Source: Acidobacteriota bacterium (GTDB lineage: Bacteria > Acidobacteriota > CAIWXX01). From it: a stretch of 64,000 bases of DNA. The notes below the pieces were generated by a model, which was given only the letters and a program-made list of their open reading frames with translations, was not told where the DNA came from and made no database searches. The stretch spans positions 1 to 64,000 of the forward strand of contig JBFMAF010000010.1 in assembly GCA_040755995.1 (NCBI GenBank). Direction: 5' to 3'. Of this stretch, positions 1-64,000 are shown piece by piece. Both the position numbers and the translations under genes were made by a program. Each line of letters begins with the position of its first letter. Positions within the stretch are counted from its first letter, which is position 1.

Positions 1-575
1 ACTTGCACTATCTCAACCTCCGCAACGAACTCCGTGAAACCTTCGCCACCATGGCCCTGACGTGATCTCCAACTACCACCCAGTATCGACAACATGTTGT
101 CCAAAACTAGGCGCTAACGCGCCTAGCTATCTCTCCTGTCTATGAGATAATGCCACAGAACAAATACAACGCAAGTTCAACGCTTGCCGCCGAGCGGCGC
201 AAGGGCGCGGAGCATCTCTTGCAGCGTCCCTCCCAGGGCCTCCTCGGTCAGCGCTCGCTCAAGACCGCCGGCCGGCGATCGCCGGACCTGGTCGACGTTC
301 CAGTCCATGTGTTCGAGGACGACCGCCGCGCTCTGCCGGTCCGTGCCGTGAAGAAATGACCAGAAAGCACCTAACCCACCTCGAAGTCTTCGGCGCGAAC
401 ATCATCAGCACCATCCAGTCATTCACGCTACGCGGCCCGGATTCACGGCCTTGACAATAACCGTAGCCTACATCCATATCTCTGCTGCGACGCGCGGCAT
501 GGCTCGCCGGAGCGTCCGAAGAAATGGATGAAATATTCAACGGTCACAAAGACGGTGACCGGCAGGCATCGACAA

Positions 576-647
576 AACGACGCGCCAGGATGCCCCAGAA
601 TCAACGATCGCACTTGAGCCAATGGTCTAGCATCCCCCCCTTTCCGA
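576..647 (+). repeat. 72-bp direct repeat, copy 1 (upstream of pemIK)
   Basis: AACGACGCGCCAGGATGCCCC...TCAACGATCG...GGTCTAGCATCCCCC; aligns ungapped to 1396-1467 at 60/72 by hand count, first 21 bp identical. Confidence 0.9.
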
Positions 648-704
648 GTTCGCGCCGTGCAGCCGCCGATAACCAGATCCCCCTTTGATGATTTCCACGG
701 TTGT

Positions 705-722
705 GTTATATTAAAATATAAC
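705..722. promoter_or_regulatory. palindromic operator of pemIK (autorepression site)
   Basis: perfect inverted repeat GTTATATT-AA-AATATAAC just upstream of the GGAGG RBS of the antitoxin. Confidence 0.75.
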
Positions 723-736
723 TCGTGGAGGTGACC

Positions 737-994
737 ATGCACATCACAACTCTGCGCAAGGTAGGAGGTTCGATCATGCTGGCCGTGCCGCCGGCGCTGC
801 TCGACATCCTGCACCTGCAGCCGAGCGCCAAGGTCGGGATTGCCGTTGAAAGAGGCCGGCTTGTGGTCGAACCGCAGCAGAAGCCACGCTGCACCCTTGA
901 CGAGCTGCTTGCGCAATGCGATCCGAAGGCGCGCCGCAGCAAGGAAGACCGCGAATGGCTCGATAACGGGCCGGCGGGCGACGAGCTCATCTGA
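737..994 (+). CDS. pemI: PemI/MazE-family (AbrB fold) antitoxin
   Basis: MHITTLRKVGGSIMLAVPPALL...GRLVVEP...LDELLAQCDP...EWLD closely resembles plasmid R100 PemI; GGAGG RBS; stop overlaps toxin start. Confidence 0.93.
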   Translation: MHITTLRKVGGSIMLAVPPALLDILHLQPSAKVGIAVERGRLVVEPQQKPRCTLDELLAQCDPKARRSKEDREWLDNGPAGDELI

Positions 995-1326
995 TGAAGC
1001 GCGGAGAGATCTGGCTGGTCAGCCTCGACCCAACATCGGGACACGAGCAAAAAGGCCGCCGCCCTGTGTTTGTCGTTTCGCCGGAAGCCTTCAACCGTCT
1101 GACCAAGGTCCCCGTAGTCCTGCCGATCACGACCGCCGGGAGCTTCGCTCGAACGGCTGGCTTCGCCGTGCCGCTAACCGGAGCTGGAACTCAGACCACT
1201 GGCGTCGTTCGTTGCGACCAGCCGCGCGCGCTTGACCTTGGGGCGCGTGGCGGCAAAAGGCTCGAAAGCGCGCCCGATGCGATCGTGGATGAAGTGCTCG
1301 CGAAGGTCGCACCAATTTTCGAGTGA
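994..1326 (+). CDS. pemK: PemK/MazF-family endoribonuclease toxin
   Basis: MKRGEIWLVSLDPTSGHEQKGRRP...FARTAGFAV...TTGVVRCDQPR matches the PemK signature. Confidence 0.95.
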   Translation: MKRGEIWLVSLDPTSGHEQKGRRPVFVVSPEAFNRLTKVPVVLPITTAGSFARTAGFAVPLTGAGTQTTGVVRCDQPRALDLGARGGKRLESAPDAIVDEVLAKVAPIFE

Positions 1327-1395
1327 TCGCGCGCCTGGCCAAACCGAAGTAGCTGCAGACCGGGCTTTGGCGGTGCTGACCGTCCGACGATGCGC

Positions 1396-1467
1396 AACGA
1401 CGCGCCAGGATGCCCCGGGTTCAACGATCGCGACTAACTCAAAGGTCTAGCATCCCCCGCTTTTCGA
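1396..1467 (+). repeat. 72-bp direct repeat, copy 2 (downstream of pemIK)
   Basis: 820 bp from copy 1, ungapped; both copies contain the internal inverted pair GGATGC/GCATCC. Confidence 0.9.
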
Positions 1468-1550
1468 CCAGGCGCAGGACCCGGTCTGGCGCGTGAGGGC
1501 TGTACCAGAACGCAAGAACCCGCGTCCATAGGGACGGGGTGCGGGGGCTG

Positions 1551-1584
1551 ACTACGCATGATAACGTCCTTTATCATGCGTAGT
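1551..1584. promoter_or_regulatory. putative tyrosine-recombinase core site (14-6-14)
   Basis: ACTACGCATGATAA-CGTCCT-TTATCATGCGTAGT: perfect 14-bp arms and an asymmetric 6-bp spacer abutting the recombinase start. Confidence 0.8.
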
Positions 1585-1585
1585 G

Positions 1586-2566
1586 ATGAGCACCGATTTG
1601 CCTATCCCCAGGGCACTCGCAAGGGCCGGATTCGGCCGCCTGCCCGCGCCGATCGCCAGTGTCGGCGAAAGGGCACATCTACGCTTCATCGAGTTCTTCA
1701 CCGCGAACATCAGGAATCCGAACACGCGCCGCGCATATGCGCAGGCCGTTTCAGACTTCTTCGCCTGGTGCGGAGAGCGCGGCATCTGGAATCTGACCGG
1801 GATCCAGCCGTCGATTGTTGCAGCCTGGCTCGAGGATCTGCAGACGACCCACTCCAAGCCGACCGTGAAGCAACGCCTGGCCGCCGTTCGTATGCTCTTC
1901 GACTGGCTCGTCGTCGGGAACGTTGTGAGCGTGAACCCGGCGAGCTCCGTGCGCGGGCCGAAGCATGTGGTCAAGCGCGGCAGGACGCCGGTTCTCACGG
2001 TCGAGGAGACCCGCGCCCTTCTCGACAGTATCGACACCGGGTCCGTCGTCGGACTTCGCGACAAGGCGCTCATCAGTGTCCTGGTCTACAGCTTCGCCCG
2101 AATCGGCGCCGCTCTCGCAATGAAGGTCGAGGACTACTACCCGCAGGGCAAGCGGTGGTGGTTCCGCCTGCACGAAAAGGGCGGGAAGCGCCACGACGTC
2201 CCCGCCCATCACAAAGCCGAGGCCGCTGTCGACGCGTATATTGAAGCAGCCGGAATCCGGGACGACAAGAAAGGGCCTGTGTTTCGAACCGCCGCCAAGG
2301 GGCCAGGACGCCCCCTTACCCACGCCCCGATGCGTCAGAGCGATGCATGGCGGATGATCCGCCGGCGTACCCGCGCAGCCGGCATCGACACGGAGTGCTG
2401 CTGCCATACCTTTCGCGCAACTGGGATAACGGCCTATCTGCAAGGCGGAGGTACCCTTGAGCACGCCCAGCAGATAGCGGCCCACGAATCGCCCCGCACG
2501 ACAAAGCTCTACGATCGCACCAGGGATCAAATCACGCTCGATGAAATCGAACGAATCGCCATTTGA
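1586..2566 (+). CDS. tyrosine recombinase/resolvase (phage integrase family)
   Basis: SAM-like N-terminus (NPNTRRAY) and catalytic R (LRD), K (EKGGK), HxxR (HTFR), H (AHES), Y (KLYD). Confidence 0.93.
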   Translation: MSTDLPIPRALARAGFGRLPAPIASVGERAHLRFIEFFTANIRNPNTRRAYAQAVSDFFAWCGERGIWNLTGIQPSIVAAWLEDLQTTHSKPTVKQRLAAVRMLFDWLVVGNVVSVNPASSVRGPKHVVKRGRTPVLTVEETRALLDSIDTGSVVGLRDKALISVLVYSFARIGAALAMKVEDYYPQGKRWWFRLHEKGGKRHDVPAHHKAEAAVDAYIEAAGIRDDKKGPVFRTAAKGPGRPLTHAPMRQSDAWRMIRRRTRAAGIDTECCCHTFRATGITAYLQGGGTLEHAQQIAAHESPRTTKLYDRTRDQITLDEIERIAI

Positions 2567-2614
2567 TGCAGCCGTTAGGAAAACCTGTGGACATCGTGCT
2601 GATCTCGGGCGATC

Positions 2615-3049
2615 ATGGTACCTGTCATGACTGAAGAGGACCGGACCCGCAGTCAGAATCGAAGTGGGCCAACGCCGTGTTGCCATCCTCGATCACAGGC
2701 GGCGAATTCAGAGGATGGGACTCCCCAGTCCGTCGGCTGTCTGACTGAGGAACGTAACCCCCTGCCAACGCCCGAAATTCTCAAAGAGAGGATTCAGCGA
2801 GCAGCAGACGTGCTGATGAGGTATGCCGCGAAGGAGGTCTACGTGTTCGGCTCCGCGGCGACCGGGAGAATGCGCGCAAATTCCGATGTTGACATCACGG
2901 TCGTCGGAGTCCCGCCGAGCGTGTGGTACAAGGCATGGTATGAGGCGGCGGGAGAACTCGACCGCGAACTGGACCTGGTAGACCTTGACCAAGACGATCC
3001 GGTGACCGTCAGCATTCGCAAGCACGGAGGGTTGAGACGTGTCAGATGA
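2615..3049 (+). CDS. minimal nucleotidyltransferase (MNT/Pol-beta) domain protein; true start probably downstream
   Basis: VYVFGSAATG...SDVD...LDLVDL motif. Confidence 0.8.
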   Translation: MVPVMTEEDRTRSQNRSGPTPCCHPRSQAANSEDGTPQSVGCLTEERNPLPTPEILKERIQRAADVLMRYAAKEVYVFGSAATGRMRANSDVDITVVGVPPSVWYKAWYEAAGELDRELDLVDLDQDDPVTVSIRKHGGLRRVR

Positions 3050-3290
3050 CCCGCGCAGCCAGCTCCGCACCGCGATTATGGAGTACGCACGGACTACGGG
3101 CCGTTCCGATTGCCGTACTGTGATCGGGGACCTGAGCGGAATGATCGGGGAAATCGCCGCCGCAGCCGGGTTCGATCCCCAGGCGACGGCCGAGAGCGCT
3201 AGCCGTCGCATCATCGACGCGGCGCGGATCATGACCGAGGAGATGCGCCAGGGCCTCGAACGCGCCCCTACGCTCGCAGGCCGACACTGA
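3039..3290 (+). CDS. small hypothetical protein coupled to the MNT gene
   Basis: start overlaps MNT 3' end; plausible helical composition; no HEPN Rx4-6H motif recognised. Confidence 0.45.
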   Translation: MSDDPRSQLRTAIMEYARTTGRSDCRTVIGDLSGMIGEIAAAAGFDPQATAESASRRIIDAARIMTEEMRQGLERAPTLAGRH

Positions 3291-3347
3291 TGGTGCAGAA
3301 TTCTCACCGTGACGACGGGCCCATTCGGCAGGACGACGTTCGGCCCT

Positions 3348-3421
3348 GCTCCTCTAGCTCAACGGGAGAGCGCACCCCTTATAAGGGTGTGAACTGGGTT
3401 CGACTCCCGGCAGGAGCACCA
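3348..3421 (+). tRNA. tRNA-Ile with UAU anticodon
   Basis: cloverleaf: acceptor GCTCCTC/CAGGAGC (6 bp plus C7:C66 mismatch), D stem GCTC/GAGC, anticodon stem CACCC/GGGTG with loop CT-TAT-AA, T arm CTGGG-TTCGACT-CCCGG, A73 and encoded CCA. Confidence 0.88.
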
Positions 3422-3571
3422 CACCCAAGGTCCGACGAAGTGGCGATCGCCGCGAAGAGGAGATGTCCGATCTGCGGGACCACTGAGCACCATCACATCA
3501 CGACCGATCATGAGCCAGGAAACATCGTCGCCGTCGCGGACATCCTCGGTCGCGGCGACCACGAGGACCGA

Positions 3572-6500
3572 TCAGCGATCATATCTACAACGAACGACAC
3601 GGAAACCCAGATCTGCATTGAGGCCATGATCACTGGGGTAGCCAGCATTCCTGCCGGTGTTTCTTGCCATTTCCTGATCATGTGCCCAAGATCCGCCTCG
3701 AGCAATGCGTCGATCTGAGCCAGTTGTCCTTTCCCGGCCGTCGTTTGCGTCGTAGGGATACCTCTTCAAACAGCTGCTTGTCCACTCGTAGACATTACCA
3801 GTCATATCGAAACAACCTTGCGGAGTTGCCCCGTCTGGAAAAACTCCGACCGGGGTAGGAGCACCGATGTGTGTCTCGAGTGTGTTGCATTTCAGGGAGC
3901 TGAAAGTGCCGCCGTACGCGAATTCTCGTGTTTCCGCCCCGGATGCGGCAACTTCCCACTCCGCCTCTGTCGGCAATCTGAACCGGTGACCTGTCGCCTC
4001 AGAAAGCCAATTGCAGTAAGCCCGTGCCTCGTACCAGCAGATCCCAACGACGGGCTGTCGTGGATTGTTATAAGAGGCATCCTCCCAATATGCCGGTTGT
4101 GCTCGCCTATGATCCGGGAATTGAGCCAGCAGCATTCTGTCCAGCTCGGGTTCACTAGTTTCCCTGAATTCCTTCCAATACCCTAAAGCAGGGCCCGCAA
4201 TCCTCTGTTGTGATGCCAGTTCTTCTACTTGCTCCCATATGTACTGCTGATTCATCAATCGCCATATGTCTTTGACTTGGCATCTAGCACCATCTGAAGT
4301 ATTGTTGCCGCAAACCCAATCTCTGGCTTCTGGGGTGTCCCACCACTGTAGCGCCTCGTAGCCGCGGGACCTGACAAAAAGATCAAATTCCGCATTCGTG
4401 ACAGGTGAAGCCCCGATTTCAAATTCAGCCATGTCCATCTCGCGACTGGGGGAGTCATCCGAGGTTTCAACGAAGAAGGTACCCGCTGCCATGTACACGA
4501 GCGGCCTCAGGTCTACTCTTTCGGAATCGCGTCTATTCCTCGCACCTACTCGCAATACCTTTGCCAGATAACCTGGTAGAGCTTGCTTCAAGTAGTCGTT
4601 TCGCGATGAAGAATTACGCCCAATCCTATACGTACCACCCGGCACGCGAACCAATTGTGGATGGAGATAGTCACCCCATCGACTGGTCCTGAGGTCAGAT
4701 GTTGGATCATGGCCCAGGAAGCCCAGTGCCTCACCGGCGGCGATGCGGGCGCGCAGGTCGGCCTGCTTGTCGCCTGAACGATCCAGCAGCAGTCTCCGTA
4801 TCTGTCGCTCCAGTCCTTCATCTAAAGTCACTTCTGGACTGGCAGCCAGTCGCGCCGCCAACGGCAAGTTGGCGTCCATAACACCGCGCACAAAGGTGTC
4901 AGCATCATGGACCAGCGCCGCGGCCAGCACGACGGTCTCCTCCCAGCCGGTGGTCGGCAGCCGTGGCAGTGGATCGCCCTCGGCCAAAGCCTCGATCGTC
5001 TTCAGCAAGGTAGGCTTAATCACCTCAGCACGCCACTCCACGCGTACCAGCTCCGAGTTGGGGGTTTTTGCCAGTCGACGCGCGGCGAAGAACTCCTGTA
5101 GCAGGTGGTGGAAGTACTTCACTTCCTCGGCCTTGAGGCCCTCGTCCAGCACGTTGAGCGCGATGCCCGCGTTGACAATGTCCATGGCACGATTGTGGCT
5201 GATCATGGCGCAGGCTTCGTCATACCCGACGGACACTTGATTGGAGTCAGTACTGGATGTGCTCAACTGCATCTCGAATGCGAGATCGGAGAGGCTGCGG
5301 ATCAGGTGGCCGCCCTCGGGGAGGTCAACAGGGCTGGTCCACTCGTTGCGAGCGAGCTTGCCGTGGTCGCGTTCAGAGAGTAGCGCATCGGGCTGGAGTA
5401 GTCGGTGCCCGCGCTCGACCTCGCGACGCAGGGTCTCGCGCACAAAACCTGTGAACAGCGACGCCCGACCCTTCGGGAGGAGATTGGCAGTTTCCACTTG
5501 CGCAAGCAGCAACTTCAGGAAGTAGGGACAGCGGAACAGGTCGAGCTGAGCAGAGTCTTTCAGTTGGCCCCATAATGCAGTGGCCTGCGCTGGTAGGTAG
5601 GCATGAAGGAAACGCTGCACCTGCTCGTCGCTCATTTTCCGTACGACGACGCTCGGCACGGGCAGATCCGGGCTGCTGAGTGGTGCACAGTAGTCCAGCG
5701 TGCGGCAGGAGAACACCGCGCGGTTCCCGCGTCCACTGCCCAACTGATCGATTACGAACTGCCGCCACAGGCTCACCTTGTCGCCATAGTCGGTGACGCT
5801 CTTGTGCGGGATTTCGTTCAGCCCATCCAGCAGTAGCAGCACTCGTCCTCTACTCAGCATCTCCGCCAGGGGCGGAAGTTCGGGACAATCACTTCGCCAT
5901 CGTGCGGCAAGCCAGTCCAGGGGGGAAGGTAGCGGCTTGTCGGGTTCGCGCCGGTAGCCGTTCAGCGACACAAGGATGCTAGCGTTCTCACTGTCCTGCC
6001 CACGCAGCCGCTTCATGCTGTCATCCAGCTGGAAGCGACGCAGCAGCGTGCTCTTGCCGCTTCCCGGCGCACCCAAGAGAACCAGAACTGGAGCATCGTC
6101 CATCTCCTCCATAGCTTGGCTTAGGTCGTCAAAGTGCGGTGAGTCCCCCCCTGATACCCAGCGCGTCCCCACCGTCCGTTGACCTCCAACGGGCAGCAGA
6201 GTCAAAGCCACGAATCGCCTGTCGACCTGGAACCTCGGGTGCGACCACTCGACCACTCTCGCCAAGTGATATTCGACAAGGTCGGCGGGGCTTCTCGTGG
6301 CGATCTGCCGGGCCTGGTCTTTGTTCAGGGGCACCACCTCTCCGTCACTGCGCACAGCATCCAGCAGTCTCTGCATGGCATCGGTCAAGGGACGCGCGCG
6401 CTCACTGATGACCGCCGGTCCTCTGCCCCTGAGCCGAGCATAAGCAGCTGGGTTCAGGACTCTCACCAGATCTAGCACCTCCTCGAGCGTCAGCCCGTAC

Positions 6501-7141
6501 TCGTTGCTGATATCTCTGATCGTCTTGTCCGGCGCGATCAACTCTCCTTCGAAGTTGGTCATGTTGCGCAACCGAACGCCCACCGAGCTAAGCCTCCCTT
6601 CCAGAGCTCCCGGTCCCTCCTGAATGGCCGCCAGGATTTCGTCACGTGTCTTGCGAAGTTCGACAACCGATTCCTGAATCCCTCGGACGACCAAGAGACT
6701 CGTCAAGGGGCTGTATGGTCTGCATGCCTCCTCACGGATGGCGTCTTCCATGGCGCGCGCGAGGGCCATGAGCAGGTCATCGAAGTCGACTGCCAGCGTG
6801 CTGGCTTCAAATCCCATAGTCTCGAACACCACTCGCAGCTTACCCAACGGGGGCCTCTGTGCGAGGACGGCCAGATCGACCAGTTGGCGGGCCACATCGG
6901 GCTGTTCTACGAATTCCTTCATGATGTCTAACAGGAGAACCTGGCCTTCTTTGTCGAGCCTGCTGGCAATCTCTCGAATCGCGCCCTCAAGGGCCCGTCT
7001 CAGAACCGCGCCGAGAGCCCGTTCCTGATCGCTGCCCAACGCCACCTGTTTCAGATACCCGGCAGCCTTCTCCACCAGCTTCGCGCCCAGCTCAGCGGCC
7101 ACGCCTTGCAGAAGACCATCGTTGGTAAAATCAAGTTGCAT
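3572..7141 (-). CDS. NACHT (STAND) NTPase with C-terminal FGE-sulfatase/SUMF1 domain
   Basis: Walker A GAPGSGKST, Walker B LLLLDGLNE, FHHLLQEFFAA; FGE motifs RLPTEAEWE, DMTGNVYEW, RGGSW, GFRVV; start chosen at ATG after GGGGGA. Confidence 0.9.
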   Translation of the reverse strand: MQLDFTNDGLLQGVAAELGAKLVEKAAGYLKQVALGSDQERALGAVLRRALEGAIREIASRLDKEGQVLLLDIMKEFVEQPDVARQLVDLAVLAQRPPLGKLRVVFETMGFEASTLAVDFDDLLMALARAMEDAIREEACRPYSPLTSLLVVRGIQESVVELRKTRDEILAAIQEGPGALEGRLSSVGVRLRNMTNFEGELIAPDKTIRDISNEYGLTLEEVLDLVRVLNPAAYARLRGRGPAVISERARPLTDAMQRLLDAVRSDGEVVPLNKDQARQIATRSPADLVEYHLARVVEWSHPRFQVDRRFVALTLLPVGGQRTVGTRWVSGGDSPHFDDLSQAMEEMDDAPVLVLLGAPGSGKSTLLRRFQLDDSMKRLRGQDSENASILVSLNGYRREPDKPLPSPLDWLAARWRSDCPELPPLAEMLSRGRVLLLLDGLNEIPHKSVTDYGDKVSLWRQFVIDQLGSGRGNRAVFSCRTLDYCAPLSSPDLPVPSVVVRKMSDEQVQRFLHAYLPAQATALWGQLKDSAQLDLFRCPYFLKLLLAQVETANLLPKGRASLFTGFVRETLRREVERGHRLLQPDALLSERDHGKLARNEWTSPVDLPEGGHLIRSLSDLAFEMQLSTSSTDSNQVSVGYDEACAMISHNRAMDIVNAGIALNVLDEGLKAEEVKYFHHLLQEFFAARRLAKTPNSELVRVEWRAEVIKPTLLKTIEALAEGDPLPRLPTTGWEETVVLAAALVHDADTFVRGVMDANLPLAARLAASPEVTLDEGLERQIRRLLLDRSGDKQADLRARIAAGEALGFLGHDPTSDLRTSRWGDYLHPQLVRVPGGTYRIGRNSSSRNDYLKQALPGYLAKVLRVGARNRRDSERVDLRPLVYMAAGTFFVETSDDSPSREMDMAEFEIGASPVTNAEFDLFVRSRGYEALQWWDTPEARDWVCGNNTSDGARCQVKDIWRLMNQQYIWEQVEELASQQRIAGPALGYWKEFRETSEPELDRMLLAQFPDHRRAQPAYWEDASYNNPRQPVVGICWYEARAYCNWLSEATGHRFRLPTEAEWEVAASGAETREFAYGGTFSSLKCNTLETHIGAPTPVGVFPDGATPQGCFDMTGNVYEWTSSCLKRYPYDANDGRERTTGSDRRIARGGSWAHDQEMARNTGRNAGYPSDHGLNADLGFRVVRCRYDR

Positions 7142-7212
7142 ACGAATCCCCCCGATCATCAAGCATGCCAACTCCGCACCTTCCGAACTGGCCTGCTCTC
7201 AGGCACGAGTTG

Positions 7213-7241
7213 AAGATAGGAGTCCACGCGCGGCGTGTCAA
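7213..7241 (-). promoter_or_regulatory. sigma70-type promoter of the NACHT gene
   Basis: TTGACA-17 bp-TATCTT on the minus strand, about 70 bp upstream of the start. Confidence 0.6.
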
Positions 7242-7716
7242 GCAGCAGTATTCCAACCAACAGGAGTTGCGAAGGGAGAGCACTTCAGGTCCTGTCGAGA
7301 CTCCAGGGACCAGCCACTGTTCGCCAGCCGGGTCAGGGCGTGGGACCCGAGCCCCTCGCCCGTCTGCGTCCGGTCGATCATATTGTCGGTGGCACGATCT
7401 CAGCTCATGTCAATCTCCATGGCGCGGATCGTCTTGGACATCCGCTAGGTCGATGTCGGATGACAGATTCTCCTGCAGGCAACGCGTGTAGCCTCTCTTC
7501 GTCCTGCGAGACCTCCCACGCGAGGCAGCTTTGGCCCTCTCCTTCGTTGTCCTCGGCTCTGTCCATGCTCCCTGATGACCCCCGGGGATACGCAGCAAGC
7601 GCGTACGGTGCAGCGCTACTGCTAGCGCGTCGGGACTGGTACGTCCAGCCCAACTCGATGCGAGGGGTGCCACGGTGGGTTGGGACCAACCAATCCAAGA
7701 GCCGTCGGACCGGTGG

Positions 7717-9114
7717 TCACAACTCCCCCATCCGAACCAGCAAGGCCCTGCCTTCTTTGGTGAGACGGTACTCACTCTCTCTATCGATAAACGAGCACTT
7801 GGTCACGAGCTTCCTGTCTTCGAGCTCGTCCAGGACATACTCGACTTTGGCATCTGCTATTAGAAGACTGTTCACAAGATAACCTCGCGTGACATCAGGG
7901 TGGTCGGAAAGGCACTTCAGGACCCTCAGCGGATGACCCCGCATGTCTGGAATTTCGGGGGTAGTCGTGGACGCGACTTCCGGGGCAGGGAGTGCAGCGT
8001 CGAAATCACCTGCCGAGAGCCAGCGGACACCCGATTCGTTCACCGCGCAACCGGCGGCCTTAAGTCGGTTGACCAAGTCCCGCCTCTTATCGGGCGCGTT
8101 TGTCATGCCAACGATGTGTCGGCCCGAGACGTTGCTGAAGCTCTTGACCGGCCCAACCTGCACAAGCACTGTTCGAAGTGGATCTCGCCCGAACGCCATC
8201 CCCGCTTCGAACAGGACGTTCGGTCTCGCCTGGAACCTTACCTCTCTCTCCTCAACGTTCTCATCGGGCTTATGGAAGACCTGACGGAGCCGGACCTCGT
8301 CATCACCGGTAAGAAGGACAACTACCGCCTGAGCCTCGGAAAAAGCTCGGTCAAGCACTGTCCCAATGTGGGGTGACCCCTCTCGTGTGAGTGCCACCGC
8401 CTGAGCCCATTCGATAGGATGAAGCTCCACGCTCGTGAGAAACTGGAACATTGCCTCCTTGGCCGCGTCGTTCCTACCGTGTACAACCCAGACACTTCTT
8501 GGATCAGCCGATGACTCCTTCATGTTCATGTCAAGATGAGCGCGTGCTTCCGCACCCACCTGCTCCACATGTTCGCGGCCTGCGCCGCAAATGTTCAGGT
8601 ATCTGTTCGTTGAGCCCTTCTCTCTTTGGTGCAGTCTGATGTACCCCTGGCTGTTCAGCGAATCGAGGAGCTCATCAACATCGCGCTGGTTCCTTGACCA
8701 ACACCTCCCAGCCCACAAGTCGGCTCTGACAGTGACGTAGTCATGAGGAGCCTCGGCGTCGCTGCTAATAATGGATTTCAAGAGTTTGTCCCTGCGGACG
8801 CTAAACGCTGGTTGAGGCAAGGTGGCCAGCATGGTGACGTCATCCAGCGTGCTTATCCGGAGCTCTTTCTGCTCAGAAATGAAGCCGGAAGCCGAGGCTC
8901 TCCCCCAGCTGTCACGTGGGCCAAGGGACGGTACACCACTTTGGGTGCTCGATGTGGCCAGCAACGCACCCTCAACCTGCCGCGCATAGGAGTAGGTCCT
9001 GCACCGTGGGCATGTCAATCGCCTAACTGTAGGCGACTCAGGCGAAATCTCGTCTCTGGCTTGGTGCGACATGCAGACGGGACACGTTTCGCTCCACTTA
9101 TGTTGTGAGTTCAC
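7717..9114 (-). CDS. TIR-like (CAP12/Pycsar-type) domain protein with N-terminal Zn-ribbon and C-terminal winged helix
   Basis: VWVVHGRN...AVVVLLTGDD...ARPNVLFEAGMAFG...SNVSG; CPVC/CPRC at N-terminus; YRLTKEGR wing at C-terminus. Confidence 0.85.
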   Translation of the reverse strand: MNSQHKWSETCPVCMSHQARDEISPESPTVRRLTCPRCRTYSYARQVEGALLATSSTQSGVPSLGPRDSWGRASASGFISEQKELRISTLDDVTMLATLPQPAFSVRRDKLLKSIISSDAEAPHDYVTVRADLWAGRCWSRNQRDVDELLDSLNSQGYIRLHQREKGSTNRYLNICGAGREHVEQVGAEARAHLDMNMKESSADPRSVWVVHGRNDAAKEAMFQFLTSVELHPIEWAQAVALTREGSPHIGTVLDRAFSEAQAVVVLLTGDDEVRLRQVFHKPDENVEEREVRFQARPNVLFEAGMAFGRDPLRTVLVQVGPVKSFSNVSGRHIVGMTNAPDKRRDLVNRLKAAGCAVNESGVRWLSAGDFDAALPAPEVASTTTPEIPDMRGHPLRVLKCLSDHPDVTRGYLVNSLLIADAKVEYVLDELEDRKLVTKCSFIDRESEYRLTKEGRALLVRMGEL

Positions 9115-9247
9115 TTCTCCCTCCTCGGGCTACATCAATCCGGTGGGTCACATGCATATGCCTCGATCACTGTTGACACGGTGGGAGCGGGCCGATGGTC
9201 TCTGGTAGTCCGAGTGTGTGTCAACACAACCTCGCGTCTCTCCGTGA

Positions 9248-12200
9248 TCATCTCTTTGCCGGCTGCCCCTTGTGCGGATGACAGCAGCGCGGGTCCGCGG
9301 GCGGCGGGTCGAGGCGCGTCTGGTAGGGCTGGCCGGTGCGGATGGACTCTTGCATGGCGTCGTAGATCTCGAGGATGACGCGCTTGGTGCGGTAGTCGCC
9401 GTTGTACTTCTCCTCGTCCTTGCGTCGGACGACCGGAAAGGTGTCCATGATGTAAGCCACGGCGTCGCGCGGGGTCGAGAAATGGCGCTTCAATTCTGCC
9501 AGCTCCTCCGTCGTCTCGTCGCGCACGGCGCCCCCAGCCATGCGCGCCTGCCTCCATTGGCCGTCCGCCGTGGCAGGTAGACAAAGATGGAAGAAGGCCG
9601 CGTCCAGCTCGCAACGGAGCAGGAACCGGCGCTCCTCGTCCCAGCGGAACGGAGGGCCGGACCAGCCGCAATCGCGAGCGAACGGCTGTAGGTCCCATGC
9701 CGTATAGGTCAGCTCCAAAGCTCGAGGAAGAACCCAGTCGCAGGGAGAGACGCCGACGACCCAAGGGGCTTCGGTTGCGTATGCTGATGGCGGAAGAACA
9801 GGAAGCTGCTTGAAGGTGAAGGGTGTGAGACTTGTGCCATTCAGCTTATTTCTACAGACGAAGTCACACACGTAGGACGCAAGGTTCGCATTGAGGCCGA
9901 ATGCAATATTGCGAAAGCGTTCCGATGGCAGGAAGACGGGAATCTTGTGACCAACCCCGGCCAGCGGTAGAATCGCAGGGACAAGAGTTCGGGCGTTGCT
10001 TGGACTCGTGACCTCTTTCCAGCCAGGAATCCATTTGCGGTCCCATTGCCCGTAAATACGTTTCTCGATCTCATCAGCGCGAACCCAATGCCTCGGTTTC
10101 ACCATCCGTGAGGGGTCCGCATGTTCGCTCGCGGAAAGCTCGTCGCTTTGTCCCTGTCGAAGCAAGGCAGTAGCGCTAAGCACAACATCGGCAAACCGAT
10201 GATCGAAGAAGCTGAACATCTTCCCTTCGTATACAGGAAGAAGCTTCTCTTCACCGGAATGTGCCACAAACAGGTGGGAGTCCGTTGCCATGTTCAAGAG
10301 GCCTGGCTTGGTGAGAACGCCCCATGTCTCGGTCGAATCCGACGTGCTGGACTCCAGGAGAAGAATGGGCAAGCGACGGGAAATGGCACGAACCAGTTCA
10401 GCGTCAAGCTGGCTGCCAAATGAGGGACAGGTTAGCGTGTTCGGGTTGATCGTCCTGAGATCGTCTAGTGTCAGTCTGAAGTGACACTTGGGATCTGAGG
10501 CATCTTCGGGACGGTGCAACCCGAAGCAAAAATCGGCTGAGGCCGGCGAGGAGTGAGTGAGTGTAAATGCCGAAAAGCGTGCTCTACTATCTACCTCTGG
10601 GAAGAGGCCCTCGCGATTCTCGAAATCCCATAGACGTCGGATACGCCCTGATGCGAACAGATGCCCGAACAGCAGTCGGCCACTCTCGTCGGTCGCAATG
10701 CCGCTCTGCACGATCAGCCCCACTGATGAAGGCGACACCTGGCTGGATAGCTCGACAAAAAGTAGATAGGTATTCACTCGCCCGCGTGCTCCGTTCGGAT
10801 ACCTACCCGAAGTCAGGGCAAAGTGGCGCTCGCCTCCGTTCTTCCTGAGCTCGTTGTAGTACTGGGAAAGTAGTGCCGGGTCGGCATCGCTCAGGGCGGA
10901 GATCATTCGTTTCCTCATCGCCTCCGTGGACGCGGCGGCAATCGCCGGCGCCCTCTTAGCGAAGAACTCTTGCTCACGGAACAGCAACTGATCCCACGGC
11001 GGATTGCCGAGCACGCAGTCGAAGCCACCCTTCGCGAACACCTCTGGGAAGGCTAGGTGCCAGTGGAAAAATCGGTACTGGTCCGAAAGACGCTCGACCT
11101 CGGCGGCAAGATCCGGAGGTAGAGGAAGACCGGAGGCCAGGTCCTTCAGATGGCCCTGTGTGATGCCGCTCGTGCTGGCATCACGACCGGGCTCGTGAAA
11201 GTGCTTTCGATGACGAAGGCCGCGCACCAGGCGTCGGCGAAATGTTTCTTGCGGCGGTATTCTTCGGTCGCCTCGTGCCGGCGGAAGGCCAGCTCCTTGG
11301 CGCGGATGTCGTCGGGCCGGTCGTCGGGCAGTTGCTCAAGTGCAGCGGCGGCCTGCTGCAGGCGGGCCTGCATCTCGGCGTCCTGCTGCGCAAAGAGCGG
11401 TCCCCATCCCGTGCGCTCGGCCTTGTTGCGCTTCCTCAGCACGGCGCAGGCCTTCTTGTCGTCGCCCTCGATCGGGGTGAATGCTTCGTCTGGTAGGCCG
11501 GCTGCGATGAGTTCGGGCGTCGAGCCGAGCAAGCTATTGCCGACACGGATGTGGTGGTCAAGGAATGACAGCGGCTTCCCGGGGTCCAGGGCTTCGAGCC
11601 AGAGGCTCACTCGGCACAGCTCGGCGGCCATGGGATTGATGTCCACGCCGTAGAGGCAGCGGCCAATCACCTCGCGGAGCGCATGCTGGTAGAGGAGCGG
11701 CGAGGGTTCGCTCTCGCCCTCTGCCAAAGCGCGTACGCGGGCCAAGTGGCGCGCGAGCCGATGAGCGGCGCCAACGAGGAAGTGGCCGGAGCCCACCGCG
11801 GGATCGCAAACCTTGAGGGCAAGGATGGCCTTCTCTGCTTCAGCGCCCGACTTGCCCTTGATTGCCTCCTCCACCACAGGGTCGAGGGCCGAGTCTAGCA
11901 GGCACTGCACGAGCGAGTCGGGAGTGTAGTAGGAACCGGATGTCTTGCGCTCGCTGCCCGCGAATTCCGCGAAACTGAAGCGGGCGCCGTCAGCACTGAT
12001 CTGTGGGGTGAGCGCAAGCAGGCTCTCGTACACTCCACCCAGTTCTTCGGCACCGAGGTTCCGGTAGTCCACCGGACGCAGCACCTTGCCTTGGCGAGTG
12101 AACGCGAGGTGCCGGAGGGCTTCGAGAAAGTCGTGGTTGGTCAGCTCGGTGTCGTTGAGCGCCGCAGTCGAGGTGGGGCTCCAAAGGAAACTGCCGAGCG

Positions 12201-13344
12201 CCGGCAGCGCGAGGTGCTCCCGCACGGCGGCTGAGGCGGCGTCACCCGAGAGTGCGCCGGCCAGGAGCCGGAACTGTCGCCATAGGTCGCCGTGGCGACT
12301 GCCCTTGATCTTGCCTGCCAGCTCGCGCAGGCGGGCGGTACTGTAGTGAGCGGCATAGCGCTCACGTGCAGTGCGGGCCGCGTCCGAGCCGTCCCGAGGG
12401 TGGAGCAACGGTTGTCCGTCGATCGTTCGATCCTCCGCCGCGAACAAGAAGATCAGGCGATAGACAACGCGTAGTAGTTGACCGTGGAAATCCGCTAGCG
12501 GGACCTGGCCGGTGCGAAGAGCACCCCGAAGGGTGGCGTTCTTTGGGTGGCTCGTCAGGCCCTCCCCCAGGATCTGCAGGGCGCGCTCGACACCGCCGCG
12601 TAGGTCGCCCAGAGCGCGAGTACCCTGCTCTTGGGCAAGCTTCGTCCACTGCTCCAGCCAACAGGTCTCCGCGCGACCACCATCTCGGGGTGCAAAGCGC
12701 GTGGCGTGGGCCATCAGCCAGAAGTGCACGAAGTCGGAGTAGACCTCGCCGGCGAACATGGCCTCGATGTCGAACTCCAGGAAGGCCTGGCGAGAGAGCG
12801 CCTGGTTGTCGCGGAGGACACGGAGCCGCAGGCCATTCGAGAGGATCGCCCAGAGGTGTCCGGGGCTCCGGTTGAGGAACTCCTGCACAAGGCCATGCGG
12901 ATTCGCGGCAGCAGCTCCGCGTTGCCCGGCGGCGCGGCGATCCAGAGACAGCCCGCAACCCACCAGGTGCACCGGCACCGGCCCGAAGAAGCGACTGATC
13001 GCGTACGTGCGGCCGCCGACTTCAGGACCCGCGCTGGCTGGAAGGAGGCCGAATCCGAGCTCGCGCAGAAGCGGCAGGTTCCACTTGTCGTTGGTGAGGC
13101 CCGTGCCCGCCTCGCCCTGTGGAAGGTTCTCGGCAGCGCCGCGGAATTCGATCCAGTGCTTGCGCAGGCGGTTCCAAGACTGCGTGATGACCTCGTTGAG
13201 CCGCTCGCTCTTGGGCAAGCCATAATCCTCAGGCTGCGTCCCGTCGAGCTTCGTCTTCGGGTCGAGCACGCGCCGGAGTAGATCAGGCGGCAGCAGGCCT
13301 CCTTCTGAGCGGATCGTCTGGAAGTCTTGATTGCGACGGCTCAT
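9248..13344 (-). pseudogene. Eco57I/DrmMI-like N6-adenine DNA methyltransferase, split by a single frameshift near 11209 (real lesion or sequence error)
   Basis: 5' ORF has GSYYTP and motif I DPAVGSGHF; 3' ORF has FFHWHLAFPEVF, motif IV GNPPW and target-recognition region; the ORFs overlap at 11146-11227 in different frames. Confidence 0.85.
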
Positions 13345-13421
13345 TTAGGTCAAGTCCGTGAGACAGGGGCGGTAATAATGAGCCAATCGACAATCGCTGT
13401 AAGCCGTTGATTATTCATTGC

Positions 13422-15119
13422 TTACCGACTCCGTGCCCCTTTCTGTTTTGGCTCATTTGATCGGCGTATTGGCTCATTATTCGGGTCTGAGCCAATACGG
13501 GTGCCCGGGACTGCGAACCATCGTGCTGCACGAGTGATGCCCGACACCCGCGCCCTGCCCTCGCCTGCCAGCTCCATCAGCAGGCGCTTCAGGTGTGCAC
13601 GGGAAAGGGCAGGCAAGACCTGACGGAGCTCGGACAGCGGAGCACCGGCCTCGCCGCTATCGGTGAGGTGCTTCATCAGCAGCGCCTTGTTCGTCTCCCG
13701 ATCCAGGCCCTTTCGCCGAGTGTAGACACCCTTCTGGCCGATCGCCGCATACAGCGATCGCGACAGGTAATAGCGAACGCCACGGCCACGCCCTTCTGTC
13801 TCGACAACTCCACTCTCTACCAAGGCTGGGATGCGCGCGCGCATCGCCTCACTGAGTGGTAGATCCCGCCAGATGGCATCCATCGCGAGGAAGTCGTAGG
13901 TTGAGAAATGCTGGAGCCGTTGTTCTCCGAGGCGTTCCAGGAAGCGAATGAATGTCGGGTTCTGGACTGAACCCTCAAGCGTGAGGCGCACCTCGTGGCC
14001 CGAGGAGCCTGCGAAGCTGGGCAAGGGCTTGCTCTGGCGGACGGCATGCTCGACCATCAGGTTCAACCCCTGGCCAGAGCGCTCGATCAGGCCGCATCGC
14101 GCCAGCGCCTCGGCAAGACGACGATTGCGCGGATTCTGCCGGTCGAGAATGTTCTCAGGCGTGATGCCGGGCGGGAATCCACCGGGGCTCACGATCTCGA
14201 GACGCCGTGCATACTGTCGTACGAACACCGAGCCGCCCAGCCGGTAATCCCTGTGCGAGACCGCATTCAGCAGCGCCTCGCGCACCGAGGTCTCGTCGAA
14301 CGTAGGGATGTCGTAGCGAAACAAGCCATCCTGATAGCTCTGACGGTCGTTTCGGAGATTGATGCGATTCCAGAGGGCATCGTGGAAAAGGAAGAAACCC
14401 TCACGGTACTCCTGCCGATCCTGAGCGGGCCCGGACGCCTCGGATGAGCGGTACTCGAATATGACCTCGGCCTGCGGCAGATGTCGCCCCAGCGCCGCGC
14501 GAGTTCCGAAAAGGATCAGGGCAGCGAAGAGAAGGCGGCCGTCCAGCGCGAGCTCGGCATCGCTGAGGAGCTGGGGATCGGTGAGCTGAGCGATCCGCGG
14601 ATTGTTTGCATTGCGTGCCCAACGCTCGCGGAAGACGGCCAGAGCCGTGGGCTCCAAGTCCGCCAGAACGGCGCCGGACGGTTGGGCGGAGAAATCAGGT
14701 TCAGTCTCGGCGAAGATCGCACGGAGCTCCGCGTCGTTCATAGGCGCGAGCTCGTCTCCCACACGCTTGAGGTACCGGCCGTCGATACTCCACGCTGTGC
14801 CAGGCAATCGCGCGGGCACATGCGCGATCACGACACGCTCGCCCTCATGGTAGTACTCTTCGATCGGTATCCTATGCCCTAGTCGCTGGTACAATCCCGC
14901 CTCGGTACGGCCAGGCTCTGCGAACGCCTGCGTGCCCACGACGTGTCGCGGGCGCCGATCGGTGACCCCGAAGACGATCGGCCCGCCGCCCTCGTTGGCC
15001 AGCGCCACGCAGTAGTCCACGAGCTTCTCAAAGTGGAAGCCGCTCGTTGCGCTCTTGAACTCGAGCCGCGATCCCTCGGGTGCTTCGAGCCAACTCAGAA
15101 ACTGCTCAGGTGTAGTCAT
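13422..15119 (-). CDS. AlbA_2 (Schlafen-like) + HATPase_c_4 + HTH protein
   Basis: EGSRLEFKS...ALANEGGGPIVFGV; REALLNAVSHRDY...SPGGF...PRNRRLAEAL...IERSGQG. Confidence 0.88.
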   Translation of the reverse strand: MTTPEQFLSWLEAPEGSRLEFKSATSGFHFEKLVDYCVALANEGGGPIVFGVTDRRPRHVVGTQAFAEPGRTEAGLYQRLGHRIPIEEYYHEGERVVIAHVPARLPGTAWSIDGRYLKRVGDELAPMNDAELRAIFAETEPDFSAQPSGAVLADLEPTALAVFRERWARNANNPRIAQLTDPQLLSDAELALDGRLLFAALILFGTRAALGRHLPQAEVIFEYRSSEASGPAQDRQEYREGFFLFHDALWNRINLRNDRQSYQDGLFRYDIPTFDETSVREALLNAVSHRDYRLGGSVFVRQYARRLEIVSPGGFPPGITPENILDRQNPRNRRLAEALARCGLIERSGQGLNLMVEHAVRQSKPLPSFAGSSGHEVRLTLEGSVQNPTFIRFLERLGEQRLQHFSTYDFLAMDAIWRDLPLSEAMRARIPALVESGVVETEGRGRGVRYYLSRSLYAAIGQKGVYTRRKGLDRETNKALLMKHLTDSGEAGAPLSELRQVLPALSRAHLKRLLMELAGEGRARVSGITRAARWFAVPGTRIGSDPNNEPIRRSNEPKQKGARSR

Positions 15120-17977
15120 CGTCCTTGTCCACCAGGCTGCGGCAGAATCGGCAGCAGGATATAAGCCCCGAGGATGTCGACGGGGAGCACGGGCTGGATG
15201 GAGACGCGGCCCTTGGTGCGCGACGCTTCACGTAGGCGCTCATGTGCAGCGAGTTGAGCTGCTGCGCGCTCATCAGCGATCGGGTGGAGCGCGGCCTGGA
15301 GCTTCGGGAGTCCGGGCAGCAGCAGGCCGAGCTGCTGGTCGACGGCCGTCTTGATCAGATTGCGATCGGGCCGTGCGGTCAGCAAGGGCTCGCTGTCCTC
15401 CGGCCTCAGCCACTGTGGCGCGTCCGCGGGGCCGTTGCAGGCCAGCGGAACTATCTCCTCGCACAAGATCGTTTCGCCATCGCCGCTCGCGATCTGCAGG
15501 TGGTAGCGGAACCGTGCCACCAGCAGCGTCGTGCGGGCATTCACGGCCGAGGTGCAGACGACGCCACAGCGAGAGGCGACCGCCCGGGCTTCGCGGGCCA
15601 CGGGGTCGAGCGCCTGATCCAGCGTCCAGCTCGCCAGGCCCTCGATCACAGGGCTCGTGCGCCCCAGATAGACCTCGCCTTCCTGGAGCGGGAGATCGAA
15701 GCGGCCGGTGAACGATTCATCGCGGCCGATGGCCTGGCGCAGCGCGCGCGGCACCTCGTTGCTGATGTGGACCCTGATCGACTTGCCCTCGGTCTGCAGC
15801 GGCACAGACGCTGCCTGGAGCACCGCCTCGAAAAACCGGGCGACGTCGTCACTGCGACCGATGGCGGAACGGACGCTCTGCAATTCCTCCGCCACGGCGT
15901 CGGGGCTCAGCGTGTGTTGGGCGAAGCGTGACCGGGCCGCCTTCTCGCGGTCGCGTGCGTTCTCCCACTCCGCATGCAGCTCTCGCTTCTTTGGCTCAAG
16001 ATCGTCGATGAAGTCCAGTGACAACTGCTGGGCGCGCGCACTGATCCGTTCGCGGAATAGCGCCCCCTCAAATAACGCCTCGGCGATCTGCTCGCTCGAG
16101 CCCGGCACGGCGACCGTGACCCCGAGGTCACTCTTGATGCGCTTGTGGTTGCGGATAAGGACATCGAGAATCACCCCGTCAATCGGGTTATCCTGTCCGT
16201 AATATGTGATGACGCGGACCGTTGGCTTGTCCTGCCCGAACCGGTCCACGCGCCCTTCGCGCTGCTCGTGGCGGGTGGGATTCCAGGCCAGGTCGTAGTG
16301 CAGCACGGCATTGAAGTGCTCTTGCAGGTTCACGCCTTCCGCGAGGCAGTCTGTGCATACCAGCACATACTGGCCTGCGTCCGCTACTAGCTTGCTGATG
16401 CGGGTCTCACGCTCGGCTGGCGGGAGCAGGCCCGTCACCGACTCGACGCGGACCTTGGCGGGTAGCACATCACGGAGCTGGCGGGCAACGTAGTCGGCAG
16501 TCTCCACGAATCGGCAGAAGACGACGGGATGAAATCCATCCCTGAGCAGCTCCTTGACCTCACGGATCGCTCCTTGGAGCTTCGAGTCGGCATCGGGGCT
16601 GATGGCTTCGGCACGCCGCGCAAACTCCAGCAGCTTCCGGCGTGTGATCTCCGCGGCGTCCTCGGTACCGGAGCCCGGGCTGAAATCGAGAGGCACCACG
16701 TCGTCCGTGTCATCCTGGTCGAGCACTGTGCGCCTGCCCACCTCGTCCACGTCGTCGTCCGCGGCCTCGTCTACCGCAGCACGGCTGCGTAATGTCGCGG
16801 CGGCAGCGGCCGGGCTGGACGAAACACAGCGCAGCAGGGCGAGGGCGGACCAGTATCGCACCCGGCGCCGTCTCCGGCCACCGTCCTCCCCCGAAACATA
16901 GCCGCGCACGAATGCCAGGATGTCGTCGAAGAGGGCACGATACTCTTTGCTGAAGACGTAGCTCGGCTCGGGTATCTTGTCGAACCGTGTCGGAAAGGAC
17001 GTATCGGTAGCCAGGTAGTGCTCGATGTCCTTCCGGCGTCGCTGCACCAGGTGCCGGGCGAGCTTCCGGCGGATGCCTTCTCGATCGGCGCGATCGAGGT
17101 CCGTGGGCAGGCCGGCGAATTCATCATCGAGCAGACTCAGTAGGGAGCGGAATGCGTCTTCGTTGCCGCTGTGCGGTGTGGCGGTGACGAGCACCAGATG
17201 CCGCGACTTGTCCTCTGCTACCCGTCGCAAGAGATCGAAGCGCTGTTGGCGCCCCCGGCCCACACCGGCTGCCAGCGTGCAGCTGTGGGCCTCGTCCACG
17301 ATCACGAACTCGGGGCACTTGAGGATGAAATCCTCGGCGCGGCGGGGGGTTTTGATGAAGTCGGTCGAAACGATCGTGAAGCGATGCCGGTCGAAGACCG
17401 AGACGCCGACTTGCAGATCGCGTTCCAGGCGCTGAATCGTGCTGCTGAGCACCAGCTCTGCGTCGATGTGGAACTTCTGGCCCAGCTCGCGCTGCCACTG
17501 CTCGGCCAGGTGTGGCGGACACAGCACGGCAAGGCGTCGAATCTCGCCACGGTCGAGGATTTCGCGAGCGACAACGCCGGCCTCAATCGTCTTGCCGATC
17601 CCGACGTCATCCGCGATCAGTAGGCGCACCGGATCGAGCTTCAACGCCATGATCAGCGGCACAAGCTGGTAGGGCCGCGGCTCCACGGCGATATGGCCAA
17701 AACTGCGGAAGGGACCGGCAGCGGCGCGTGTGGACAGGCGCGCCGCCTCGCGCAGGAGCCACCCTGACGCAAAGTCGCCGATGTCAGCGGCGGTCGGAAG
17801 GCGAAACGTGGCGGACTCCACGGGCTCGACAGCGGGCAGGATGCCGGTGATCTCCTCGTCGAGGCCGCCCACCGGCCGCGCCATTAGTAGATCGTCCGTG
17901 GATTCAGGGAGCACGACCCATTCGCGGCCTCTCGCGTGGATGAGCGTGCCGGGTTTGCTGAGCACAGAGACGGTCAT
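15116..17977 (-). CDS. SNF2-family helicase, DrmD-like
   Basis: RLLIADDVGIGKT, DEAH, TATPH, EGVNLQ, WNPTRHEQREGRVDRFGQ; ATGA overlaps on both sides. Confidence 0.92.
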   Translation of the reverse strand: MTVSVLSKPGTLIHARGREWVVLPESTDDLLMARPVGGLDEEITGILPAVEPVESATFRLPTAADIGDFASGWLLREAARLSTRAAAGPFRSFGHIAVEPRPYQLVPLIMALKLDPVRLLIADDVGIGKTIEAGVVAREILDRGEIRRLAVLCPPHLAEQWQRELGQKFHIDAELVLSSTIQRLERDLQVGVSVFDRHRFTIVSTDFIKTPRRAEDFILKCPEFVIVDEAHSCTLAAGVGRGRQQRFDLLRRVAEDKSRHLVLVTATPHSGNEDAFRSLLSLLDDEFAGLPTDLDRADREGIRRKLARHLVQRRRKDIEHYLATDTSFPTRFDKIPEPSYVFSKEYRALFDDILAFVRGYVSGEDGGRRRRRVRYWSALALLRCVSSSPAAAAATLRSRAAVDEAADDDVDEVGRRTVLDQDDTDDVVPLDFSPGSGTEDAAEITRRKLLEFARRAEAISPDADSKLQGAIREVKELLRDGFHPVVFCRFVETADYVARQLRDVLPAKVRVESVTGLLPPAERETRISKLVADAGQYVLVCTDCLAEGVNLQEHFNAVLHYDLAWNPTRHEQREGRVDRFGQDKPTVRVITYYGQDNPIDGVILDVLIRNHKRIKSDLGVTVAVPGSSEQIAEALFEGALFRERISARAQQLSLDFIDDLEPKKRELHAEWENARDREKAARSRFAQHTLSPDAVAEELQSVRSAIGRSDDVARFFEAVLQAASVPLQTEGKSIRVHISNEVPRALRQAIGRDESFTGRFDLPLQEGEVYLGRTSPVIEGLASWTLDQALDPVAREARAVASRCGVVCTSAVNARTTLLVARFRYHLQIASGDGETILCEEIVPLACNGPADAPQWLRPEDSEPLLTARPDRNLIKTAVDQQLGLLLPGLPKLQAALHPIADERAAAQLAAHERLREASRTKGRVSIQPVLPVDILGAYILLPILPQPGGQGR

Positions 17978-20900
17978 GCTCGTGGCGTCCCGAAGATGTC
18001 AGGATGGCGGCGGAATATCTCGTTCCAGTCCGCCTTGTGGTGGAAACGGATGACGATGTAGCCCATCTCCATCAGCCTGTGCGTGACGGCCTCGTCCTCA
18101 CGCAGCTGATCCGGTTCGTCATGGGGAGGGCCGTCGACGTAGATGGCCGCGTTGTGCTCGCTGTAGTAGAAGTCGGGCCGGGTCGAGCAGGATTCGACGA
18201 GATACTGAGCGTCGCTGGGCGGGCGGAGCATGAGCACGTCCACCATGTCGAGCCAACGCTTCTCGAGCTGGCTGTCGCATCGTTTGCGCAGAGCCGTCAT
18301 GCGCTCCGCGCGTGAGCCAGCACCCCCCGCCGGCCGGCACTCGGCCTGCGACAGCTCCGACAGCAGGTCGCGGATGAGCGAGCGATCGAGATCCTTGTGG
18401 TCGGGCTGGTTGCCGTAGTCGAGCAGGCACTCGTAGCATGCCTTGCCGCAGGTTTGGGCACCTTTGTCTTCCAGCGTCTCCGGATCGAAGTGGCAGATCT
18501 CCAGAGCACGGCGGGCGAGTGCCGGCAGCACCGCAGGGTCCTCGGCGATCTGGCGTAGCACACCTGCTCCGCCTTCGGACGCCTCATAGTAGAGGATCTC
18601 TTTCCGGTCAGATGGCGACGGCATGGCCTCGCAGGCGAGCTCGCGCGGCTCCAACTGGAAGTGCTTCTGGATTGCTTCTTTGAAGGCGGCCTGGATGCTC
18701 GCCATTTCGGGTCCCGATCGCACTGGCTCGAGCCGCATCACCAGTGCGTTCTTGGTGTCTTGTACGTATGGCACTACCCGTTGAAGCCGTCCATGGGCAA
18801 CGGCATCGTCCACGTCTTCCTCGTCCGCCTGATTGCGCGACCAATAGCCGCGCTCCAGGTCAAGGTTGAACCCGGGCGGCTTGCCACGCTCATTGGCCCA
18901 TCCCAGGTTGACACGATAGAGATCGGTGGCGTTGCCGTAACTGAGACGCATGACAAGGACACCGTCCCGGTAGACTTCCGCGTCTCTGCGGTCTTGCCTG
19001 CCTCCGATCTCGGGGAAGCGGTAGGAGCTGACGATGTTGTATCCGAACCGCCGCCGTTCCTCTTCGTCGCAGGTGATGCGCTGCGCGAGCTTGAGGCTGA
19101 CATTCTGCAGGTGGACCAGATGCTCGATCTTGGCGCGACCGTCGAGAGCAGAACCGCAGCGCTCACATAGCTCGGCCAGGTTGGTCCCCTGTCCCAAGTG
19201 GGCGTAGCCGCACTTGCGGCATCGCTTCATCGTGCCTGTGGCTAGTTGGTGCGCCGCCTCGAGGTCATCGGACCCAAAGTCGAGGTTGACCTTGTATACC
19301 TGATAGCGTGCCCCCTCGTGGTAGATCAGCGCACGCGGGCCGAATTCGGAGATCGCCAGAAAACGTGGACGTGACACGAACTCGTCTCTCCCCTTGCGCA
19401 GACGCCGGCCCGGGACGTAGGCGGAAAGGGGCAGCCGCGGGAAGTTGTAGCCAGGCAGGAAGCCTTCGGAGGCGAAGTAGCGATAGGAATAGAAATCACC
19501 TTCGTAGATGCCTTCTGCCTCCGTGAGCAGGCGGATTTGGCTCTCCGCCTGGGCTCGCAGACGTCGGGAGTGATCTCGTTCGACTTGTGGACGGGAATGA
19601 TCGCCGATGATTCTGTGATGGAGCTCCCGCTGGCGTACCGCTGCCCTGTAGAGACTGCGCCAGCGCTCGCAGGATGCATCGAAACTGCGCTCGATCTGGT
19701 CAAGGACCTCGGTTGTCCAGTTGTCGTGAAACCACTGCGAGGATGAAAGCTCATCGCGGATGCTGTCAACGAGCTGGTTGATCCTGACCAGTGCAGCGGC
19801 GCGGTGTGCGGGACCCCTCAGCTCTCGCGCGATTGTATCCTTGACTGGAAGCTGAAGCTTCCCGTCGACAGGGGCGAGCTCGAGGACCGTGGTGAGCGTC
19901 TTCCCCAGGTCGGGCTTGGCTACCTCCATCCAGATTGCGTGCACGTGGGACCGCACCAGATCTCGATTGCGGATATCGATGCGCGGAGGGGCCACCGAGC
20001 CCGCGACCATGTGCGTGGGCTCGCGGAAGTAATACTGGTCGTGCGGGCTGCGACCTGCGCAGTAAGTATAGACGAGTGCCGGCTGGCCGCCACGGCCGGC
20101 GCGACCACTTCGCTGGGCATAGTTCGCCGGGGTCGGCGGGACATTGCGTAGGTTGACGAGGTTCAACTGGGCGATGTCGACACCCAGTTCCATGGTAGGT
20201 GAGCAAAAGAGGAGCGGCAGTTCGCCACTGCGGAAGCGCACTTCGCGGTCTTCGCGGTCCTCAGAGGCCACCTGGGCAGTGTGCTCGCGGGCTTCGAGCA
20301 CGCATTTGAGATCGACGAACCCGCGATAGCACTCCACGAAGTAGCGATTGACCTCGGGTGGGATCTCACCGGATTCCAGCAGGCGGGTCCGGTCCACTGG
20401 GCGCACCTCCCCTGTTGCATGCAGCCACCGCAAGGCGCCGGGGTTGATCTGATAGCCGGGGACTTCACCGCTGCGGACTTGCTCCACGATGCCGTACCGC
20501 TTCAGCGCAAGGAGCAGGAAGCCGATGACTTGGTCGACCTCTTCGCGACCGAAGCTCTGTCCCTGCGCCACGTACGGGGCCAGCGAGCGCTTCAGATATC
20601 GGCCGTAGAGTCCGTAGGACGAGACGAACAACCCCGATCGGTCTTCCCGTTGCTTCGGGCGGGGATATGCAACTACAGACTTCACGAGCTCACGCACATC
20701 CTCGAGATACCAGACGGTACCCTCCTGGAGGCGAGGTGCAGTCTGCTCGACAAGGTCGAGCTGCTTCTGCGGGTCCAGTACGTCCACCTTGATCGCAAGT
20801 GACCGACGCAGGACGTCGAGAAGGGTATGCAGGAGCTCTTCGCGCAGATCCGGAGGGCACGCGCGCAACGGCGGGGGTGTTTCGACAAATCGAGCATTCT

Positions 20901-23220
20901 CGCGGTCCACTTGAATGGACAGACCACTTTCCCAGAGCCCTGCCTCCCCGAGCAGGCCTTCCTCTCCCTTCAGCCCTTCGTAGTCGAACGCTAGCAAGCC
21001 GCAGTCTTCAAGATTAGGGGCCGTGACGCGCCAGCCCCGCTGCAAGTCGCGGTAGAGGTAGTAGTCGAGGACACGACGCATCGCATCGTTCGTGGCGTTC
21101 CTCGCGGGGCCTCGCACGTCCGGGTCTGCGGCGTATTCATCGAACCGCAGATGAAGCACGTCAAAGACACTGCGCGAGAGTTCGGCATGGCCGAGTCCAC
21201 TGGCGCCCTTCTCCTGCGTCGCTTTATGCAATGCGGAGCGCAGCAGGGCGACCTGGGCGAAATCGTTGAAGTGCCCGGCCTGGAGGGAGGCGTCCTGCCG
21301 GTTGTCCGTGAAGCTGAGGAGCTTGCGGGCCTCAGGCTTGAGCTCTCGGTCGGCCTGCAATTCGATGAGTGACCGGACGGCTAGAATCGTCGTCGCTGTG
21401 CTCCGGCTGTCCACGCCGAGGGTGGCCAGCTTGCCGCGCTCTGAGCGTTGCGCCTTGGTGTAGGCAACGCCGCAGGAGAGACAGAACAGGAAGCTGCCGC
21501 GGATCAGCGCAGCCGGGATGCCTTGGCCTTCAGACACGAGGCGGCCGGCAACATCGATGAAGATCGGGTCGGGAAGATCGCGGCGCACGTCAGGGCGCAC
21601 GCGTTCAGCGCCATGCGCCGTCGTCTCCTTCATGAATGCGGGCAGTCGATCCAGAAGGGAGGGACCCTCGGTCCGTGGCCAGGGCGCGGACTCGGACATG
21701 TAGAGATAGGCATCGTTGCTTCCGTCGTCGTCCTCCTCACGCCGGTCTTCCCTGGGAAACAGATACTTGCCGTTCTCGGCAGAGACCACCTTCACGCGGT
21801 AGTAGGCAGTGCCGCAGTGGCGACAGAACACCAGAGGGAACAGTGGCTTGTCGGGCTCGCCGGGCTTGGAGCCTTTCTTCGACATTTCCAGGTGGCGTGC
21901 GGGTTCTGGCTCGATGGTGGCCCACACGGTATCGCCACGGGTGAAGAACTGGTGCAGGCGGAACGCGAAGATGGGGAAACGACTTGATGCACTGGACCGC
22001 AGCTCCGAGCCCTTCAGCAAGAACCGGCGCAGCACCGCCGCGCACTGTGAGGGACTGGTCGAGGTCAAGGTCGCGAGCTCCTCCGCCGCACTGCCCTCAC
22101 CCTGCAATCGCCGAGGGGCCTGCCTCACGAGTCGCTCACTCCCACCTTCAGCACGCACACCGAATGTGGACTCGATCCAAGCGGCCAACGGGTGAAGTCG
22201 GAATTCATCGTAGGTGGCAGGCGGGCTTGCATCCGTTTCGATCGTCTCTCGAAGGGCTTGGATCACCTGTTGATCGCTGAAATCCGCTTCCGGCGTGGCG
22301 CGCTCCAGGGTCTCTCCGACAATCTGTGAAGCGTCGAATGGAACGCCGAAGAGCGTCTGTGCAACCTTGGCCACTTCGAGTCTCTGTTGTTCCACGGGAC
22401 CGCCGCTGACCATCGTCGCGGACGTGCCGATGCAGATGATATCTCCACCAGCGAACGCGAGCCGACAGCGACGGATCAACAGAGCTACGTCAGCCCCCTG
22501 CCGACCGCGATAGGTGTGCAATTCGTCGAAGACCAGGAAGCGAAGCCCATGCGCGGCACGCACGAGGTCGCGGTCCTCGATGCGGGTGAGCAGCAGCTCG
22601 AGCATCATGTAGTTCGTGAGCAAGATATCCGGTGGGTGGGCCCGGACCGCCTCGTGTTCAGGGCCTTTTTCCTGGCCCGTAAAGCGAGCGAAGGTGACCG
22701 GTGGCCTGCCCTCCGGATAGCCCTTCTGAAGGAACTTGCTGAGTTCTTCGTCCTGGCTGTTGGCCAGGGCGTTCATCGGGTAGACCACGATTGCCTGGAT
22801 GCCGCGGCCGGAGCCCCTGCGCAGAATGTGGTCAACAATCGGCACTATGTAGGTCAGGCTCTTTCCTGATCCCGTGCCGCTCGTCAGCACGAAAGACTTG
22901 TCTTCCTTGGCTTTGAGGATCGCCTCTCGTTGATGGGCGTGGAGCACCAGCTGTTTCCCCACGTGATCGGTGTCAGACTTGTCGATCCGGAAGATCCTCG
23001 CGCACTCGGGGTGAAGCACTCCCTGCGCAACCAAGTCGTCGATCGTCCCTCCCGGCTGGAAGGTCGGATTGAGCTGCAAAAGCGGCTCCGGCCAAAACGC
23101 CCCTGCATTCAGCTCGCTATCCACCTTGGTGGAGATGCGCGAATCGGCGATCTTGATGAAGCTGCGAGTGTAGCTCGAGTAGTCGGCAACGAGTCGATCA
23201 CGCAAGTCGAATACGTTCAT
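17974..23220 (-). CDS. large DEAD/DEAH helicase with Zn fingers, DUF1998 and C-terminal DUF559/Vsr-like nuclease domain
   Basis: TSGTGSGKS, DELH, SAT, TMELGVDI, QRSGRAGR; EGGAG...C...CGKACYECL (DUF1998); SQLE...RPDFY...YVDGPPH...GYIVIRF. Confidence 0.92.
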   Translation of the reverse strand: MNVFDLRDRLVADYSSYTRSFIKIADSRISTKVDSELNAGAFWPEPLLQLNPTFQPGGTIDDLVAQGVLHPECARIFRIDKSDTDHVGKQLVLHAHQREAILKAKEDKSFVLTSGTGSGKSLTYIVPIVDHILRRGSGRGIQAIVVYPMNALANSQDEELSKFLQKGYPEGRPPVTFARFTGQEKGPEHEAVRAHPPDILLTNYMMLELLLTRIEDRDLVRAAHGLRFLVFDELHTYRGRQGADVALLIRRCRLAFAGGDIICIGTSATMVSGGPVEQQRLEVAKVAQTLFGVPFDASQIVGETLERATPEADFSDQQVIQALRETIETDASPPATYDEFRLHPLAAWIESTFGVRAEGGSERLVRQAPRRLQGEGSAAEELATLTSTSPSQCAAVLRRFLLKGSELRSSASSRFPIFAFRLHQFFTRGDTVWATIEPEPARHLEMSKKGSKPGEPDKPLFPLVFCRHCGTAYYRVKVVSAENGKYLFPREDRREEDDDGSNDAYLYMSESAPWPRTEGPSLLDRLPAFMKETTAHGAERVRPDVRRDLPDPIFIDVAGRLVSEGQGIPAALIRGSFLFCLSCGVAYTKAQRSERGKLATLGVDSRSTATTILAVRSLIELQADRELKPEARKLLSFTDNRQDASLQAGHFNDFAQVALLRSALHKATQEKGASGLGHAELSRSVFDVLHLRFDEYAADPDVRGPARNATNDAMRRVLDYYLYRDLQRGWRVTAPNLEDCGLLAFDYEGLKGEEGLLGEAGLWESGLSIQVDRENARFVETPPPLRACPPDLREELLHTLLDVLRRSLAIKVDVLDPQKQLDLVEQTAPRLQEGTVWYLEDVRELVKSVVAYPRPKQREDRSGLFVSSYGLYGRYLKRSLAPYVAQGQSFGREEVDQVIGFLLLALKRYGIVEQVRSGEVPGYQINPGALRWLHATGEVRPVDRTRLLESGEIPPEVNRYFVECYRGFVDLKCVLEAREHTAQVASEDREDREVRFRSGELPLLFCSPTMELGVDIAQLNLVNLRNVPPTPANYAQRSGRAGRGGQPALVYTYCAGRSPHDQYYFREPTHMVAGSVAPPRIDIRNRDLVRSHVHAIWMEVAKPDLGKTLTTVLELAPVDGKLQLPVKDTIARELRGPAHRAAALVRINQLVDSIRDELSSSQWFHDNWTTEVLDQIERSFDASCERWRSLYRAAVRQRELHHRIIGDHSRPQVERDHSRRLRAQAESQIRLLTEAEGIYEGDFYSYRYFASEGFLPGYNFPRLPLSAYVPGRRLRKGRDEFVSRPRFLAISEFGPRALIYHEGARYQVYKVNLDFGSDDLEAAHQLATGTMKRCRKCGYAHLGQGTNLAELCERCGSALDGRAKIEHLVHLQNVSLKLAQRITCDEEERRRFGYNIVSSYRFPEIGGRQDRRDAEVYRDGVLVMRLSYGNATDLYRVNLGWANERGKPPGFNLDLERGYWSRNQADEEDVDDAVAHGRLQRVVPYVQDTKNALVMRLEPVRSGPEMASIQAAFKEAIQKHFQLEPRELACEAMPSPSDRKEILYYEASEGGAGVLRQIAEDPAVLPALARRALEICHFDPETLEDKGAQTCGKACYECLLDYGNQPDHKDLDRSLIRDLLSELSQAECRPAGGAGSRAERMTALRKRCDSQLEKRWLDMVDVLMLRPPSDAQYLVESCSTRPDFYYSEHNAAIYVDGPPHDEPDQLREDEAVTHRLMEMGYIVIRFHHKADWNEIFRRHPDIFGTPRA

Positions 23221-23652
23221 ATGCCCGTCCTTGAGAATCTCTCGCCCTGTGCGGGTGGACCAAGGTCGCTAGGCCGCGCAACAAGCACTGTCGGAGCACC
23301 CTCCGCCTGCTTCAACTATGCGCCCATTCTCCCACAGAACCGCGAGAGATTCCAGGGCGGCGCATGCGTAAGGGGTCCTCGCTCCCCTACCAGGTATCGA
23401 GGGGCTGCGAGTTTCCATCCCGAACAAGTAAGCGCCGTCTCTAAGCCGACCCAACTTCTGAGGAGGTACAGCCGTGGCCCAGGCCATGAGCTCACCAGCG
23501 CCCGCAGGTACATTGATGCCCGGAATGGAGCCTTCTACGTATGTAGTAGGTGTACCGTGCTTTGTACCGTACATCCCGCATCCCACGTGGAACCCACTGG
23601 CGGTCCGACGGGTCTCCGCGTACCTACAGGTGTCTCATTCCGCGAGATGTAC

Positions 23653-23730
23653 TGGGGTGAGCGAGGGGAATTGAACCCCCAACGACTGGATCCACAGTCC
23701 AGTGCTCTGCCAGATTGAGCTACGCTCACC
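23653..23730 (-). tRNA. tRNA-His(GUG)
   Basis: G-1, GTGAGCG/CGCTCAC acceptor stem, CTGGA-CTGTGGA-TCCAG anticodon arm, TTCAATT T loop, C73, CCA. Confidence 0.97.
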
Positions 23731-23743
23731 GCGGGCGAGCGGG

Positions 23744-23772
23744 ATTATAGCGGAGCGAACTCAGCGCGTCAA
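23744..23772 (-). promoter_or_regulatory. sigma70 promoter of tRNA-His
   Basis: TTGACG-17 bp-TATAAT followed by a GC-rich discriminator. Confidence 0.8.
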
Positions 23773-23852
23773 TTTGGCGTAAGGTAATCTCGAATGTGAT
23801 AATATGTTTTGTTTTTGCGATGCGACTAGTTGAAAGCGGCGGAATCAGGCGA

Positions 23853-25034
23853 ATGTTCAAGCCCGGACGCGCAGTCACGGCTGGGTTCGTGACACGCACC
23901 GGAGCGGCTCTGGTGGTTCTCTCCATCGTGCTCTCCTCCGTCGCCACACGCGCCGGCGAGGACTCCGACCGGCAGCGGCGATTGGAGGAGATCCAGGGAC
24001 AGATCAACGGGGTCCGGGACGCGGTGGACAAGCAGGCGTCGAAGGAGCGGTCGGAGCTGGCGCAGCTGGAGCAGATCGAGCGGATCGAGCGACTGCTGGC
24101 CGAGCAGCTCAAGGTGCTGGACGAGGCCGTCGACGAGCAGCAGCTGAGGGTGGAGGATGCCGAGCGGAGGCTCGCAGTTCTCCGCGTGGATTTCGACGCG
24201 AAGAAGGCAGCGCTCAAGGAACGACTGGTCGTTCTCTACAAGATGGGCGAGATGAGCTACGCGCGGCTGCTGCTGGCAGTCGAGGAGGCCGATGATCTCG
24301 CGTACGCCTATGCATACCTCTCGAAGATGATCGACGGGGACAGGCAGAAGGTGGAGGCGTACCGCAAGGCGGCCGAGGATCTTCAGGTGGAGAGGACCGG
24401 GTACGAGAAGAAGGCCGCCGAGCTGGCCGAGCTGCGCCGGATCAACACGCTGAAGCGATCGGAGCTCCAGTCCGAACGCCAGAAGCGCCAGCGCGCGATC
24501 GAACAGATTCGCGGGGAGAAAGTCCGCTACCTGCAGACGCTGGCCGAGCTCGAGGCGGCCGCCGTCCAGCTCCGCAAGATGCTCAACGAGATGCCCCCAT
24601 CCATGGAGTCTCTCAGCCTGGCCAAGTACAAGGGGTCGATCAGGTGGCCGCATCGCGGAAAGGTCACGCTGACATTCGGACTGCACAAGCATCCGCAGTT
24701 CCATACGATCACGATCCAGAACGGGATCGATATCGACGCGACGTTCGGTGATGAGGTGGTCGCCGTGCACGGCGGCCGGGTTGTTTTCTGCGATTGGTTT
24801 CGCGGGTATGGCAACATCGTCATCATCGAACATGGCGACAAATTCTTCACGCTCTATGCACACCTGTCCAGATTCGCCACTGCCCTCGGAGACCTGGTCG
24901 TGCCGGGACAGGTTATCGGGTACGCCGGCGACACAGGCTCGATCAAGGGCGCATATCTCTACTTCGAGCTGAGGCACGGCGAGAAGCCGCTCAACCCGCT
25001 GGACTGGTTGGAAAAGAGGAAGCATGCTGGATAG
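23853..25034 (+). CDS. envC: EnvC-like murein hydrolase activator (coiled coil + degenerate M23)
   Basis: signal/TM segment, long coiled coil, WPHRG...NGIDI...GYGNIVIIEH...LYAHL...LYFELR...NPLDWL. Confidence 0.85.
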   Translation: MFKPGRAVTAGFVTRTGAALVVLSIVLSSVATRAGEDSDRQRRLEEIQGQINGVRDAVDKQASKERSELAQLEQIERIERLLAEQLKVLDEAVDEQQLRVEDAERRLAVLRVDFDAKKAALKERLVVLYKMGEMSYARLLLAVEEADDLAYAYAYLSKMIDGDRQKVEAYRKAAEDLQVERTGYEKKAAELAELRRINTLKRSELQSERQKRQRAIEQIRGEKVRYLQTLAELEAAAVQLRKMLNEMPPSMESLSLAKYKGSIRWPHRGKVTLTFGLHKHPQFHTITIQNGIDIDATFGDEVVAVHGGRVVFCDWFRGYGNIVIIEHGDKFFTLYAHLSRFATALGDLVVPGQVIGYAGDTGSIKGAYLYFELRHGEKPLNPLDWLEKRKHAG

Positions 25035-26172
25035 AAAGCGCAAGATCGTCTTCGCCGTATCGGTGGCAGCCGTCCTCTTCTTTGCCGCCGGCAATTTCGT
25101 CGCGACGAAGATGGACTCGAAAACACCCTTCCGCCCGCTCTCCATCTTCGGCGAGGTGATCAGCTACGTGAGCACCGACTACGTGGAAGACGTGGACGAG
25201 AGGAAGGCGATGCGCGGCGCCTTCGCGGGGTTCATGGAGGGTCTCGACCCCATGTGCGACTTCATCGAGAAGGAAGAGATCCCGCGCTACGACTCGGTGC
25301 TGGCCCAGGCTCGCACTCACCCCGTCGCTGTGACCAGACGCTACGGGTATGCATACGTCATGCAGGTTCTCCCGGGCTCCACCGCCGACCAGGACGGATT
25401 GAAGCGAGGCGACTACATTCGCGCTATCGATCACAAGTCCACCCGCGAGATGAGCCTGTTCCAGATCAGAGATGCCCTGGTTTCGCAGCATACGTCGGAG
25501 CTGATGGTGGTGCGCGACAACTGGCGTGCAGATCCTATATTGATCACGCTGCACCCGGCGGCCGCTCGCCCCGGCCCGTCAGCGAAAGTAGCACGGCGTG
25601 ACGGCACGACCATCGTGACAGTAACGCGGTTGCGCAGCGGAGCCTCCGGAGTGCTCCGAACTGCGCTGCTCGAGATGAAAGCCGCCGGAGCCCTCAACAG
25701 CGGTCGACTGGTGCTCGACCTGAGAGGCTGCGTCGGAGACGACTATGACGAGGCGGTGCGGCTTATCGCCAGGCTCGTCGGCGACGGCGACCTCGCCTCG
25801 CGACGCGGACGGGCCGCCAAACCTGATTCCTACAAGGCGGATCCGGCGGCCTACATAGGAACACCGCGATGCGTGCTGCTCGTGGATGGGTTCACGTGCG
25901 GAGCCGCTGAGATCGTAGCTGCGTCTCTGAAGTCGCGAGGACTCGCGAAGATCTTCGGTGACAAGACCTACGGCTACACGCGCGAGCAACGCCTGTATCT
26001 GCTTTCAGACGGCTCCGGCGCCGTGCTCTCGACCTATGAATGGACGCCTCCCGACGGCAGCACCATCACCGGGAAAGGAGTCGACCCGGACGTACCGCGT
26101 GAACCCAAGCCGGATGCAGAGCTGCCGGATCCATTGCTGGACGACGCCATTCGATATCTCCTGGTAGAGTGA
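25024..26172 (+). CDS. S41 (CtpA-like) PDZ protease homolog, catalytic residues apparently substituted
   Basis: YVEDVD, PDZ-like GLKRGDYI, LVLDLR, TCGAAEI, GDKTYG, ITGKGVDPDV; envC-ctpA-yibQ synteny. Confidence 0.85.
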   Translation: MLDRKRKIVFAVSVAAVLFFAAGNFVATKMDSKTPFRPLSIFGEVISYVSTDYVEDVDERKAMRGAFAGFMEGLDPMCDFIEKEEIPRYDSVLAQARTHPVAVTRRYGYAYVMQVLPGSTADQDGLKRGDYIRAIDHKSTREMSLFQIRDALVSQHTSELMVVRDNWRADPILITLHPAAARPGPSAKVARRDGTTIVTVTRLRSGASGVLRTALLEMKAAGALNSGRLVLDLRGCVGDDYDEAVRLIARLVGDGDLASRRGRAAKPDSYKADPAAYIGTPRCVLLVDGFTCGAAEIVAASLKSRGLAKIFGDKTYGYTREQRLYLLSDGSGAVLSTYEWTPPDGSTITGKGVDPDVPREPKPDAELPDPLLDDAIRYLLVE

Positions 26173-27425
26173 GCCGAGCTAGAAGCAAGAGTTCGCGGGC
26201 CGGACGTTCCGCATCCGCTCCGCGCAAGCCGCGGAGACGGCGGAGCTACGCCAGGTGGATCGTGCTCGCGGTCGCCCTGGCTACGATAGCCGGATCCGCC
26301 GGCGCATACCTGTACCATGATTACCGCGGGTTCGAGACCGGCACAAATTCGGTGGTCTTTCGCCGGCTCTACCCGGACAGCTACTTCCAATCGGCGCAGC
26401 GTCGGCTGAACGCGGAGCTCGTGAGGTTTCTCAAGGATGAGGCCGGCATCCGGGAGTCGGACGTGACGGAGACGAGAGTGGATCTCAGCGATGCGCATGG
26501 GGCCTACCAGAAGATACACTGGCGGATCACATGGCGTGGGGGCCTGTCTCTGTCGGGGCTCGCTCGCGAGCTCCGCGGACTGGTCGGCCGAGACGGTTGG
26601 CAGGTGGGCAATGAGCGGGTCGAGCCGCGGGAGTGGGGGGAATACTTCTACCTCGAGCTTGCCATAGCGGGCCGCGTCAGCCACAGCCTGCTGGCGATTG
26701 TCGAACGTCGCAGGCTCGATCCAGAGGAGATCGTCGGGGCGCGCCTAGGTGACGCGCCCCGGTCGGCGCGCGCGGCTATCATCATCGACGACGCCGGGTT
26801 CAACCTGGCGCTCGCTCGCGCGTTCGTGCAGTTGCGAGCTCCGATCGCCGTTTCCGTGCTGCCCTACCTGCCCGATTCGGTCGGCTGCGCCGAGGCCGCG
26901 CACGACGCTGGCAAGGAGGTGATGGTGCACCTGCCCATGGAACCATGGAACTACCCGACGGAGGACCCCGGGCCGGGCGCCATTTTCAGAAGCATGACTT
27001 CCGAAGAGGCCCGGCGCGCCACGCTGAACGCGATCGAAGCCGTTCCGTTCGCCGTCGGGATGAACAACCACATGGGATCGCGCGTCACCACCTATCCCCG
27101 CCTGATGGAGGTCGTGCTTCGGGTCGCCAAGGATCAGGGGATCTTCTTCGTGGACAGCAGGACGACGACCACCAGCAAGGGACTCGAGATCGCGAGAAGG
27201 ATTGGAGTCCGCTCGGCCAGCCGCCAGGTGTTTGTGGACGACATCTTCGATTCGTATTACATTGGGAAGATGATCGAACAGCTCTTCGCGACGGCGAGAC
27301 GCGACGGCCAGGCGATAGCGATCGGCCATATGAACCCCGTGACCCTGGAGGCGCTCCGGGCCAATCTTTGGAAGGCGGAGCGGTACGACGTCCGGCTCTG
27401 CAGCGTCAGCGAGCTGGTGAAGTGA
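26169..27425 (+). CDS. divergent polysaccharide deacetylase (YibQ-like)
   Basis: AIIIDDAG, VMVHLPMEP, GMNNHMGS, FFVDSRT, AIAIGH. Confidence 0.92.
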   Translation: MSRARSKSSRAGRSASAPRKPRRRRSYARWIVLAVALATIAGSAGAYLYHDYRGFETGTNSVVFRRLYPDSYFQSAQRRLNAELVRFLKDEAGIRESDVTETRVDLSDAHGAYQKIHWRITWRGGLSLSGLARELRGLVGRDGWQVGNERVEPREWGEYFYLELAIAGRVSHSLLAIVERRRLDPEEIVGARLGDAPRSARAAIIIDDAGFNLALARAFVQLRAPIAVSVLPYLPDSVGCAEAAHDAGKEVMVHLPMEPWNYPTEDPGPGAIFRSMTSEEARRATLNAIEAVPFAVGMNNHMGSRVTTYPRLMEVVLRVAKDQGIFFVDSRTTTTSKGLEIARRIGVRSASRQVFVDDIFDSYYIGKMIEQLFATARRDGQAIAIGHMNPVTLEALRANLWKAERYDVRLCSVSELVK

Positions 27426-27465
27426 GGGCTCTCGGCGAGGGCTGAAGCAGAAAGGCAAGAGCTAC

Positions 27466-28248
27466 ATGCTGGAAACACTCGGGCTCGATCAGAAGCTCTC
27501 GAAGGAAGAGTACGCGTCGCGGATGGAGAGGCTGAACCCGCGCCTCAATCTCCTGCAGCGCCAGACCACGGATGCGAAGATGCCGGTTGTCCTGGTCTTC
27601 GAGGGGTGGGAGGCGTCTGGCAAGGGCACGTGCATCAATCAACTGGTCGAATGGTTGGATCCGAGGCGGTTCAGGGTTTACCCGATCTTCGCGCCGACCC
27701 CCGACGAGCAGCACTACCCGTGGATGAGCCGGTTCTGGCAGAAGATACCGAGCAGCCGGGAATGGGCCATATTCGACCGTAGCTGGTATCGGAGGGTGCT
27801 GGTGGAGCGCGTGGACAGGCTGGTTCACGAAGCCGTCTGGCAGGCGGCCTTCAACGAGATCAACGCCTTCGAGCGACAGCTCTGCGACGGCGGCTACGTC
27901 GTGATGAAGTTCTGGCTGCACATTACGAAGAAGGAGCAGCTCAAGCGGTTCGAGAAGCTCGAAGAGGACGAGTACTCGCGATGGGCCGTAACTGACGAGG
28001 ATCGTCGAGAAAACTCGGAGTACGCGCAGTATGTGGCGGCGATCGAGGACATGCTCGTGAAGACGAGCACCTATCATGCGCCGTGGACGATCGTCGAGGC
28101 GATGAACAGGCGGTTCAGGCAGGCCAAGGTGTCGCAGACCATCGTGGAGACGCTCGAATGGAAGCTGCGTGAGCGCAGCCCGGACGTCTACGCGGCCTAT
28201 GTCGAGACGACGAAGCTGATCGACGAAGCGGCTGAGAAGAAGGCATAG
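27466..28248 (+). CDS. ppk2: polyphosphate kinase 2 family
   Basis: FEGWEASGKG, FDRSWY, KFWLHITKKEQLKR, APWTIVE. Confidence 0.9.
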   Translation: MLETLGLDQKLSKEEYASRMERLNPRLNLLQRQTTDAKMPVVLVFEGWEASGKGTCINQLVEWLDPRRFRVYPIFAPTPDEQHYPWMSRFWQKIPSSREWAIFDRSWYRRVLVERVDRLVHEAVWQAAFNEINAFERQLCDGGYVVMKFWLHITKKEQLKRFEKLEEDEYSRWAVTDEDRRENSEYAQYVAAIEDMLVKTSTYHAPWTIVEAMNRRFRQAKVSQTIVETLEWKLRERSPDVYAAYVETTKLIDEAAEKKA

Positions 28249-28306
28249 CGGCTGCGAGAGGCGTCGTCGGCTTGGCCTGGCGGAATCCACCCACGCGCGG
28301 GGGGCC

Positions 28307-29524
28307 TCAAAGAGCAGCGAACGGCATGGCTGTGGTGCCCGGTCCGAGGGGTAGGATGATGTCGCCGGGATGCACGAGGTAGCCGGAGCCGGCCCGCTTG
28401 CCGATGTCTTTTTGAAACAGCCCGATCGAGTGCGCGAGCGCAGGCCGCGGTGTGGCCGAGAGCTTGACATCGATCGGTATTAGCCGCCCGGCGGCGTCGA
28501 CGACCACATCCACTTCCTCACCGGTCGACGTTCGCCAGAAGTAGATCTCGGGGTCCAATCCGCGATGGACGAACCGCTTCATGATTTCCGAAATTACGGC
28601 CGTCTCGAAAATCGCGCCCGTCATGGGACCCGCCGCCGCGTGCTCAGGATCTCGCAGGCCCGAGAGGTGGCACAAAGTGCCTGTGTCAGTGAAGTACACC
28701 TTGGGCGTTTTCACCAGCCGCTTGCCGATGTTCGCGAAGTATGGCCTCAAGACGATCACCTGGTGTGTCGCCTCCAGGACCGACAGCCATGCTTTTGCCG
28801 TGTTCACAGCCACACCCAGATCTCGCGATACGTCAGAGAGGTTCAGGAGCTGGCAGCTTCTGGCCGCAAGAACTCGAAGAAAATTCTGGAACAAGGTCAG
28901 GTCTCCGACCTGGCGCAGGGAACGAACATCGCGTTCCAGATACGTTTGGACGTAGCTCGAGTGCCAGAGTGAGATGTCCCGAGCCGGTTCGTCCGCGAGC
29001 TCAGGATAGCCACCTCGCAGAAACGCTCTCCAGAGATCCATGTAGGCAATGTCCACCTTGCCTTTGCGACGGTCCCGCGCCTCCCACGCAAGGACTTTGT
29101 CGGGAGTGCCGGCGAGCTCGCTGTAGGATAGCGGTAGCAGGCGCAATACCGCTGCCCGCCCCGCCAAGGATTCCGTGACGCGCTGCATCAGAAGGAGGTT
29201 TTGCGAGCCACTCAGCAGGAACTGACCGCGTTTCGATCGCTGAGAGTCGATCCGTTCCTTGACGTAGGGAAGCAGGCCCGCCGCGTAGTGAATCTCGTCC
29301 AGAATGACAGGGGGCGGGTGCAGTTCCAGGAATCCGCGAGGATCAGCCGCGGCGGCAGCGTGCACGTCGGGAGGTTCGAGAGACACGTATCCGTAATCGT
29401 CGCCGAAGAGATGCTTGAGAAGCGTCGTCTTGCCTGACTGGCGCGGTCCTGTGAGCACCACAGCGGGGAACTCCCTGGCTGCCCGCCTGATGACCGTCTC
29501 CAGCGAGCGTTGGATGTATGACAT
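28307..29524 (-). CDS. AAA_14 ATPase with DUF4143
   Basis: GPRQSGKTT, ILDEI, GGYPE, YLERDV, KRLVKTPKVYFTDTG, YFWRT...EVD. Confidence 0.92.
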   Translation of the reverse strand: MSYIQRSLETVIRRAAREFPAVVLTGPRQSGKTTLLKHLFGDDYGYVSLEPPDVHAAAAADPRGFLELHPPPVILDEIHYAAGLLPYVKERIDSQRSKRGQFLLSGSQNLLLMQRVTESLAGRAAVLRLLPLSYSELAGTPDKVLAWEARDRRKGKVDIAYMDLWRAFLRGGYPELADEPARDISLWHSSYVQTYLERDVRSLRQVGDLTLFQNFLRVLAARSCQLLNLSDVSRDLGVAVNTAKAWLSVLEATHQVIVLRPYFANIGKRLVKTPKVYFTDTGTLCHLSGLRDPEHAAAGPMTGAIFETAVISEIMKRFVHRGLDPEIYFWRTSTGEEVDVVVDAAGRLIPIDVKLSATPRPALAHSIGLFQKDIGKRAGSGYLVHPGDIILPLGPGTTAMPFAAL

Positions 29525-29841
29525 TTGGTTTTTGTCCTCCAGTCCACATGCAATTATGCATTTCAAATGCAAATCTGCAAGCCCTTTCTGCCTGTGAATC
29601 GCGACCGGCGCCCGTCCACGATACGCGGGATCGCCAGCGGCTTGCGGCGCCCGCCGCGGGGATCACAGGCCGGCGGACTGAGGCAAGGTGCACGTGCGGC
29701 GCCGACTCAGAACGAGACCCGCACCCCTGCGCGCGCGGTGCGCGGCGAAATCAGGCCTTTGACGACAGGAGCGTTGGGATGGCCATCCACCTGCTGCGGA
29801 GGTGCTGCTGCCTACGGCAGCGCCCGGCGCGCGACCGGGCG

Positions 29842-31896
29842 CTACCCGCCGCCGCGGGACAGACGGAAGCTGCCGCGCTTGCCGTCGGAGGTGGTGAAGG
29901 TGCCGGCGATAGAATCGCCCTGGAGCACCCCGGTGAGCCTTGCCATCTTGAACGGCTTGTTCGCCGGAAATGTCAGCTCGATTCGAGGCTGGCCGCCCAG
30001 GACCAGGCTGCCGTGAACGCCCGGGATCGCCGGCGGCGACCAACGGATCCCCTGCGGCCTCACTTCCTCCACTGTGGCACTCCCGCTCAGGGCCATGCCC
30101 TTCTGATTCAGACTCAATCGCAGCCTCGGCGTCACATCGGTGCGCTCCGGGTAGAAGACGTTTTCGAGATTGCCTGTCCACAGCCCTTCGATCACGCCGA
30201 AGCTGTTGGGGATGGCCCAGGACGCCTGCTGGAACTGCTCGCGATCCGCCGGCGTGAGCGCCTGAACGTCGTCAACGCCGGGGCACCCGTTGCCTCCGTT
30301 GGCAATGTTGCTGTCGTAGAGTTTCTTGAGAATCGCCTGGCGCCCGGACCCCGCCTGCGGCGCCTGCCCTTTCCCAAACAGGCCCAGCACGTCGTTCAGC
30401 ACGATCACAATCCAGTGTGGGACCAGGGCGGCGACACCGTTGTACTGCGTGCGGGCCTTGACCATGTTCAGCACCGACGGGCTCCATCGCGTGATCTCTA
30501 CAGGTCGAAAAGTCGAGCCCGTCCCGAAGAGCGCCTGCGAGGCGCCGGAGTCGCGGATCTCGAATCGCGCCGTCGGATCTGTGTGGGCTTTTTCGAAGAC
30601 GCTCTTCAATCCGTTGATTGCGTCGAGGACCGGGCGCGGCGGGCCGGCTCCGGCAGCCGCAGCGGCGCCTTCGACATACAACGCAGTGCCGAGAGCATAA
30701 CGGATCTCCCACAGCTGTTCTGCCACATACTCCGCGGCGAAATCCATCGGGAAACAGGGCAGGTCGCGCGGGCGGACCTTGAGCATGCGCGAAGGCGCCA
30801 CCCACTCGCCGATCGCAACCTCAAGAGGCGCGTCGACTACTCCGCTGCGCGTGAGCACCGGCACGCGTACCTGGATCGACCCGGGTCCGGCAGTGATCAC
30901 CTGAGCCGGCATCTGCCCGATCCTGACCTGCACGCGGCTCGGGTCGCCACCGAGCCCAGTCCCCTGCAGCTCGATGACCTGGCCGACCGCGACTTCGGCC
31001 GGAGCAGAACGGATCAACGGCACCGTCTCGTACTGGATCGCCTGCTGCCAGACGACGACTCCCTTGCGCTCCACCCGCAACATGAACGACTGGACTCCGA
31101 TCTCGCCTATGTCCAGGTCCGGCACCGTCAGCTCGATGAACCCGTCTCCCATCTTGTCGATCTTGGCCTGCCGCTCCCGTACCCAGACCTTGAGCGTTTC
31201 CGACGGTTCGATCTCGGGCCCTCGCAGCGCCATGTTCCAGCCTGATTGCACCTTCGGCGGCTCGATTCGAACCGACTGCCACGGCTTCTGAGTGGCCTCA
31301 AGGCCCAGGACGAACCACAACCCGACGATCACGGCCAGAACCAGCACGGCGGCTGGAATCCAGACCACCGGCTGCTTCACGATGCCGATAGCCTTCGCGA
31401 TGGGGGCGGGCAGTTTCGAGCCGGCCTCATCGGCCGGTGCCTGGGCTTCAGCCGGTTCCTGCGCCTCCCCGACCGATTCACCGGCGGCCTGCGCCGGGGC
31501 AGGCGGCTCCGGCTCGGGCGGCCGCGCCGGCTTGTCAGACTCGGCAAGAGCCTCTAAGAGCCTCGAGCTCGGGTCCTCAAAGCTCAACATGATCGGGTTC
31601 TCACTCGTGGTCTGCCCCAGACGTATCAGGTCTCCGTCTTTCAGACAGACCCGGTCCTGCACGCGCACCTCGTTGACGTACGAACCGTTCGCGGTGTTTT
31701 GATCTTCCAGGTAGACGCCGGAGGCGTCACAGAGAATACGGGCGTGGAAGCGCGAGACGGAAGGATGCGAGACGACCAGAGGGTTGCCGGTCTGCCGACC
31801 GACCTTCCAGTCTTCCCCGGGCTCGATCTCCCGGCTGCCCAGGGCCTTTCCGTCCTGGAGGACAGTGAACCGCGGCTTGAGGCTCTCGCGCGTCAT
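29842..31896 (-). CDS. FHA - Pro/Ala linker - TM - IPT/TIG-like bitopic membrane protein (candidate SctD substitute)
   Basis: GRQ...SVSRFHA...ANGSYVN FHA; TM VVWIPAAVLVLAVIVGLWFVL; GQVIELQGTGL...VRIG...IQVRVP IPT-like. Confidence 0.8.
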   Translation of the reverse strand: MTRESLKPRFTVLQDGKALGSREIEPGEDWKVGRQTGNPLVVSHPSVSRFHARILCDASGVYLEDQNTANGSYVNEVRVQDRVCLKDGDLIRLGQTTSENPIMLSFEDPSSRLLEALAESDKPARPPEPEPPAPAQAAGESVGEAQEPAEAQAPADEAGSKLPAPIAKAIGIVKQPVVWIPAAVLVLAVIVGLWFVLGLEATQKPWQSVRIEPPKVQSGWNMALRGPEIEPSETLKVWVRERQAKIDKMGDGFIELTVPDLDIGEIGVQSFMLRVERKGVVVWQQAIQYETVPLIRSAPAEVAVGQVIELQGTGLGGDPSRVQVRIGQMPAQVITAGPGSIQVRVPVLTRSGVVDAPLEVAIGEWVAPSRMLKVRPRDLPCFPMDFAAEYVAEQLWEIRYALGTALYVEGAAAAAGAGPPRPVLDAINGLKSVFEKAHTDPTARFEIRDSGASQALFGTGSTFRPVEITRWSPSVLNMVKARTQYNGVAALVPHWIVIVLNDVLGLFGKGQAPQAGSGRQAILKKLYDSNIANGGNGCPGVDDVQALTPADREQFQQASWAIPNSFGVIEGLWTGNLENVFYPERTDVTPRLRLSLNQKGMALSGSATVEEVRPQGIRWSPPAIPGVHGSLVLGGQPRIELTFPANKPFKMARLTGVLQGDSIAGTFTTSDGKRGSFRLSRGGG

Positions 31897-32591
31897 GACA
31901 GAAGTACAATGACGAGGACCAGGATCCCGCCGAACAGCGTCGCGAGTCCGATGGCCTGAAACAGGACAGACCAGATCTGGTAGGAATCAATCGCGGGGAC
32001 CGTCTTGCCCGCCGGAGAGCTCGCGCGCACCTGCATGCCTGCGCGGAAGGCGGGTGGTGGAGCCACCGGGGCGCTTGCCCCGCTCGTGCTCACGCGGTGA
32101 TCGTCCACCTGCATGCTCGACGCGTTGTAGACGCCTGTCTGTATCTCCCACATCGTCGCCGGCTCGTTGGAGACGGGCTGTGCTGCACGGGCCGGGGGCG
32201 GTGCCGCCCGGGGCTCGGTCCGAGGGCTGGCCAGCTCCGCCGGTGCCTCTTCGATGATAGTCGGGGCCGCCGCCTCGATCACATCGGCTTCTTCCACCCA
32301 CTGCGCGCGCATCTCGATCGTGCCGATCTGAATCACATCGCCGCCCGTGAGCGCGTGCGGGACCCGCGGCGGCGCCTGTTGCCCGTTCACCAGGATGCCG
32401 TTGGTGCTCCCGAGGTCCTCCACAAACATCCGCGTTCCCTGGCGCAGGAACCGGCAGTGCCTGGATGAGACGAAATGAAACGGGAGCACCACGTCGTTCT
32501 GCTCCAGCCGCCCGATCGCGGCAATTTCCTTGGCGATCGTCACCGTCTGACGCTCGCCACCCGGCTTGCGTATCTCGATCTGAATCGACAC
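31893..32591 (-). CDS. FHA-domain protein with C-terminal membrane anchor
   Basis: IGR...VSSRHC...DLGSTNG...GDVIQIG; hydrophobic C-terminus. Confidence 0.88.
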   Translation of the reverse strand: MSIQIEIRKPGGERQTVTIAKEIAAIGRLEQNDVVLPFHFVSSRHCRFLRQGTRMFVEDLGSTNGILVNGQQAPPRVPHALTGGDVIQIGTIEMRAQWVEEADVIEAAAPTIIEEAPAELASPRTEPRAAPPPARAAQPVSNEPATMWEIQTGVYNASSMQVDDHRVSTSGASAPVAPPPAFRAGMQVRASSPAGKTVPAIDSYQIWSVLFQAIGLATLFGGILVLVIVLLS

Positions 32592-32602
32592 CGCCTATCC
32601 CC

Positions 32603-32628
32603 CTTCACATTTCATACTTCAAACTTCA
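32603..32628 (+). repeat. 7-mer tract (CTTCATA-like) x~4
   Basis: cttcaca tttcata cttcaaa cttca; reverse complement of the tract at 41829-41862. Confidence 0.8.
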
Positions 32629-34797
32629 GGCTCTACCGAATCCCGGCAGCGCGCCCGCCGTCGGCAGCAGAATTCGTCCGATTGGCTGGATGCGCAAGTC
32701 AGCCGGGAGCTCCTGGAACGAGAGGACCACCACGTTCGGGAACTCGAAGCTGATGAGGCGCTTGGTGAAGTAACGCACCTCCATCTGCGTCAGAACGACC
32801 GGCCGGATGGTGGTCATGTCGATCCTACCGAAGGCATTGCGAAAAGCCTGCAGGACCTGCTGGCTGACTTGCGGGTCGAGCGAGAGGTTGCTCCCCGCGG
32901 CCGATTGGCGGATTCCGGCCTGGATGGGCTGCTCGACAGCGGGATCCAGCAGGTAGACCGGCAACGTCGGGGCTCCATTGCTGAACTTATACGCGATGTA
33001 GCGTTTCAGGTTCATCCGGACGTACTCGGTGAGATACACCGGATCGTTCTCGTACGGAGCCCAATCAGCGAGCGCCTCGAGGACGGCCTTCATGTTCTTG
33101 ATGGTGATCTCCTCGCGGAGCAGGCGTCGCAGTATGTCGGTGAGCCGCTGGATGCTCAGCAGCTTGGGGACCACGTTCTTCACGAGTGCCGCGTAGCCCT
33201 GCTGTTCCATCGAATCGAGGATGTTCTGAACCTCCTGGATTCCCAGCAGCTCATCGGCATGGCGCTTGATGACCTGCGACAGGTGGACTGCGATGTACTC
33301 GTCAGGAGGCAGAGTGCGACCTCCGACACCCTGCGCCTGCTGTGCCTGCGCATCCGGAATCCAGATGCCCATCTTGCCCGTGATAGGGTGCGCGCCTTGC
33401 GGGCCGTCTATCCCGGCCATACGAACTTCTGTCAGCCCCTCCCCGACAAACACGCTGTCGGGATACGCAGTCCCCAGCGTCACAGGTACTTCGTTGATGT
33501 AGACGGCGTACTGGTTGTCGGGGATGTGCGCGGCGTCGCCGCGGATGCGTACCCCGGGAAATACGACGCCCATGTCGTGGAACAACCAGAGTCGCATCTG
33601 TGGCAGCAGCTCGCTGACGAAACGCTCTCCGCGAGCTTCGACGTCGAGATACGGGGTGACATTCACGCTGGTCTCCAGTATGACCGGCACCGTGACCGGC
33701 AATTGCATCTCGGTCGCCTGCTGCTTCTGCGCATCCCCCTGCTTCTCCATCATCTTGTTCTTGATGGCCTCCTTGTCCTTCGTCTTCTTGGTCTTCTGGA
33801 GGCTCCATGATGTAACCCCTGCGGCCACGGCGAGGAGAAGGAACGGGATGGTGGGCATGCCCGGGATCAGCGCCATGCCTCCCATCATGCCGGCCGCGAT
33901 CCCGATTGCTGTCGGCTGCGAGAGCAGTTGGACTCCGATATCCTGGCCCAACGTCCGTGGCTCCTCGCTCCCGGCCACGCGCGTCGTCAACACCGCCGAT
34001 GTGACCGTGATGATGAGAGATGGGATCTGCGCCACCAGACCCTCGCCGATGGTCAAGAGCGTGTACTTCTTCAGCGCCACCGCAAACGGGTACTTCTTGA
34101 TCACGATCCCGATGATCAGACCGGCGATGATGTTGATGGCCGAGATGATGATCCCGGCGATCGCGTCGCCCTTCACGAACTTCATGGCGCCGTCCATGGC
34201 GCCGTGGAAAGTAGATTCCTTTTCCAACAGCTTCCGCTTCGCGCGCGCCTGGTCGGCGTCCAACAGCCCGGCGCGCAGGTCCGCGTCGATGCTCATCTGC
34301 TTGCCCGGCATCGCGTCCAACGTGAACCGTGCCGAGACCTCCGACACGCGCTCGGCGCCCTTCGCGATCACGATCAGCTGCAGGAGCGTGATGATCAGGA
34401 AGATCACGAAGCCGACGATCAGGTTCCCCTTGACGACGAAGCTCCCGAACGCGTGGATGACCTCGCCGGCATCTGCGTACAACAGGATCAAGCGCGTCGC
34501 CGACACCTCCAGAGAGAGCCGGAACAGCGTCGAGACCAGAAGGATCGTGGGAAACGACGCCAGGGCCAGCGCCTCGGGGATGTACAGCGAGATCATGAGA
34601 AGCCCGATGGCCATCGCCATGTTGGCCGAAAGGAAGATGTCCATCAGGAAGGTAGGTATCGGGATGATCATGATCCCGATAATCGCAATGACCAGAAGCG
34701 CGAGCAGGATGTCGCTGTACCGTCCCAAGACGACGTTCAGCTCCCCCCTCCGCAGGTTGGCCCAGAGCTCCATCAACTGTTGCTTGATACCTTCCAT
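32626..34797 (-). CDS. sctV: T3SS export gate SctV (FlhA/LcrD family)
   Basis: FPTILL...GAERVSEVSARFTLDAMPGKQMSIDADL...GAMDGAMKFVKGDAIAG. Confidence 0.95.
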   Translation of the reverse strand: MEGIKQQLMELWANLRRGELNVVLGRYSDILLALLVIAIIGIMIIPIPTFLMDIFLSANMAMAIGLLMISLYIPEALALASFPTILLVSTLFRLSLEVSATRLILLYADAGEVIHAFGSFVVKGNLIVGFVIFLIITLLQLIVIAKGAERVSEVSARFTLDAMPGKQMSIDADLRAGLLDADQARAKRKLLEKESTFHGAMDGAMKFVKGDAIAGIIISAINIIAGLIIGIVIKKYPFAVALKKYTLLTIGEGLVAQIPSLIITVTSAVLTTRVAGSEEPRTLGQDIGVQLLSQPTAIGIAAGMMGGMALIPGMPTIPFLLLAVAAGVTSWSLQKTKKTKDKEAIKNKMMEKQGDAQKQQATEMQLPVTVPVILETSVNVTPYLDVEARGERFVSELLPQMRLWLFHDMGVVFPGVRIRGDAAHIPDNQYAVYINEVPVTLGTAYPDSVFVGEGLTEVRMAGIDGPQGAHPITGKMGIWIPDAQAQQAQGVGGRTLPPDEYIAVHLSQVIKRHADELLGIQEVQNILDSMEQQGYAALVKNVVPKLLSIQRLTDILRRLLREEITIKNMKAVLEALADWAPYENDPVYLTEYVRMNLKRYIAYKFSNGAPTLPVYLLDPAVEQPIQAGIRQSAAGSNLSLDPQVSQQVLQAFRNAFGRIDMTTIRPVVLTQMEVRYFTKRLISFEFPNVVVLSFQELPADLRIQPIGRILLPTAGALPGFGRA

Positions 34798-34808
34798 TTC
34801 AGTCTCCT

Positions 34809-34838
34809 AGACGGAAGACGGCGGACGGTAGACGGAAG
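34809..34838 (+). repeat. 7-mer tract (AGACGGA) x4
   Basis: agacgga agacggc ggacggt agacgga; reverse complement of 40275-40313. Confidence 0.8.
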
Positions 34839-34885
34839 AGGCACTGCCACCGTGTCTCTGCGTCTCCCCGTCTCCGCGATGTCCT

Positions 34886-34944
34886 CTCCCCGGTTCTCCG
34901 TTTCTCCGTTTCCCCGATTCTCCGGTTCTCCGATTCTCCGATTC
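34886..34944 (+). repeat. 8-mer tract (TTCTCCGN) x~7, preceded by related CGTCTCC units at 34851-34878
   Basis: ttctccgt ttctccgt ttccccga ttctccgg ttctccga ttctccga. Confidence 0.9.
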
Positions 34945-35012
34945 GGCTCTTTGCATGAACGATGCTACCCTGTGACCGCTCACTCTCCTGGCCGCAACAG
35001 CCATGCTGATCA

Positions 35013-36086
35013 TCACACGCCTCCGGGCACTCGCTGCGCCTCTTGGCGGAGCCGATAGGCGAACAGCAGGATCTCGGCCACCGCCTCGTACATGTCGCGC
35101 GGGATGTAACGTCCCATCTCGACCGTGAAGAGCGAGTGCGCCAGCTGGATGTCGCGGATGATGGGCACGTCGTGTTTCTTGGCGAGCTGGACGATGGTGG
35201 CGGCAAGCGTCCCGCCGCCCTTGGCGGTGACTTTGGGAGCGCCCATGGTGGCGCGATCGTATCGGACGGCGACGGCGAGATGAGTAGGGTTGGTGACCAC
35301 CGCGTCAGCCTTCGGAACTTCCTGCTGGATGTTCTGGAAGATCATGGCCTGCCCCAGCGCCTTCCGCTGTGCCTTGATCATCGGGTCGCCTTCGCTCTCC
35401 TTGTATTCCTGCTTGACCTCGTCTTTGCTCATCATGAGCTGCTTCTTCCACTGGTGCTTTTGCCAAAAGTAGTCGAAGCCGGCTACCGCCAGGAACAGGC
35501 CGCCGACCTGGAAGGTGAACGATCGCGCGATCTGAAAGCCGATTCGGTAGAACGCTCCCATGTCAGTCCAGTGCAGCCGCACGATCGTCTCCATGGCGTT
35601 CGCCAGCGCCTTGTAGCCTAGGTATAGCACCAGCACGACTTTGATCAGGGTTTTCAGGAATTCGACGATGCCCTTCCCGGAAAAAATCCTCTTCACGCCT
35701 TCGATCGGGTTGAGCTTCTTCAGCGACGGTTTCATCGGCTCGAACGTCAGGTTGAACCCTGCCTGCGCGGCGGCCAGCGCCAGGCCGGTTACGGCAATTC
35801 CTCCGATGATCGGCACGAAGCAGACGACGATCGCCATGAAAGCCTCTTGCAGCGGCAGCACCCAGATTGTCGCCGCGCTGGCGCCGTCGATGCGCACACC
35901 GGCCTGAATGGCGGTGTAATACAGGTTCCCGAATCGATCTCCGATGCGCGGCGCCCAGATCATGATAAGGGCCATGCCGGCGAGGAAGGTGAAGACGGCG
36001 GGGACCTCCTTGCTGAAGGCGATCTGCCCCTTCTTCTTGGCATCCGCCAGTTTCTTCGGAGTCGGTTGTTCGGTCTTCTCAGCCAT
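35013..36086 (-). CDS. sctU: T3SS switch protein SctU (FlhB family)
   Basis: EKTEQPTPKKL..AKKKGQ, KQEYKESEGDP, autocleavage motif NPTH. Confidence 0.95.
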   Translation of the reverse strand: MAEKTEQPTPKKLADAKKKGQIAFSKEVPAVFTFLAGMALIMIWAPRIGDRFGNLYYTAIQAGVRIDGASAATIWVLPLQEAFMAIVVCFVPIIGGIAVTGLALAAAQAGFNLTFEPMKPSLKKLNPIEGVKRIFSGKGIVEFLKTLIKVVLVLYLGYKALANAMETIVRLHWTDMGAFYRIGFQIARSFTFQVGGLFLAVAGFDYFWQKHQWKKQLMMSKDEVKQEYKESEGDPMIKAQRKALGQAMIFQNIQQEVPKADAVVTNPTHLAVAVRYDRATMGAPKVTAKGGGTLAATIVQLAKKHDVPIIRDIQLAHSLFTVEMGRYIPRDMYEAVAEILLFAYRLRQEAQRVPGGV

Positions 36087-36092
36087 GATGAT

Positions 36093-36127
36093 TCGGTGCT
36101 ATGCGCTCGGTTCGTGGTGCTCGGTGC
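36093..36127 (+). repeat. degenerate 7-mer tract (TCGGTGC) x5 filling the sctT-sctU spacer
   Basis: tcggtgc tatgcgc tcggttc gtggtgc tcggtgc. Confidence 0.7.
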
Positions 36128-36979
36128 TCATGGCACGGCTTCGCGAAGCCATTCGTTCATCCATACGTGGAACTGGCGCCAGAGGTCGGGCGTGATCTGC
36201 AGCATGGCGTAGATCGAGAGCGCCACGACCAGCAGCCCGACTATGGGCTTGAGCGCCATGCCCATGAAGAAAACGTCCATTTGCGGGGCCATGCGGTTGG
36301 CCACGCCCAGGATGACATCGGCGAGGATCAGCACGAGAATGGCGGGCGCGACGACTTTCAACATGATGCCGAACATGGAGCCGGTCATACGGATGAATGC
36401 ATCGTTGAGCACGGCGGTCTTGGGAAACAGACCGATGGGCGGGAACAGCTGGTAGCTGTCGATCACGGCCGAGAGGAACCAGAGGTGGCCGCCCACCAGG
36501 ACGTACAGAACCACGAACAGCTGAAAGTAGAAGTCGCCCAGGAGAGAGGTCTGGATCTGGAGCTGCGGCACCAACAGATTGGCCATCGTGGTGCCCCGAA
36601 CGCTGTCGAGGAACTGGCCGCCCATGTTGGCTGCAAAGAAGACGAGGCTCGAGCCGAAGCCGATGAGGAGGCCGATCGTGATCTCGTGGAATGCCGCGAT
36701 CCACCAGCCGATCGCGTTGAGGCCTAGCGGCACCGCGAGCTGATGGCTCAACCACGGTGTCGTGAACCACGCCATGACCATGGCGAGGCCCATCTTCACA
36801 GGGCCAGGCACGAGCTTCCCGCCGAGGAACGGGCAGAACTGCACGATGGCGGTCCAACGGATCAGCGCGAGGAACAGCAACACGGCCGTGTCAAGCGCCC
36901 CATGCCGGACACCCCACAGCGGCGCAAATGTCCGAAAAGCGCCGTCCAATGAGCCTGAATCCGGCAGCCAACTTGACAT
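36128..36979 (-). CDS. sctT: T3SS export apparatus SctT (FliR family)
   Basis: EITIGLLIG...GQFLD...GGHL...SY...AP...LGVANRMAPQMDVF. Confidence 0.93.
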   Translation of the reverse strand: MSSWLPDSGSLDGAFRTFAPLWGVRHGALDTAVLLFLALIRWTAIVQFCPFLGGKLVPGPVKMGLAMVMAWFTTPWLSHQLAVPLGLNAIGWWIAAFHEITIGLLIGFGSSLVFFAANMGGQFLDSVRGTTMANLLVPQLQIQTSLLGDFYFQLFVVLYVLVGGHLWFLSAVIDSYQLFPPIGLFPKTAVLNDAFIRMTGSMFGIMLKVVAPAILVLILADVILGVANRMAPQMDVFFMGMALKPIVGLLVVALSIYAMLQITPDLWRQFHVWMNEWLREAVP

Positions 36980-37003
36980 ACTAGCCTGCCCTGCAAGCCA
37001 AGG

Positions 37004-37075
37004 CGGGGAATCGGAGAGACGGAGAGTCGGTGAATCGGGGAATCGGAGAAACGGAGAAACGGAGAATCGGGGAAC
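37004..37075 (+). repeat. 8-mer tract (CGGAGAAW) x9
   Basis: cggggaat cggagaga cggagagt cggtgaat cggggaat cggagaaa cggagaaa cggagaat cggggaac; reverse complement of 34886-34944 and 41255-41310. Confidence 0.92.
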
Positions 37076-37109
37076 CGCGTCCGTTGATCATGAAGTAATG
37101 CATCACCGG

Positions 37110-37376
37110 CTATCTGATCCAATGCGGGAATTCGGAGAAGATGACATAGGCCAGGCGAGATACGTGGCCGGCCATCCAGTAGCCCATCAGGTACAGCACG
37201 CCGAACACTGCGATCATTTTCGCAGCCATGCCGAGAGTCTGTTCCTGGATCTGTGTCAGCGCCTGGAAGATGGACAGGAGGAGACCCACGACGAGGGCCG
37301 CGAGGACAGCTGGAGCCGAGACGAGCACGGTCAGGATCAGCGCCTCGCGCGATACGTTAATGAATATGTTCTCCAT
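37110..37376 (-). CDS. sctS: T3SS export apparatus SctS (FliQ family)
   Basis: VGLLLSIFQALTQIQEQTL; 88 aa. Confidence 0.95.
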   Translation of the reverse strand: MENIFINVSREALILTVLVSAPAVLAALVVGLLLSIFQALTQIQEQTLGMAAKMIAVFGVLYLMGYWMAGHVSRLAYVIFSEFPHWIR

Positions 37377-37403
37377 AGTGCATCCTCGTTGCAAGTCGAG
37401 GGA

Positions 37404-38087
37404 TCACATGTAGCCCTGGATGAGCCCGCGTACGAGCAGGTCCCAACCATCTATCATGATGAACAGCAGGATCTTGAACGGCATCGAGACGGTTACGGGC
37501 GAGAGCATGTGCATGCCCATGGCCAGCAGGATGTTCGAGACAACCATGTCGATCACCAGGAACGGCAGGAAGATGAGGAATCCGATCATGAACGCCTCGG
37601 TCAGCTCGCTCACCGTGAACGCCGGTATCAGTACGAGCATGTCGTCGTCCTTCATCTCGGTCTTCCAGGATTCCGGGCCCATGCGAATCGCCATCTGGTA
37701 AAAGAGGCCTCGTTCCTTCGGGTGCGCGTGCTTGGACAGGAAAGCCCGCATCGGCTCGCGCGCCTTCTCCACCACGTCCAGTATCATTTTGGCCCCGCCC
37801 GGCGACACGATGTCCTGGCCCGATTGCTGCGTGAGCGTCGGCTGCAGCGTGTCGTAGACCTGCGAGCCGATCGGCGCCATCACGTAGATGGTCATGATCA
37901 CGGCGAGCCCCATGAGCACCGGCGTCGGCGGGACCTGCTGCGTACCCAGCGCGGTGCGGAGAATGGAGAGGACCACCGAGAACTTCACGAAAGACGTGGT
38001 CATCATCAGCAGGAATGGGGCCATGGAGAGCATGCTGACCATGATCAGCGTCGTTACGGGGTTGGCGGACCATGATCCGATGTTCAT
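37404..38087 (-). CDS. sctR: T3SS export apparatus SctR (FliP family)
   Basis: TSFVKFSVVLSILRTALGTQQVPP; IPAFTVSEL; PFLVIDMVV; PFKILLFIMIDGW; no FliP-type cleaved signal peptide evident. Confidence 0.96.
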   Translation of the reverse strand: MNIGSWSANPVTTLIMVSMLSMAPFLLMMTTSFVKFSVVLSILRTALGTQQVPPTPVLMGLAVIMTIYVMAPIGSQVYDTLQPTLTQQSGQDIVSPGGAKMILDVVEKAREPMRAFLSKHAHPKERGLFYQMAIRMGPESWKTEMKDDDMLVLIPAFTVSELTEAFMIGFLIFLPFLVIDMVVSNILLAMGMHMLSPVTVSMPFKILLFIMIDGWDLLVRGLIQGYM

Positions 38088-38422
38088 GCCTTGTCTGCTC
38101 CTTGATTTGATGCCCGACCCACCTCCTCGAGCGTGTGTTCGAACGAAGCGGAGCCCGGATCAGCTCGGGTGTGGAGCACCTGCACTCGATCCGGTGAGGT
38201 GGCGATGAGGAGGTGCGTGCGGTCCCAACGTACAACGTATAGCCGGTGGTTGCGATCCAACGGCAGGAACTCGTCGACCTGCAGGGTGCGAGGGCGCGAG
38301 GCCGCGCGATAGCGCATGAGCCATGGCAGGCCGAATCGAAGGGTGATGAAGGCGATGACGATGACAACGAGCAACGCGGCGAATCCGCGCAGCAGCAACC
38401 AGGCTTCCTGCGATGCATCCAT
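38084..38422 (-). CDS. FliO-like export-gate assembly factor
   Basis: single N-terminal TM then LQVDEFLPLDRNHRLYVV...LLIA; overlaps sctR start. Confidence 0.75.
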   Translation of the reverse strand: MDASQEAWLLLRGFAALLVVIVIAFITLRFGLPWLMRYRAASRPRTLQVDEFLPLDRNHRLYVVRWDRTHLLIATSPDRVQVLHTRADPGSASFEHTLEEVGRASNQGADKA

Positions 38423-38433
38423 GTCAGATCCCG

Positions 38434-38498
38434 GCGAGGCGCGGCCTCGCCTCGCGTAGAGAGCAGAGAGTGGAGAGTGGAGAGTGGAGAGTAGAGTG
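38434..38498 (+). repeat. GC-rich motif + (TGGAGAG) x6 tract
   Basis: gcgaggcgcggcctcgcctcgcg tagagag cagagag tggagag tggagag tggagag tagagtg. Confidence 0.88.
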
Positions 38499-38533
38499 TC
38501 GCAGCGCCGCAGCTTGAGATACTGTGCACCTTA

Positions 38534-38830
38534 TCATGTGGACGCGCTCTCCTTGAACTGCGTCAAGATCCGCAGGATCTCGACGCCGAGCTTCTCGTGC
38601 ACGAGGACCACTCGCCCTTCGGCCAACACCCGCCGCTGCAGTCCGGTCTCTGCAACCAGCTTCACCAGGTCGTCGGCGCCGCGCTGCAAGGTGAGCACCT
38701 GGCCGACCTGCCACTTCTTCAGGTCGCCGAGGGTGACGGGAACGCGGTCCAATTCGATGGCGATCTGCAGTTCGAGGTCCTGGACTGGAACGGACTCAAG
38801 TTCGCCGGTCGGAGCATCTTTCTCAGCCAT
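38534..38830 (-). CDS. internally initiated SctQ-C (FliN-like, 98 aa)
   Basis: GGAGGTGA Shine-Dalgarno (38838-38845) 7 nt before the in-frame ATG of MAEKDAP..., exactly ahead of the SpoA domain. Confidence 0.75.
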   Translation of the reverse strand: MAEKDAPTGELESVPVQDLELQIAIELDRVPVTLGDLKKWQVGQVLTLQRGADDLVKLVAETGLQRRVLAEGRVVLVHEKLGVEILRILTQFKESAST

Positions 38831-40021
38831 GACCCAGTCACCTCCCGGTGTATGTACCCACAGTTTCTCGAGCGACAGTTTAAGACTACCTTGCTCCCTG
38901 CGCAATCCGCCCGTGTGCCAGAATCGTGCGAGCCGGAGGTAGGCCGACCCGAGCACGCCGTCCTGTACGTCACCTGGGCGCCAGGCGGCGGGCAGCCAGA
39001 CGTCAGGAAGCAGAACGTCGCCGACTTCGATCCGAGCCCAGTCCGAGACCTTCAGCCGGATGAGGCCGGCCCACACCGAGGCAGGCCAGATGAGATCGTC
39101 GAGATCGAGGTCGGCCGCCGCCTGCGGCTCGATGACTGGACACAGGATCGTGGTGGCGAGCTCGGTGGCCTGGCGGCTCAGCCAGACACTTGCCAGGAGA
39201 TACGCCGCGTGTCGCAGCTCTTCCGGGGCTTCGCCGGGTGCGATCCACCCGGCGATCTGGACCGGCTGCTGCAGCTTGTCGCTCAACAAGTTGGCAATCT
39301 GGAGGAGCACGAACTGCGCGATGCCTTCTTCCATCGCACTCGTCTCCCACGGCTCGTCCGGCTTGATTTCCGTTATGTGCTGCCAACATGCGCGCATCCA
39401 CACGGACGGGACTCGCACCCACACCGTGTGAGCGCCGCATTGAACCCTCGCCCACCGATCGGACGGGTTCGCGAGCTCACGGAGGGGCGACTTGAAGCGA
39501 GCCGGCTGCAGGCCCGAGGCTCGCACCCGGATCGCCTCGGGCTCGGTCGACGCGTGGGTCTGCTCGATCAGCGTCAACGTGTAAGGCGGGATCTCGATCC
39601 GATCACCGCCGTGCAGCGGCACCGGCGTGAGGGGCTCCAGCTTCTGTCCGTTGCGCCTGGTGCCGTTGGTGCTCTTCAGGTCCATGAGGCAGGCGAGCCC
39701 TCGGTCCATCTGGATCTCAGCGTGCTCAGACGAGACCGTCGGGCCGGGCAGCTGCAAGTGGCATGATTCTCCGCGCCCGATCCGAAAGGGGAAGTACCGT
39801 ACATCCAGATCCCGTTCCCCACCCCGGCGGTCTTTCAGCCGGAGACGCAAGATCACGTCGCCGTGGGAAACGAACGGCCACCACGCTGCCATGGCCTCGG
39901 GCAGCGCTGCACTCACCCGCGCGGCCCAGGGGCGCAGGCTCCGGACCGTGGCATCCACCTTCACCTGCTGCCCAATCTCGGCCGGGTCCACCTCCGGAAG
40001 CCCAATGGCCCAGGACGACAT
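38534..40021 (-). CDS. sctQ: FHA-fused SctQ (C-ring/sorting platform, C-terminal SpoA/FliN domain); start uncertain (40021 or 40078)
   Basis: FHA IGRGESC...VSSEHAEI...DLKSTNG; SpoA-like LKVSDWARIEVGDVL and VTLGDLKKWQVGQVL...AEGRVV...KLGVEILRI; sctP-sctQ-sctR synteny. Confidence 0.88.
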   Translation of the reverse strand: MSSWAIGLPEVDPAEIGQQVKVDATVRSLRPWAARVSAALPEAMAAWWPFVSHGDVILRLRLKDRRGGERDLDVRYFPFRIGRGESCHLQLPGPTVSSEHAEIQMDRGLACLMDLKSTNGTRRNGQKLEPLTPVPLHGGDRIEIPPYTLTLIEQTHASTEPEAIRVRASGLQPARFKSPLRELANPSDRWARVQCGAHTVWVRVPSVWMRACWQHITEIKPDEPWETSAMEEGIAQFVLLQIANLLSDKLQQPVQIAGWIAPGEAPEELRHAAYLLASVWLSRQATELATTILCPVIEPQAAADLDLDDLIWPASVWAGLIRLKVSDWARIEVGDVLLPDVWLPAAWRPGDVQDGVLGSAYLRLARFWHTGGLRREQGSLKLSLEKLWVHTPGGDWVMAEKDAPTGELESVPVQDLELQIAIELDRVPVTLGDLKKWQVGQVLTLQRGADDLVKLVAETGLQRRVLAEGRVVLVHEKLGVEILRILTQFKESAST

Positions 40022-40136
40022 CCCACCGTATGTGCCGGGCTGCACCGTGTCGGATCTCACGCATCGAGTCTCGTCCATCGGGTCACATCCTGTGCGGGGT
40101 GCGGCATCGGTCGATGTAGCACGCAAGGCCGCTTTC

Positions 40137-40184
40137 GCCGCGCCTCGCGCAGAGAGTGGAAAGTAGAGAGTAGAGAGTGGAAAG
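40137..40184 (+). repeat. GC-rich motif + (TRGARAG) x5 tract
   Basis: gccgcgcctcgcg cagagag tggaaag tagagag tagagag tggaaag. Confidence 0.85.
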
Positions 40185-40274
40185 CGTGCCCCTGCGCGAT
40201 CGCGATCGGCGTGGCGCTGCATGAGCGAGGGCGCCCGCATGACCCACTGCTCCGAAAACTTGACTCAATCGCAA

Positions 40275-40313
40275 CGTCTTCCCTCTCCCGTCTTCCGTCT
40301 CCCGTCTCCCGTC
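40275..40313 (+). repeat. 7-mer tract (CGTCTYC) x~5.5
   Basis: cgtcttc cctctcc cgtcttc cgtctcc cgtctcc cgtc. Confidence 0.85.
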
Positions 40314-41249
40314 CTACTTCTGACTTATCTCCTCGATTATCTCTTCCTGTTTTCTCTTGCGTTCCTGTTCCTGCTGCTGCTCCGATCCGCGTTTCTGATC
40401 CAGCTGAGGCTGCCCCGATGACTGGCTCTGGGTCACGACACCCTGCGAGCCGCCTGCCGGGAATTGCGCGTCGCGAGGCGCCTGGGGTTGGATGACGACT
40501 TCGGACGGGCTCACTCGCAGCCGCTCGGCCTGCTGGGCATCCGGCGGCGGCTGCCACTTGAACTCGGATAGATCCGGCGCGCGCACCGTCAACTGCTGCA
40601 GATTCAGACCGCGGGCCTCCAGCCGGCTCGTGAGCTCGCTCATGTGGGTCTTGAGGAGGTCCTGCGCGTCGACAGTCTGCGTCTTGAAGTCGACCTTCAG
40701 CTGCCCGTCGGCGGCGCGATGCAGCTCGACGCTCATGTTCCCGAGCGCCCCCATGTTCAGCTCCATGTGAACCTCGGTCGATCCGCCTGCATTCATGCGG
40801 ACCTGCACCGCATCCACGATCTGGTTCGCTATTCGCTGGATCTGTGCGACGGCATCGGTGGTGCTCAGGCCGGCGGCCGCCTTGACCTCGATCTGTTGCA
40901 TCGCGGCCTGGAAGCTGAACGGGATCATCATGTCGCCCGGCACTGGGCGGCGGTGCAGGGCCTCCTGCTGCGAAGACTGCCCCGAGCCGCCTCGTCCTTC
41001 GCCCTCGCCCGACTGCTCTCCCTCGCGCCGCTCATGACGGCGTTCTACACCGTGCTCGGTCGCCCGGGCTGTTTCGGGCTTGTCTCCACTGCCTGTCGCC
41101 TTGGCCTCGCCCTTCCCCGTCCCTTCTCCGGCGTCCGCCTTCCTGTCCATCACCCGGTCGAACTCGGCCTCACCCCCTTTGTCCACCTCGGCGGCCGTCT
41201 CAGGTGGGGGTGTCGGCGCCATTGGTCCCGTGCTGTCCACCTTAGTCAT
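40314..41249 (-). CDS. sctP: SctP/FliK-like length-control protein
   Basis: disordered N-terminus; FliK_C-like EVHMELNMGALGNMSVEL...LKVDF...ELTSRLEARGL; position after sctO. Confidence 0.75.
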   Translation of the reverse strand: MTKVDSTGPMAPTPPPETAAEVDKGGEAEFDRVMDRKADAGEGTGKGEAKATGSGDKPETARATEHGVERRHERREGEQSGEGEGRGGSGQSSQQEALHRRPVPGDMMIPFSFQAAMQQIEVKAAAGLSTTDAVAQIQRIANQIVDAVQVRMNAGGSTEVHMELNMGALGNMSVELHRAADGQLKVDFKTQTVDAQDLLKTHMSELTSRLEARGLNLQQLTVRAPDLSEFKWQPPPDAQQAERLRVSPSEVVIQPQAPRDAQFPAGGSQGVVTQSQSSGQPQLDQKRGSEQQQEQERKRKQEEIIEEISQK

Positions 41250-41254
41250 GGACC

Positions 41255-41310
41255 TTCTCCGTTTCTCCGGTTCTCCGATTCCCCGGCTCTCCGTTTCTCC
41301 GATTCTCCCC
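41255..41310 (+). repeat. 8-mer tract (TTCTCCGN) x7 filling the sctO-sctP spacer
   Basis: ttctccgt ttctccgg ttctccga ttccccgg ctctccgt ttctccga ttctcccc. Confidence 0.92.
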
Positions 41311-41312
41311 CG

Positions 41313-41828
41313 CTACTCGCCTTCCTCTTCGGCGGTCTCAGCCCTGTCCCTCACGAATCGCGCGAGGGCAATCTCCTCTCCAAGCTTCTGCTCCTTCTGC
41401 TGCATCTCCAACTTCCACTCGTTGAACCACTTCTCCCGGTGCTTCTCGATCGCCTTGAGAGCCTTGTCCGCCTCGATCAGCTCGCTCTTCCTCTCTTCCA
41501 CTTTCTGCTCCGCCTGCTGCACCACCTGCTTCTGAGCCTCGATCGCAGCGTCGTTCTCCTTGATGGCGTAATCGATGTGTTGGATGCCGTTCTTCCGCTG
41601 CTCTACCGCCGGAATCGACAGCATCCCCTTCTCGTCAGGATCGTACAGGTGCGCAACTCGATCGGCTCGCGTCTCCAGCAGCGTCTGTCGTTTCGTCTCG
41701 AGTTCCTTGAGCTTCTGCTGTTCCCGCTGCACCTCTTGCATCGCCTGCGCGAGCGCCTTCTTCGCGCTCTCCTTGGCGCGACCGCGCTGGTCCAGCACCG
41801 TTTGAAGCGGATATTTCGGAGGTTTCAT
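41313..41828 (-). CDS. sctO: SctO/FliJ-like stalk protein
   Basis: KYPLQTVL..R start, all coiled coil, KAIEKHREKW...EQK..EEIA; directly after sctN. Confidence 0.85.
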   Translation of the reverse strand: MKPPKYPLQTVLDQRGRAKESAKKALAQAMQEVQREQQKLKELETKRQTLLETRADRVAHLYDPDEKGMLSIPAVEQRKNGIQHIDYAIKENDAAIEAQKQVVQQAEQKVEERKSELIEADKALKAIEKHREKWFNEWKLEMQQKEQKLGEEIALARFVRDRAETAEEEGE

Positions 41829-41862
41829 ATAAAGTATGAAGTGTGAAGTATGAAGTATGAAG
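41829..41862 (+). repeat. 7-mer tract (TATGAAG) x~5 abutting the sctO start codon
   Basis: ataaag tatgaag tgtgaag tatgaag tatgaag. Confidence 0.88.
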
Positions 41863-41914
41863 CAGGTAGTCGGTAGCCCGGAATCAAGTTGATCTCTGAG
41901 ATTCGCGGGAGCAT

Positions 41915-43261
41915 CTACTTCAGGCCTCCGACCACCTTCATCCGCTCGATCGTCTCCTGGAAGTCGTCCTTCTCGTTAGTGCTCTGCTTCAGAAACCCCT
42001 CGACATCACGAATTCGATCGATGGCCTCGTCGACGCGCGCGTCGGAGCCGCGCTTGTAAGCCCCCAGCAAGACGAGGTCGCGGTTCTTCTCGTAGTTGGC
42101 GATGAGCTCGCGCGTCTTCTGCGCGGCCTTGAGATGATCCTGGGTTGCGACCGCGGTCATCACGCGGCTGGCGCTGCGCAGCACGTCGATCGCGGGGAAA
42201 TGGCCGCGCGCCGAGAGCTCGCGCGACAGAATCAGGTGGCCGTCCAGAATCGAGCGGACCTCGTCGGCCACCGGCTCAGTCATGTCGTCGCCCTCGACGA
42301 GCACGGTGTAGAAGGCGGTGATCGAGCCCTTCTGCGAGTTGCCGGCGCGCTCCAGAAGCTTCGGCAGCGTCGCGAAGACCGACGGCGGGAACCCCGCGCG
42401 GGCCGGAGGCTCTCCGATGGCGAGCCCCACCTCGCGTTGCGACCGCGCGAAGCGCGTCACCGAGTCCATCATCAGGATCACCTTCTTCCCCTGATCTCGG
42501 AAGTACTCCGCGACGGCCGTGGCCACGTAGGCGGATTTCAAGCGAACAAGCGATGGCTGGTCGGACGTGGCGACGACGGTCACCGATCTGGCCATGCCCT
42601 CCTCACCCAGGGATTCCTCGATGAAATCCATTACCTCGCGACCGCGCTCGCCGATCAGGGCGATCACGTTCACGTCTGCCACGGTGTTGCGTGCCAGCAT
42701 GCCGAGCAGCGTCGATTTGCCGCCGCCGGCGGCTGCGAAGACACCCATGCGCTGCCCTTCGCCGATCGTCAAGAGAGAATCGATCACGCGGACTCCGACA
42801 GGGAACGGGCTCAGGACGCGTTTCCGCTTCATCGGATCCGGCGGCGGTGCGTAGATCGGGTATTCGACGGTGTTGGTGACGTCTATCGGACCCTTGCCGT
42901 CGAACGGCTCGCCCAATCCGTTCAGCACGCGCCCCAGCAGCGACGCGCCGACTCGCACCGTCATCACGTTGCCCGTCGGCCTGACCTCGCTGTCGGGGCC
43001 GATTCCGGTGAGCTCGCCCAGGGCCATGAGATAGACAAGATCGTTCTTGAAGCCGACGACCTCGGCGCGAACGGGTTGGTCGCGCAACGGGGTCTCGATG
43101 TAGCACAGCTCGCCCATGCGCACTCCCGGTACGCGGGCCTTGATGACAAGGCCCGTCACCTCGACAACCCGGCCCCGGACCTCGATCGGAGTGACCTCGT
43201 CGATCAGTTGGAGGTATGGGGTAAGGTCGAGGTCAACCACGCCCTGCTGTGTTTCAATCAT
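41915..43261 (-). CDS. sctN: T3SS ATPase SctN
   Basis: [53 protein letters not shown]. Confidence 0.96.
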
Positions 43262-43524
43262 GAGCACGCCTCCAACCCATTATCACCGATCGCCGCCCGG
43301 ATGTTGCCTGTGCGGGGCCCGAGAAACGGTGACGTGGCTCTGGGATGGTGAACGCAGGCAGAGTCATAACCGCCGGACCCTCCAGGCCCAGGTTCACGTC
43401 TACGCCCGGCAGACACTCGTGCGTCCTCCGGCCGTCTGCACCACTCCCTCATACCAGATTCTTTTCTGCCCTTCTTCAGTTGTCAATGAAACCCGCCAGG
43501 ATGGCGCCCCCGATGCGGATTGGA

Positions 43525-44175
43525 TCAAGGGGTAGACGATTCGGCCTCCCCAAGCAGGTGTCGCTCCATCACCCGGATCTGCGTCTCGATTGTCGTGTCG
43601 ACCATCCCGAATTCCGTCTCGATGCGGCAGCCGCCTCGCTGTAGCGTGTCGTCGGGGACGATGTCCAGGCTGCCGAGGAACGGATTGCGCTCCAGCCACT
43701 TCTGGCGGCGCGCTTCCAGGATCTCTTTGTCCTGCGGGTGGACGCGCAGAATGATCCGCATCTGCTGCTGCCCGCGGAGTGATCGGATCGCCTCGTCGAC
43801 CATCCCTACCAGCAGCTCAGGCGAAGCCTCCAGCTTCTGGCGCACGATCTTCTCAGCGACGCGTATAGCCAATCGGATGACCTGTGGTTTGGCCTGTTCC
43901 ACCAATCCCTTCATCCCCTCCTGCACGCGTTGGATCTGCGCGAGCCATTCGGCCATGCCCTTCTCGTAGCCGGCCTGGCGGCCTTCCTGCAGGGTCTTGT
44001 CGCGGACCTCCTGGGCGGACAGCAGGATCTGATCTGCCTGGGCCTTGGCGGCCTCGATGATTCGTCTCGCCCGATCGGCCGCCTCGATGACCTCGCGGTC
44101 GATGATCTTGCCGGGTGCTGGAAGAGGTGATGCGGATTCGGGTTCGTCCGTTGGTCTCTTGATGATCTTGGTCAT
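43525..44175 (-). CDS. sctL: SctL/FliH-like stator
   Basis: EGRQAGYEKG, LAIRVAEKIV, LRVHPQD, DDTLQRGGCRIETEFG.VD. Confidence 0.92.
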   Translation of the reverse strand: MTKIIKRPTDEPESASPLPAPGKIIDREVIEAADRARRIIEAAKAQADQILLSAQEVRDKTLQEGRQAGYEKGMAEWLAQIQRVQEGMKGLVEQAKPQVIRLAIRVAEKIVRQKLEASPELLVGMVDEAIRSLRGQQQMRIILRVHPQDKEILEARRQKWLERNPFLGSLDIVPDDTLQRGGCRIETEFGMVDTTIETQIRVMERHLLGEAESSTP

Positions 44176-45152
44176 TTGGATTGCTCGTCATCCGCGAGCG
44201 CCACACGGATCTGTCCCGTCTGGTTCAGCTCCTGTAGCGTCTCACGCAATCTCTGTATCCACTCGTCGATAGAGGGCTGCACCGGCGTCGAGAGCCATTC
44301 GGGGTGGCCGGCCAGTGCATCGAGCGCAAACTGTCCTACGCTGCGCGGCAGGCGGTAGGCAAGGCGCCTCAGGTGGAGTCCCTGCCCACGCATCAGACCG
44401 CATCGCAGCCAATCGGCCACGGCCATTCGAGTAACGCGTTTCGCGAGGCTGGGATAGGATTTCTCCAGCTCCTTGTAAACGACCGGCCAGAACGGATCGT
44501 CCAACCACTTCTTGCTCTGGATGATTGCAGTGGCGATCGTCTGGAGCTCCGCGGGCAGTTGCCACATGAGCTGCTGCGCCTCGGATCGAGGGAGTTTGCG
44601 GATGCAGCTCACCAGGCCCGCCGTGCCATGGAGGCGGAGTACCGCGGCGAGCTCGGCATCGCTCATCTCGCAAAGGCTGCCCGGCAAGTCTGCGTCGCTG
44701 TGAGTCTTCTCCGCCGGCGGGAGGTCGGGGTAGCCGAGCCGCCGTTTGACATAGTTCGACAGCCAGATAGTCCACCATCTCGGCATCACGCCCTCGATGA
44801 TCTTCGTCTTCCCGGCGGGCGGCAGGCGTCTCTTCAACCTCTCGCGCGAATCGCCCGGCAAGCATTCCAGTGCCCACAAGCGCCACTGCGCAGGCCACTC
44901 CTGCATCAGATGGCCGATCCACGTGGGGTGGATGAGCGACCACGGAATGGTCATGGCCTTCATCGTGAGAACACGCAGCAGCTGTTTCTGAGCCTCTGGG
45001 GGCAACCCGCATAGGTGCTCGGCCATCCTTCGGACCTGCTCGGGATTCGCCTCGTCGCCGGGCGAGGCGCCGGGCAGGCGCGGCAGCACGGCCCCCTGGC
45101 TGGATTTGAGTGCCGCATACGTGAACGACAGGTGGGTCAGCGGGCTGTACAT
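44172..45152 (-). CDS. hypothetical protein in SctK position (between sctJ and sctL)
   Basis: IHPTWI motif, helical composition; stop overlaps sctL start; start set at MYSPL because the longer ORF only translates the repeat tract. Confidence 0.6.
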   Translation of the reverse strand: MYSPLTHLSFTYAALKSSQGAVLPRLPGASPGDEANPEQVRRMAEHLCGLPPEAQKQLLRVLTMKAMTIPWSLIHPTWIGHLMQEWPAQWRLWALECLPGDSRERLKRRLPPAGKTKIIEGVMPRWWTIWLSNYVKRRLGYPDLPPAEKTHSDADLPGSLCEMSDAELAAVLRLHGTAGLVSCIRKLPRSEAQQLMWQLPAELQTIATAIIQSKKWLDDPFWPVVYKELEKSYPSLAKRVTRMAVADWLRCGLMRGQGLHLRRLAYRLPRSVGQFALDALAGHPEWLSTPVQPSIDEWIQRLRETLQELNQTGQIRVALADDEQSK

Positions 45153-45166
45153 CGGGCCCCTAGCAA

Positions 45167-45225
45167 GCCGCGGCCTCGCGCGGAGAAGAGTAGAGAGTGG
45201 GGAGTGGAGAGTGGAGAGTGGACAG
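45167..45225 (+). repeat. GC-rich motif + (TGGAGAG) x~6 tract
   Basis: gccgcggcctcgcgcgg agaagag tagagag tggggag tggagag tggagag tggacag. Confidence 0.85.
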
Positions 45226-45352
45226 CTACCGGTACGCACCCCGGTTTGGTATCGTTATGACGCACCGCGGCAGAATCGTGACTCACTTGAAACATCGCTG
45301 ACGCGAGTCCGCGCCCGCTGCTCACCTTCGCCTCAGTCATCGCGGCCGGCTG

Positions 45353-46174
45353 CTACGCGCGGGGCTGCCGTTGCACGGACTGGAGCTGCCGCTGAGCCAT
45401 GGCGTGTTCGTAGCGGATCTGGCTCAGGACGCGCCCCTGCCAGAAGAGCAGCCCGCCCATCAGCAGCAGCAGGAGGACGAAGATGGCCGTGATTATCTTC
45501 AGCGTGATCATGGATGTGCGGGCCACCATCAGGGGGCCGAATGCCACGAAGTCCTGGAAGCCTTGGGAAGGGGCCATCTGGATGGGCTTCATCACGACGC
45601 TGACGCTTTCCGGCTTCAGGCCGGAGACGCCGTTGCCCACGATCTTCTGCACCTCGTCCTGCCGGATCGGAGTCTGCCCGGCGGAGTCGGGCCGGTACTC
45701 GATCATCACCGACGCCTTCGCCTCGCCCCTGATCTGCCCGGTGATGTCTTCTTCAGGAAGTACGACGTGGACGCGGGCTGCGATTACGCCGGTGACCGCC
45801 TCGAGCGTGTGGGAGAGCTCTCCCTGCAGGGCTTCGAGGTACAGGGCCTTCTCTTCGATCGGCGCGACGACCAGCTTGCTCTTGCCGAAAACGTCCTGGA
45901 ATCGCCGCCCTGGTGATGTCGGCAGCCGGTACTCCTGCAGAACGCCCCACACCTTGACTGTGTCTCGTCGCGGCACGACGACACGCCACGTGTTGTTCTC
46001 GGCGTTCTCGATCTCCTTGGTCGCGACGACACCCTGCTCCTGCAGCACCGCGATCACGCGATTGGCCTCCGTCTCGGAGACGTCGTGCAGGACGGCCGAA
46101 TTGCATCCGGCAAGGAACAGAAGCGAAACGCACAGCAGCGCCAGCAGCTGGGATTTGATTGCCTTCTCTTGCAT
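45353..46174 (-). CDS. sctJ: T3SS inner-ring lipoprotein SctJ
   Basis: lipobox LAGC, SETEANRVIAVL, ELSHTL...GVIAARVHVVLP, AKASV, GLKPESVSVV, C-terminal TM. Confidence 0.94.
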   Translation of the reverse strand: MQEKAIKSQLLALLCVSLLFLAGCNSAVLHDVSETEANRVIAVLQEQGVVATKEIENAENNTWRVVVPRRDTVKVWGVLQEYRLPTSPGRRFQDVFGKSKLVVAPIEEKALYLEALQGELSHTLEAVTGVIAARVHVVLPEEDITGQIRGEAKASVMIEYRPDSAGQTPIRQDEVQKIVGNGVSGLKPESVSVVMKPIQMAPSQGFQDFVAFGPLMVARTSMITLKIITAIFVLLLLLMGGLLFWQGRVLSQIRYEHAMAQRQLQSVQRQPRA

Positions 46175-46263
46175 GTCCTCCCCCACGAAGCACTATTCTA
46201 CTTGCTAAGCAAAGATCATAGACCAACCATCGCGCAAAGTCCATTTGGAGAGATACTGAGTAT

Positions 46264-46345
46264 TGTGTGCTCAGTGCTCAGTGCGCCCAGAACCGTGAAC
46301 CGAGAACCGGGAACCGTGAACCGCGAGCCGGGAACCGTGAACCGA
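46264..46345 (+). repeat. 7-mer tracts (TCAGTGC) x3 and (GAACCGN) x8 in the divergent sctJ/TonB-receptor spacer
   Basis: gaaccgt gaaccga gaaccgg gaaccgt gaaccgc gagccgg gaaccgt gaaccga. Confidence 0.9.
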
Positions 46346-46585
46346 GATCTGGAATCCAATCGGTTGAAGCAAATCCAATGTTTTGGATCACGGGGCCGGT
46401 CATGTTGAGCTATGTTGCTGAAAACGTAGCCCAAAGCATTGGCATCGTTCTTGCGTACATCCGGGGTGATGCAGGTGTTTTTGATGAAACTTCGAAAGGG
46501 GGTGGGAGCCACCATCATCAGAACGGCAGCAATCATGAGCGATTCAACAAGCAATTCAAGCTTAGCATTAAAGGAGGCTAACTTA

Positions 46586-49480
46586 ATGAAGTCCAACTGG
46601 TTACTCGGGCTTCTGGTGATCGGCGTGATCGCATTTGCGCCGGTTGCCAATGCCCAGATGAGCCAAGGGCAGATTTACGGCTCGGTCGAAGATGAGACCG
46701 GCGGTGTTCTGCCCGGTGTTACCGTCACGTTGACGGGCACGCAGATCGGCACCATGACCCAGACCACGGGGATCAACGGCGATTTCCACTTCATTCGTCT
46801 TGACCCCGGCGACTATGATGTGCAGTGCGAGCTCGAAGGCTTCGCCACGTACGCCCAGAAGCAGATCGTGGTATCGGTCGGTGGCGCAGTCAACCTGAAG
46901 ATCGTCATGAAGCCGACGACAGTGGCTGAGACGATCACCGTTACCGCTGAGCAGCCGATTCTCGACACCAAGAAGACCGGCGTCGGCCAGAACGTGACTC
47001 AGGAGATCCTGGCGAACGTTCCGACCTCCCGCGACCCATGGGTGGTCCTGTCGATGGTGTCGGGCATCATCGTCGACCGCGTGAACATCGCGGGCGCCGA
47101 GGGCGGCCAGCAGTCCGAGTTCAATGCCCGCGGGGACGTGGGCGGCGACAACTCCATGTGGAACATGGACGGCGTCACGATCACCGACATGGCGGCCGTG
47201 GGCTCCTCGCCGACCTACTACGACTTCGACGCGTTCGAGGAGATCCAGGTCACGACAGGCGGCAACGACCCGGGCCAGGCCACAGGGGGCATGGGCGTCA
47301 ACTTCGTGACCAAGCGCGGCGGCGACATTCCGAAGGGCTCCGCGCGCATGTACATCACCAGTGAGGGCCTGCAGGCCAACAACGTGAAGGACATGAACAC
47401 GGCGATTCCGCCTGCGGCGCCAAACGGCGAGACGACACTGGACGGGCACAAGTGGAATCCTCGGTTCACCCGGCCGATTCTCTTCAAGTCGCGCGACTAC
47501 GGAATTGAAATCGGCGGCCCGATCATCAAAGAGAAGGCGTGGTACTGGGGCGCGGTGGGCGTTCAGGACATCCAGACAATCGCAGTCGGCGGCGCTCCCG
47601 ACAACACCCAGCTCGAGAACGTGAGCTTCAAGGTCAACACGCAGTTCACCGAGAACGACACTTTCACGTTCTTCTACTATCGCGGCGACAAGATCAAGAG
47701 AGGCCGTAACGCCGGCGCGACCCGGCCGATCGAGACCACGTGGAACCAGAAGGGCCCGACCGGCATCTACAAGGTCGAGGGCAGCCACATTGTGAATCCG
47801 AACTTCTACATCAGCGGCAAGTTCGGCTATGTCGGCGGTGGTTTCTCGCTGACCCCACAGGGCGGCTTGAACGCGAATATGTATCGCGACAGCAGCCTGG
47901 TCTGGCACGGCTCCTACTTGGAATACGTCACGGAACGTCCTCAGTGGCAGATCACAGGCGACACCAACTACTTCATGACCGCCGGCGGCAGCCACGAGTT
48001 CAAAGCTGGGTTCCAGTATCGTCGTGCGACGACCGAGTCGACCACCCAGTATCCGCGCAACATCGTTGCGGACGAATACTCGGGTACCGCCTGGCTGTAT
48101 CGTGCTGCGCACAACTACAACGTGCTGAACTTCCTGAGCTTCTGGGCCGGCGACACATGGACAGCTGGCCGTCTGACTGCCAACCTCGGCATCCGATTCG
48201 ACCAGCAGAAGGGCAAGCGGCTCGCTACCAGCACCACCGAGACGGCTGACCAGACTCTCCTGCCGGCCATGAGCGTTACGGATGCGGATGCGCCGTTCTC
48301 CTGGACCGACATTTCGCCTCGCCTCGGTGTGACCTACGATCTGATGGGCGACGGGAAGACGATCCTTCGCGGCAGCTTCGCCCGGTACGCCGACCAGCTC
48401 AACTCTGGATCTGTCGCCTACATGAGCCCGATCTCAGGGGCGAGCGAGCTCGACTACTATTGGACTGACCTCAACTCAGACCACATCGCTCAGTGGAACG
48501 AGATCGACTTCGCGTACGGGCCGGTGGGTATCTACTATGTCGACCCGCTGGATCCGACCCGAGCCTACAACGCAGTCGACGCCGACCTGACGGCTCCGAA
48601 GCGTCTCGAGTTCATCGTGGGCGGCGAGCGCGAGGTCATGATGAACTTCTCGGTCGGCGGCAACTTCGTGTACCGCAAGGCCGACAACCTGACCTGGAAC
48701 CCGATCACAGGGTACAAGAACCCGAACGACATCCTGAAGTCAAGCGACTACGTCGTGGCGGGCACGATCAGCGGCACGCTGCCTGATGGCACCGCCTACG
48801 CCATGCCTTACTACAGGATGAACGACGCACGGCGCGCGCAGTACGGAGCCGGTATCGACCACCTCTTCACCAACCAGGAAGGCTACAGCCAGAAGTACCA
48901 GGGCTTCGAGCTCTTCGCGACCAAGCGGCTCAGCAACAAGTGGATGGTGAACGCATCATTCAACTATCAGACTGACCGCGAGTACTTCGACGGCACGGCC
49001 GGCATCCAGGATCCGACCAACATTCACGACGGCGACGATGCGGCCTTCCAGTCCCAGAGCAGCGGCAAGTCCGGCTACTGGATCGGCACGCCCAAGTGGC
49101 AGTTCAACGCCAACGGCATGTACCAGTTCGTGTACGGGATCAGCGCTTCGGCGAACCTGATCTCCCGCGAGGGCTTCCCGGTTGTGTACTACCGCTCAAG
49201 GTACTACGTGGATCCGGGCGTCGTGATCAAGAACGTGCGCGCCAAGAAGATGGCCGATGCGCAGAAGCTCCCGAACATGATGGAGCTCGATGTGCGCGTC
49301 TCCAAGGCAATCTCGCTTGGCGACAAGGGTAACATCAACCTCGACCTGGATATCTTCAACATCCTGAACAAGAGCACGGTTCTCCACGTCCAGGAGAGCC
49401 TGAGCTCTTCGAGCTTGGATATGATCCAGGATCTGATGTATCCTCGGACCGTGAGATTCGGGCTGCGCTACAGCTTCTAG
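46586..49480 (+). CDS. TonB-dependent receptor-like (Oar-type) outer-membrane protein with carboxypeptidase-regulatory N-domain
   Basis: AAGGAGG RBS, signal peptide, G.V.D..GGVLPGVTVTL, plug DAFEEIQVTTGG...VNFVTKRGG, C-terminal PRTVRFGLRYSF. Confidence 0.92.
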   Translation: MKSNWLLGLLVIGVIAFAPVANAQMSQGQIYGSVEDETGGVLPGVTVTLTGTQIGTMTQTTGINGDFHFIRLDPGDYDVQCELEGFATYAQKQIVVSVGGAVNLKIVMKPTTVAETITVTAEQPILDTKKTGVGQNVTQEILANVPTSRDPWVVLSMVSGIIVDRVNIAGAEGGQQSEFNARGDVGGDNSMWNMDGVTITDMAAVGSSPTYYDFDAFEEIQVTTGGNDPGQATGGMGVNFVTKRGGDIPKGSARMYITSEGLQANNVKDMNTAIPPAAPNGETTLDGHKWNPRFTRPILFKSRDYGIEIGGPIIKEKAWYWGAVGVQDIQTIAVGGAPDNTQLENVSFKVNTQFTENDTFTFFYYRGDKIKRGRNAGATRPIETTWNQKGPTGIYKVEGSHIVNPNFYISGKFGYVGGGFSLTPQGGLNANMYRDSSLVWHGSYLEYVTERPQWQITGDTNYFMTAGGSHEFKAGFQYRRATTESTTQYPRNIVADEYSGTAWLYRAAHNYNVLNFLSFWAGDTWTAGRLTANLGIRFDQQKGKRLATSTTETADQTLLPAMSVTDADAPFSWTDISPRLGVTYDLMGDGKTILRGSFARYADQLNSGSVAYMSPISGASELDYYWTDLNSDHIAQWNEIDFAYGPVGIYYVDPLDPTRAYNAVDADLTAPKRLEFIVGGEREVMMNFSVGGNFVYRKADNLTWNPITGYKNPNDILKSSDYVVAGTISGTLPDGTAYAMPYYRMNDARRAQYGAGIDHLFTNQEGYSQKYQGFELFATKRLSNKWMVNASFNYQTDREYFDGTAGIQDPTNIHDGDDAAFQSQSSGKSGYWIGTPKWQFNANGMYQFVYGISASANLISREGFPVVYYRSRYYVDPGVVIKNVRAKKMADAQKLPNMMELDVRVSKAISLGDKGNINLDLDIFNILNKSTVLHVQESLSSSSLDMIQDLMYPRTVRFGLRYSF

Positions 49481-49498
49481 TAGCATCCTAGATCTCTC

Positions 49499-49531
49499 AA
49501 AGGGCCCCCGCGGCGCGGGGGCCCTTTTTTT
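49499..49531 (+). terminator. rho-independent terminator
   Basis: AAAGGGCCCCCGC-GGC-GCGGGGGCCC followed by T7. Confidence 0.93.
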
Positions 49532-49663
49532 GTTAGCACGCCGAGCCTCTCCAAGTCTTCAAGCCACTATGCGGCACCCAGTGATCCGGTGATCACGGCC
49601 TATTGATCTTCAGGCGCGCACCTGTTAGGTTCGTATCATAAGGAGTGTTGCGAAGGAGTGTTT

Positions 49664-50230
49664 ATGCCCGGTCCAGTCTTGTCGGAACAGGCCAAACTCA
49701 CATACGAGGACTACGCTTTATTCCCGGAGGACGGAAAGCGCCACGAGATTATCGATGGGGTGCACTACATGAGTCCCGCGCCAACCATCAGGCACCAGCG
49801 AATTGTGAAGCGCCTAGTTGTGGAGATCGAGTTGTACCTGCGCGCGAACCCTGGCGGCGAAGTCCACGTGTCGCCGACCGATGTGGTCCTGTCGAATGTC
49901 GACGTCGTGCAGCCGGACCTGCTGTTCGTATCCAGTGCCCGAGCGGCCGTCACAACGGAGAAGAACATTCAGGGCGCGCCCGACCTGGCAGTCGAGGTCC
50001 TCTCGGAGAAGACGCGGAGAGTGGACGAGGTCACCAAGCGTAGGCGTTACGAGCAGTTCGGGGTGCAGGAGTATTGGGTGGTTGATCCTGAACTCGAGAG
50101 CGTCAGGCTTTATCGGATGCAGGAAGGACGATTCGAGCGCGCTGCTGACCTCACAATCGAGCGCCAGGACATCCTTTCAACGCCATTGCTCCCTGGTCTC
50201 GTCATCCCGCTGAGCAAGATATTCGCGTAA
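49664..50230 (+). CDS. Uma2/DUF820 family endonuclease-fold protein
   Basis: RHEIIDG..MSPAP...HQ, VQPDL, GAPDLAVEVLS, YEQFGVQEYWVVDP. Confidence 0.93.
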   Translation: MPGPVLSEQAKLTYEDYALFPEDGKRHEIIDGVHYMSPAPTIRHQRIVKRLVVEIELYLRANPGGEVHVSPTDVVLSNVDVVQPDLLFVSSARAAVTTEKNIQGAPDLAVEVLSEKTRRVDEVTKRRRYEQFGVQEYWVVDPELESVRLYRMQEGRFERAADLTIERQDILSTPLLPGLVIPLSKIFA

Positions 50231-50351
50231 GCAGGCACTCGCAAGTTGCGCGGTTGATCCGTCGCTGCCTTCCGAGCGCGCCCAGAAACGCGGCGCAGGA
50301 GAGAAGTGACTTGTGCACCCCGTCGATCGGGAACACGCTTGCATCGTCCTT

Positions 50352-50381
50352 TTGACTACTCCTCGTCCGCCTTGCTACACT
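50352..50381 (+). promoter_or_regulatory. candidate sigma70 promoter
   Basis: TTGACT-18 bp-TACACT with TGn extended -10. Confidence 0.4.
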
Positions 50382-50532
50382 ATGTTATTGGAGTAGGCGG
50401 GTTGACTGATGGGTGCATCAAGGCGACGGAGCCAGCGGCCTCGCGCCCGCGCGGATGCCCTGAGTCTATCGGCGCCCTGATGCGTTGTCTCTGCGGCATG
50501 GACACTGCGACAATGGATAAGCAAACGGAGGT

Positions 50533-51471
50533 ATGGATCTCATGAGAAGGATATCATTTGCCGGAATCGTATTGCTCATTTCGTCTTCCCTACTCATGGC
50601 TCAGACGTGGAGGGGAAAGGGCAGGCTCGAGGGGACGGTGACGGACTCGCAGGGCAAGCCCGTAGTCGGAGCCGTGGTCAAGTTGCAGAACGTGAGCAAG
50701 GGTGGGAGCTTCGAGCTCAAGACTGATGAGAAGGGGAACTGGGTGGCGGGCGGCATCGCGTCGGGCGTGTGGTACATCGACGTCGGCGCGCAGGGATACC
50801 GCCTGAGGCAGCTTTCGGCGCAGGTGAGCGAGGTCACAAGAGGCAAGCCGGTCGTAGTCACGCTCGAGCCCGATCCGCTCGCAGTAGCCGGGGCGCTCGA
50901 CGAGGCGAAGAAGAAGGAGCTCTCCGCCCAGCTGGGCAAGGGTGATGCGCTGTTTCAGGAAGGCAGTTACGAACAGGCCCTGGCCGAGTACCAGGCCATT
51001 CTGGCGAAGTACCCCGAGGTCGCCCTGGTCAACGTCAGCGTCGCGAACTGCTACTACGAGATGAAGCAGCCGGAGAAGGCCATCGAAGCGTTGACACTGG
51101 CCCTCGAAAAGAACCCGACTTCCACAGACGTGATCGTGCGCCTGGGTAACATCTACGCCGAGACCGGCAATCTGGCGAAGGCGCTGGAGTATTTCGGCAA
51201 GATCGACGAGAAGTCGATTACCAACCCGGTGACCTTTTACAACATCGGCGTGCTCCTCTTCAATAATCAGAGGATACCTGAGGCCAAGGGCTACTTCGAG
51301 AAGTCGATCACACTGGACCCGAGTTTCGCCGACGGCTACTACCAGCTCGGGCTTTGCCTCGTCAATCAGAACGATCTTGCGAAGGCGAAAGAGGTCTTCA
51401 ACAAGTTCCTGGCGCTGGCGCCGGACCACCCTAATGCGCCCATGGTGCAGAACATCATGAAGAGCCTGTGA
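50533..51471 (+). CDS. exported carboxypeptidase-regulatory-like + TPR protein
   Basis: signal peptide, GRLEGTVTDSQGKPVVGA, multiple TPR motifs. Confidence 0.88.
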   Translation: MDLMRRISFAGIVLLISSSLLMAQTWRGKGRLEGTVTDSQGKPVVGAVVKLQNVSKGGSFELKTDEKGNWVAGGIASGVWYIDVGAQGYRLRQLSAQVSEVTRGKPVVVTLEPDPLAVAGALDEAKKKELSAQLGKGDALFQEGSYEQALAEYQAILAKYPEVALVNVSVANCYYEMKQPEKAIEALTLALEKNPTSTDVIVRLGNIYAETGNLAKALEYFGKIDEKSITNPVTFYNIGVLLFNNQRIPEAKGYFEKSITLDPSFADGYYQLGLCLVNQNDLAKAKEVFNKFLALAPDHPNAPMVQNIMKSL

Positions 51472-51546
51472 TGGCCGAACAGAGCGGCATGATTGGATCC
51501 GCGGGTTTGTGTTGCACCAGCGGCGCAGCCTCGGAGTGAAGCTGGG

Positions 51547-51582
51547 ATCTGCGGCATCTCCTGAATCTGCGTAGTCTGCGGA
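51547..51582 (+). repeat. 9-mer tract (ATCTGCGNN) x4
   Basis: atctgcggc atctcctga atctgcgta gtctgcgga. Confidence 0.6.
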
Positions 51583-51598
51583 CGAGTCCGGGGCCGGC

Positions 51599-53758
51599 TT
51601 GAACACACCGCGAACAGAGAGGATCGGAGCGATCGCCGGCGTGGCCGTCTGCGCCTTCGCGACAGCCCTTCTGGTGATGTCGGGATGTGGGGCCGGAGTC
51701 AAGAGCGCCGCCTCGGGCACAAACGCGCTCCTCATCACCATCGACACGTTGCGCGCAGACCACCTCGGCTGCTACGGCTACGCGTCCGGCTCGACGCCGA
51801 GTATCGATGGCATGGCTCGAATGGGCGTTCTCTTCAAGCGCGTTCACGCGCACAACACGGTCACGCTCCCTTCGCACACCAACATCCTGACGGGGCTCTA
51901 CCCTGTCGTTCACGGCGTGCACGACAACACGGGGTTCCGCGTTCCCGGAAATGCCGAGACGGTGGCGAGCATGCTGAGGGCCAAGGGGTTCGCATGTGGA
52001 GCTTTTGTGGGAGCGTTTCCCGTCGACTCGCGGTTCGGTCTGAACAGAGGCTTCGACGTCTACGACGACTTCTATGGAGACGCTACAGGAGCTGCTGATT
52101 TCCGGTTTGTGGAGAGACGGGCGGAAGATGTGGTAACGCCCTTCGTGGAGTGGCTCGACTCGCAGCCTCCACCGGCTGAAGGGGCCCGGGGGAATCCGCT
52201 TCGCTGGTTCGCGTGGGTGCACCTCTACGATCCACACTCGCCGTATGATCCGCCGGAGCCGTTCAAGACGAGGTTCTCTTCACTCCCGTACGACGGCGAG
52301 ATCGCCTACACGGATTCGCAGGTCGGGCGCCTGCTGTCTCACCTTCGCGACGGGGGCTGGTTGGACTCGACCTACGTCGTCTTGACATCCGATCACGGCG
52401 AGGGTCTGGGCGACCACAACGAGGCGACTCATGGTGTGTTCGCATACGAGAGCACGCTCCGCGTGCCGTTAGTCGTCATCGGGCCCGGCGTGCAACCCAG
52501 AGTCGTCGAGACCACGGTGCGCCACGTGGACGTGGTGCCGACCCTGCTGGCATTGTTGGCGCAGCCGGTTCCGGCCGCGCTGAACGGACGCAGTCTCGTT
52601 CCACTGCTGCTCGGCAAGGGCGACCTGGTGCAGGAGGGTGCGTATTTCGAGGCCCTCAGCGCGAGCCTGAATCGCGGGTGGGCGCCGCTTCGAGGATTCA
52701 TGAGCGGGCGGTACAAGTACATCGACCTTCCTGTTCAGGAGCTCTATGATTTGGAGACGGATCCTATGGAAGCGGTGAACCTCGCCGCGAAGCAGCCTGC
52801 CGTCCTCAAGGAGTTGCAGGGCAAGCTCGCGGCTTTCCATCGACCTGGCGAAGCGATTATGCCGGGCGAGGAAGACGCGGAGACAATCGAGAAGCTGAAG
52901 AGCCTCGGATACGTCGCGGGTGAAGCCCACCCGCCCAGGGCCGTCTACGGTGTGGCTGACGATCCCAAGAACTTGATCCAGATCGACAACCTGCTTGATG
53001 AGGGCATCCTGGCGGCTGGGAGCGGCAATCTGGAGAAGGCGAGAGACATCTTTGTTCGCATCCTCAAGGAACGCCCCACGATGACGATTGCGTACGGCCA
53101 CCTTGCGTACGTGTATCGCGAGATGGGCTACCCGGACAAAGCAGTCGACACCATCCGGGAAGCGATCGGAAGGGGTCTGAAGTCGGTGGAGCTCGACAGC
53201 CGGCTGGGGATGTTTCTGGATGAGGCTGGAAAGAGCCAGGAGGCGATACCGATTCTGGAGAGAGCGGCCGTTGGCGCGGGTGACAAAGTGGATGCCCTGA
53301 CATACCTGGGCATGGCATACGCGCACTCAAACCAAGCGGGCAAGGCCGTCGAGACGTTTCAGCGTATCCTGGATCTGGATCCACATAATGCGAGCGCTTA
53401 CGTGAACATGGGCACTGTGTACCTGCAGGCAAAGGACTACAGCAGGGCGGCCGGTGTAGTCGAAAAGGCGCTGCAGCTGGACCCGAAGCTCGCCTCGGCC
53501 CACAATCTCATGGGCGTAGTGATGGCCAACACGGGCAATCCCGAGGCCGCGATCGCGAGCTGGCGGCAGGCCGTAGCGCTGGATCACCGGCAGTACGACA
53601 CGATCTACAACCTCGCTCTGCTCTACATGCAGCTCGGGCGAGGCGCAGAAGCCCGGCAGTTCATGGACTTGTTCGTGCGCACGGCGCCGCCCGCGCGCTA
53701 CGGGCCGGACATCGATGAGTTCCGGCGGCTGCTACAACAGGCGCCTCAGTCCAGGTAG
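51599..53758 (+). CDS. sulfatase-family lipoprotein with C-terminal TPRs
   Basis: LLITIDTLRADHLGCYG, TLPSHTNILTG, WVHLYDPH, TSDHGEGLG.H, LKSLGYV, TPRs. Confidence 0.9.
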   Translation: MNTPRTERIGAIAGVAVCAFATALLVMSGCGAGVKSAASGTNALLITIDTLRADHLGCYGYASGSTPSIDGMARMGVLFKRVHAHNTVTLPSHTNILTGLYPVVHGVHDNTGFRVPGNAETVASMLRAKGFACGAFVGAFPVDSRFGLNRGFDVYDDFYGDATGAADFRFVERRAEDVVTPFVEWLDSQPPPAEGARGNPLRWFAWVHLYDPHSPYDPPEPFKTRFSSLPYDGEIAYTDSQVGRLLSHLRDGGWLDSTYVVLTSDHGEGLGDHNEATHGVFAYESTLRVPLVVIGPGVQPRVVETTVRHVDVVPTLLALLAQPVPAALNGRSLVPLLLGKGDLVQEGAYFEALSASLNRGWAPLRGFMSGRYKYIDLPVQELYDLETDPMEAVNLAAKQPAVLKELQGKLAAFHRPGEAIMPGEEDAETIEKLKSLGYVAGEAHPPRAVYGVADDPKNLIQIDNLLDEGILAAGSGNLEKARDIFVRILKERPTMTIAYGHLAYVYREMGYPDKAVDTIREAIGRGLKSVELDSRLGMFLDEAGKSQEAIPILERAAVGAGDKVDALTYLGMAYAHSNQAGKAVETFQRILDLDPHNASAYVNMGTVYLQAKDYSRAAGVVEKALQLDPKLASAHNLMGVVMANTGNPEAAIASWRQAVALDHRQYDTIYNLALLYMQLGRGAEARQFMDLFVRTAPPARYGPDIDEFRRLLQQAPQSR

Positions 53759-54037
53759 TCTCGACACACGAATCGCCCCGCAGGATTGCAGTTCCATCCC
53801 CGATTCAACGGGTGACCTGCGCGGCGCCTGCTGAGCCTCAAGCCACGGGGCTTGCGGCTGGCACGTCGGACATGCCCGGTTGCGATACCAGTCGTACTCT
53901 TCTTGTGCCGACCATGCTCGCATTGGCTTACGTGACCGCCGAGAACTGAACTGCCAGAGTTGGTCATGTCCCGGACAATCCGGTATACCGCTTGCGTCAG
54001 CCCCGAAAGGTGATCCTGGTGGCTCAGAATCTCTCTA

Positions 54038-55765
54038 TCACCACCGGCTCGAGATGGGTTCGATTGGAAAATCGAATAGTCGCGGGTCTTCGCAGATGAG
54101 CGTAGCAGAGAGGATGTACATCACGTAATCTCGGGTTTCCGGAGGGATCCACCCCTTCCGGTAGAAATTCCAGAAGCTCCGCTGGCCGGGGTCGTTGGGC
54201 AGGCGGTCCAATCTATCGATGATGCGAGTCTCCCCGTAGTTGTACGCGGCGATGACCAGGAGGCCGGAGGCCGCAGCCTTCGTGGAGTAGAGATAGGCGA
54301 GGTAGTGGGCGGCGGCCTGTGTAGATCGATTCTCGTCATGGCGTTGGTCCTGCGGATCGTATTGGCCCACATCCTTCAGCGGCCCGAGCCTGAGACCATA
54401 GTCGGCGGCCGTCGATGGAACGAACTGCCACATGCCCTTGGCGATCCCCAGGCGGGTCGGCGGACCGACTCGGCGACTGTCGAAGTCGCTTTCCTGGAGC
54501 GCGATGAATAGAAACTCGCGCGGCAGGCCGAACCGATCCAGCGCGAGTCGAATCTTCTTGGGTAGATCCTTGGAGCGGGCGCGATTGAGAGCTGTGCGCA
54601 GGCGCGCCGTCCTTCGCCATTTCTCGACGTAGTCCAGGACTGCCGGCTGGAAGCCGGCCGGGACGTCCATGTCGGTCTCTCCGAGCTTCCGTGCCAGCTT
54701 CATCAAGGCCTGCTCGACAGGGGTCCGGTGCTCGTATATCCCGAGACTCTCGAGGTATCTGTCGTAGTCCTGTTCCAGCTTCTCTTTCTTGTTGCGCAGA
54801 CTTTCGAACTGCTCTTCCGGCATCGACACTCGCCGTGCCACCAGCTCGGCTTCGATCAGCCTGATCTGGTGGAACACGACCTCGGCCATCTGCCGCAGTT
54901 GCAGGACTTGCTTGTGCTTCCGATACAGCTCGAACGAAATGGCGACCGAGACCGCAAGCACCATGATCGACAGCGCCACGAAGGGCCAGCGGCGGCGCCG
55001 GTAGTACCGCTGGGCCACGTCCAGCAGCATCATCGTGCGATCGCCGGCCGGCCCGCCTCTGGCCGCGGCCTCGATTCTCCGGATGATCTCGTCTGTCTCG
55101 ATGGGATGGTCTTTCTCATGGATCTGGCTGGCCCGGCCGAAGCGTATCTCGAAGAACGGCCCGCCCACCCCCAGTTGCACTCGATCGCCATCTCGCAAGT
55201 TCGCCGTCCGAACCCGGCTTCCGTTCACGTATGTCCCGCTTCTGCTTTGCAGGTCCACCAACTCAAAGTTCCCGGCCTCCAGGCGAATCCGGACGTGCCG
55301 AGTGGACACGGGTGAACCGTCGGCGCGCCCCACGACGATATCGTTCTCCCGGCCCCGCCCCATGGTGATCAGGCCGCGTGTCACGGGGATCGGCTCGTTT
55401 CCCGGCTCCCATGCTCCGGAGAGCGGAACGATCAGCGTGCCCGAGACAGGCGGGTCCAGGTGGACCTCCATCATCGGTCCGCCCTCCCCCAGCTCGATCC
55501 GATCTCCATCCTCAAGCACTCGCTCTCGCACGCGCTCACCGTTGACGAACGTGCCGTTCCTGCTGTCAAGATCGACCAGGACGTGGCGGCCCCTTTGGCG
55601 CCGGATCTCCGCGTGGTGGGCGGAGACGACGTTGTCGGGCCAGACGACGTCGTTGCCGTGGTCCCGCCCCACGCGGATCAGGTCGGCCTCAAGGGCGCTC
55701 GTTCCTCCCTCCAGGGAACCCCGCCTGTGAACCAGCCTGTTCGCCATTGCGTACATGATAGCCAT
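54038..55765 (-). CDS. FHA-FHA-TM-coiled coil-lytic transglycosylase (SLT/MltD-like)
   Basis: two GR...VS..H...D..S..G FHA domains; ALQESDF, AKGMWQF, AAYNYGE, ETRDYV. Confidence 0.9.
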   Translation of the reverse strand: MAIMYAMANRLVHRRGSLEGGTSALEADLIRVGRDHGNDVVWPDNVVSAHHAEIRRQRGRHVLVDLDSRNGTFVNGERVRERVLEDGDRIELGEGGPMMEVHLDPPVSGTLIVPLSGAWEPGNEPIPVTRGLITMGRGRENDIVVGRADGSPVSTRHVRIRLEAGNFELVDLQSRSGTYVNGSRVRTANLRDGDRVQLGVGGPFFEIRFGRASQIHEKDHPIETDEIIRRIEAAARGGPAGDRTMMLLDVAQRYYRRRRWPFVALSIMVLAVSVAISFELYRKHKQVLQLRQMAEVVFHQIRLIEAELVARRVSMPEEQFESLRNKKEKLEQDYDRYLESLGIYEHRTPVEQALMKLARKLGETDMDVPAGFQPAVLDYVEKWRRTARLRTALNRARSKDLPKKIRLALDRFGLPREFLFIALQESDFDSRRVGPPTRLGIAKGMWQFVPSTAADYGLRLGPLKDVGQYDPQDQRHDENRSTQAAAHYLAYLYSTKAAASGLLVIAAYNYGETRIIDRLDRLPNDPGQRSFWNFYRKGWIPPETRDYVMYILSATLICEDPRLFDFPIEPISSRW

Positions 55766-55862
55766 CTGCCTGGATGATGCAAGAAGCAGGATGAGCGGGG
55801 AGTGTGGTATCCTCTGGTTCAGGCCCTTTCAGTACGCCACCGTATGGAAAGGGCGTCAAGGA

Positions 55863-56132
55863 ATGAGAACGAGCAGACGGCTCACTCGAGAGGACTGGGG
55901 GCGCGAGGCTCTGAAGGCTCTGGGGGAGTCGGGGCTCGTGGATACGAGTTCATTCCGCTGGAGACAGCTCTCGAAGATGAGGCGTTCCGAATACCCGACA
56001 CCTACACGGGCCCCGCGGGTATCAGCTGGTTGCATCGCTGGGTGCTCGCGATGGGCAAGAGGGGGCTGCTCGTCGCCGACGAGCCCCGGACGGCGGAATT
56101 CGTCGTGAAGGAGGCCGGGGTCAGCGAGGAAT
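55863..56132 (+). pseudogene. chimeric remnant: TetR-like 5' fragment joined out of frame to a polysaccharide-deacetylase-like 3' fragment
   Basis: MRTSRRLTREDWGREALKALGESG then, in another frame, RGYEFIPLETALEDEAF...DTYTGPAGISWLHRW. Confidence 0.55.
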
Positions 56133-56278
56133 TATTCTCCTCGGCGCCGGATCCTCGTCCAGTCGGTGCTACCGCGGGGCGGCCTCAGCTCTCGCGTGAT
56201 CGGTTGGGTTGTGGAGCGGACCGGAGCCGAGTGCCGCCTCGACTCCGGTCCGGACTCTCGGGTTTGACGCGCCGAAGC

Positions 56279-58468
56279 TCAGTAGAGCACGCCGGCGGTC
56301 GGGCTTCCTTCTATGTCGTGTCCGCCGGGGTAGGTGCCGGTGAAGTCCACCGAGGGCCACTGGTCCCAAGCGTTGCCCACCGCGGTGACGAGCTGATTGC
56401 CGACGTTCCTCAGATTCGCCTGGCCGGTTGCGAGGTTGTGGAACGTGTTGCCGCCGGGGCTGCCTGCGGTGCCGAAATCGGCGGCCGACTCGATCGAATA
56501 TGCGCCCACCAAAGTGCAGCCTGTCACCGAATTATTCCTGAAAGTCACCGGGCTCTGAATCAGGTATATTCCTACCTGGTAGCTTCCAGCCACGGAGTTC
56601 CCCGTGATCAGACTGCCCGCGTCAAGTCCACCTAGCTGCATCGCGATGTTCTGTATCGCGCTGTTGGCAGCAGAGGCGAATGCGCTGCCGGTCACAGATA
56701 TTGGGCCGGCACCCAGTGCTGAGAAGCTCAAGTCGGTGGCGCTGGAGGCGAGGAAGCTGGTATTGCTGATGGTCGTGGTCTGGTCGCTGGTCCCACCTGC
56801 TCCAAACCAGTTCCATCGGAATGCGCACCCGTCTATTGTCGTTGTGCAGTGGTTTTCGGCGCGGACGCCATAGAGAAGGGCGGCTTCGATTGTGCTGCTC
56901 TGTAGCTGCAGGGAGCCCGTCCCGACCACCTGGATGGTATTGTAGCTGAACGCAAGCGCTCGGATGCCGGCGATAGTTGCCGCCACGTCTTCGATCCAGA
57001 CGCCAAACTGCCCGCCTCCCATGAGCCCGATCGCTTTCAGAGCACTGCCGTTGCCCGCGACGAACATCACGTTTCGATCCAGAGCCAGCAGCGGTGAGTG
57101 GTAGGTCCCGCCTCCATAAACGGTCGTGCTGTTCTGTCCGGCACCTTGAACAATCACCCCTGTGGGGACCATTAGCGGGAAGGTCTCGCCGGTCGACTCA
57201 GCGTAATACCCTGATGCGATCGACACGGTCGTCCCTCCTGTGGCAACCGACAGTCCCTTGGTGATGGTCTTGAAGGGCTTGTCGAGCGTTCCATCGCCCG
57301 TGGTATCGTTGCCTCGGTTTACGTCGACGTAGACGGTCCCGGCACCTCCTGTCACGGTCACTCTTGCAGAGTCGACCGCCGCCAGCCCGTCCGCGTCCAG
57401 AACGCTGATCGTGTAGATAATGCTGGCACCGGGGCTGACTGAGAGCGAACCGTTCACGGGGACGTCGCCGATTCCGTTATCGATCTTCGCCGAGACGGCG
57501 TGGGCGGAGGTCCATTGCAGGGTCGAGCTCCCGCCGATCGAGATCGTGTCCGGCGTCGCGGACAGGTTAACGCTGACTCGGGTTGTGCCGAGCAGGCTGT
57601 TGATCACGTCCAGAGCAAGCAGTCTCAGTGACTGGCGGGAGGCGGCGGAGAGCCTGCTGTCATCGGCGGTCTTGAGATACCGGATGAGGAGCTGCAGCTG
57701 CCTCACTGCGCCGCGGATGTTCCCGCCGTCGTAAGCGTTCTCAGAGCGGCTCACCCATCTCTCAAGGCGGCGCCTGGTGGAGGTACTCATCGCGGCAGAC
57801 TTGACTGCATTCTTGAGCGCGCCGTAGTCGGTGACCGGCTTCGCATCCCCGTAGAACAACGGCCTTCCAGGAAGCTCGGTGTCCGCCGCATGGCTCCGCG
57901 CGTGCTCGAACCGGCCGGCGCCGTCGCCTGCTGCAGTCGAGATGGAACGGTCGAAGTAGTTGGCGGAGGCAATGTCCAGCTGACCGTCCCCGTTGTAGTC
58001 GCGGACGGCGAGAGAGACTGGGCCCTGCTCGACCTGGATCCTGGATGCCAGCCTATAGCTCCCGTCCGTCCGGCTGACGAACGCCTCGATGTAAGATCCG
58101 ATGAAATCGGCTACCGCGAAGTCGTCGACACCGTCGTGGTTGAAGTCGCCAACAACCACATCCGAGATCGCTCCGCTGATCGGAATCTTCTGCAAGATTC
58201 GTGGAGCTGTGCGGTCCAGCCCATCCTCGCCGCTACCAGCGGCGTATACATTTACCGAGTTCCAGAAGAAGTTCGCGACGACCGTGGCGAACTGCCCGGT
58301 TTCACCGGGACTGCCGGCCGGAGGCGTCTGCCGATACAGACCACTGCTTTGAACCGGCGCCCATGACTCGGAAAACTCGACCGATTGTACTGCACCAAAC
58401 GAGAGCGTTGATGCCAGAGTCAGTGCACCAACGGTACCACCGAACACGTACGTCTTCATCTCAATCAC
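56279..58468 (-). CDS. secreted protein: FG-GAP repeats, helical domain, Ig-like domain, DUF1565/right-handed beta-helix
   Basis: GDFNHDGVDDFAVA, DYNGDGQLDIASAN, VYVD...GND...DGTLDKPFKTIT, GETFPL. Confidence 0.82.
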   Translation of the reverse strand: MIEMKTYVFGGTVGALTLASTLSFGAVQSVEFSESWAPVQSSGLYRQTPPAGSPGETGQFATVVANFFWNSVNVYAAGSGEDGLDRTAPRILQKIPISGAISDVVVGDFNHDGVDDFAVADFIGSYIEAFVSRTDGSYRLASRIQVEQGPVSLAVRDYNGDGQLDIASANYFDRSISTAAGDGAGRFEHARSHAADTELPGRPLFYGDAKPVTDYGALKNAVKSAAMSTSTRRRLERWVSRSENAYDGGNIRGAVRQLQLLIRYLKTADDSRLSAASRQSLRLLALDVINSLLGTTRVSVNLSATPDTISIGGSSTLQWTSAHAVSAKIDNGIGDVPVNGSLSVSPGASIIYTISVLDADGLAAVDSARVTVTGGAGTVYVDVNRGNDTTGDGTLDKPFKTITKGLSVATGGTTVSIASGYYAESTGETFPLMVPTGVIVQGAGQNSTTVYGGGTYHSPLLALDRNVMFVAGNGSALKAIGLMGGGQFGVWIEDVAATIAGIRALAFSYNTIQVVGTGSLQLQSSTIEAALLYGVRAENHCTTTIDGCAFRWNWFGAGGTSDQTTTISNTSFLASSATDLSFSALGAGPISVTGSAFASAANSAIQNIAMQLGGLDAGSLITGNSVAGSYQVGIYLIQSPVTFRNNSVTGCTLVGAYSIESAADFGTAGSPGGNTFHNLATGQANLRNVGNQLVTAVGNAWDQWPSVDFTGTYPGGHDIEGSPTAGVLY

Positions 58469-58827
58469 CCTCTTACTCGCGTGGCCCCGACACGGGCCGT
58501 TAGTCTATTCGTCGAAGCCGACGAGTGCCTGGAATGACCTCCTGCCAGGGTATTCTCGGCCCGGCCATCGGATCTCCAGGAACCGTCGGAGGTATCTCAA
58601 TTCCTACTGCCGGACCGGAGTATAACTGCCCGCTGAACGGCTGTCAATGCACTGCCCTCAGAGACACAAGACATCAGGAGCCCCTGGACTCATGGAATGC
58701 AGCCCCCAAGACGTCAGGACGGACAACGGACAGCTGGTTCCTTGCCGGACGAACGGTATGCCTGTAGAGTAGTGCGTATGTCCGGGAAGCCGGTCAAGCC
58801 AAGGCAACGCGGGACAGGGGAGAGACG

Positions 58828-60135
58828 ATGAAATCACTTCAGGCCACCACGACAACCCTTGCGGCGGCGCTGCTCTGCGCGATTCTCGCGCCGCCCTTGG
58901 CACAGCTTCAGGAGTCCGGAGACCACTGGGCAGCTGAGTCACCGGAGAGTACCGATCGGCTGATGGATCCGGCGCGACTGGAGCGCCTCAGTGAGCTGGC
59001 GCAAGAGTACGCCGCGCGCGTGCCTCCCGCGGCTTCACACGGAGCTCCGAGCCCCAGGCTCCAGGCCCTGGCATCCGCGGTCAACGTCGATGAGATGATG
59101 GCGCTGCTTCGCGCGATATCAGTGGACATTCCCACGCGTTACTGGAGCACCGCCGGGATGGAGTCGGCCACGCAGTACATGCTCGATCGCTTCGACGAGT
59201 TTCAACTTGATCGTGCTTACTTCGATCCCATCACAGAGGGGTCGACGATCCGGAACGTCGTCGGCGTCAAGCTCGGGCGGTCCACACCGGAGCGGATCTA
59301 CATCGTCGGTGGCCACCTGGACTCGTATTCACCGGAGCGGATGACGCTGGCTCCGGGCGCCGAGGACAATGGAACAGGCAGTGCCGGGGTTGCCGAGATC
59401 GCCCGGCTTCTCGCCCCGCTCGAGCTCAGCTCCACAGTGTACTTCGTCTGCTTCACGGCAGAGGAGGGCCCTGGACTCGGCAGCAAGCATCTCTCGCAGA
59501 TCGCCCTGGATGAGAACTGGGACCTCCGAGGAGTCCTCAACATGGACATGGTGGGCTACGATGCGGCTGGGACTCCAGAAATGCTTCTTGAAGGGTTCCC
59601 CAGCGACCCCCGTTCGGTCGCGCTGATGAACGTGGTGGAGGCCACGAGCACGACGTATGGCGGCTTGACGGTGTTGCGATACCCTGACGACGGCTGGGGT
59701 AGCGACCACGTCTCCTTCCACCGGCGAGGCTTCCCGGCGATCATGACCATCGACCTCGACTTCGATCGGTATCCCTGCTACCACCAGACCTGCGACACCA
59801 TTGACAAGATCGACGCCGAGCACTTCCGGCGCATGGTTGCGTCCGTCGCGACGGCCACGGCAAAGCTGGCCGGAGTACGATTCCGGTTCGCTTCCATTGA
59901 GGGGATCGCGGACCGGCGCGACTCTACAGACGACGCGGGTGTCCGGATCGACGTCGCGGGGACGGGATATGAGCCGGTCAGATCTGCGGCTGGCGGCGTG
60001 TTTTCTCTGGCGAACCTCGTGCCAGGCAGCTATACAATCCGGGCGCAGGCGGCCGGTTACAAGACGGCTCAGAGGCGGATCGTGGTCGCGGGCGGCACAG
60101 CCACCAAGGTGAAGCTGTCACTCGCGCCGCAGTGA
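58828..60135 (+). CDS. M28 family metallo-aminopeptidase with C-terminal carboxypeptidase-regulatory-like domain
   Basis: GGHLDS, PGAEDNGTG, AEE, NMDMVG, SDH, YHQTCD. Confidence 0.9.
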   Translation: MKSLQATTTTLAAALLCAILAPPLAQLQESGDHWAAESPESTDRLMDPARLERLSELAQEYAARVPPAASHGAPSPRLQALASAVNVDEMMALLRAISVDIPTRYWSTAGMESATQYMLDRFDEFQLDRAYFDPITEGSTIRNVVGVKLGRSTPERIYIVGGHLDSYSPERMTLAPGAEDNGTGSAGVAEIARLLAPLELSSTVYFVCFTAEEGPGLGSKHLSQIALDENWDLRGVLNMDMVGYDAAGTPEMLLEGFPSDPRSVALMNVVEATSTTYGGLTVLRYPDDGWGSDHVSFHRRGFPAIMTIDLDFDRYPCYHQTCDTIDKIDAEHFRRMVASVATATAKLAGVRFRFASIEGIADRRDSTDDAGVRIDVAGTGYEPVRSAAGGVFSLANLVPGSYTIRAQAAGYKTAQRRIVVAGGTATKVKLSLAPQ

Positions 60136-60201
60136 CGGCCTGAGGACGGCTTCGATCGCGTATTTCGCTTCCTGGGTGGCCTGACTCCGTCCGTCTTTCG
60201 A

Positions 60202-60321
60202 CTACGGTTTCTCTCTCGAAAGCGGCATGGTCATGCAGTGCGGTCCGCCCCACATGTCCGCGAGATACTTGCCCTCCATCCCGGATCGGGGCGCCGGCTG
60301 CTTTGTCGCCGGCGCCGACAT
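60202..60321 (-). pseudogene. remnant with an arginine deiminase/amidinotransferase-like C-terminus
   Basis: ...LADMWGGPHCMTMPLSRE* resembles the GG(P)xCM(S/T)xPLxR catalytic-Cys terminus; rest of gene absent. Confidence 0.5.
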
Positions 60322-60423
60322 CTGATACTCTAACTTCCGCGCGGGACTCGGCGCAATGGAGCGGCGGTTGCTCCACACCCGGGTTAGATTTCGATTCGTG
60401 AGGCTCTTCAAAGGACGCTGATC

Positions 60424-62574
60424 ATGCCACTTTCGATCCAACCTCTGCTGTGTCCTCGATCTATAGCGGTCATCGGCGCATCGAGGAAACGCGGGACAGT
60501 GGGTGGGGAGCTTTTCCACAACCTGCTCGCGTGCGGTTTTAATGGTCCTGTCTACCCGGTGAATCCCGGGGCCGCCGTTGTCCAGTCCATCCGCGCGTAC
60601 CGCGATATCAACGAGGTGCCCGAGACGGTGGACCTGGCGGTGCTGGCGGTACCCGCGATGGCGGCAGTCGAGACGCTCGAGGCCTGCGGCGGGGCGGGTG
60701 TGAAGGCGGCCGTGGTCATTTCGGCCGGCTTCAAGGAGATCGGCGGCGCCGGCATCCAGCGCGAGAAGGAGCTGGCCGAGACGGGGCGCCGTCATGGCAT
60801 GCGGGTGCTGGGCCCCAATTGTCTGGGCGTCCTGAACACGAACCCGGCGGTGCGGATGAATGCTACATTTGTAGAGACTTTTCCGAGCCCTGGACCCGTC
60901 GGCTTCATCTCGCAGAGCGGGGCGCTCGGAGCGGTGGTGCTCGCGCTGGCAGCGCGGCGCAACATCGGGCTCTCTTGTTTCGTCAGCACCGGCAACAAGT
61001 GCGATGTTTCGGGCAACGACCTGCTGGAGTACTGGGAGTACGACCCGCTGACGCGCGTGATCCTGATGTACCTCGAATCGTTCGGGAATCCGCGGCGGTT
61101 CACGCAGATCGCGCGCAGGGTGGGGCAGCTCAAACCGATCATCGCCGTCAAGAGCGGGCGGACGCAATCGGGAATATCCGCGGCGGCCTCGCACACCGGC
61201 GCGCTGGCCGGAACGGACATCGGCGCGGACGCGCTCTTCCGGCAGGCCGGCGTCATCCGCGTGGATACGATCGAGGAGATGTTCGACACGGCCATGGTGC
61301 TGGCGAGCCAGCCGGTGCCGAGGGGAAGGCGGGTCGGCATCGTGACCAACGCGGGTGGACCGGGTATTCTCGCCAGCGATGCGTGCGAGAGCCTTGGACT
61401 GGAGATCCCGCCGCTGTCCAGGAGTACGGTGGAGGAGCTGCGGGAGTTCTTGCCGGAGGAGGCGAGCTTGAGAAATCCGGTGGACATGATCGCCTCGGCC
61501 ACGGCCGAGCACTATGGCCGCGCGGCTTCGTCTCTACTCCGCGATCCAAACGTGGATTCGTTGCTGGTCATCTTCGTTCCGCCTCTGATGGTGGAGACCA
61601 AGGACGTGGCCAGGGCCATCGGTGGAGCTGCGAGGCAGTCGCCGAAACCCGTCTTGTCGTGCTACATGGGAGCCTATGGTTTCCCGGCCGGGCTGTGGGG
61701 GGAGGGGGACGAGCAGGTACGGATTCCATCGTATCGTTTCCCCGAGTCCGCCGCCAAGGCGCTGTGTCACGCCGTTGCCTACGGACAGTGGCTGGGTGTC
61801 GCCAATAGCCCCGTGCCCGGGGTCCTGGTGGAGGCACCGGCGGTCCGTTCGACCGTGCTGAAGTTGCGGGAGGCGCTGGCGATGGAGAAAGAACCCGTTT
61901 GGTTGGACGCCTCCGACGTACCCCAGCTGCTCACCGCATACGGGATTCAGGTGCCCCAATCGGCAGTGGCGGCTTCTGCCGAGCATGCCGTGACGATCGC
62001 GCAGGAAATGGGCTTCCCCGTCGCGCTCAAAGTAGTTTCCGACAAGGCGATACACAAGACCGACATCGGCGGCGTGGTGCTTGATCGTAGAGGTCCGGAA
62101 GAGGTGCGCAGCGCGTACGATATCATCATGGAAAAGGCGAATGCCGCCGGGATCGCAGATCAGCTCTCGGGCGTCATGGTCCAGCGTTACGTGAGCGAGG
62201 GCATCGAGGCCGTCGTCGGCATGGTGCAGGACCCGTCCTTCGGCCCACTGATCATGTTCGGCCTCGGCGGAGCCTACGTTGAGCTGGTGAAGGACGTCGT
62301 CTTCCGCCTCCACCCTCTCACCTCCCACGACATCGAATCGATGATCGGAGAGGTCCGTGCCGCGAAGCTCCTCGATGGCTACAGGGGCGCTCCGCCCGCG
62401 GACGTGGCGGCGCTCCGTGACCTCCTGGCCCGCGTGAGCCGCATGATCACCGACCTGCCGGAGCTGCTGGAGATGGATCTGAACCCGGTGAAGATCCTTC
62501 CTGTGGGACAAGGCTGCGTGGCAGTCGACGCACGCATCCGGCTGGGCAGGCCCCAGGCACCCGCCCGTCGATAA
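60424..62574 (+). CDS. ADP-forming acetate/acyl-CoA ligase (alpha-beta fused)
   Basis: PRSIAVIGAS, GPNCLG, SQSGALG, ASHTG, TNAGGPG, NPVD, HKTDIGGV, DLNPV; no GNAT domain. Confidence 0.92.
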   Translation: MPLSIQPLLCPRSIAVIGASRKRGTVGGELFHNLLACGFNGPVYPVNPGAAVVQSIRAYRDINEVPETVDLAVLAVPAMAAVETLEACGGAGVKAAVVISAGFKEIGGAGIQREKELAETGRRHGMRVLGPNCLGVLNTNPAVRMNATFVETFPSPGPVGFISQSGALGAVVLALAARRNIGLSCFVSTGNKCDVSGNDLLEYWEYDPLTRVILMYLESFGNPRRFTQIARRVGQLKPIIAVKSGRTQSGISAAASHTGALAGTDIGADALFRQAGVIRVDTIEEMFDTAMVLASQPVPRGRRVGIVTNAGGPGILASDACESLGLEIPPLSRSTVEELREFLPEEASLRNPVDMIASATAEHYGRAASSLLRDPNVDSLLVIFVPPLMVETKDVARAIGGAARQSPKPVLSCYMGAYGFPAGLWGEGDEQVRIPSYRFPESAAKALCHAVAYGQWLGVANSPVPGVLVEAPAVRSTVLKLREALAMEKEPVWLDASDVPQLLTAYGIQVPQSAVAASAEHAVTIAQEMGFPVALKVVSDKAIHKTDIGGVVLDRRGPEEVRSAYDIIMEKANAAGIADQLSGVMVQRYVSEGIEAVVGMVQDPSFGPLIMFGLGGAYVELVKDVVFRLHPLTSHDIESMIGEVRAAKLLDGYRGAPPADVAALRDLLARVSRMITDLPELLEMDLNPVKILPVGQGCVAVDARIRLGRPQAPARR

Positions 62575-62619
62575 CAGGCGAACGGCCTGATCGGAGGAAC
62601 CCTCTCCCGCTCCGCCTCG

Positions 62620-63087
62620 TCAGATCCGGTCCCAGTCCCAGATGCTGTAGCGAGTGGGCGAGTCGAGCGCGTGGCCGCATTGTTTGAGGGTGAGGAGGAT
62701 ATTGCCGCGATGATGACTCTCGTGGGAGATCAGGTACGCGACCATCGGTATGAGGCCACGCTTGAGGGTCCGGACGCGTTCTGAGCCTTCGTAAGCGAGA
62801 CGAAACCACTGCTCGATGCGCCCCGAGGAATCCTCCAGAGCGGCCGCGAGGGTTCGGCGGTCCGGCTCCTCGTAGGTGGCGAAGGTGCGAAGTCCTTTCG
62901 CGAGGTGCTTCGCGCGGCTCGTGAGCTGGTAGACACGGACGTTTTGCAGGTGCGCGAACTGGCGCACGACGTTGCGGCCGCCCCGCCGTGACAGCGTGCA
63001 TTGCATGCCTGCGTCGCTGATCCGCTCGATGAGCCGGATGTCGATCCGATTGTTGATGCGCCAGGCCTCCAAGATCTGTTCAATCAT
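62620..63087 (-). CDS. DinB family protein
   Basis: QFAHL...YLISHESHHRG. Confidence 0.85.
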   Translation of the reverse strand: MIEQILEAWRINNRIDIRLIERISDAGMQCTLSRRGGRNVVRQFAHLQNVRVYQLTSRAKHLAKGLRTFATYEEPDRRTLAAALEDSSGRIEQWFRLAYEGSERVRTLKRGLIPMVAYLISHESHHRGNILLTLKQCGHALDSPTRYSIWDWDRI

Positions 63088-64000
63088 CTGTCACACTCCT
63101 GCTAAACGACGCGTCCTGGTACGCCACGCGGCACTCGAAGAACGTCAGCAGCACCCTGGCGCTGCCGATCTCGGTGGCGGGGATCTCGAACAGATTCTTG
63201 TCGAGGACTACGAGATCGGCCCACTTGCCGACTTCGATGGAGCCTGTCTCCTTCTCGAGGAAGTTGGCGTAGGCGCCGTTGATCGTGAAGCTGCGGATCA
63301 TCTGGTCCAGCGTCGCGCGCTCGGCCGGCCACAGCACATCTTCGGCGCGATTCGCTCCGGCTCGCGCGCGCGTGATCCCAGTCTGAATGCCCATGAGCGG
63401 GTCGCACGGAATCGTCACGGGATAGTCGCTGGCCGAGGCCACCGCGACGCCCGCTTTGAAGAAGCTTTCCATCGGGTACTCCTCGTCAGCACGTGGCAGT
63501 CCGAGGAAGGGCACTTGCAGATTCGTGTAGTAGTCGTCTTTCATGAACCAGAACGGCTGAGGAACGGCGATCGCACGCAGGTCGCGAAAGCGCAGAACGT
63601 CTGCCGGCGAGACGAGCTGGAGGTGCGTGATGAGCGGCCGCGCATCCCGCCTGCCGTTCGCCGCGGCAGCATGAGCAATCGCATCCAGAGCCATGGCCGC
63701 GGCGGCATCGCCGATGGCATGGAAGTGAAGCTGGAAGCCATCGCGGTCAAGGGCCGTGCATGCGGCGCCGAGCGCATCCGCTGTCCAGAGCGGCGCACCG
63801 CGGAATCCCGGCCGGTGCTGGTAGGGCTCCTTCAGATACGCGGTTACCCCCTCTACAACACCGTCGACGAAGATCTTGGCCGCTCGCGTCTGGAAGTACG
63901 GCCCGGTATGAGCATCGCGCTCCGCCACGAGCTCCTTCACCTGTGCGACGCCCTTGTCGGGATCGACGTAGAGTGACGCCCGGAATCTCATTCGCAGCCG
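63080..64000 (-). CDS. amidohydrolase (YtcJ/Amidohydro_3-like), 5' end outside the window
   Basis: KIFVDG, HFHAIGDAA, THLQ, ASDYPV, TINGAYA, GSIEVGKWADLVVLD. Confidence 0.92.
   Translation of the reverse strand, partial: RLRMRFRASLYVDPDKGVAQVKELVAERDAHTGPYFQTRAAKIFVDGVVEGVTAYLKEPYQHRPGFRGAPLWTADALGAACTALDRDGFQLHFHAIGDAAAAMALDAIAHAAAANGRRDARPLITHLQLVSPADVLRFRDLRAIAVPQPFWFMKDDYYTNLQVPFLGLPRADEEYPMESFFKAGVAVASASDYPVTIPCDPLMGIQTGITRARAGANRAEDVLWPAERATLDQMIRSFTINGAYANFLEKETGSIEVGKWADLVVLDKNLFEIPATEIGSARVLLTFFECRVAYQDASFSRSVTDD

Follow-up and report, generated by a model that had tools for sequence, protein, structure and literature searches.

What kind of type III secretion system (T3SS) does an Acidobacteriota gene cluster encode in which neither a secretin nor a needle gene can be recognized? 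The cluster lies in a window, i.e. the whole stretch of DNA that was analysed, of 64,000 nt (positions 1-64,000, forward strand, of contig JBFMAF010000010.1, assembly GCA_040755995.1, Acidobacteriota bacterium, CAIWXX01), from a genome that is 99.8% complete and is labelled G000; other genomes compared are labelled G001, G002, G008, G018, G026, G035, G041, G056 and G081. The host, which an earlier note on this DNA had called probably Acidobacteriota-like, is a member of the Acidobacteriota. No report of a non-flagellar T3SS in this phylum was found in the literature, and the presence of such systems in 20 of 301 sampled genomes extends them to ~7% of the Acidobacteriota sample.

The single co-oriented cluster described earlier is a run of 15 minus-strand genes, from the sctJ ATG at 46174 down to a stop at 29842, with the order sctJ-K-L-N-O-P-Q-fliO-R-S-T-U-V plus two FHA genes. 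The inner-membrane ring lipoprotein SctJ (45353..46174; 273 aa, with a lipobox and a C-terminal transmembrane segment; PF01514, E 2.9e-22) scores 153.2 bits with TIGR02544, below the cut-off of 161.95, and just 42.8 with the FliF model, in agreement with its description as a short lipoprotein distinct from FliF. The protein at the sctK position (44172..45158) matched nothing in its own Pfam search and is FliG-related through its relatives: orthologues in G001, G002 and G026 share 36-45% identity, the G056 counterpart matches FliG_M (E 4.7e-4), and a myxobacterial counterpart matches FliG_C (E 1.5e-7). These are followed by the stator gene sctL (43525..44175; TIGR02499, 99.3 bits, cut-off 78.7), the ATPase gene sctN (41915..43261; TIGR02546, 629.7 bits, cut-off 604.75, with FliI clade models below their cut-offs), which is single-copy in the genome, the stalk gene sctO (41313..41828; PF16789, E 1.5e-24, with the FliJ cut-off also exceeded), and sctP, encoding a FliK-type length ruler and substrate switch (40314..41249; PF02120, E 3.7e-12; PF09483, E 4.5e-5). 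After sctQ comes a fliO-like gene (38084..38422), whose claimed retention is borne out by PF04347 (30.9 bits, cut-off 22) and whose position is identical in myxobacterial long loci. The export gate genes are sctR (37404..38087; TIGR01102, 237.1, cut-off 208.6, with the FliP model below cut-off), sctS (37110..37376; PF01313; TIGR01403, 77.7, cut-off 76.5), sctT (36128..36979; PF01311, E 6.1e-52, with FliR and SctT models both below cut-off), the switch protein gene sctU (35013..36086; PF01312, E 5.9e-110, with FlhB and SctU models both just below cut-off) and sctV (32626..34797; TIGR01399, 775.6, cut-off 692.25, versus 650.1 for FlhA, cut-off 772.1).

Three FHA modules accompany this machinery. 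The C-ring protein SctQ (38534..40078; 40078 is the likely and 40240 a possible start) carries an N-terminal FHA domain (E 7.9e-19) in a single frame with FliMN_C (E 1.6e-11), a fusion also found in G056 and G018 and not in the myxobacterial SctQ tested. The first reading mentioned neither this N-terminal FHA domain nor the FliG relation of the K-position protein. Downstream of sctV lie a 232-aa FHA protein (31893..32591; E 1.4e-18) with a C-terminal transmembrane anchor at about residue 213, its position kept in G002, G008 and G026, and a 684-aa bitopic protein (29842..31896; FHA and TIG matches, transmembrane segment at about residue 180) with the architecture FHA-TM-IPT-IPT-(alpha/beta)-avidin-like barrel, which has 13 other full-length homologues. 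The AF2 model of its residues 205-684 (pLDDT 88.8) matches IPT (Z 13.1, rmsd 1.4 over 81) and barrel (Z 12.3, rmsd 2.5 over 105) folds; on this model, the protein is predicted to have SctD topology without the SctD periplasmic ring domains and to stand in SctD's stead, the control being silent in the whole-genome search for ring domains (PF16693). A further FHA-FHA-SLT gene (54038-55765) was rejected as a T3SS component, with homologues in G001, G002, G008 and G026 lying off the T3SS contigs.

The earlier designation of the cluster as non-flagellar stands on several lines. SctV, SctN, SctR, SctS and SctL each score above the cut-off of their non-flagellar NCBIfam model; SctU and SctT do not reach theirs, and score slightly better with the flagellar models. 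In trees, SctV, SctN and SctR group with non-flagellar systems with support of 100. No FliF, FliG, FliE, FlgB/C/E, MotA, FliL, FliN or flagellin was found in the genome: nine of 12 flagellar queries gave no match, the other three matched OmpA-type, SRP-GTPase and sigma genes, and the flagellin family was absent in a search that detected its controls.

As had been noted, the window lacks genes for a secretin, a needle, a rod, a gatekeeper and a translocon; a second locus, on contig C25, has candidates for part of this list. It encodes the rod protein SctI (TIGR02497, 24.5, cut-off 23.45; PF17001, E 7.7e-6), a TPR chaperone (G132), an 84-aa SctF-like protein (F84), a SycD-type chaperone, X303 (303 aa, needle-like at its C-terminus) and a FliA-like sigma factor, together with E91, assigned as the SctE chaperone by position alone, and Y114; the last two have no Pfam family. 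In both same-family genomes the C25-type locus is contiguous with sctJ. In G002, counterparts of I, G, F, the E-like gene, SycD and the sigma factor lie before sctJ at 46-69% identity, and G001 has X-SycD-E-F-G-I-J-K-L-N-O-P as one run. At the genome level neither the rod-less nor the needle-less label probably holds, given SctI, F84 and its likely chaperone. The earlier note would have had its reading overturned by sctC, sctF or translocon genes elsewhere that complete a conventional injectisome; a needle-like gene was indeed found, and neither sctC nor a canonical translocon was.

Recognition of F84 as an SctF-like protein with chaperones relies on remote homology, synteny, reciprocal profile matches and a complex model, with curated cut-offs unreached. 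It matches neither PF09392 nor TIGR02105, and the sole PF09392 match across the genome is the X303 C-terminus (E 0.077). In the ESM Atlas (cosine 0.94, 207/256 features), 24 of its 30 matches fall in PF09392-bearing clusters, and 48% of the top cluster has PF09392. Among aligned family members, 13 of 150 match needle_F, HrpF or HrpA models and none of the 150 matches SctI. The family profile has a single PDB match, 7y6c chain F (43 residues, needle/co-chaperone entry; E 0.023), and an eight-sequence profile has none; in five secretin-type genomes the F84 profile finds three proteins in two genomes: a Bsp22-like protein and two SctF proteins that themselves exceed the Pfam cut-off. The family occurs in 19 of 20 SctR-positive (T3SS) versus four of 281 other genomes of the phylum, coincides with non-flagellar SctV in the same eight of 61 phylum genomes, and is present in myxobacterial long and short loci, with 22 of 22 T3SS-positive genomes having it. 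In the G132-F84 complex model, F84 residues 61-84 lie inside the TPR groove with an ipSAE of 0.72 (best control 0.01; runs with at least 81% of contacts in common and partner pLDDT of at least 55), passing a mark that 116 of 157 solved pairs attain, as do two of 215 mismatched ones; the pair may pass by likeness to solved needle-chaperone complexes. Alone, F84 is modelled by AF2 as a plain helix pair (pLDDT 64.6, pTM 0.27), with which fold searches were uninformative (nothing from Foldseek; only generic helices and no needles from a wide search, best Z 7.3). Because the C-terminal helix is common to needle, rod and tip proteins, its role is not pinned to the needle; that it is a filament-forming subunit of the SctF family is likely.

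The secretin-less claim extends to the whole genome, which encodes seven secretins, one PilQ and six GspD-like. None is an SctC (best SctC score 151 bits, cut-off 238), and none lies beside T3SS genes. No secretin was found in 29 + 9 related loci, versus detection in five of ten control loci. The system is almost certainly both non-flagellar and secretin-less. SctW (PF07201) and SctE (PF04888) were found in none of four genomes in searches with a positive Achromobacter control, which very divergent forms could escape.

The earlier suggestion of an early-branching system akin to those of myxobacteria is upheld. In the trees, the Acidobacteriota proteins make up a clade by themselves with support of 100, which sits in a polytomy outside the secretin-bearing clade (the SctV tree being a quick tree) and is not nested in the myxobacterial long-locus clade. 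Placing the system as sister to secretin-bearing ones is not rejected by an AU test. The myxobacterial long locus (M. xanthus T3SS*, MXAN_2434-2464; PMC3459982, PMC10433427, PMC12075869) shares the order I-J-K-L-N-O-P-Q-fliO-R-S-T-U...V, SycD-type (LcrH-type) chaperones, the FHA gene beside sctV, FliO, whose retention in Myxococcota T3SSs has already been reported (bioRxiv 10.1101/2025.05.06.652439), the lack of a secretin, and a needle-like gene, TPR chaperone, small helical protein and FliA-like sigma factor before sctI; SctV is 46-48% identical. The MXAN correspondence was inferred from gene count, with sctQ as the eighth gene of a 14-gene core (MXAN_2445; PMC10196010), and relatives' loci were read in place of M. 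xanthus's own. By contrast, the Acidobacteriota system forms a separate clade in both trees, has FHA fused to SctQ and an FHA-TM-IPT-barrel protein in place of a double-FHA 'SctD', and has no stand-alone SctU C-terminal gene. The myxobacterial short locus (M. xanthus T3SS(2), MXAN_5643-5654) is likewise secretin-less, with an SctF-like gene before sctI-sctJ, but neither of the two loci read contains an ATPase gene, and it belongs to a distinct clade (SctV 40-42% identical). Secretin-bearing injectisomes (Chlamydia, Desulfovibrio, Ysc-type) share the E-F-G needle block (D-E-F-G in Bilophila), SctI, SctJ, export gate, ATPase complex, SctP and SycD-type chaperones, and their Bsp22-like proteins share the needle-like C-terminus of X303; unlike them, the present system lacks SctC, SctW and SctE and probably the SctD ring domains, and keeps FliO, the FliG-like K protein and the FliA-like sigma factor. 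FliO and FliG-like, FliM/N-like, FliJ-like, FliK-like and FliA-like parts are common to flagellar T3SSs.

Of 27 regions upstream of needle-family genes, 17 carry a promoter motif that was refined on part of the sites counted, as against none of 33 for core genes (0.16% of shuffles); the motif is common to acidobacterial and myxobacterial long loci. It is missing directly 5' of the G000 F84 gene, and the genome-wide scan is noisy (244 sites above 13 bits), with no enrichment (11 sites at spacer 16 and 10 at spacer 17, versus 2-15 at other spacers). Five genes for LysM-led proteins lacking a signal peptide are candidate cargo genes, two of them preceded by the motif. In G008 a LysM-GH108 muramidase adjoins LprI, a muramidase-immunity pair. 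The LysM N-terminal profile also gives weak matches in four of 53 T3SS-negative genomes, and its G018 match was rejected as an ordinary multi-LysM protein. For a protease-type candidate family there is no PDB relative; G001, G002, G018 and G035 lack it, whereas the T3SS-negative G041 contains a partial match. From the candidate substrates alone, an interbacterial role is plausible, and the chances of an antibacterial role are evenly balanced.

The account that best fits these data, and which we consider reasonably probable, is a non-flagellar, filament-forming, secretin-less T3SS of an own Acidobacteriota lineage, split over two loci and aimed at bacteria; it is best read as close to the ancestral state proposed by Abby and Rocha, an injectisome with a needle and without a secretin (PMC3459982). 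By homology, the window provides the SctJ ring, an export gate made of R, S, T, U and V together with FliO, and an ATPase/sorting platform of N, L, O, the FliG-like K protein and FHA-SctQ; C25 would provide the rod and the needle-type subunit, putatively held by its TPR chaperone. X303, with its SycD-type chaperone, may form a Bsp22-like tip or filament extension, and the sigma factor would drive the filament genes as a late class. With SctC missing, and probably the SctD ring domains too, the filament would grow into the periplasm, and any passage across the outer membrane would use a secretin borrowed in trans or another route. Assembly would be gated by phosphothreonine signalling through the FHA modules, on SctQ as well as on both membrane proteins, and the LysM-led proteins would act on the cell walls of other bacteria.

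A rather unlikely alternative is a periplasm-only exporter, in which F84 would be a second rod or short adaptor and cargo would pass into the cell's own periplasm and leave by a type II system or outer-membrane vesicles. The missing SctC, SctE and SctW, the six GspD-like secretins at hand, the periplasmic immunity protein LprI beside a muramidase, and the continued export of the needle subunit to the periplasm in a secretin mutant (PMC3459982) would all suit it; however, a separate SctI is already there, and the SctG-type chaperone, the SctP ruler, several paralogues with needle-like tips and, in G081, a 72-aa gene in three copies suggest a longer, abundant polymer. The gene order and parts shared with the myxobacterial long locus, the scores of F84 below all curated needle cut-offs and an RcpC gene in G002 would fit a system without any needle, as published for the M. 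xanthus T3SS*, partnered with a Tad/Kil pilus. We consider this improbable in view of the needle evidence for F84, and an M. xanthus-like Kil/Tad partner was not found: RcpC is absent from G000, G008 and G056, and G000 has no Flp pilin either.

That the system is a scattered conventional injectisome for eukaryotic hosts, with one of the GspD-like secretins as dedicated SctC, would be in keeping with the split locus, four near-identical orphan secretin cassettes in G000 (70-80% identity), repeated secretin recruitment (PMC3459982) and the AU result. It is slightly more improbable still: this secretin type occurs in 52 of 61 phylum genomes irrespective of T3SS, was not found at E 1e-60 in the T3SS-positive G018 and G035, and never adjoins T3SS genes, on which grounds the orphan secretins were rejected as dedicated partners; SctE and SctW, and probably the SctD ring domains, are lacking, and the candidate cargo carries peptidoglycan-binding domains. 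Decay into a relic, to which the two-piece locus might point, is very improbable, as all 15 window and eight C25 frames are open throughout, different families retain both gene order and sequence (SctV 72-81% identity), and the G+C content of 0.60-0.65 matches the flanks.

Myxobacterial systems are held to have lost SctF (PMC3459982), and T3SS* is still termed needle-less, its route of effector delivery being asked about (PMC10433427, PMC12075869). It is a tentative proposition, taken jointly, that secretin-less T3SSs of acidobacteria and myxobacteria are not needle-less and have a divergent SctF family that standard models pass over, that they are ancestral-type injectisomes with a needle, a sigma-28 late regulon and no secretin, whose filament delivers LysM-led cell-wall toxins into other bacteria, and that the lineage of this genome may be sister to all secretin-bearing injectisomes. 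If the SctF-like genes are as they seem, the ancestral needle-without-secretin state would survive in two phyla; named candidate genes would then make the question testable in M. xanthus, a genetic model, and the common promoter motif would be a means of finding substrates.

The cluster comprises 15 genes, all on the minus strand of the window from 46174 (start of sctJ) to 29842 (stop), in the order sctJ, a K-position gene, sctL, N, O, P, Q, fliO, R, S, T, U, V and two FHA genes, with a G+C content (0.60-0.65) similar to that of the flanks. Profile matches bore out the content and orientation read earlier from the sequence: SctV, SctN, SctR, SctS and SctL score above the NCBIfam non-flagellar cut-offs, SctJ, T and U fall under their own, and T and U score slightly better on flagellar models. 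Two features overlooked by the earlier note are an N-terminal FHA domain on SctQ (present likewise in both other acidobacterial SctQ scanned, not in the single myxobacterial SctQ scanned) and a FliG relationship of the K-position protein, visible in its relatives' counterparts. The non-flagellar reading stands: the genome (G000; 7.7 Mb, completeness 99.84%) contains no flagellin, 9 of 12 flagellar queries found no match in it and the remaining three matched unrelated domain families, and SctV falls inside the non-flagellar systems (support 100). A weak sigma-28-like motif copy lies at 43278-43308, 16 bases ahead of the sctN start.

In G002, a genome of the same family, eight extra genes lie ahead of sctJ, and their orthologues in G000 are located on another contig (C25, 14116-18808). 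They encode Y114 (114 aa, no family match; C25:18464-18808, L123:12465-12809), a FliA/WhiG-like sigma factor, the Gly/Met-rich X303 (303 aa), a SycD-type TPR chaperone, the 91-aa protein E91, the 84-aa protein F84, the 132-aa TPR protein G132, with matches to the models HrpB1, SctY and CdsG, and SctI. As the latter scores above the TIGR02497 cut-off, the absence of a rod from the window probably does not hold genome-wide. In G001 (same family) X-SycD-E-F-G-I-J-K-L-N-O-P form a single run, and G026, a T3SS-positive acidobacterial genome, has the run Y-sigma-F-G-I-J-K-L, both matching the yscE-F-G-(H)-I-J-K-L gene order. This contiguity in relatives argues that the window holds the larger part of one T3SS locus, broken between sctI and sctJ. 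Y114 is small and helical with a disordered N-terminus, and invariably adjoins a FliA-like sigma factor in acidobacterial and myxobacterial loci; by analogy, it could be an exported anti-sigma factor in the manner of FlgM.

The label 'needle-less' is probably wrong for G000, given the divergent SctF-like F84 and a chaperone on C25, and perhaps for the entire secretin-less group. F84 probably has a filament-forming SctF-family role. F84 itself matches no needle model, its predicted model is a plain helix pair, and fold searches with that model were uninformative. In the ESM Atlas (cosine 0.94), 24 of 30 matches lie in PF09392-bearing clusters. An 8-sequence acidobacterial profile retrieved 278 representatives, 149 of which were aligned together with F84; needle_F, HrpF or HrpA models are matched by 13 of these 150 family members and SctI by none. 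The sole PDB match of A3, a 53-row profile of the family, is a 43-residue chain of 7y6c (E 0.023), labelled a co-chaperone in the file, which we take to be the needle peptide. Among five secretin-type genomes, A3 gave three matches from two genomes and none in the other three. Two are SctF genes in sctD-E-F order (46.7 and 45.6 bits against a Pfam cut-off of 29.4), and the third is a 215-aa protein with a needle-like C-terminus adjoining the gatekeeper, presumably Bsp22. PF09392 is matched below cut-off by 4 of 10 long X-type proteins, plus a fifth one.

The distribution of the family points the same way. Of 61 phylum genomes, A3 matches precisely the 8 that have a non-flagellar SctV, and in the larger set it matches 19 of 20 SctR-positive genomes versus 4 of 281 others. 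Several of these genomes contributed rows to the profile, kin are non-independent, and the sole match in G008 is a long paralogue. Across the 31 genomes of the myxobacterial comparison, A3 (with at least one myxobacterial row) matches the 22 that SctI also matches, and gives nothing in the remaining nine; G025 enters the genome tallies as a background row only. In the G132-F84 complex model, F84 residues 61-84 occupy the G132 groove with an ipSAE of 0.72 versus 0.01 for the best control. Of 157 solved pairs 116 reach the mark, and of 215 mismatched pairs 2; contacts shared between runs amount to 81% or more, and partner pLDDT to 55 or more. The score may pass through likeness to solved needle-chaperone complexes.

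In Archangium and relatives, a long locus (F-like, G, Y, sigma, I, J, K, L, N, O, P, Q, fliO, R, S, T, U, U', x, SycD, ..., V, FHA) and a short locus (F-like, I, J, x, Q, R, S, T, U, V) are found, and an acidobacteria-only profile detects their F-like genes (E 1.7e-11 to 1e-5, small database). The F-like gene ahead of G encodes 182-201 aa, exceeding classical needles. In the long locus of the myxobacterial genome G081, a 372-aa DUF1521 protein follows three needle-like genes of 72 aa that are nearly identical and carry one copy each of the sigma-28-like motif (L137:3897-6453). In M. xanthus, sctQ is MXAN_2445 according to PMC10196010, and gene counting in relatives fits the long locus with MXAN_2434-2464; this system, T3SS*, is treated further in PMC12075869 and PMC10433427. 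PMC3459982 describes Myxo systems without secretin and SctF, and proposes an ancestor with SctF and without secretin. FliO in Myxococcota T3SS is already known, per bioRxiv 10.1101/2025.05.06.652439. Searches of the openly available literature turned up neither a non-flagellar T3SS described from Acidobacteriota nor an SctF described from myxobacteria; papers behind subscriptions and supplementary files may bear on both points.

The present system is a variant of the already known secretin-less T3SS kind, and the secretin-less claim was upheld genome-wide: the seven secretins of G000 (one PilQ, six GspD-like) are not near the SctC cut-off, and none lies in its T3SS loci. No secretin was found in 29 T3SS loci of acidobacteria and myxobacteria, where 5 of the 10 controls were positive, or in nine additional loci; several of the loci end at contig edges. 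Of 61 phylum genomes, 52 carry the GspD-like type, independently of T3SS. The SctW and SctE families were found in 0 of 4 genomes (the positive control worked), and neither RcpC nor Flp pilin in G000; RcpC is present in two of the five genomes tested. G000 also has four orphan cassettes, nearly identical to one another, on C29, C24, C16 and C51 (lipoprotein, 160-aa protein, TPR-secretin-cohesin), a family-specific secretin expansion.

The position of the lineage is early, as the earlier note had proposed, and distinct. In SctV trees (117 rows, FastTree; 44 rows, quick IQ-TREE C20; group labels here and in the matrix below author-assigned), the window gene falls in a separate clade of its own (100), in a polytomy with the second acidobacterial, myxobacterial long and secretin-bearing clades. 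A matrix of six genes with 41 rows and 2033 columns (nine rows less than half filled) groups the secretin-less systems weakly (81), with the window lineage apart; in an AU test, a sister position to secretin-bearing systems was not rejected (p 0.59), and that tree was 3.5 log units higher. An Acidobacteriota-like host is confirmed among the 120 SctV homologues listed: 61 clusters have 51-81% identity, where all seven organism labels are Acidobacteriota or Thermoanaerobaculia (one a same-family genome), and at 47-50% all eight are Myxococcota or Deltaproteobacteria. SctR matches (E 1e-60) occur in 20 of 301 phylum genomes, part of them checked by tree. Further acidobacterial systems (L199-L202, L207; G187, G287, G108) have differing gene orders and SctQ without an FHA match; G287 is the single SctR-positive genome without a needle-family match.

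The 684-aa FHA protein has the topology of SctD. Its modelled periplasmic part (pLDDT 88.8) comprises two IPT domains, an alpha/beta part and an avidin-like barrel, with no ring-building domains. Together with the 232-aa FHA-TM protein, it is retained downstream of sctV in G002, G008 and G026. By analogy with what FHA domains do, the FHA proteins would allow phosphothreonine gating. KilD of M. xanthus is an essential FHA protein, according to PMC10433427. An FHA-FHA-TM-SLT lytic transglycosylase gene (54038-55765), 8 kb from sctJ, was rejected as a T3SS part, its homologues in relatives being unlinked to T3SS.

A sigma-28-like motif, HAAC-N16/17-CGATAA, refined on part of the counted sites, lies ahead of needle-family genes or operons in 17 of 27 cases and ahead of core genes in 0 of 33 (shuffles 0.16%; 4 of 6 regions added later positive). 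In G000 it is not enriched genome-wide, and lies ahead of X303 and its C44 paralogue, not directly ahead of F84. The stand-alone paralogue (C44:40320-41039, L124) has the motif 72 bases upstream and faces an FHA-bearing regulator. A matrix scan led to five LysM-led genes (C20:162528-165062, C21:41174-43266, C8:156369-157202, C26:103832-104701, C50:11649-13400) with disordered N-termini, variable C-termini and no signal peptide, two having a relaxed motif form. Two encode a papain-like domain and adjoin a conserved 145-aa neighbour, one also a lipoprotein; full-length relatives occur in T3SS-positive G026 and G056, and a partial one in T3SS-negative G041. A similar gene in G008 encodes a LysM-GH108 muramidase adjoining the lysozyme inhibitor LprI, an arrangement of the antibacterial effector-immunity type. 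The LysM-led proteins are candidate substrates, putatively exported via the T3SS. At C16:87784-89999 (L177), a radical-SAM gene, a 113-aa repeat-bearing peptide, a 90-aa helical protein and a SycD-like TPR protein follow a site almost identical to the C20 LysM gene promoter; the product is possibly a modified, T3SS-exported peptide.

Elsewhere in the window, an island (1583-23220) between tRNA genes (3348-3421, 23653-23729) contains, as labelled by eye, an integrase, genes resembling NACHT/FGE-sulfatase and TIR types, and a DISARM-type methyltransferase-helicase set, the methyltransferase being split over two overlapping frames (11146-13344 and 9248-11227).
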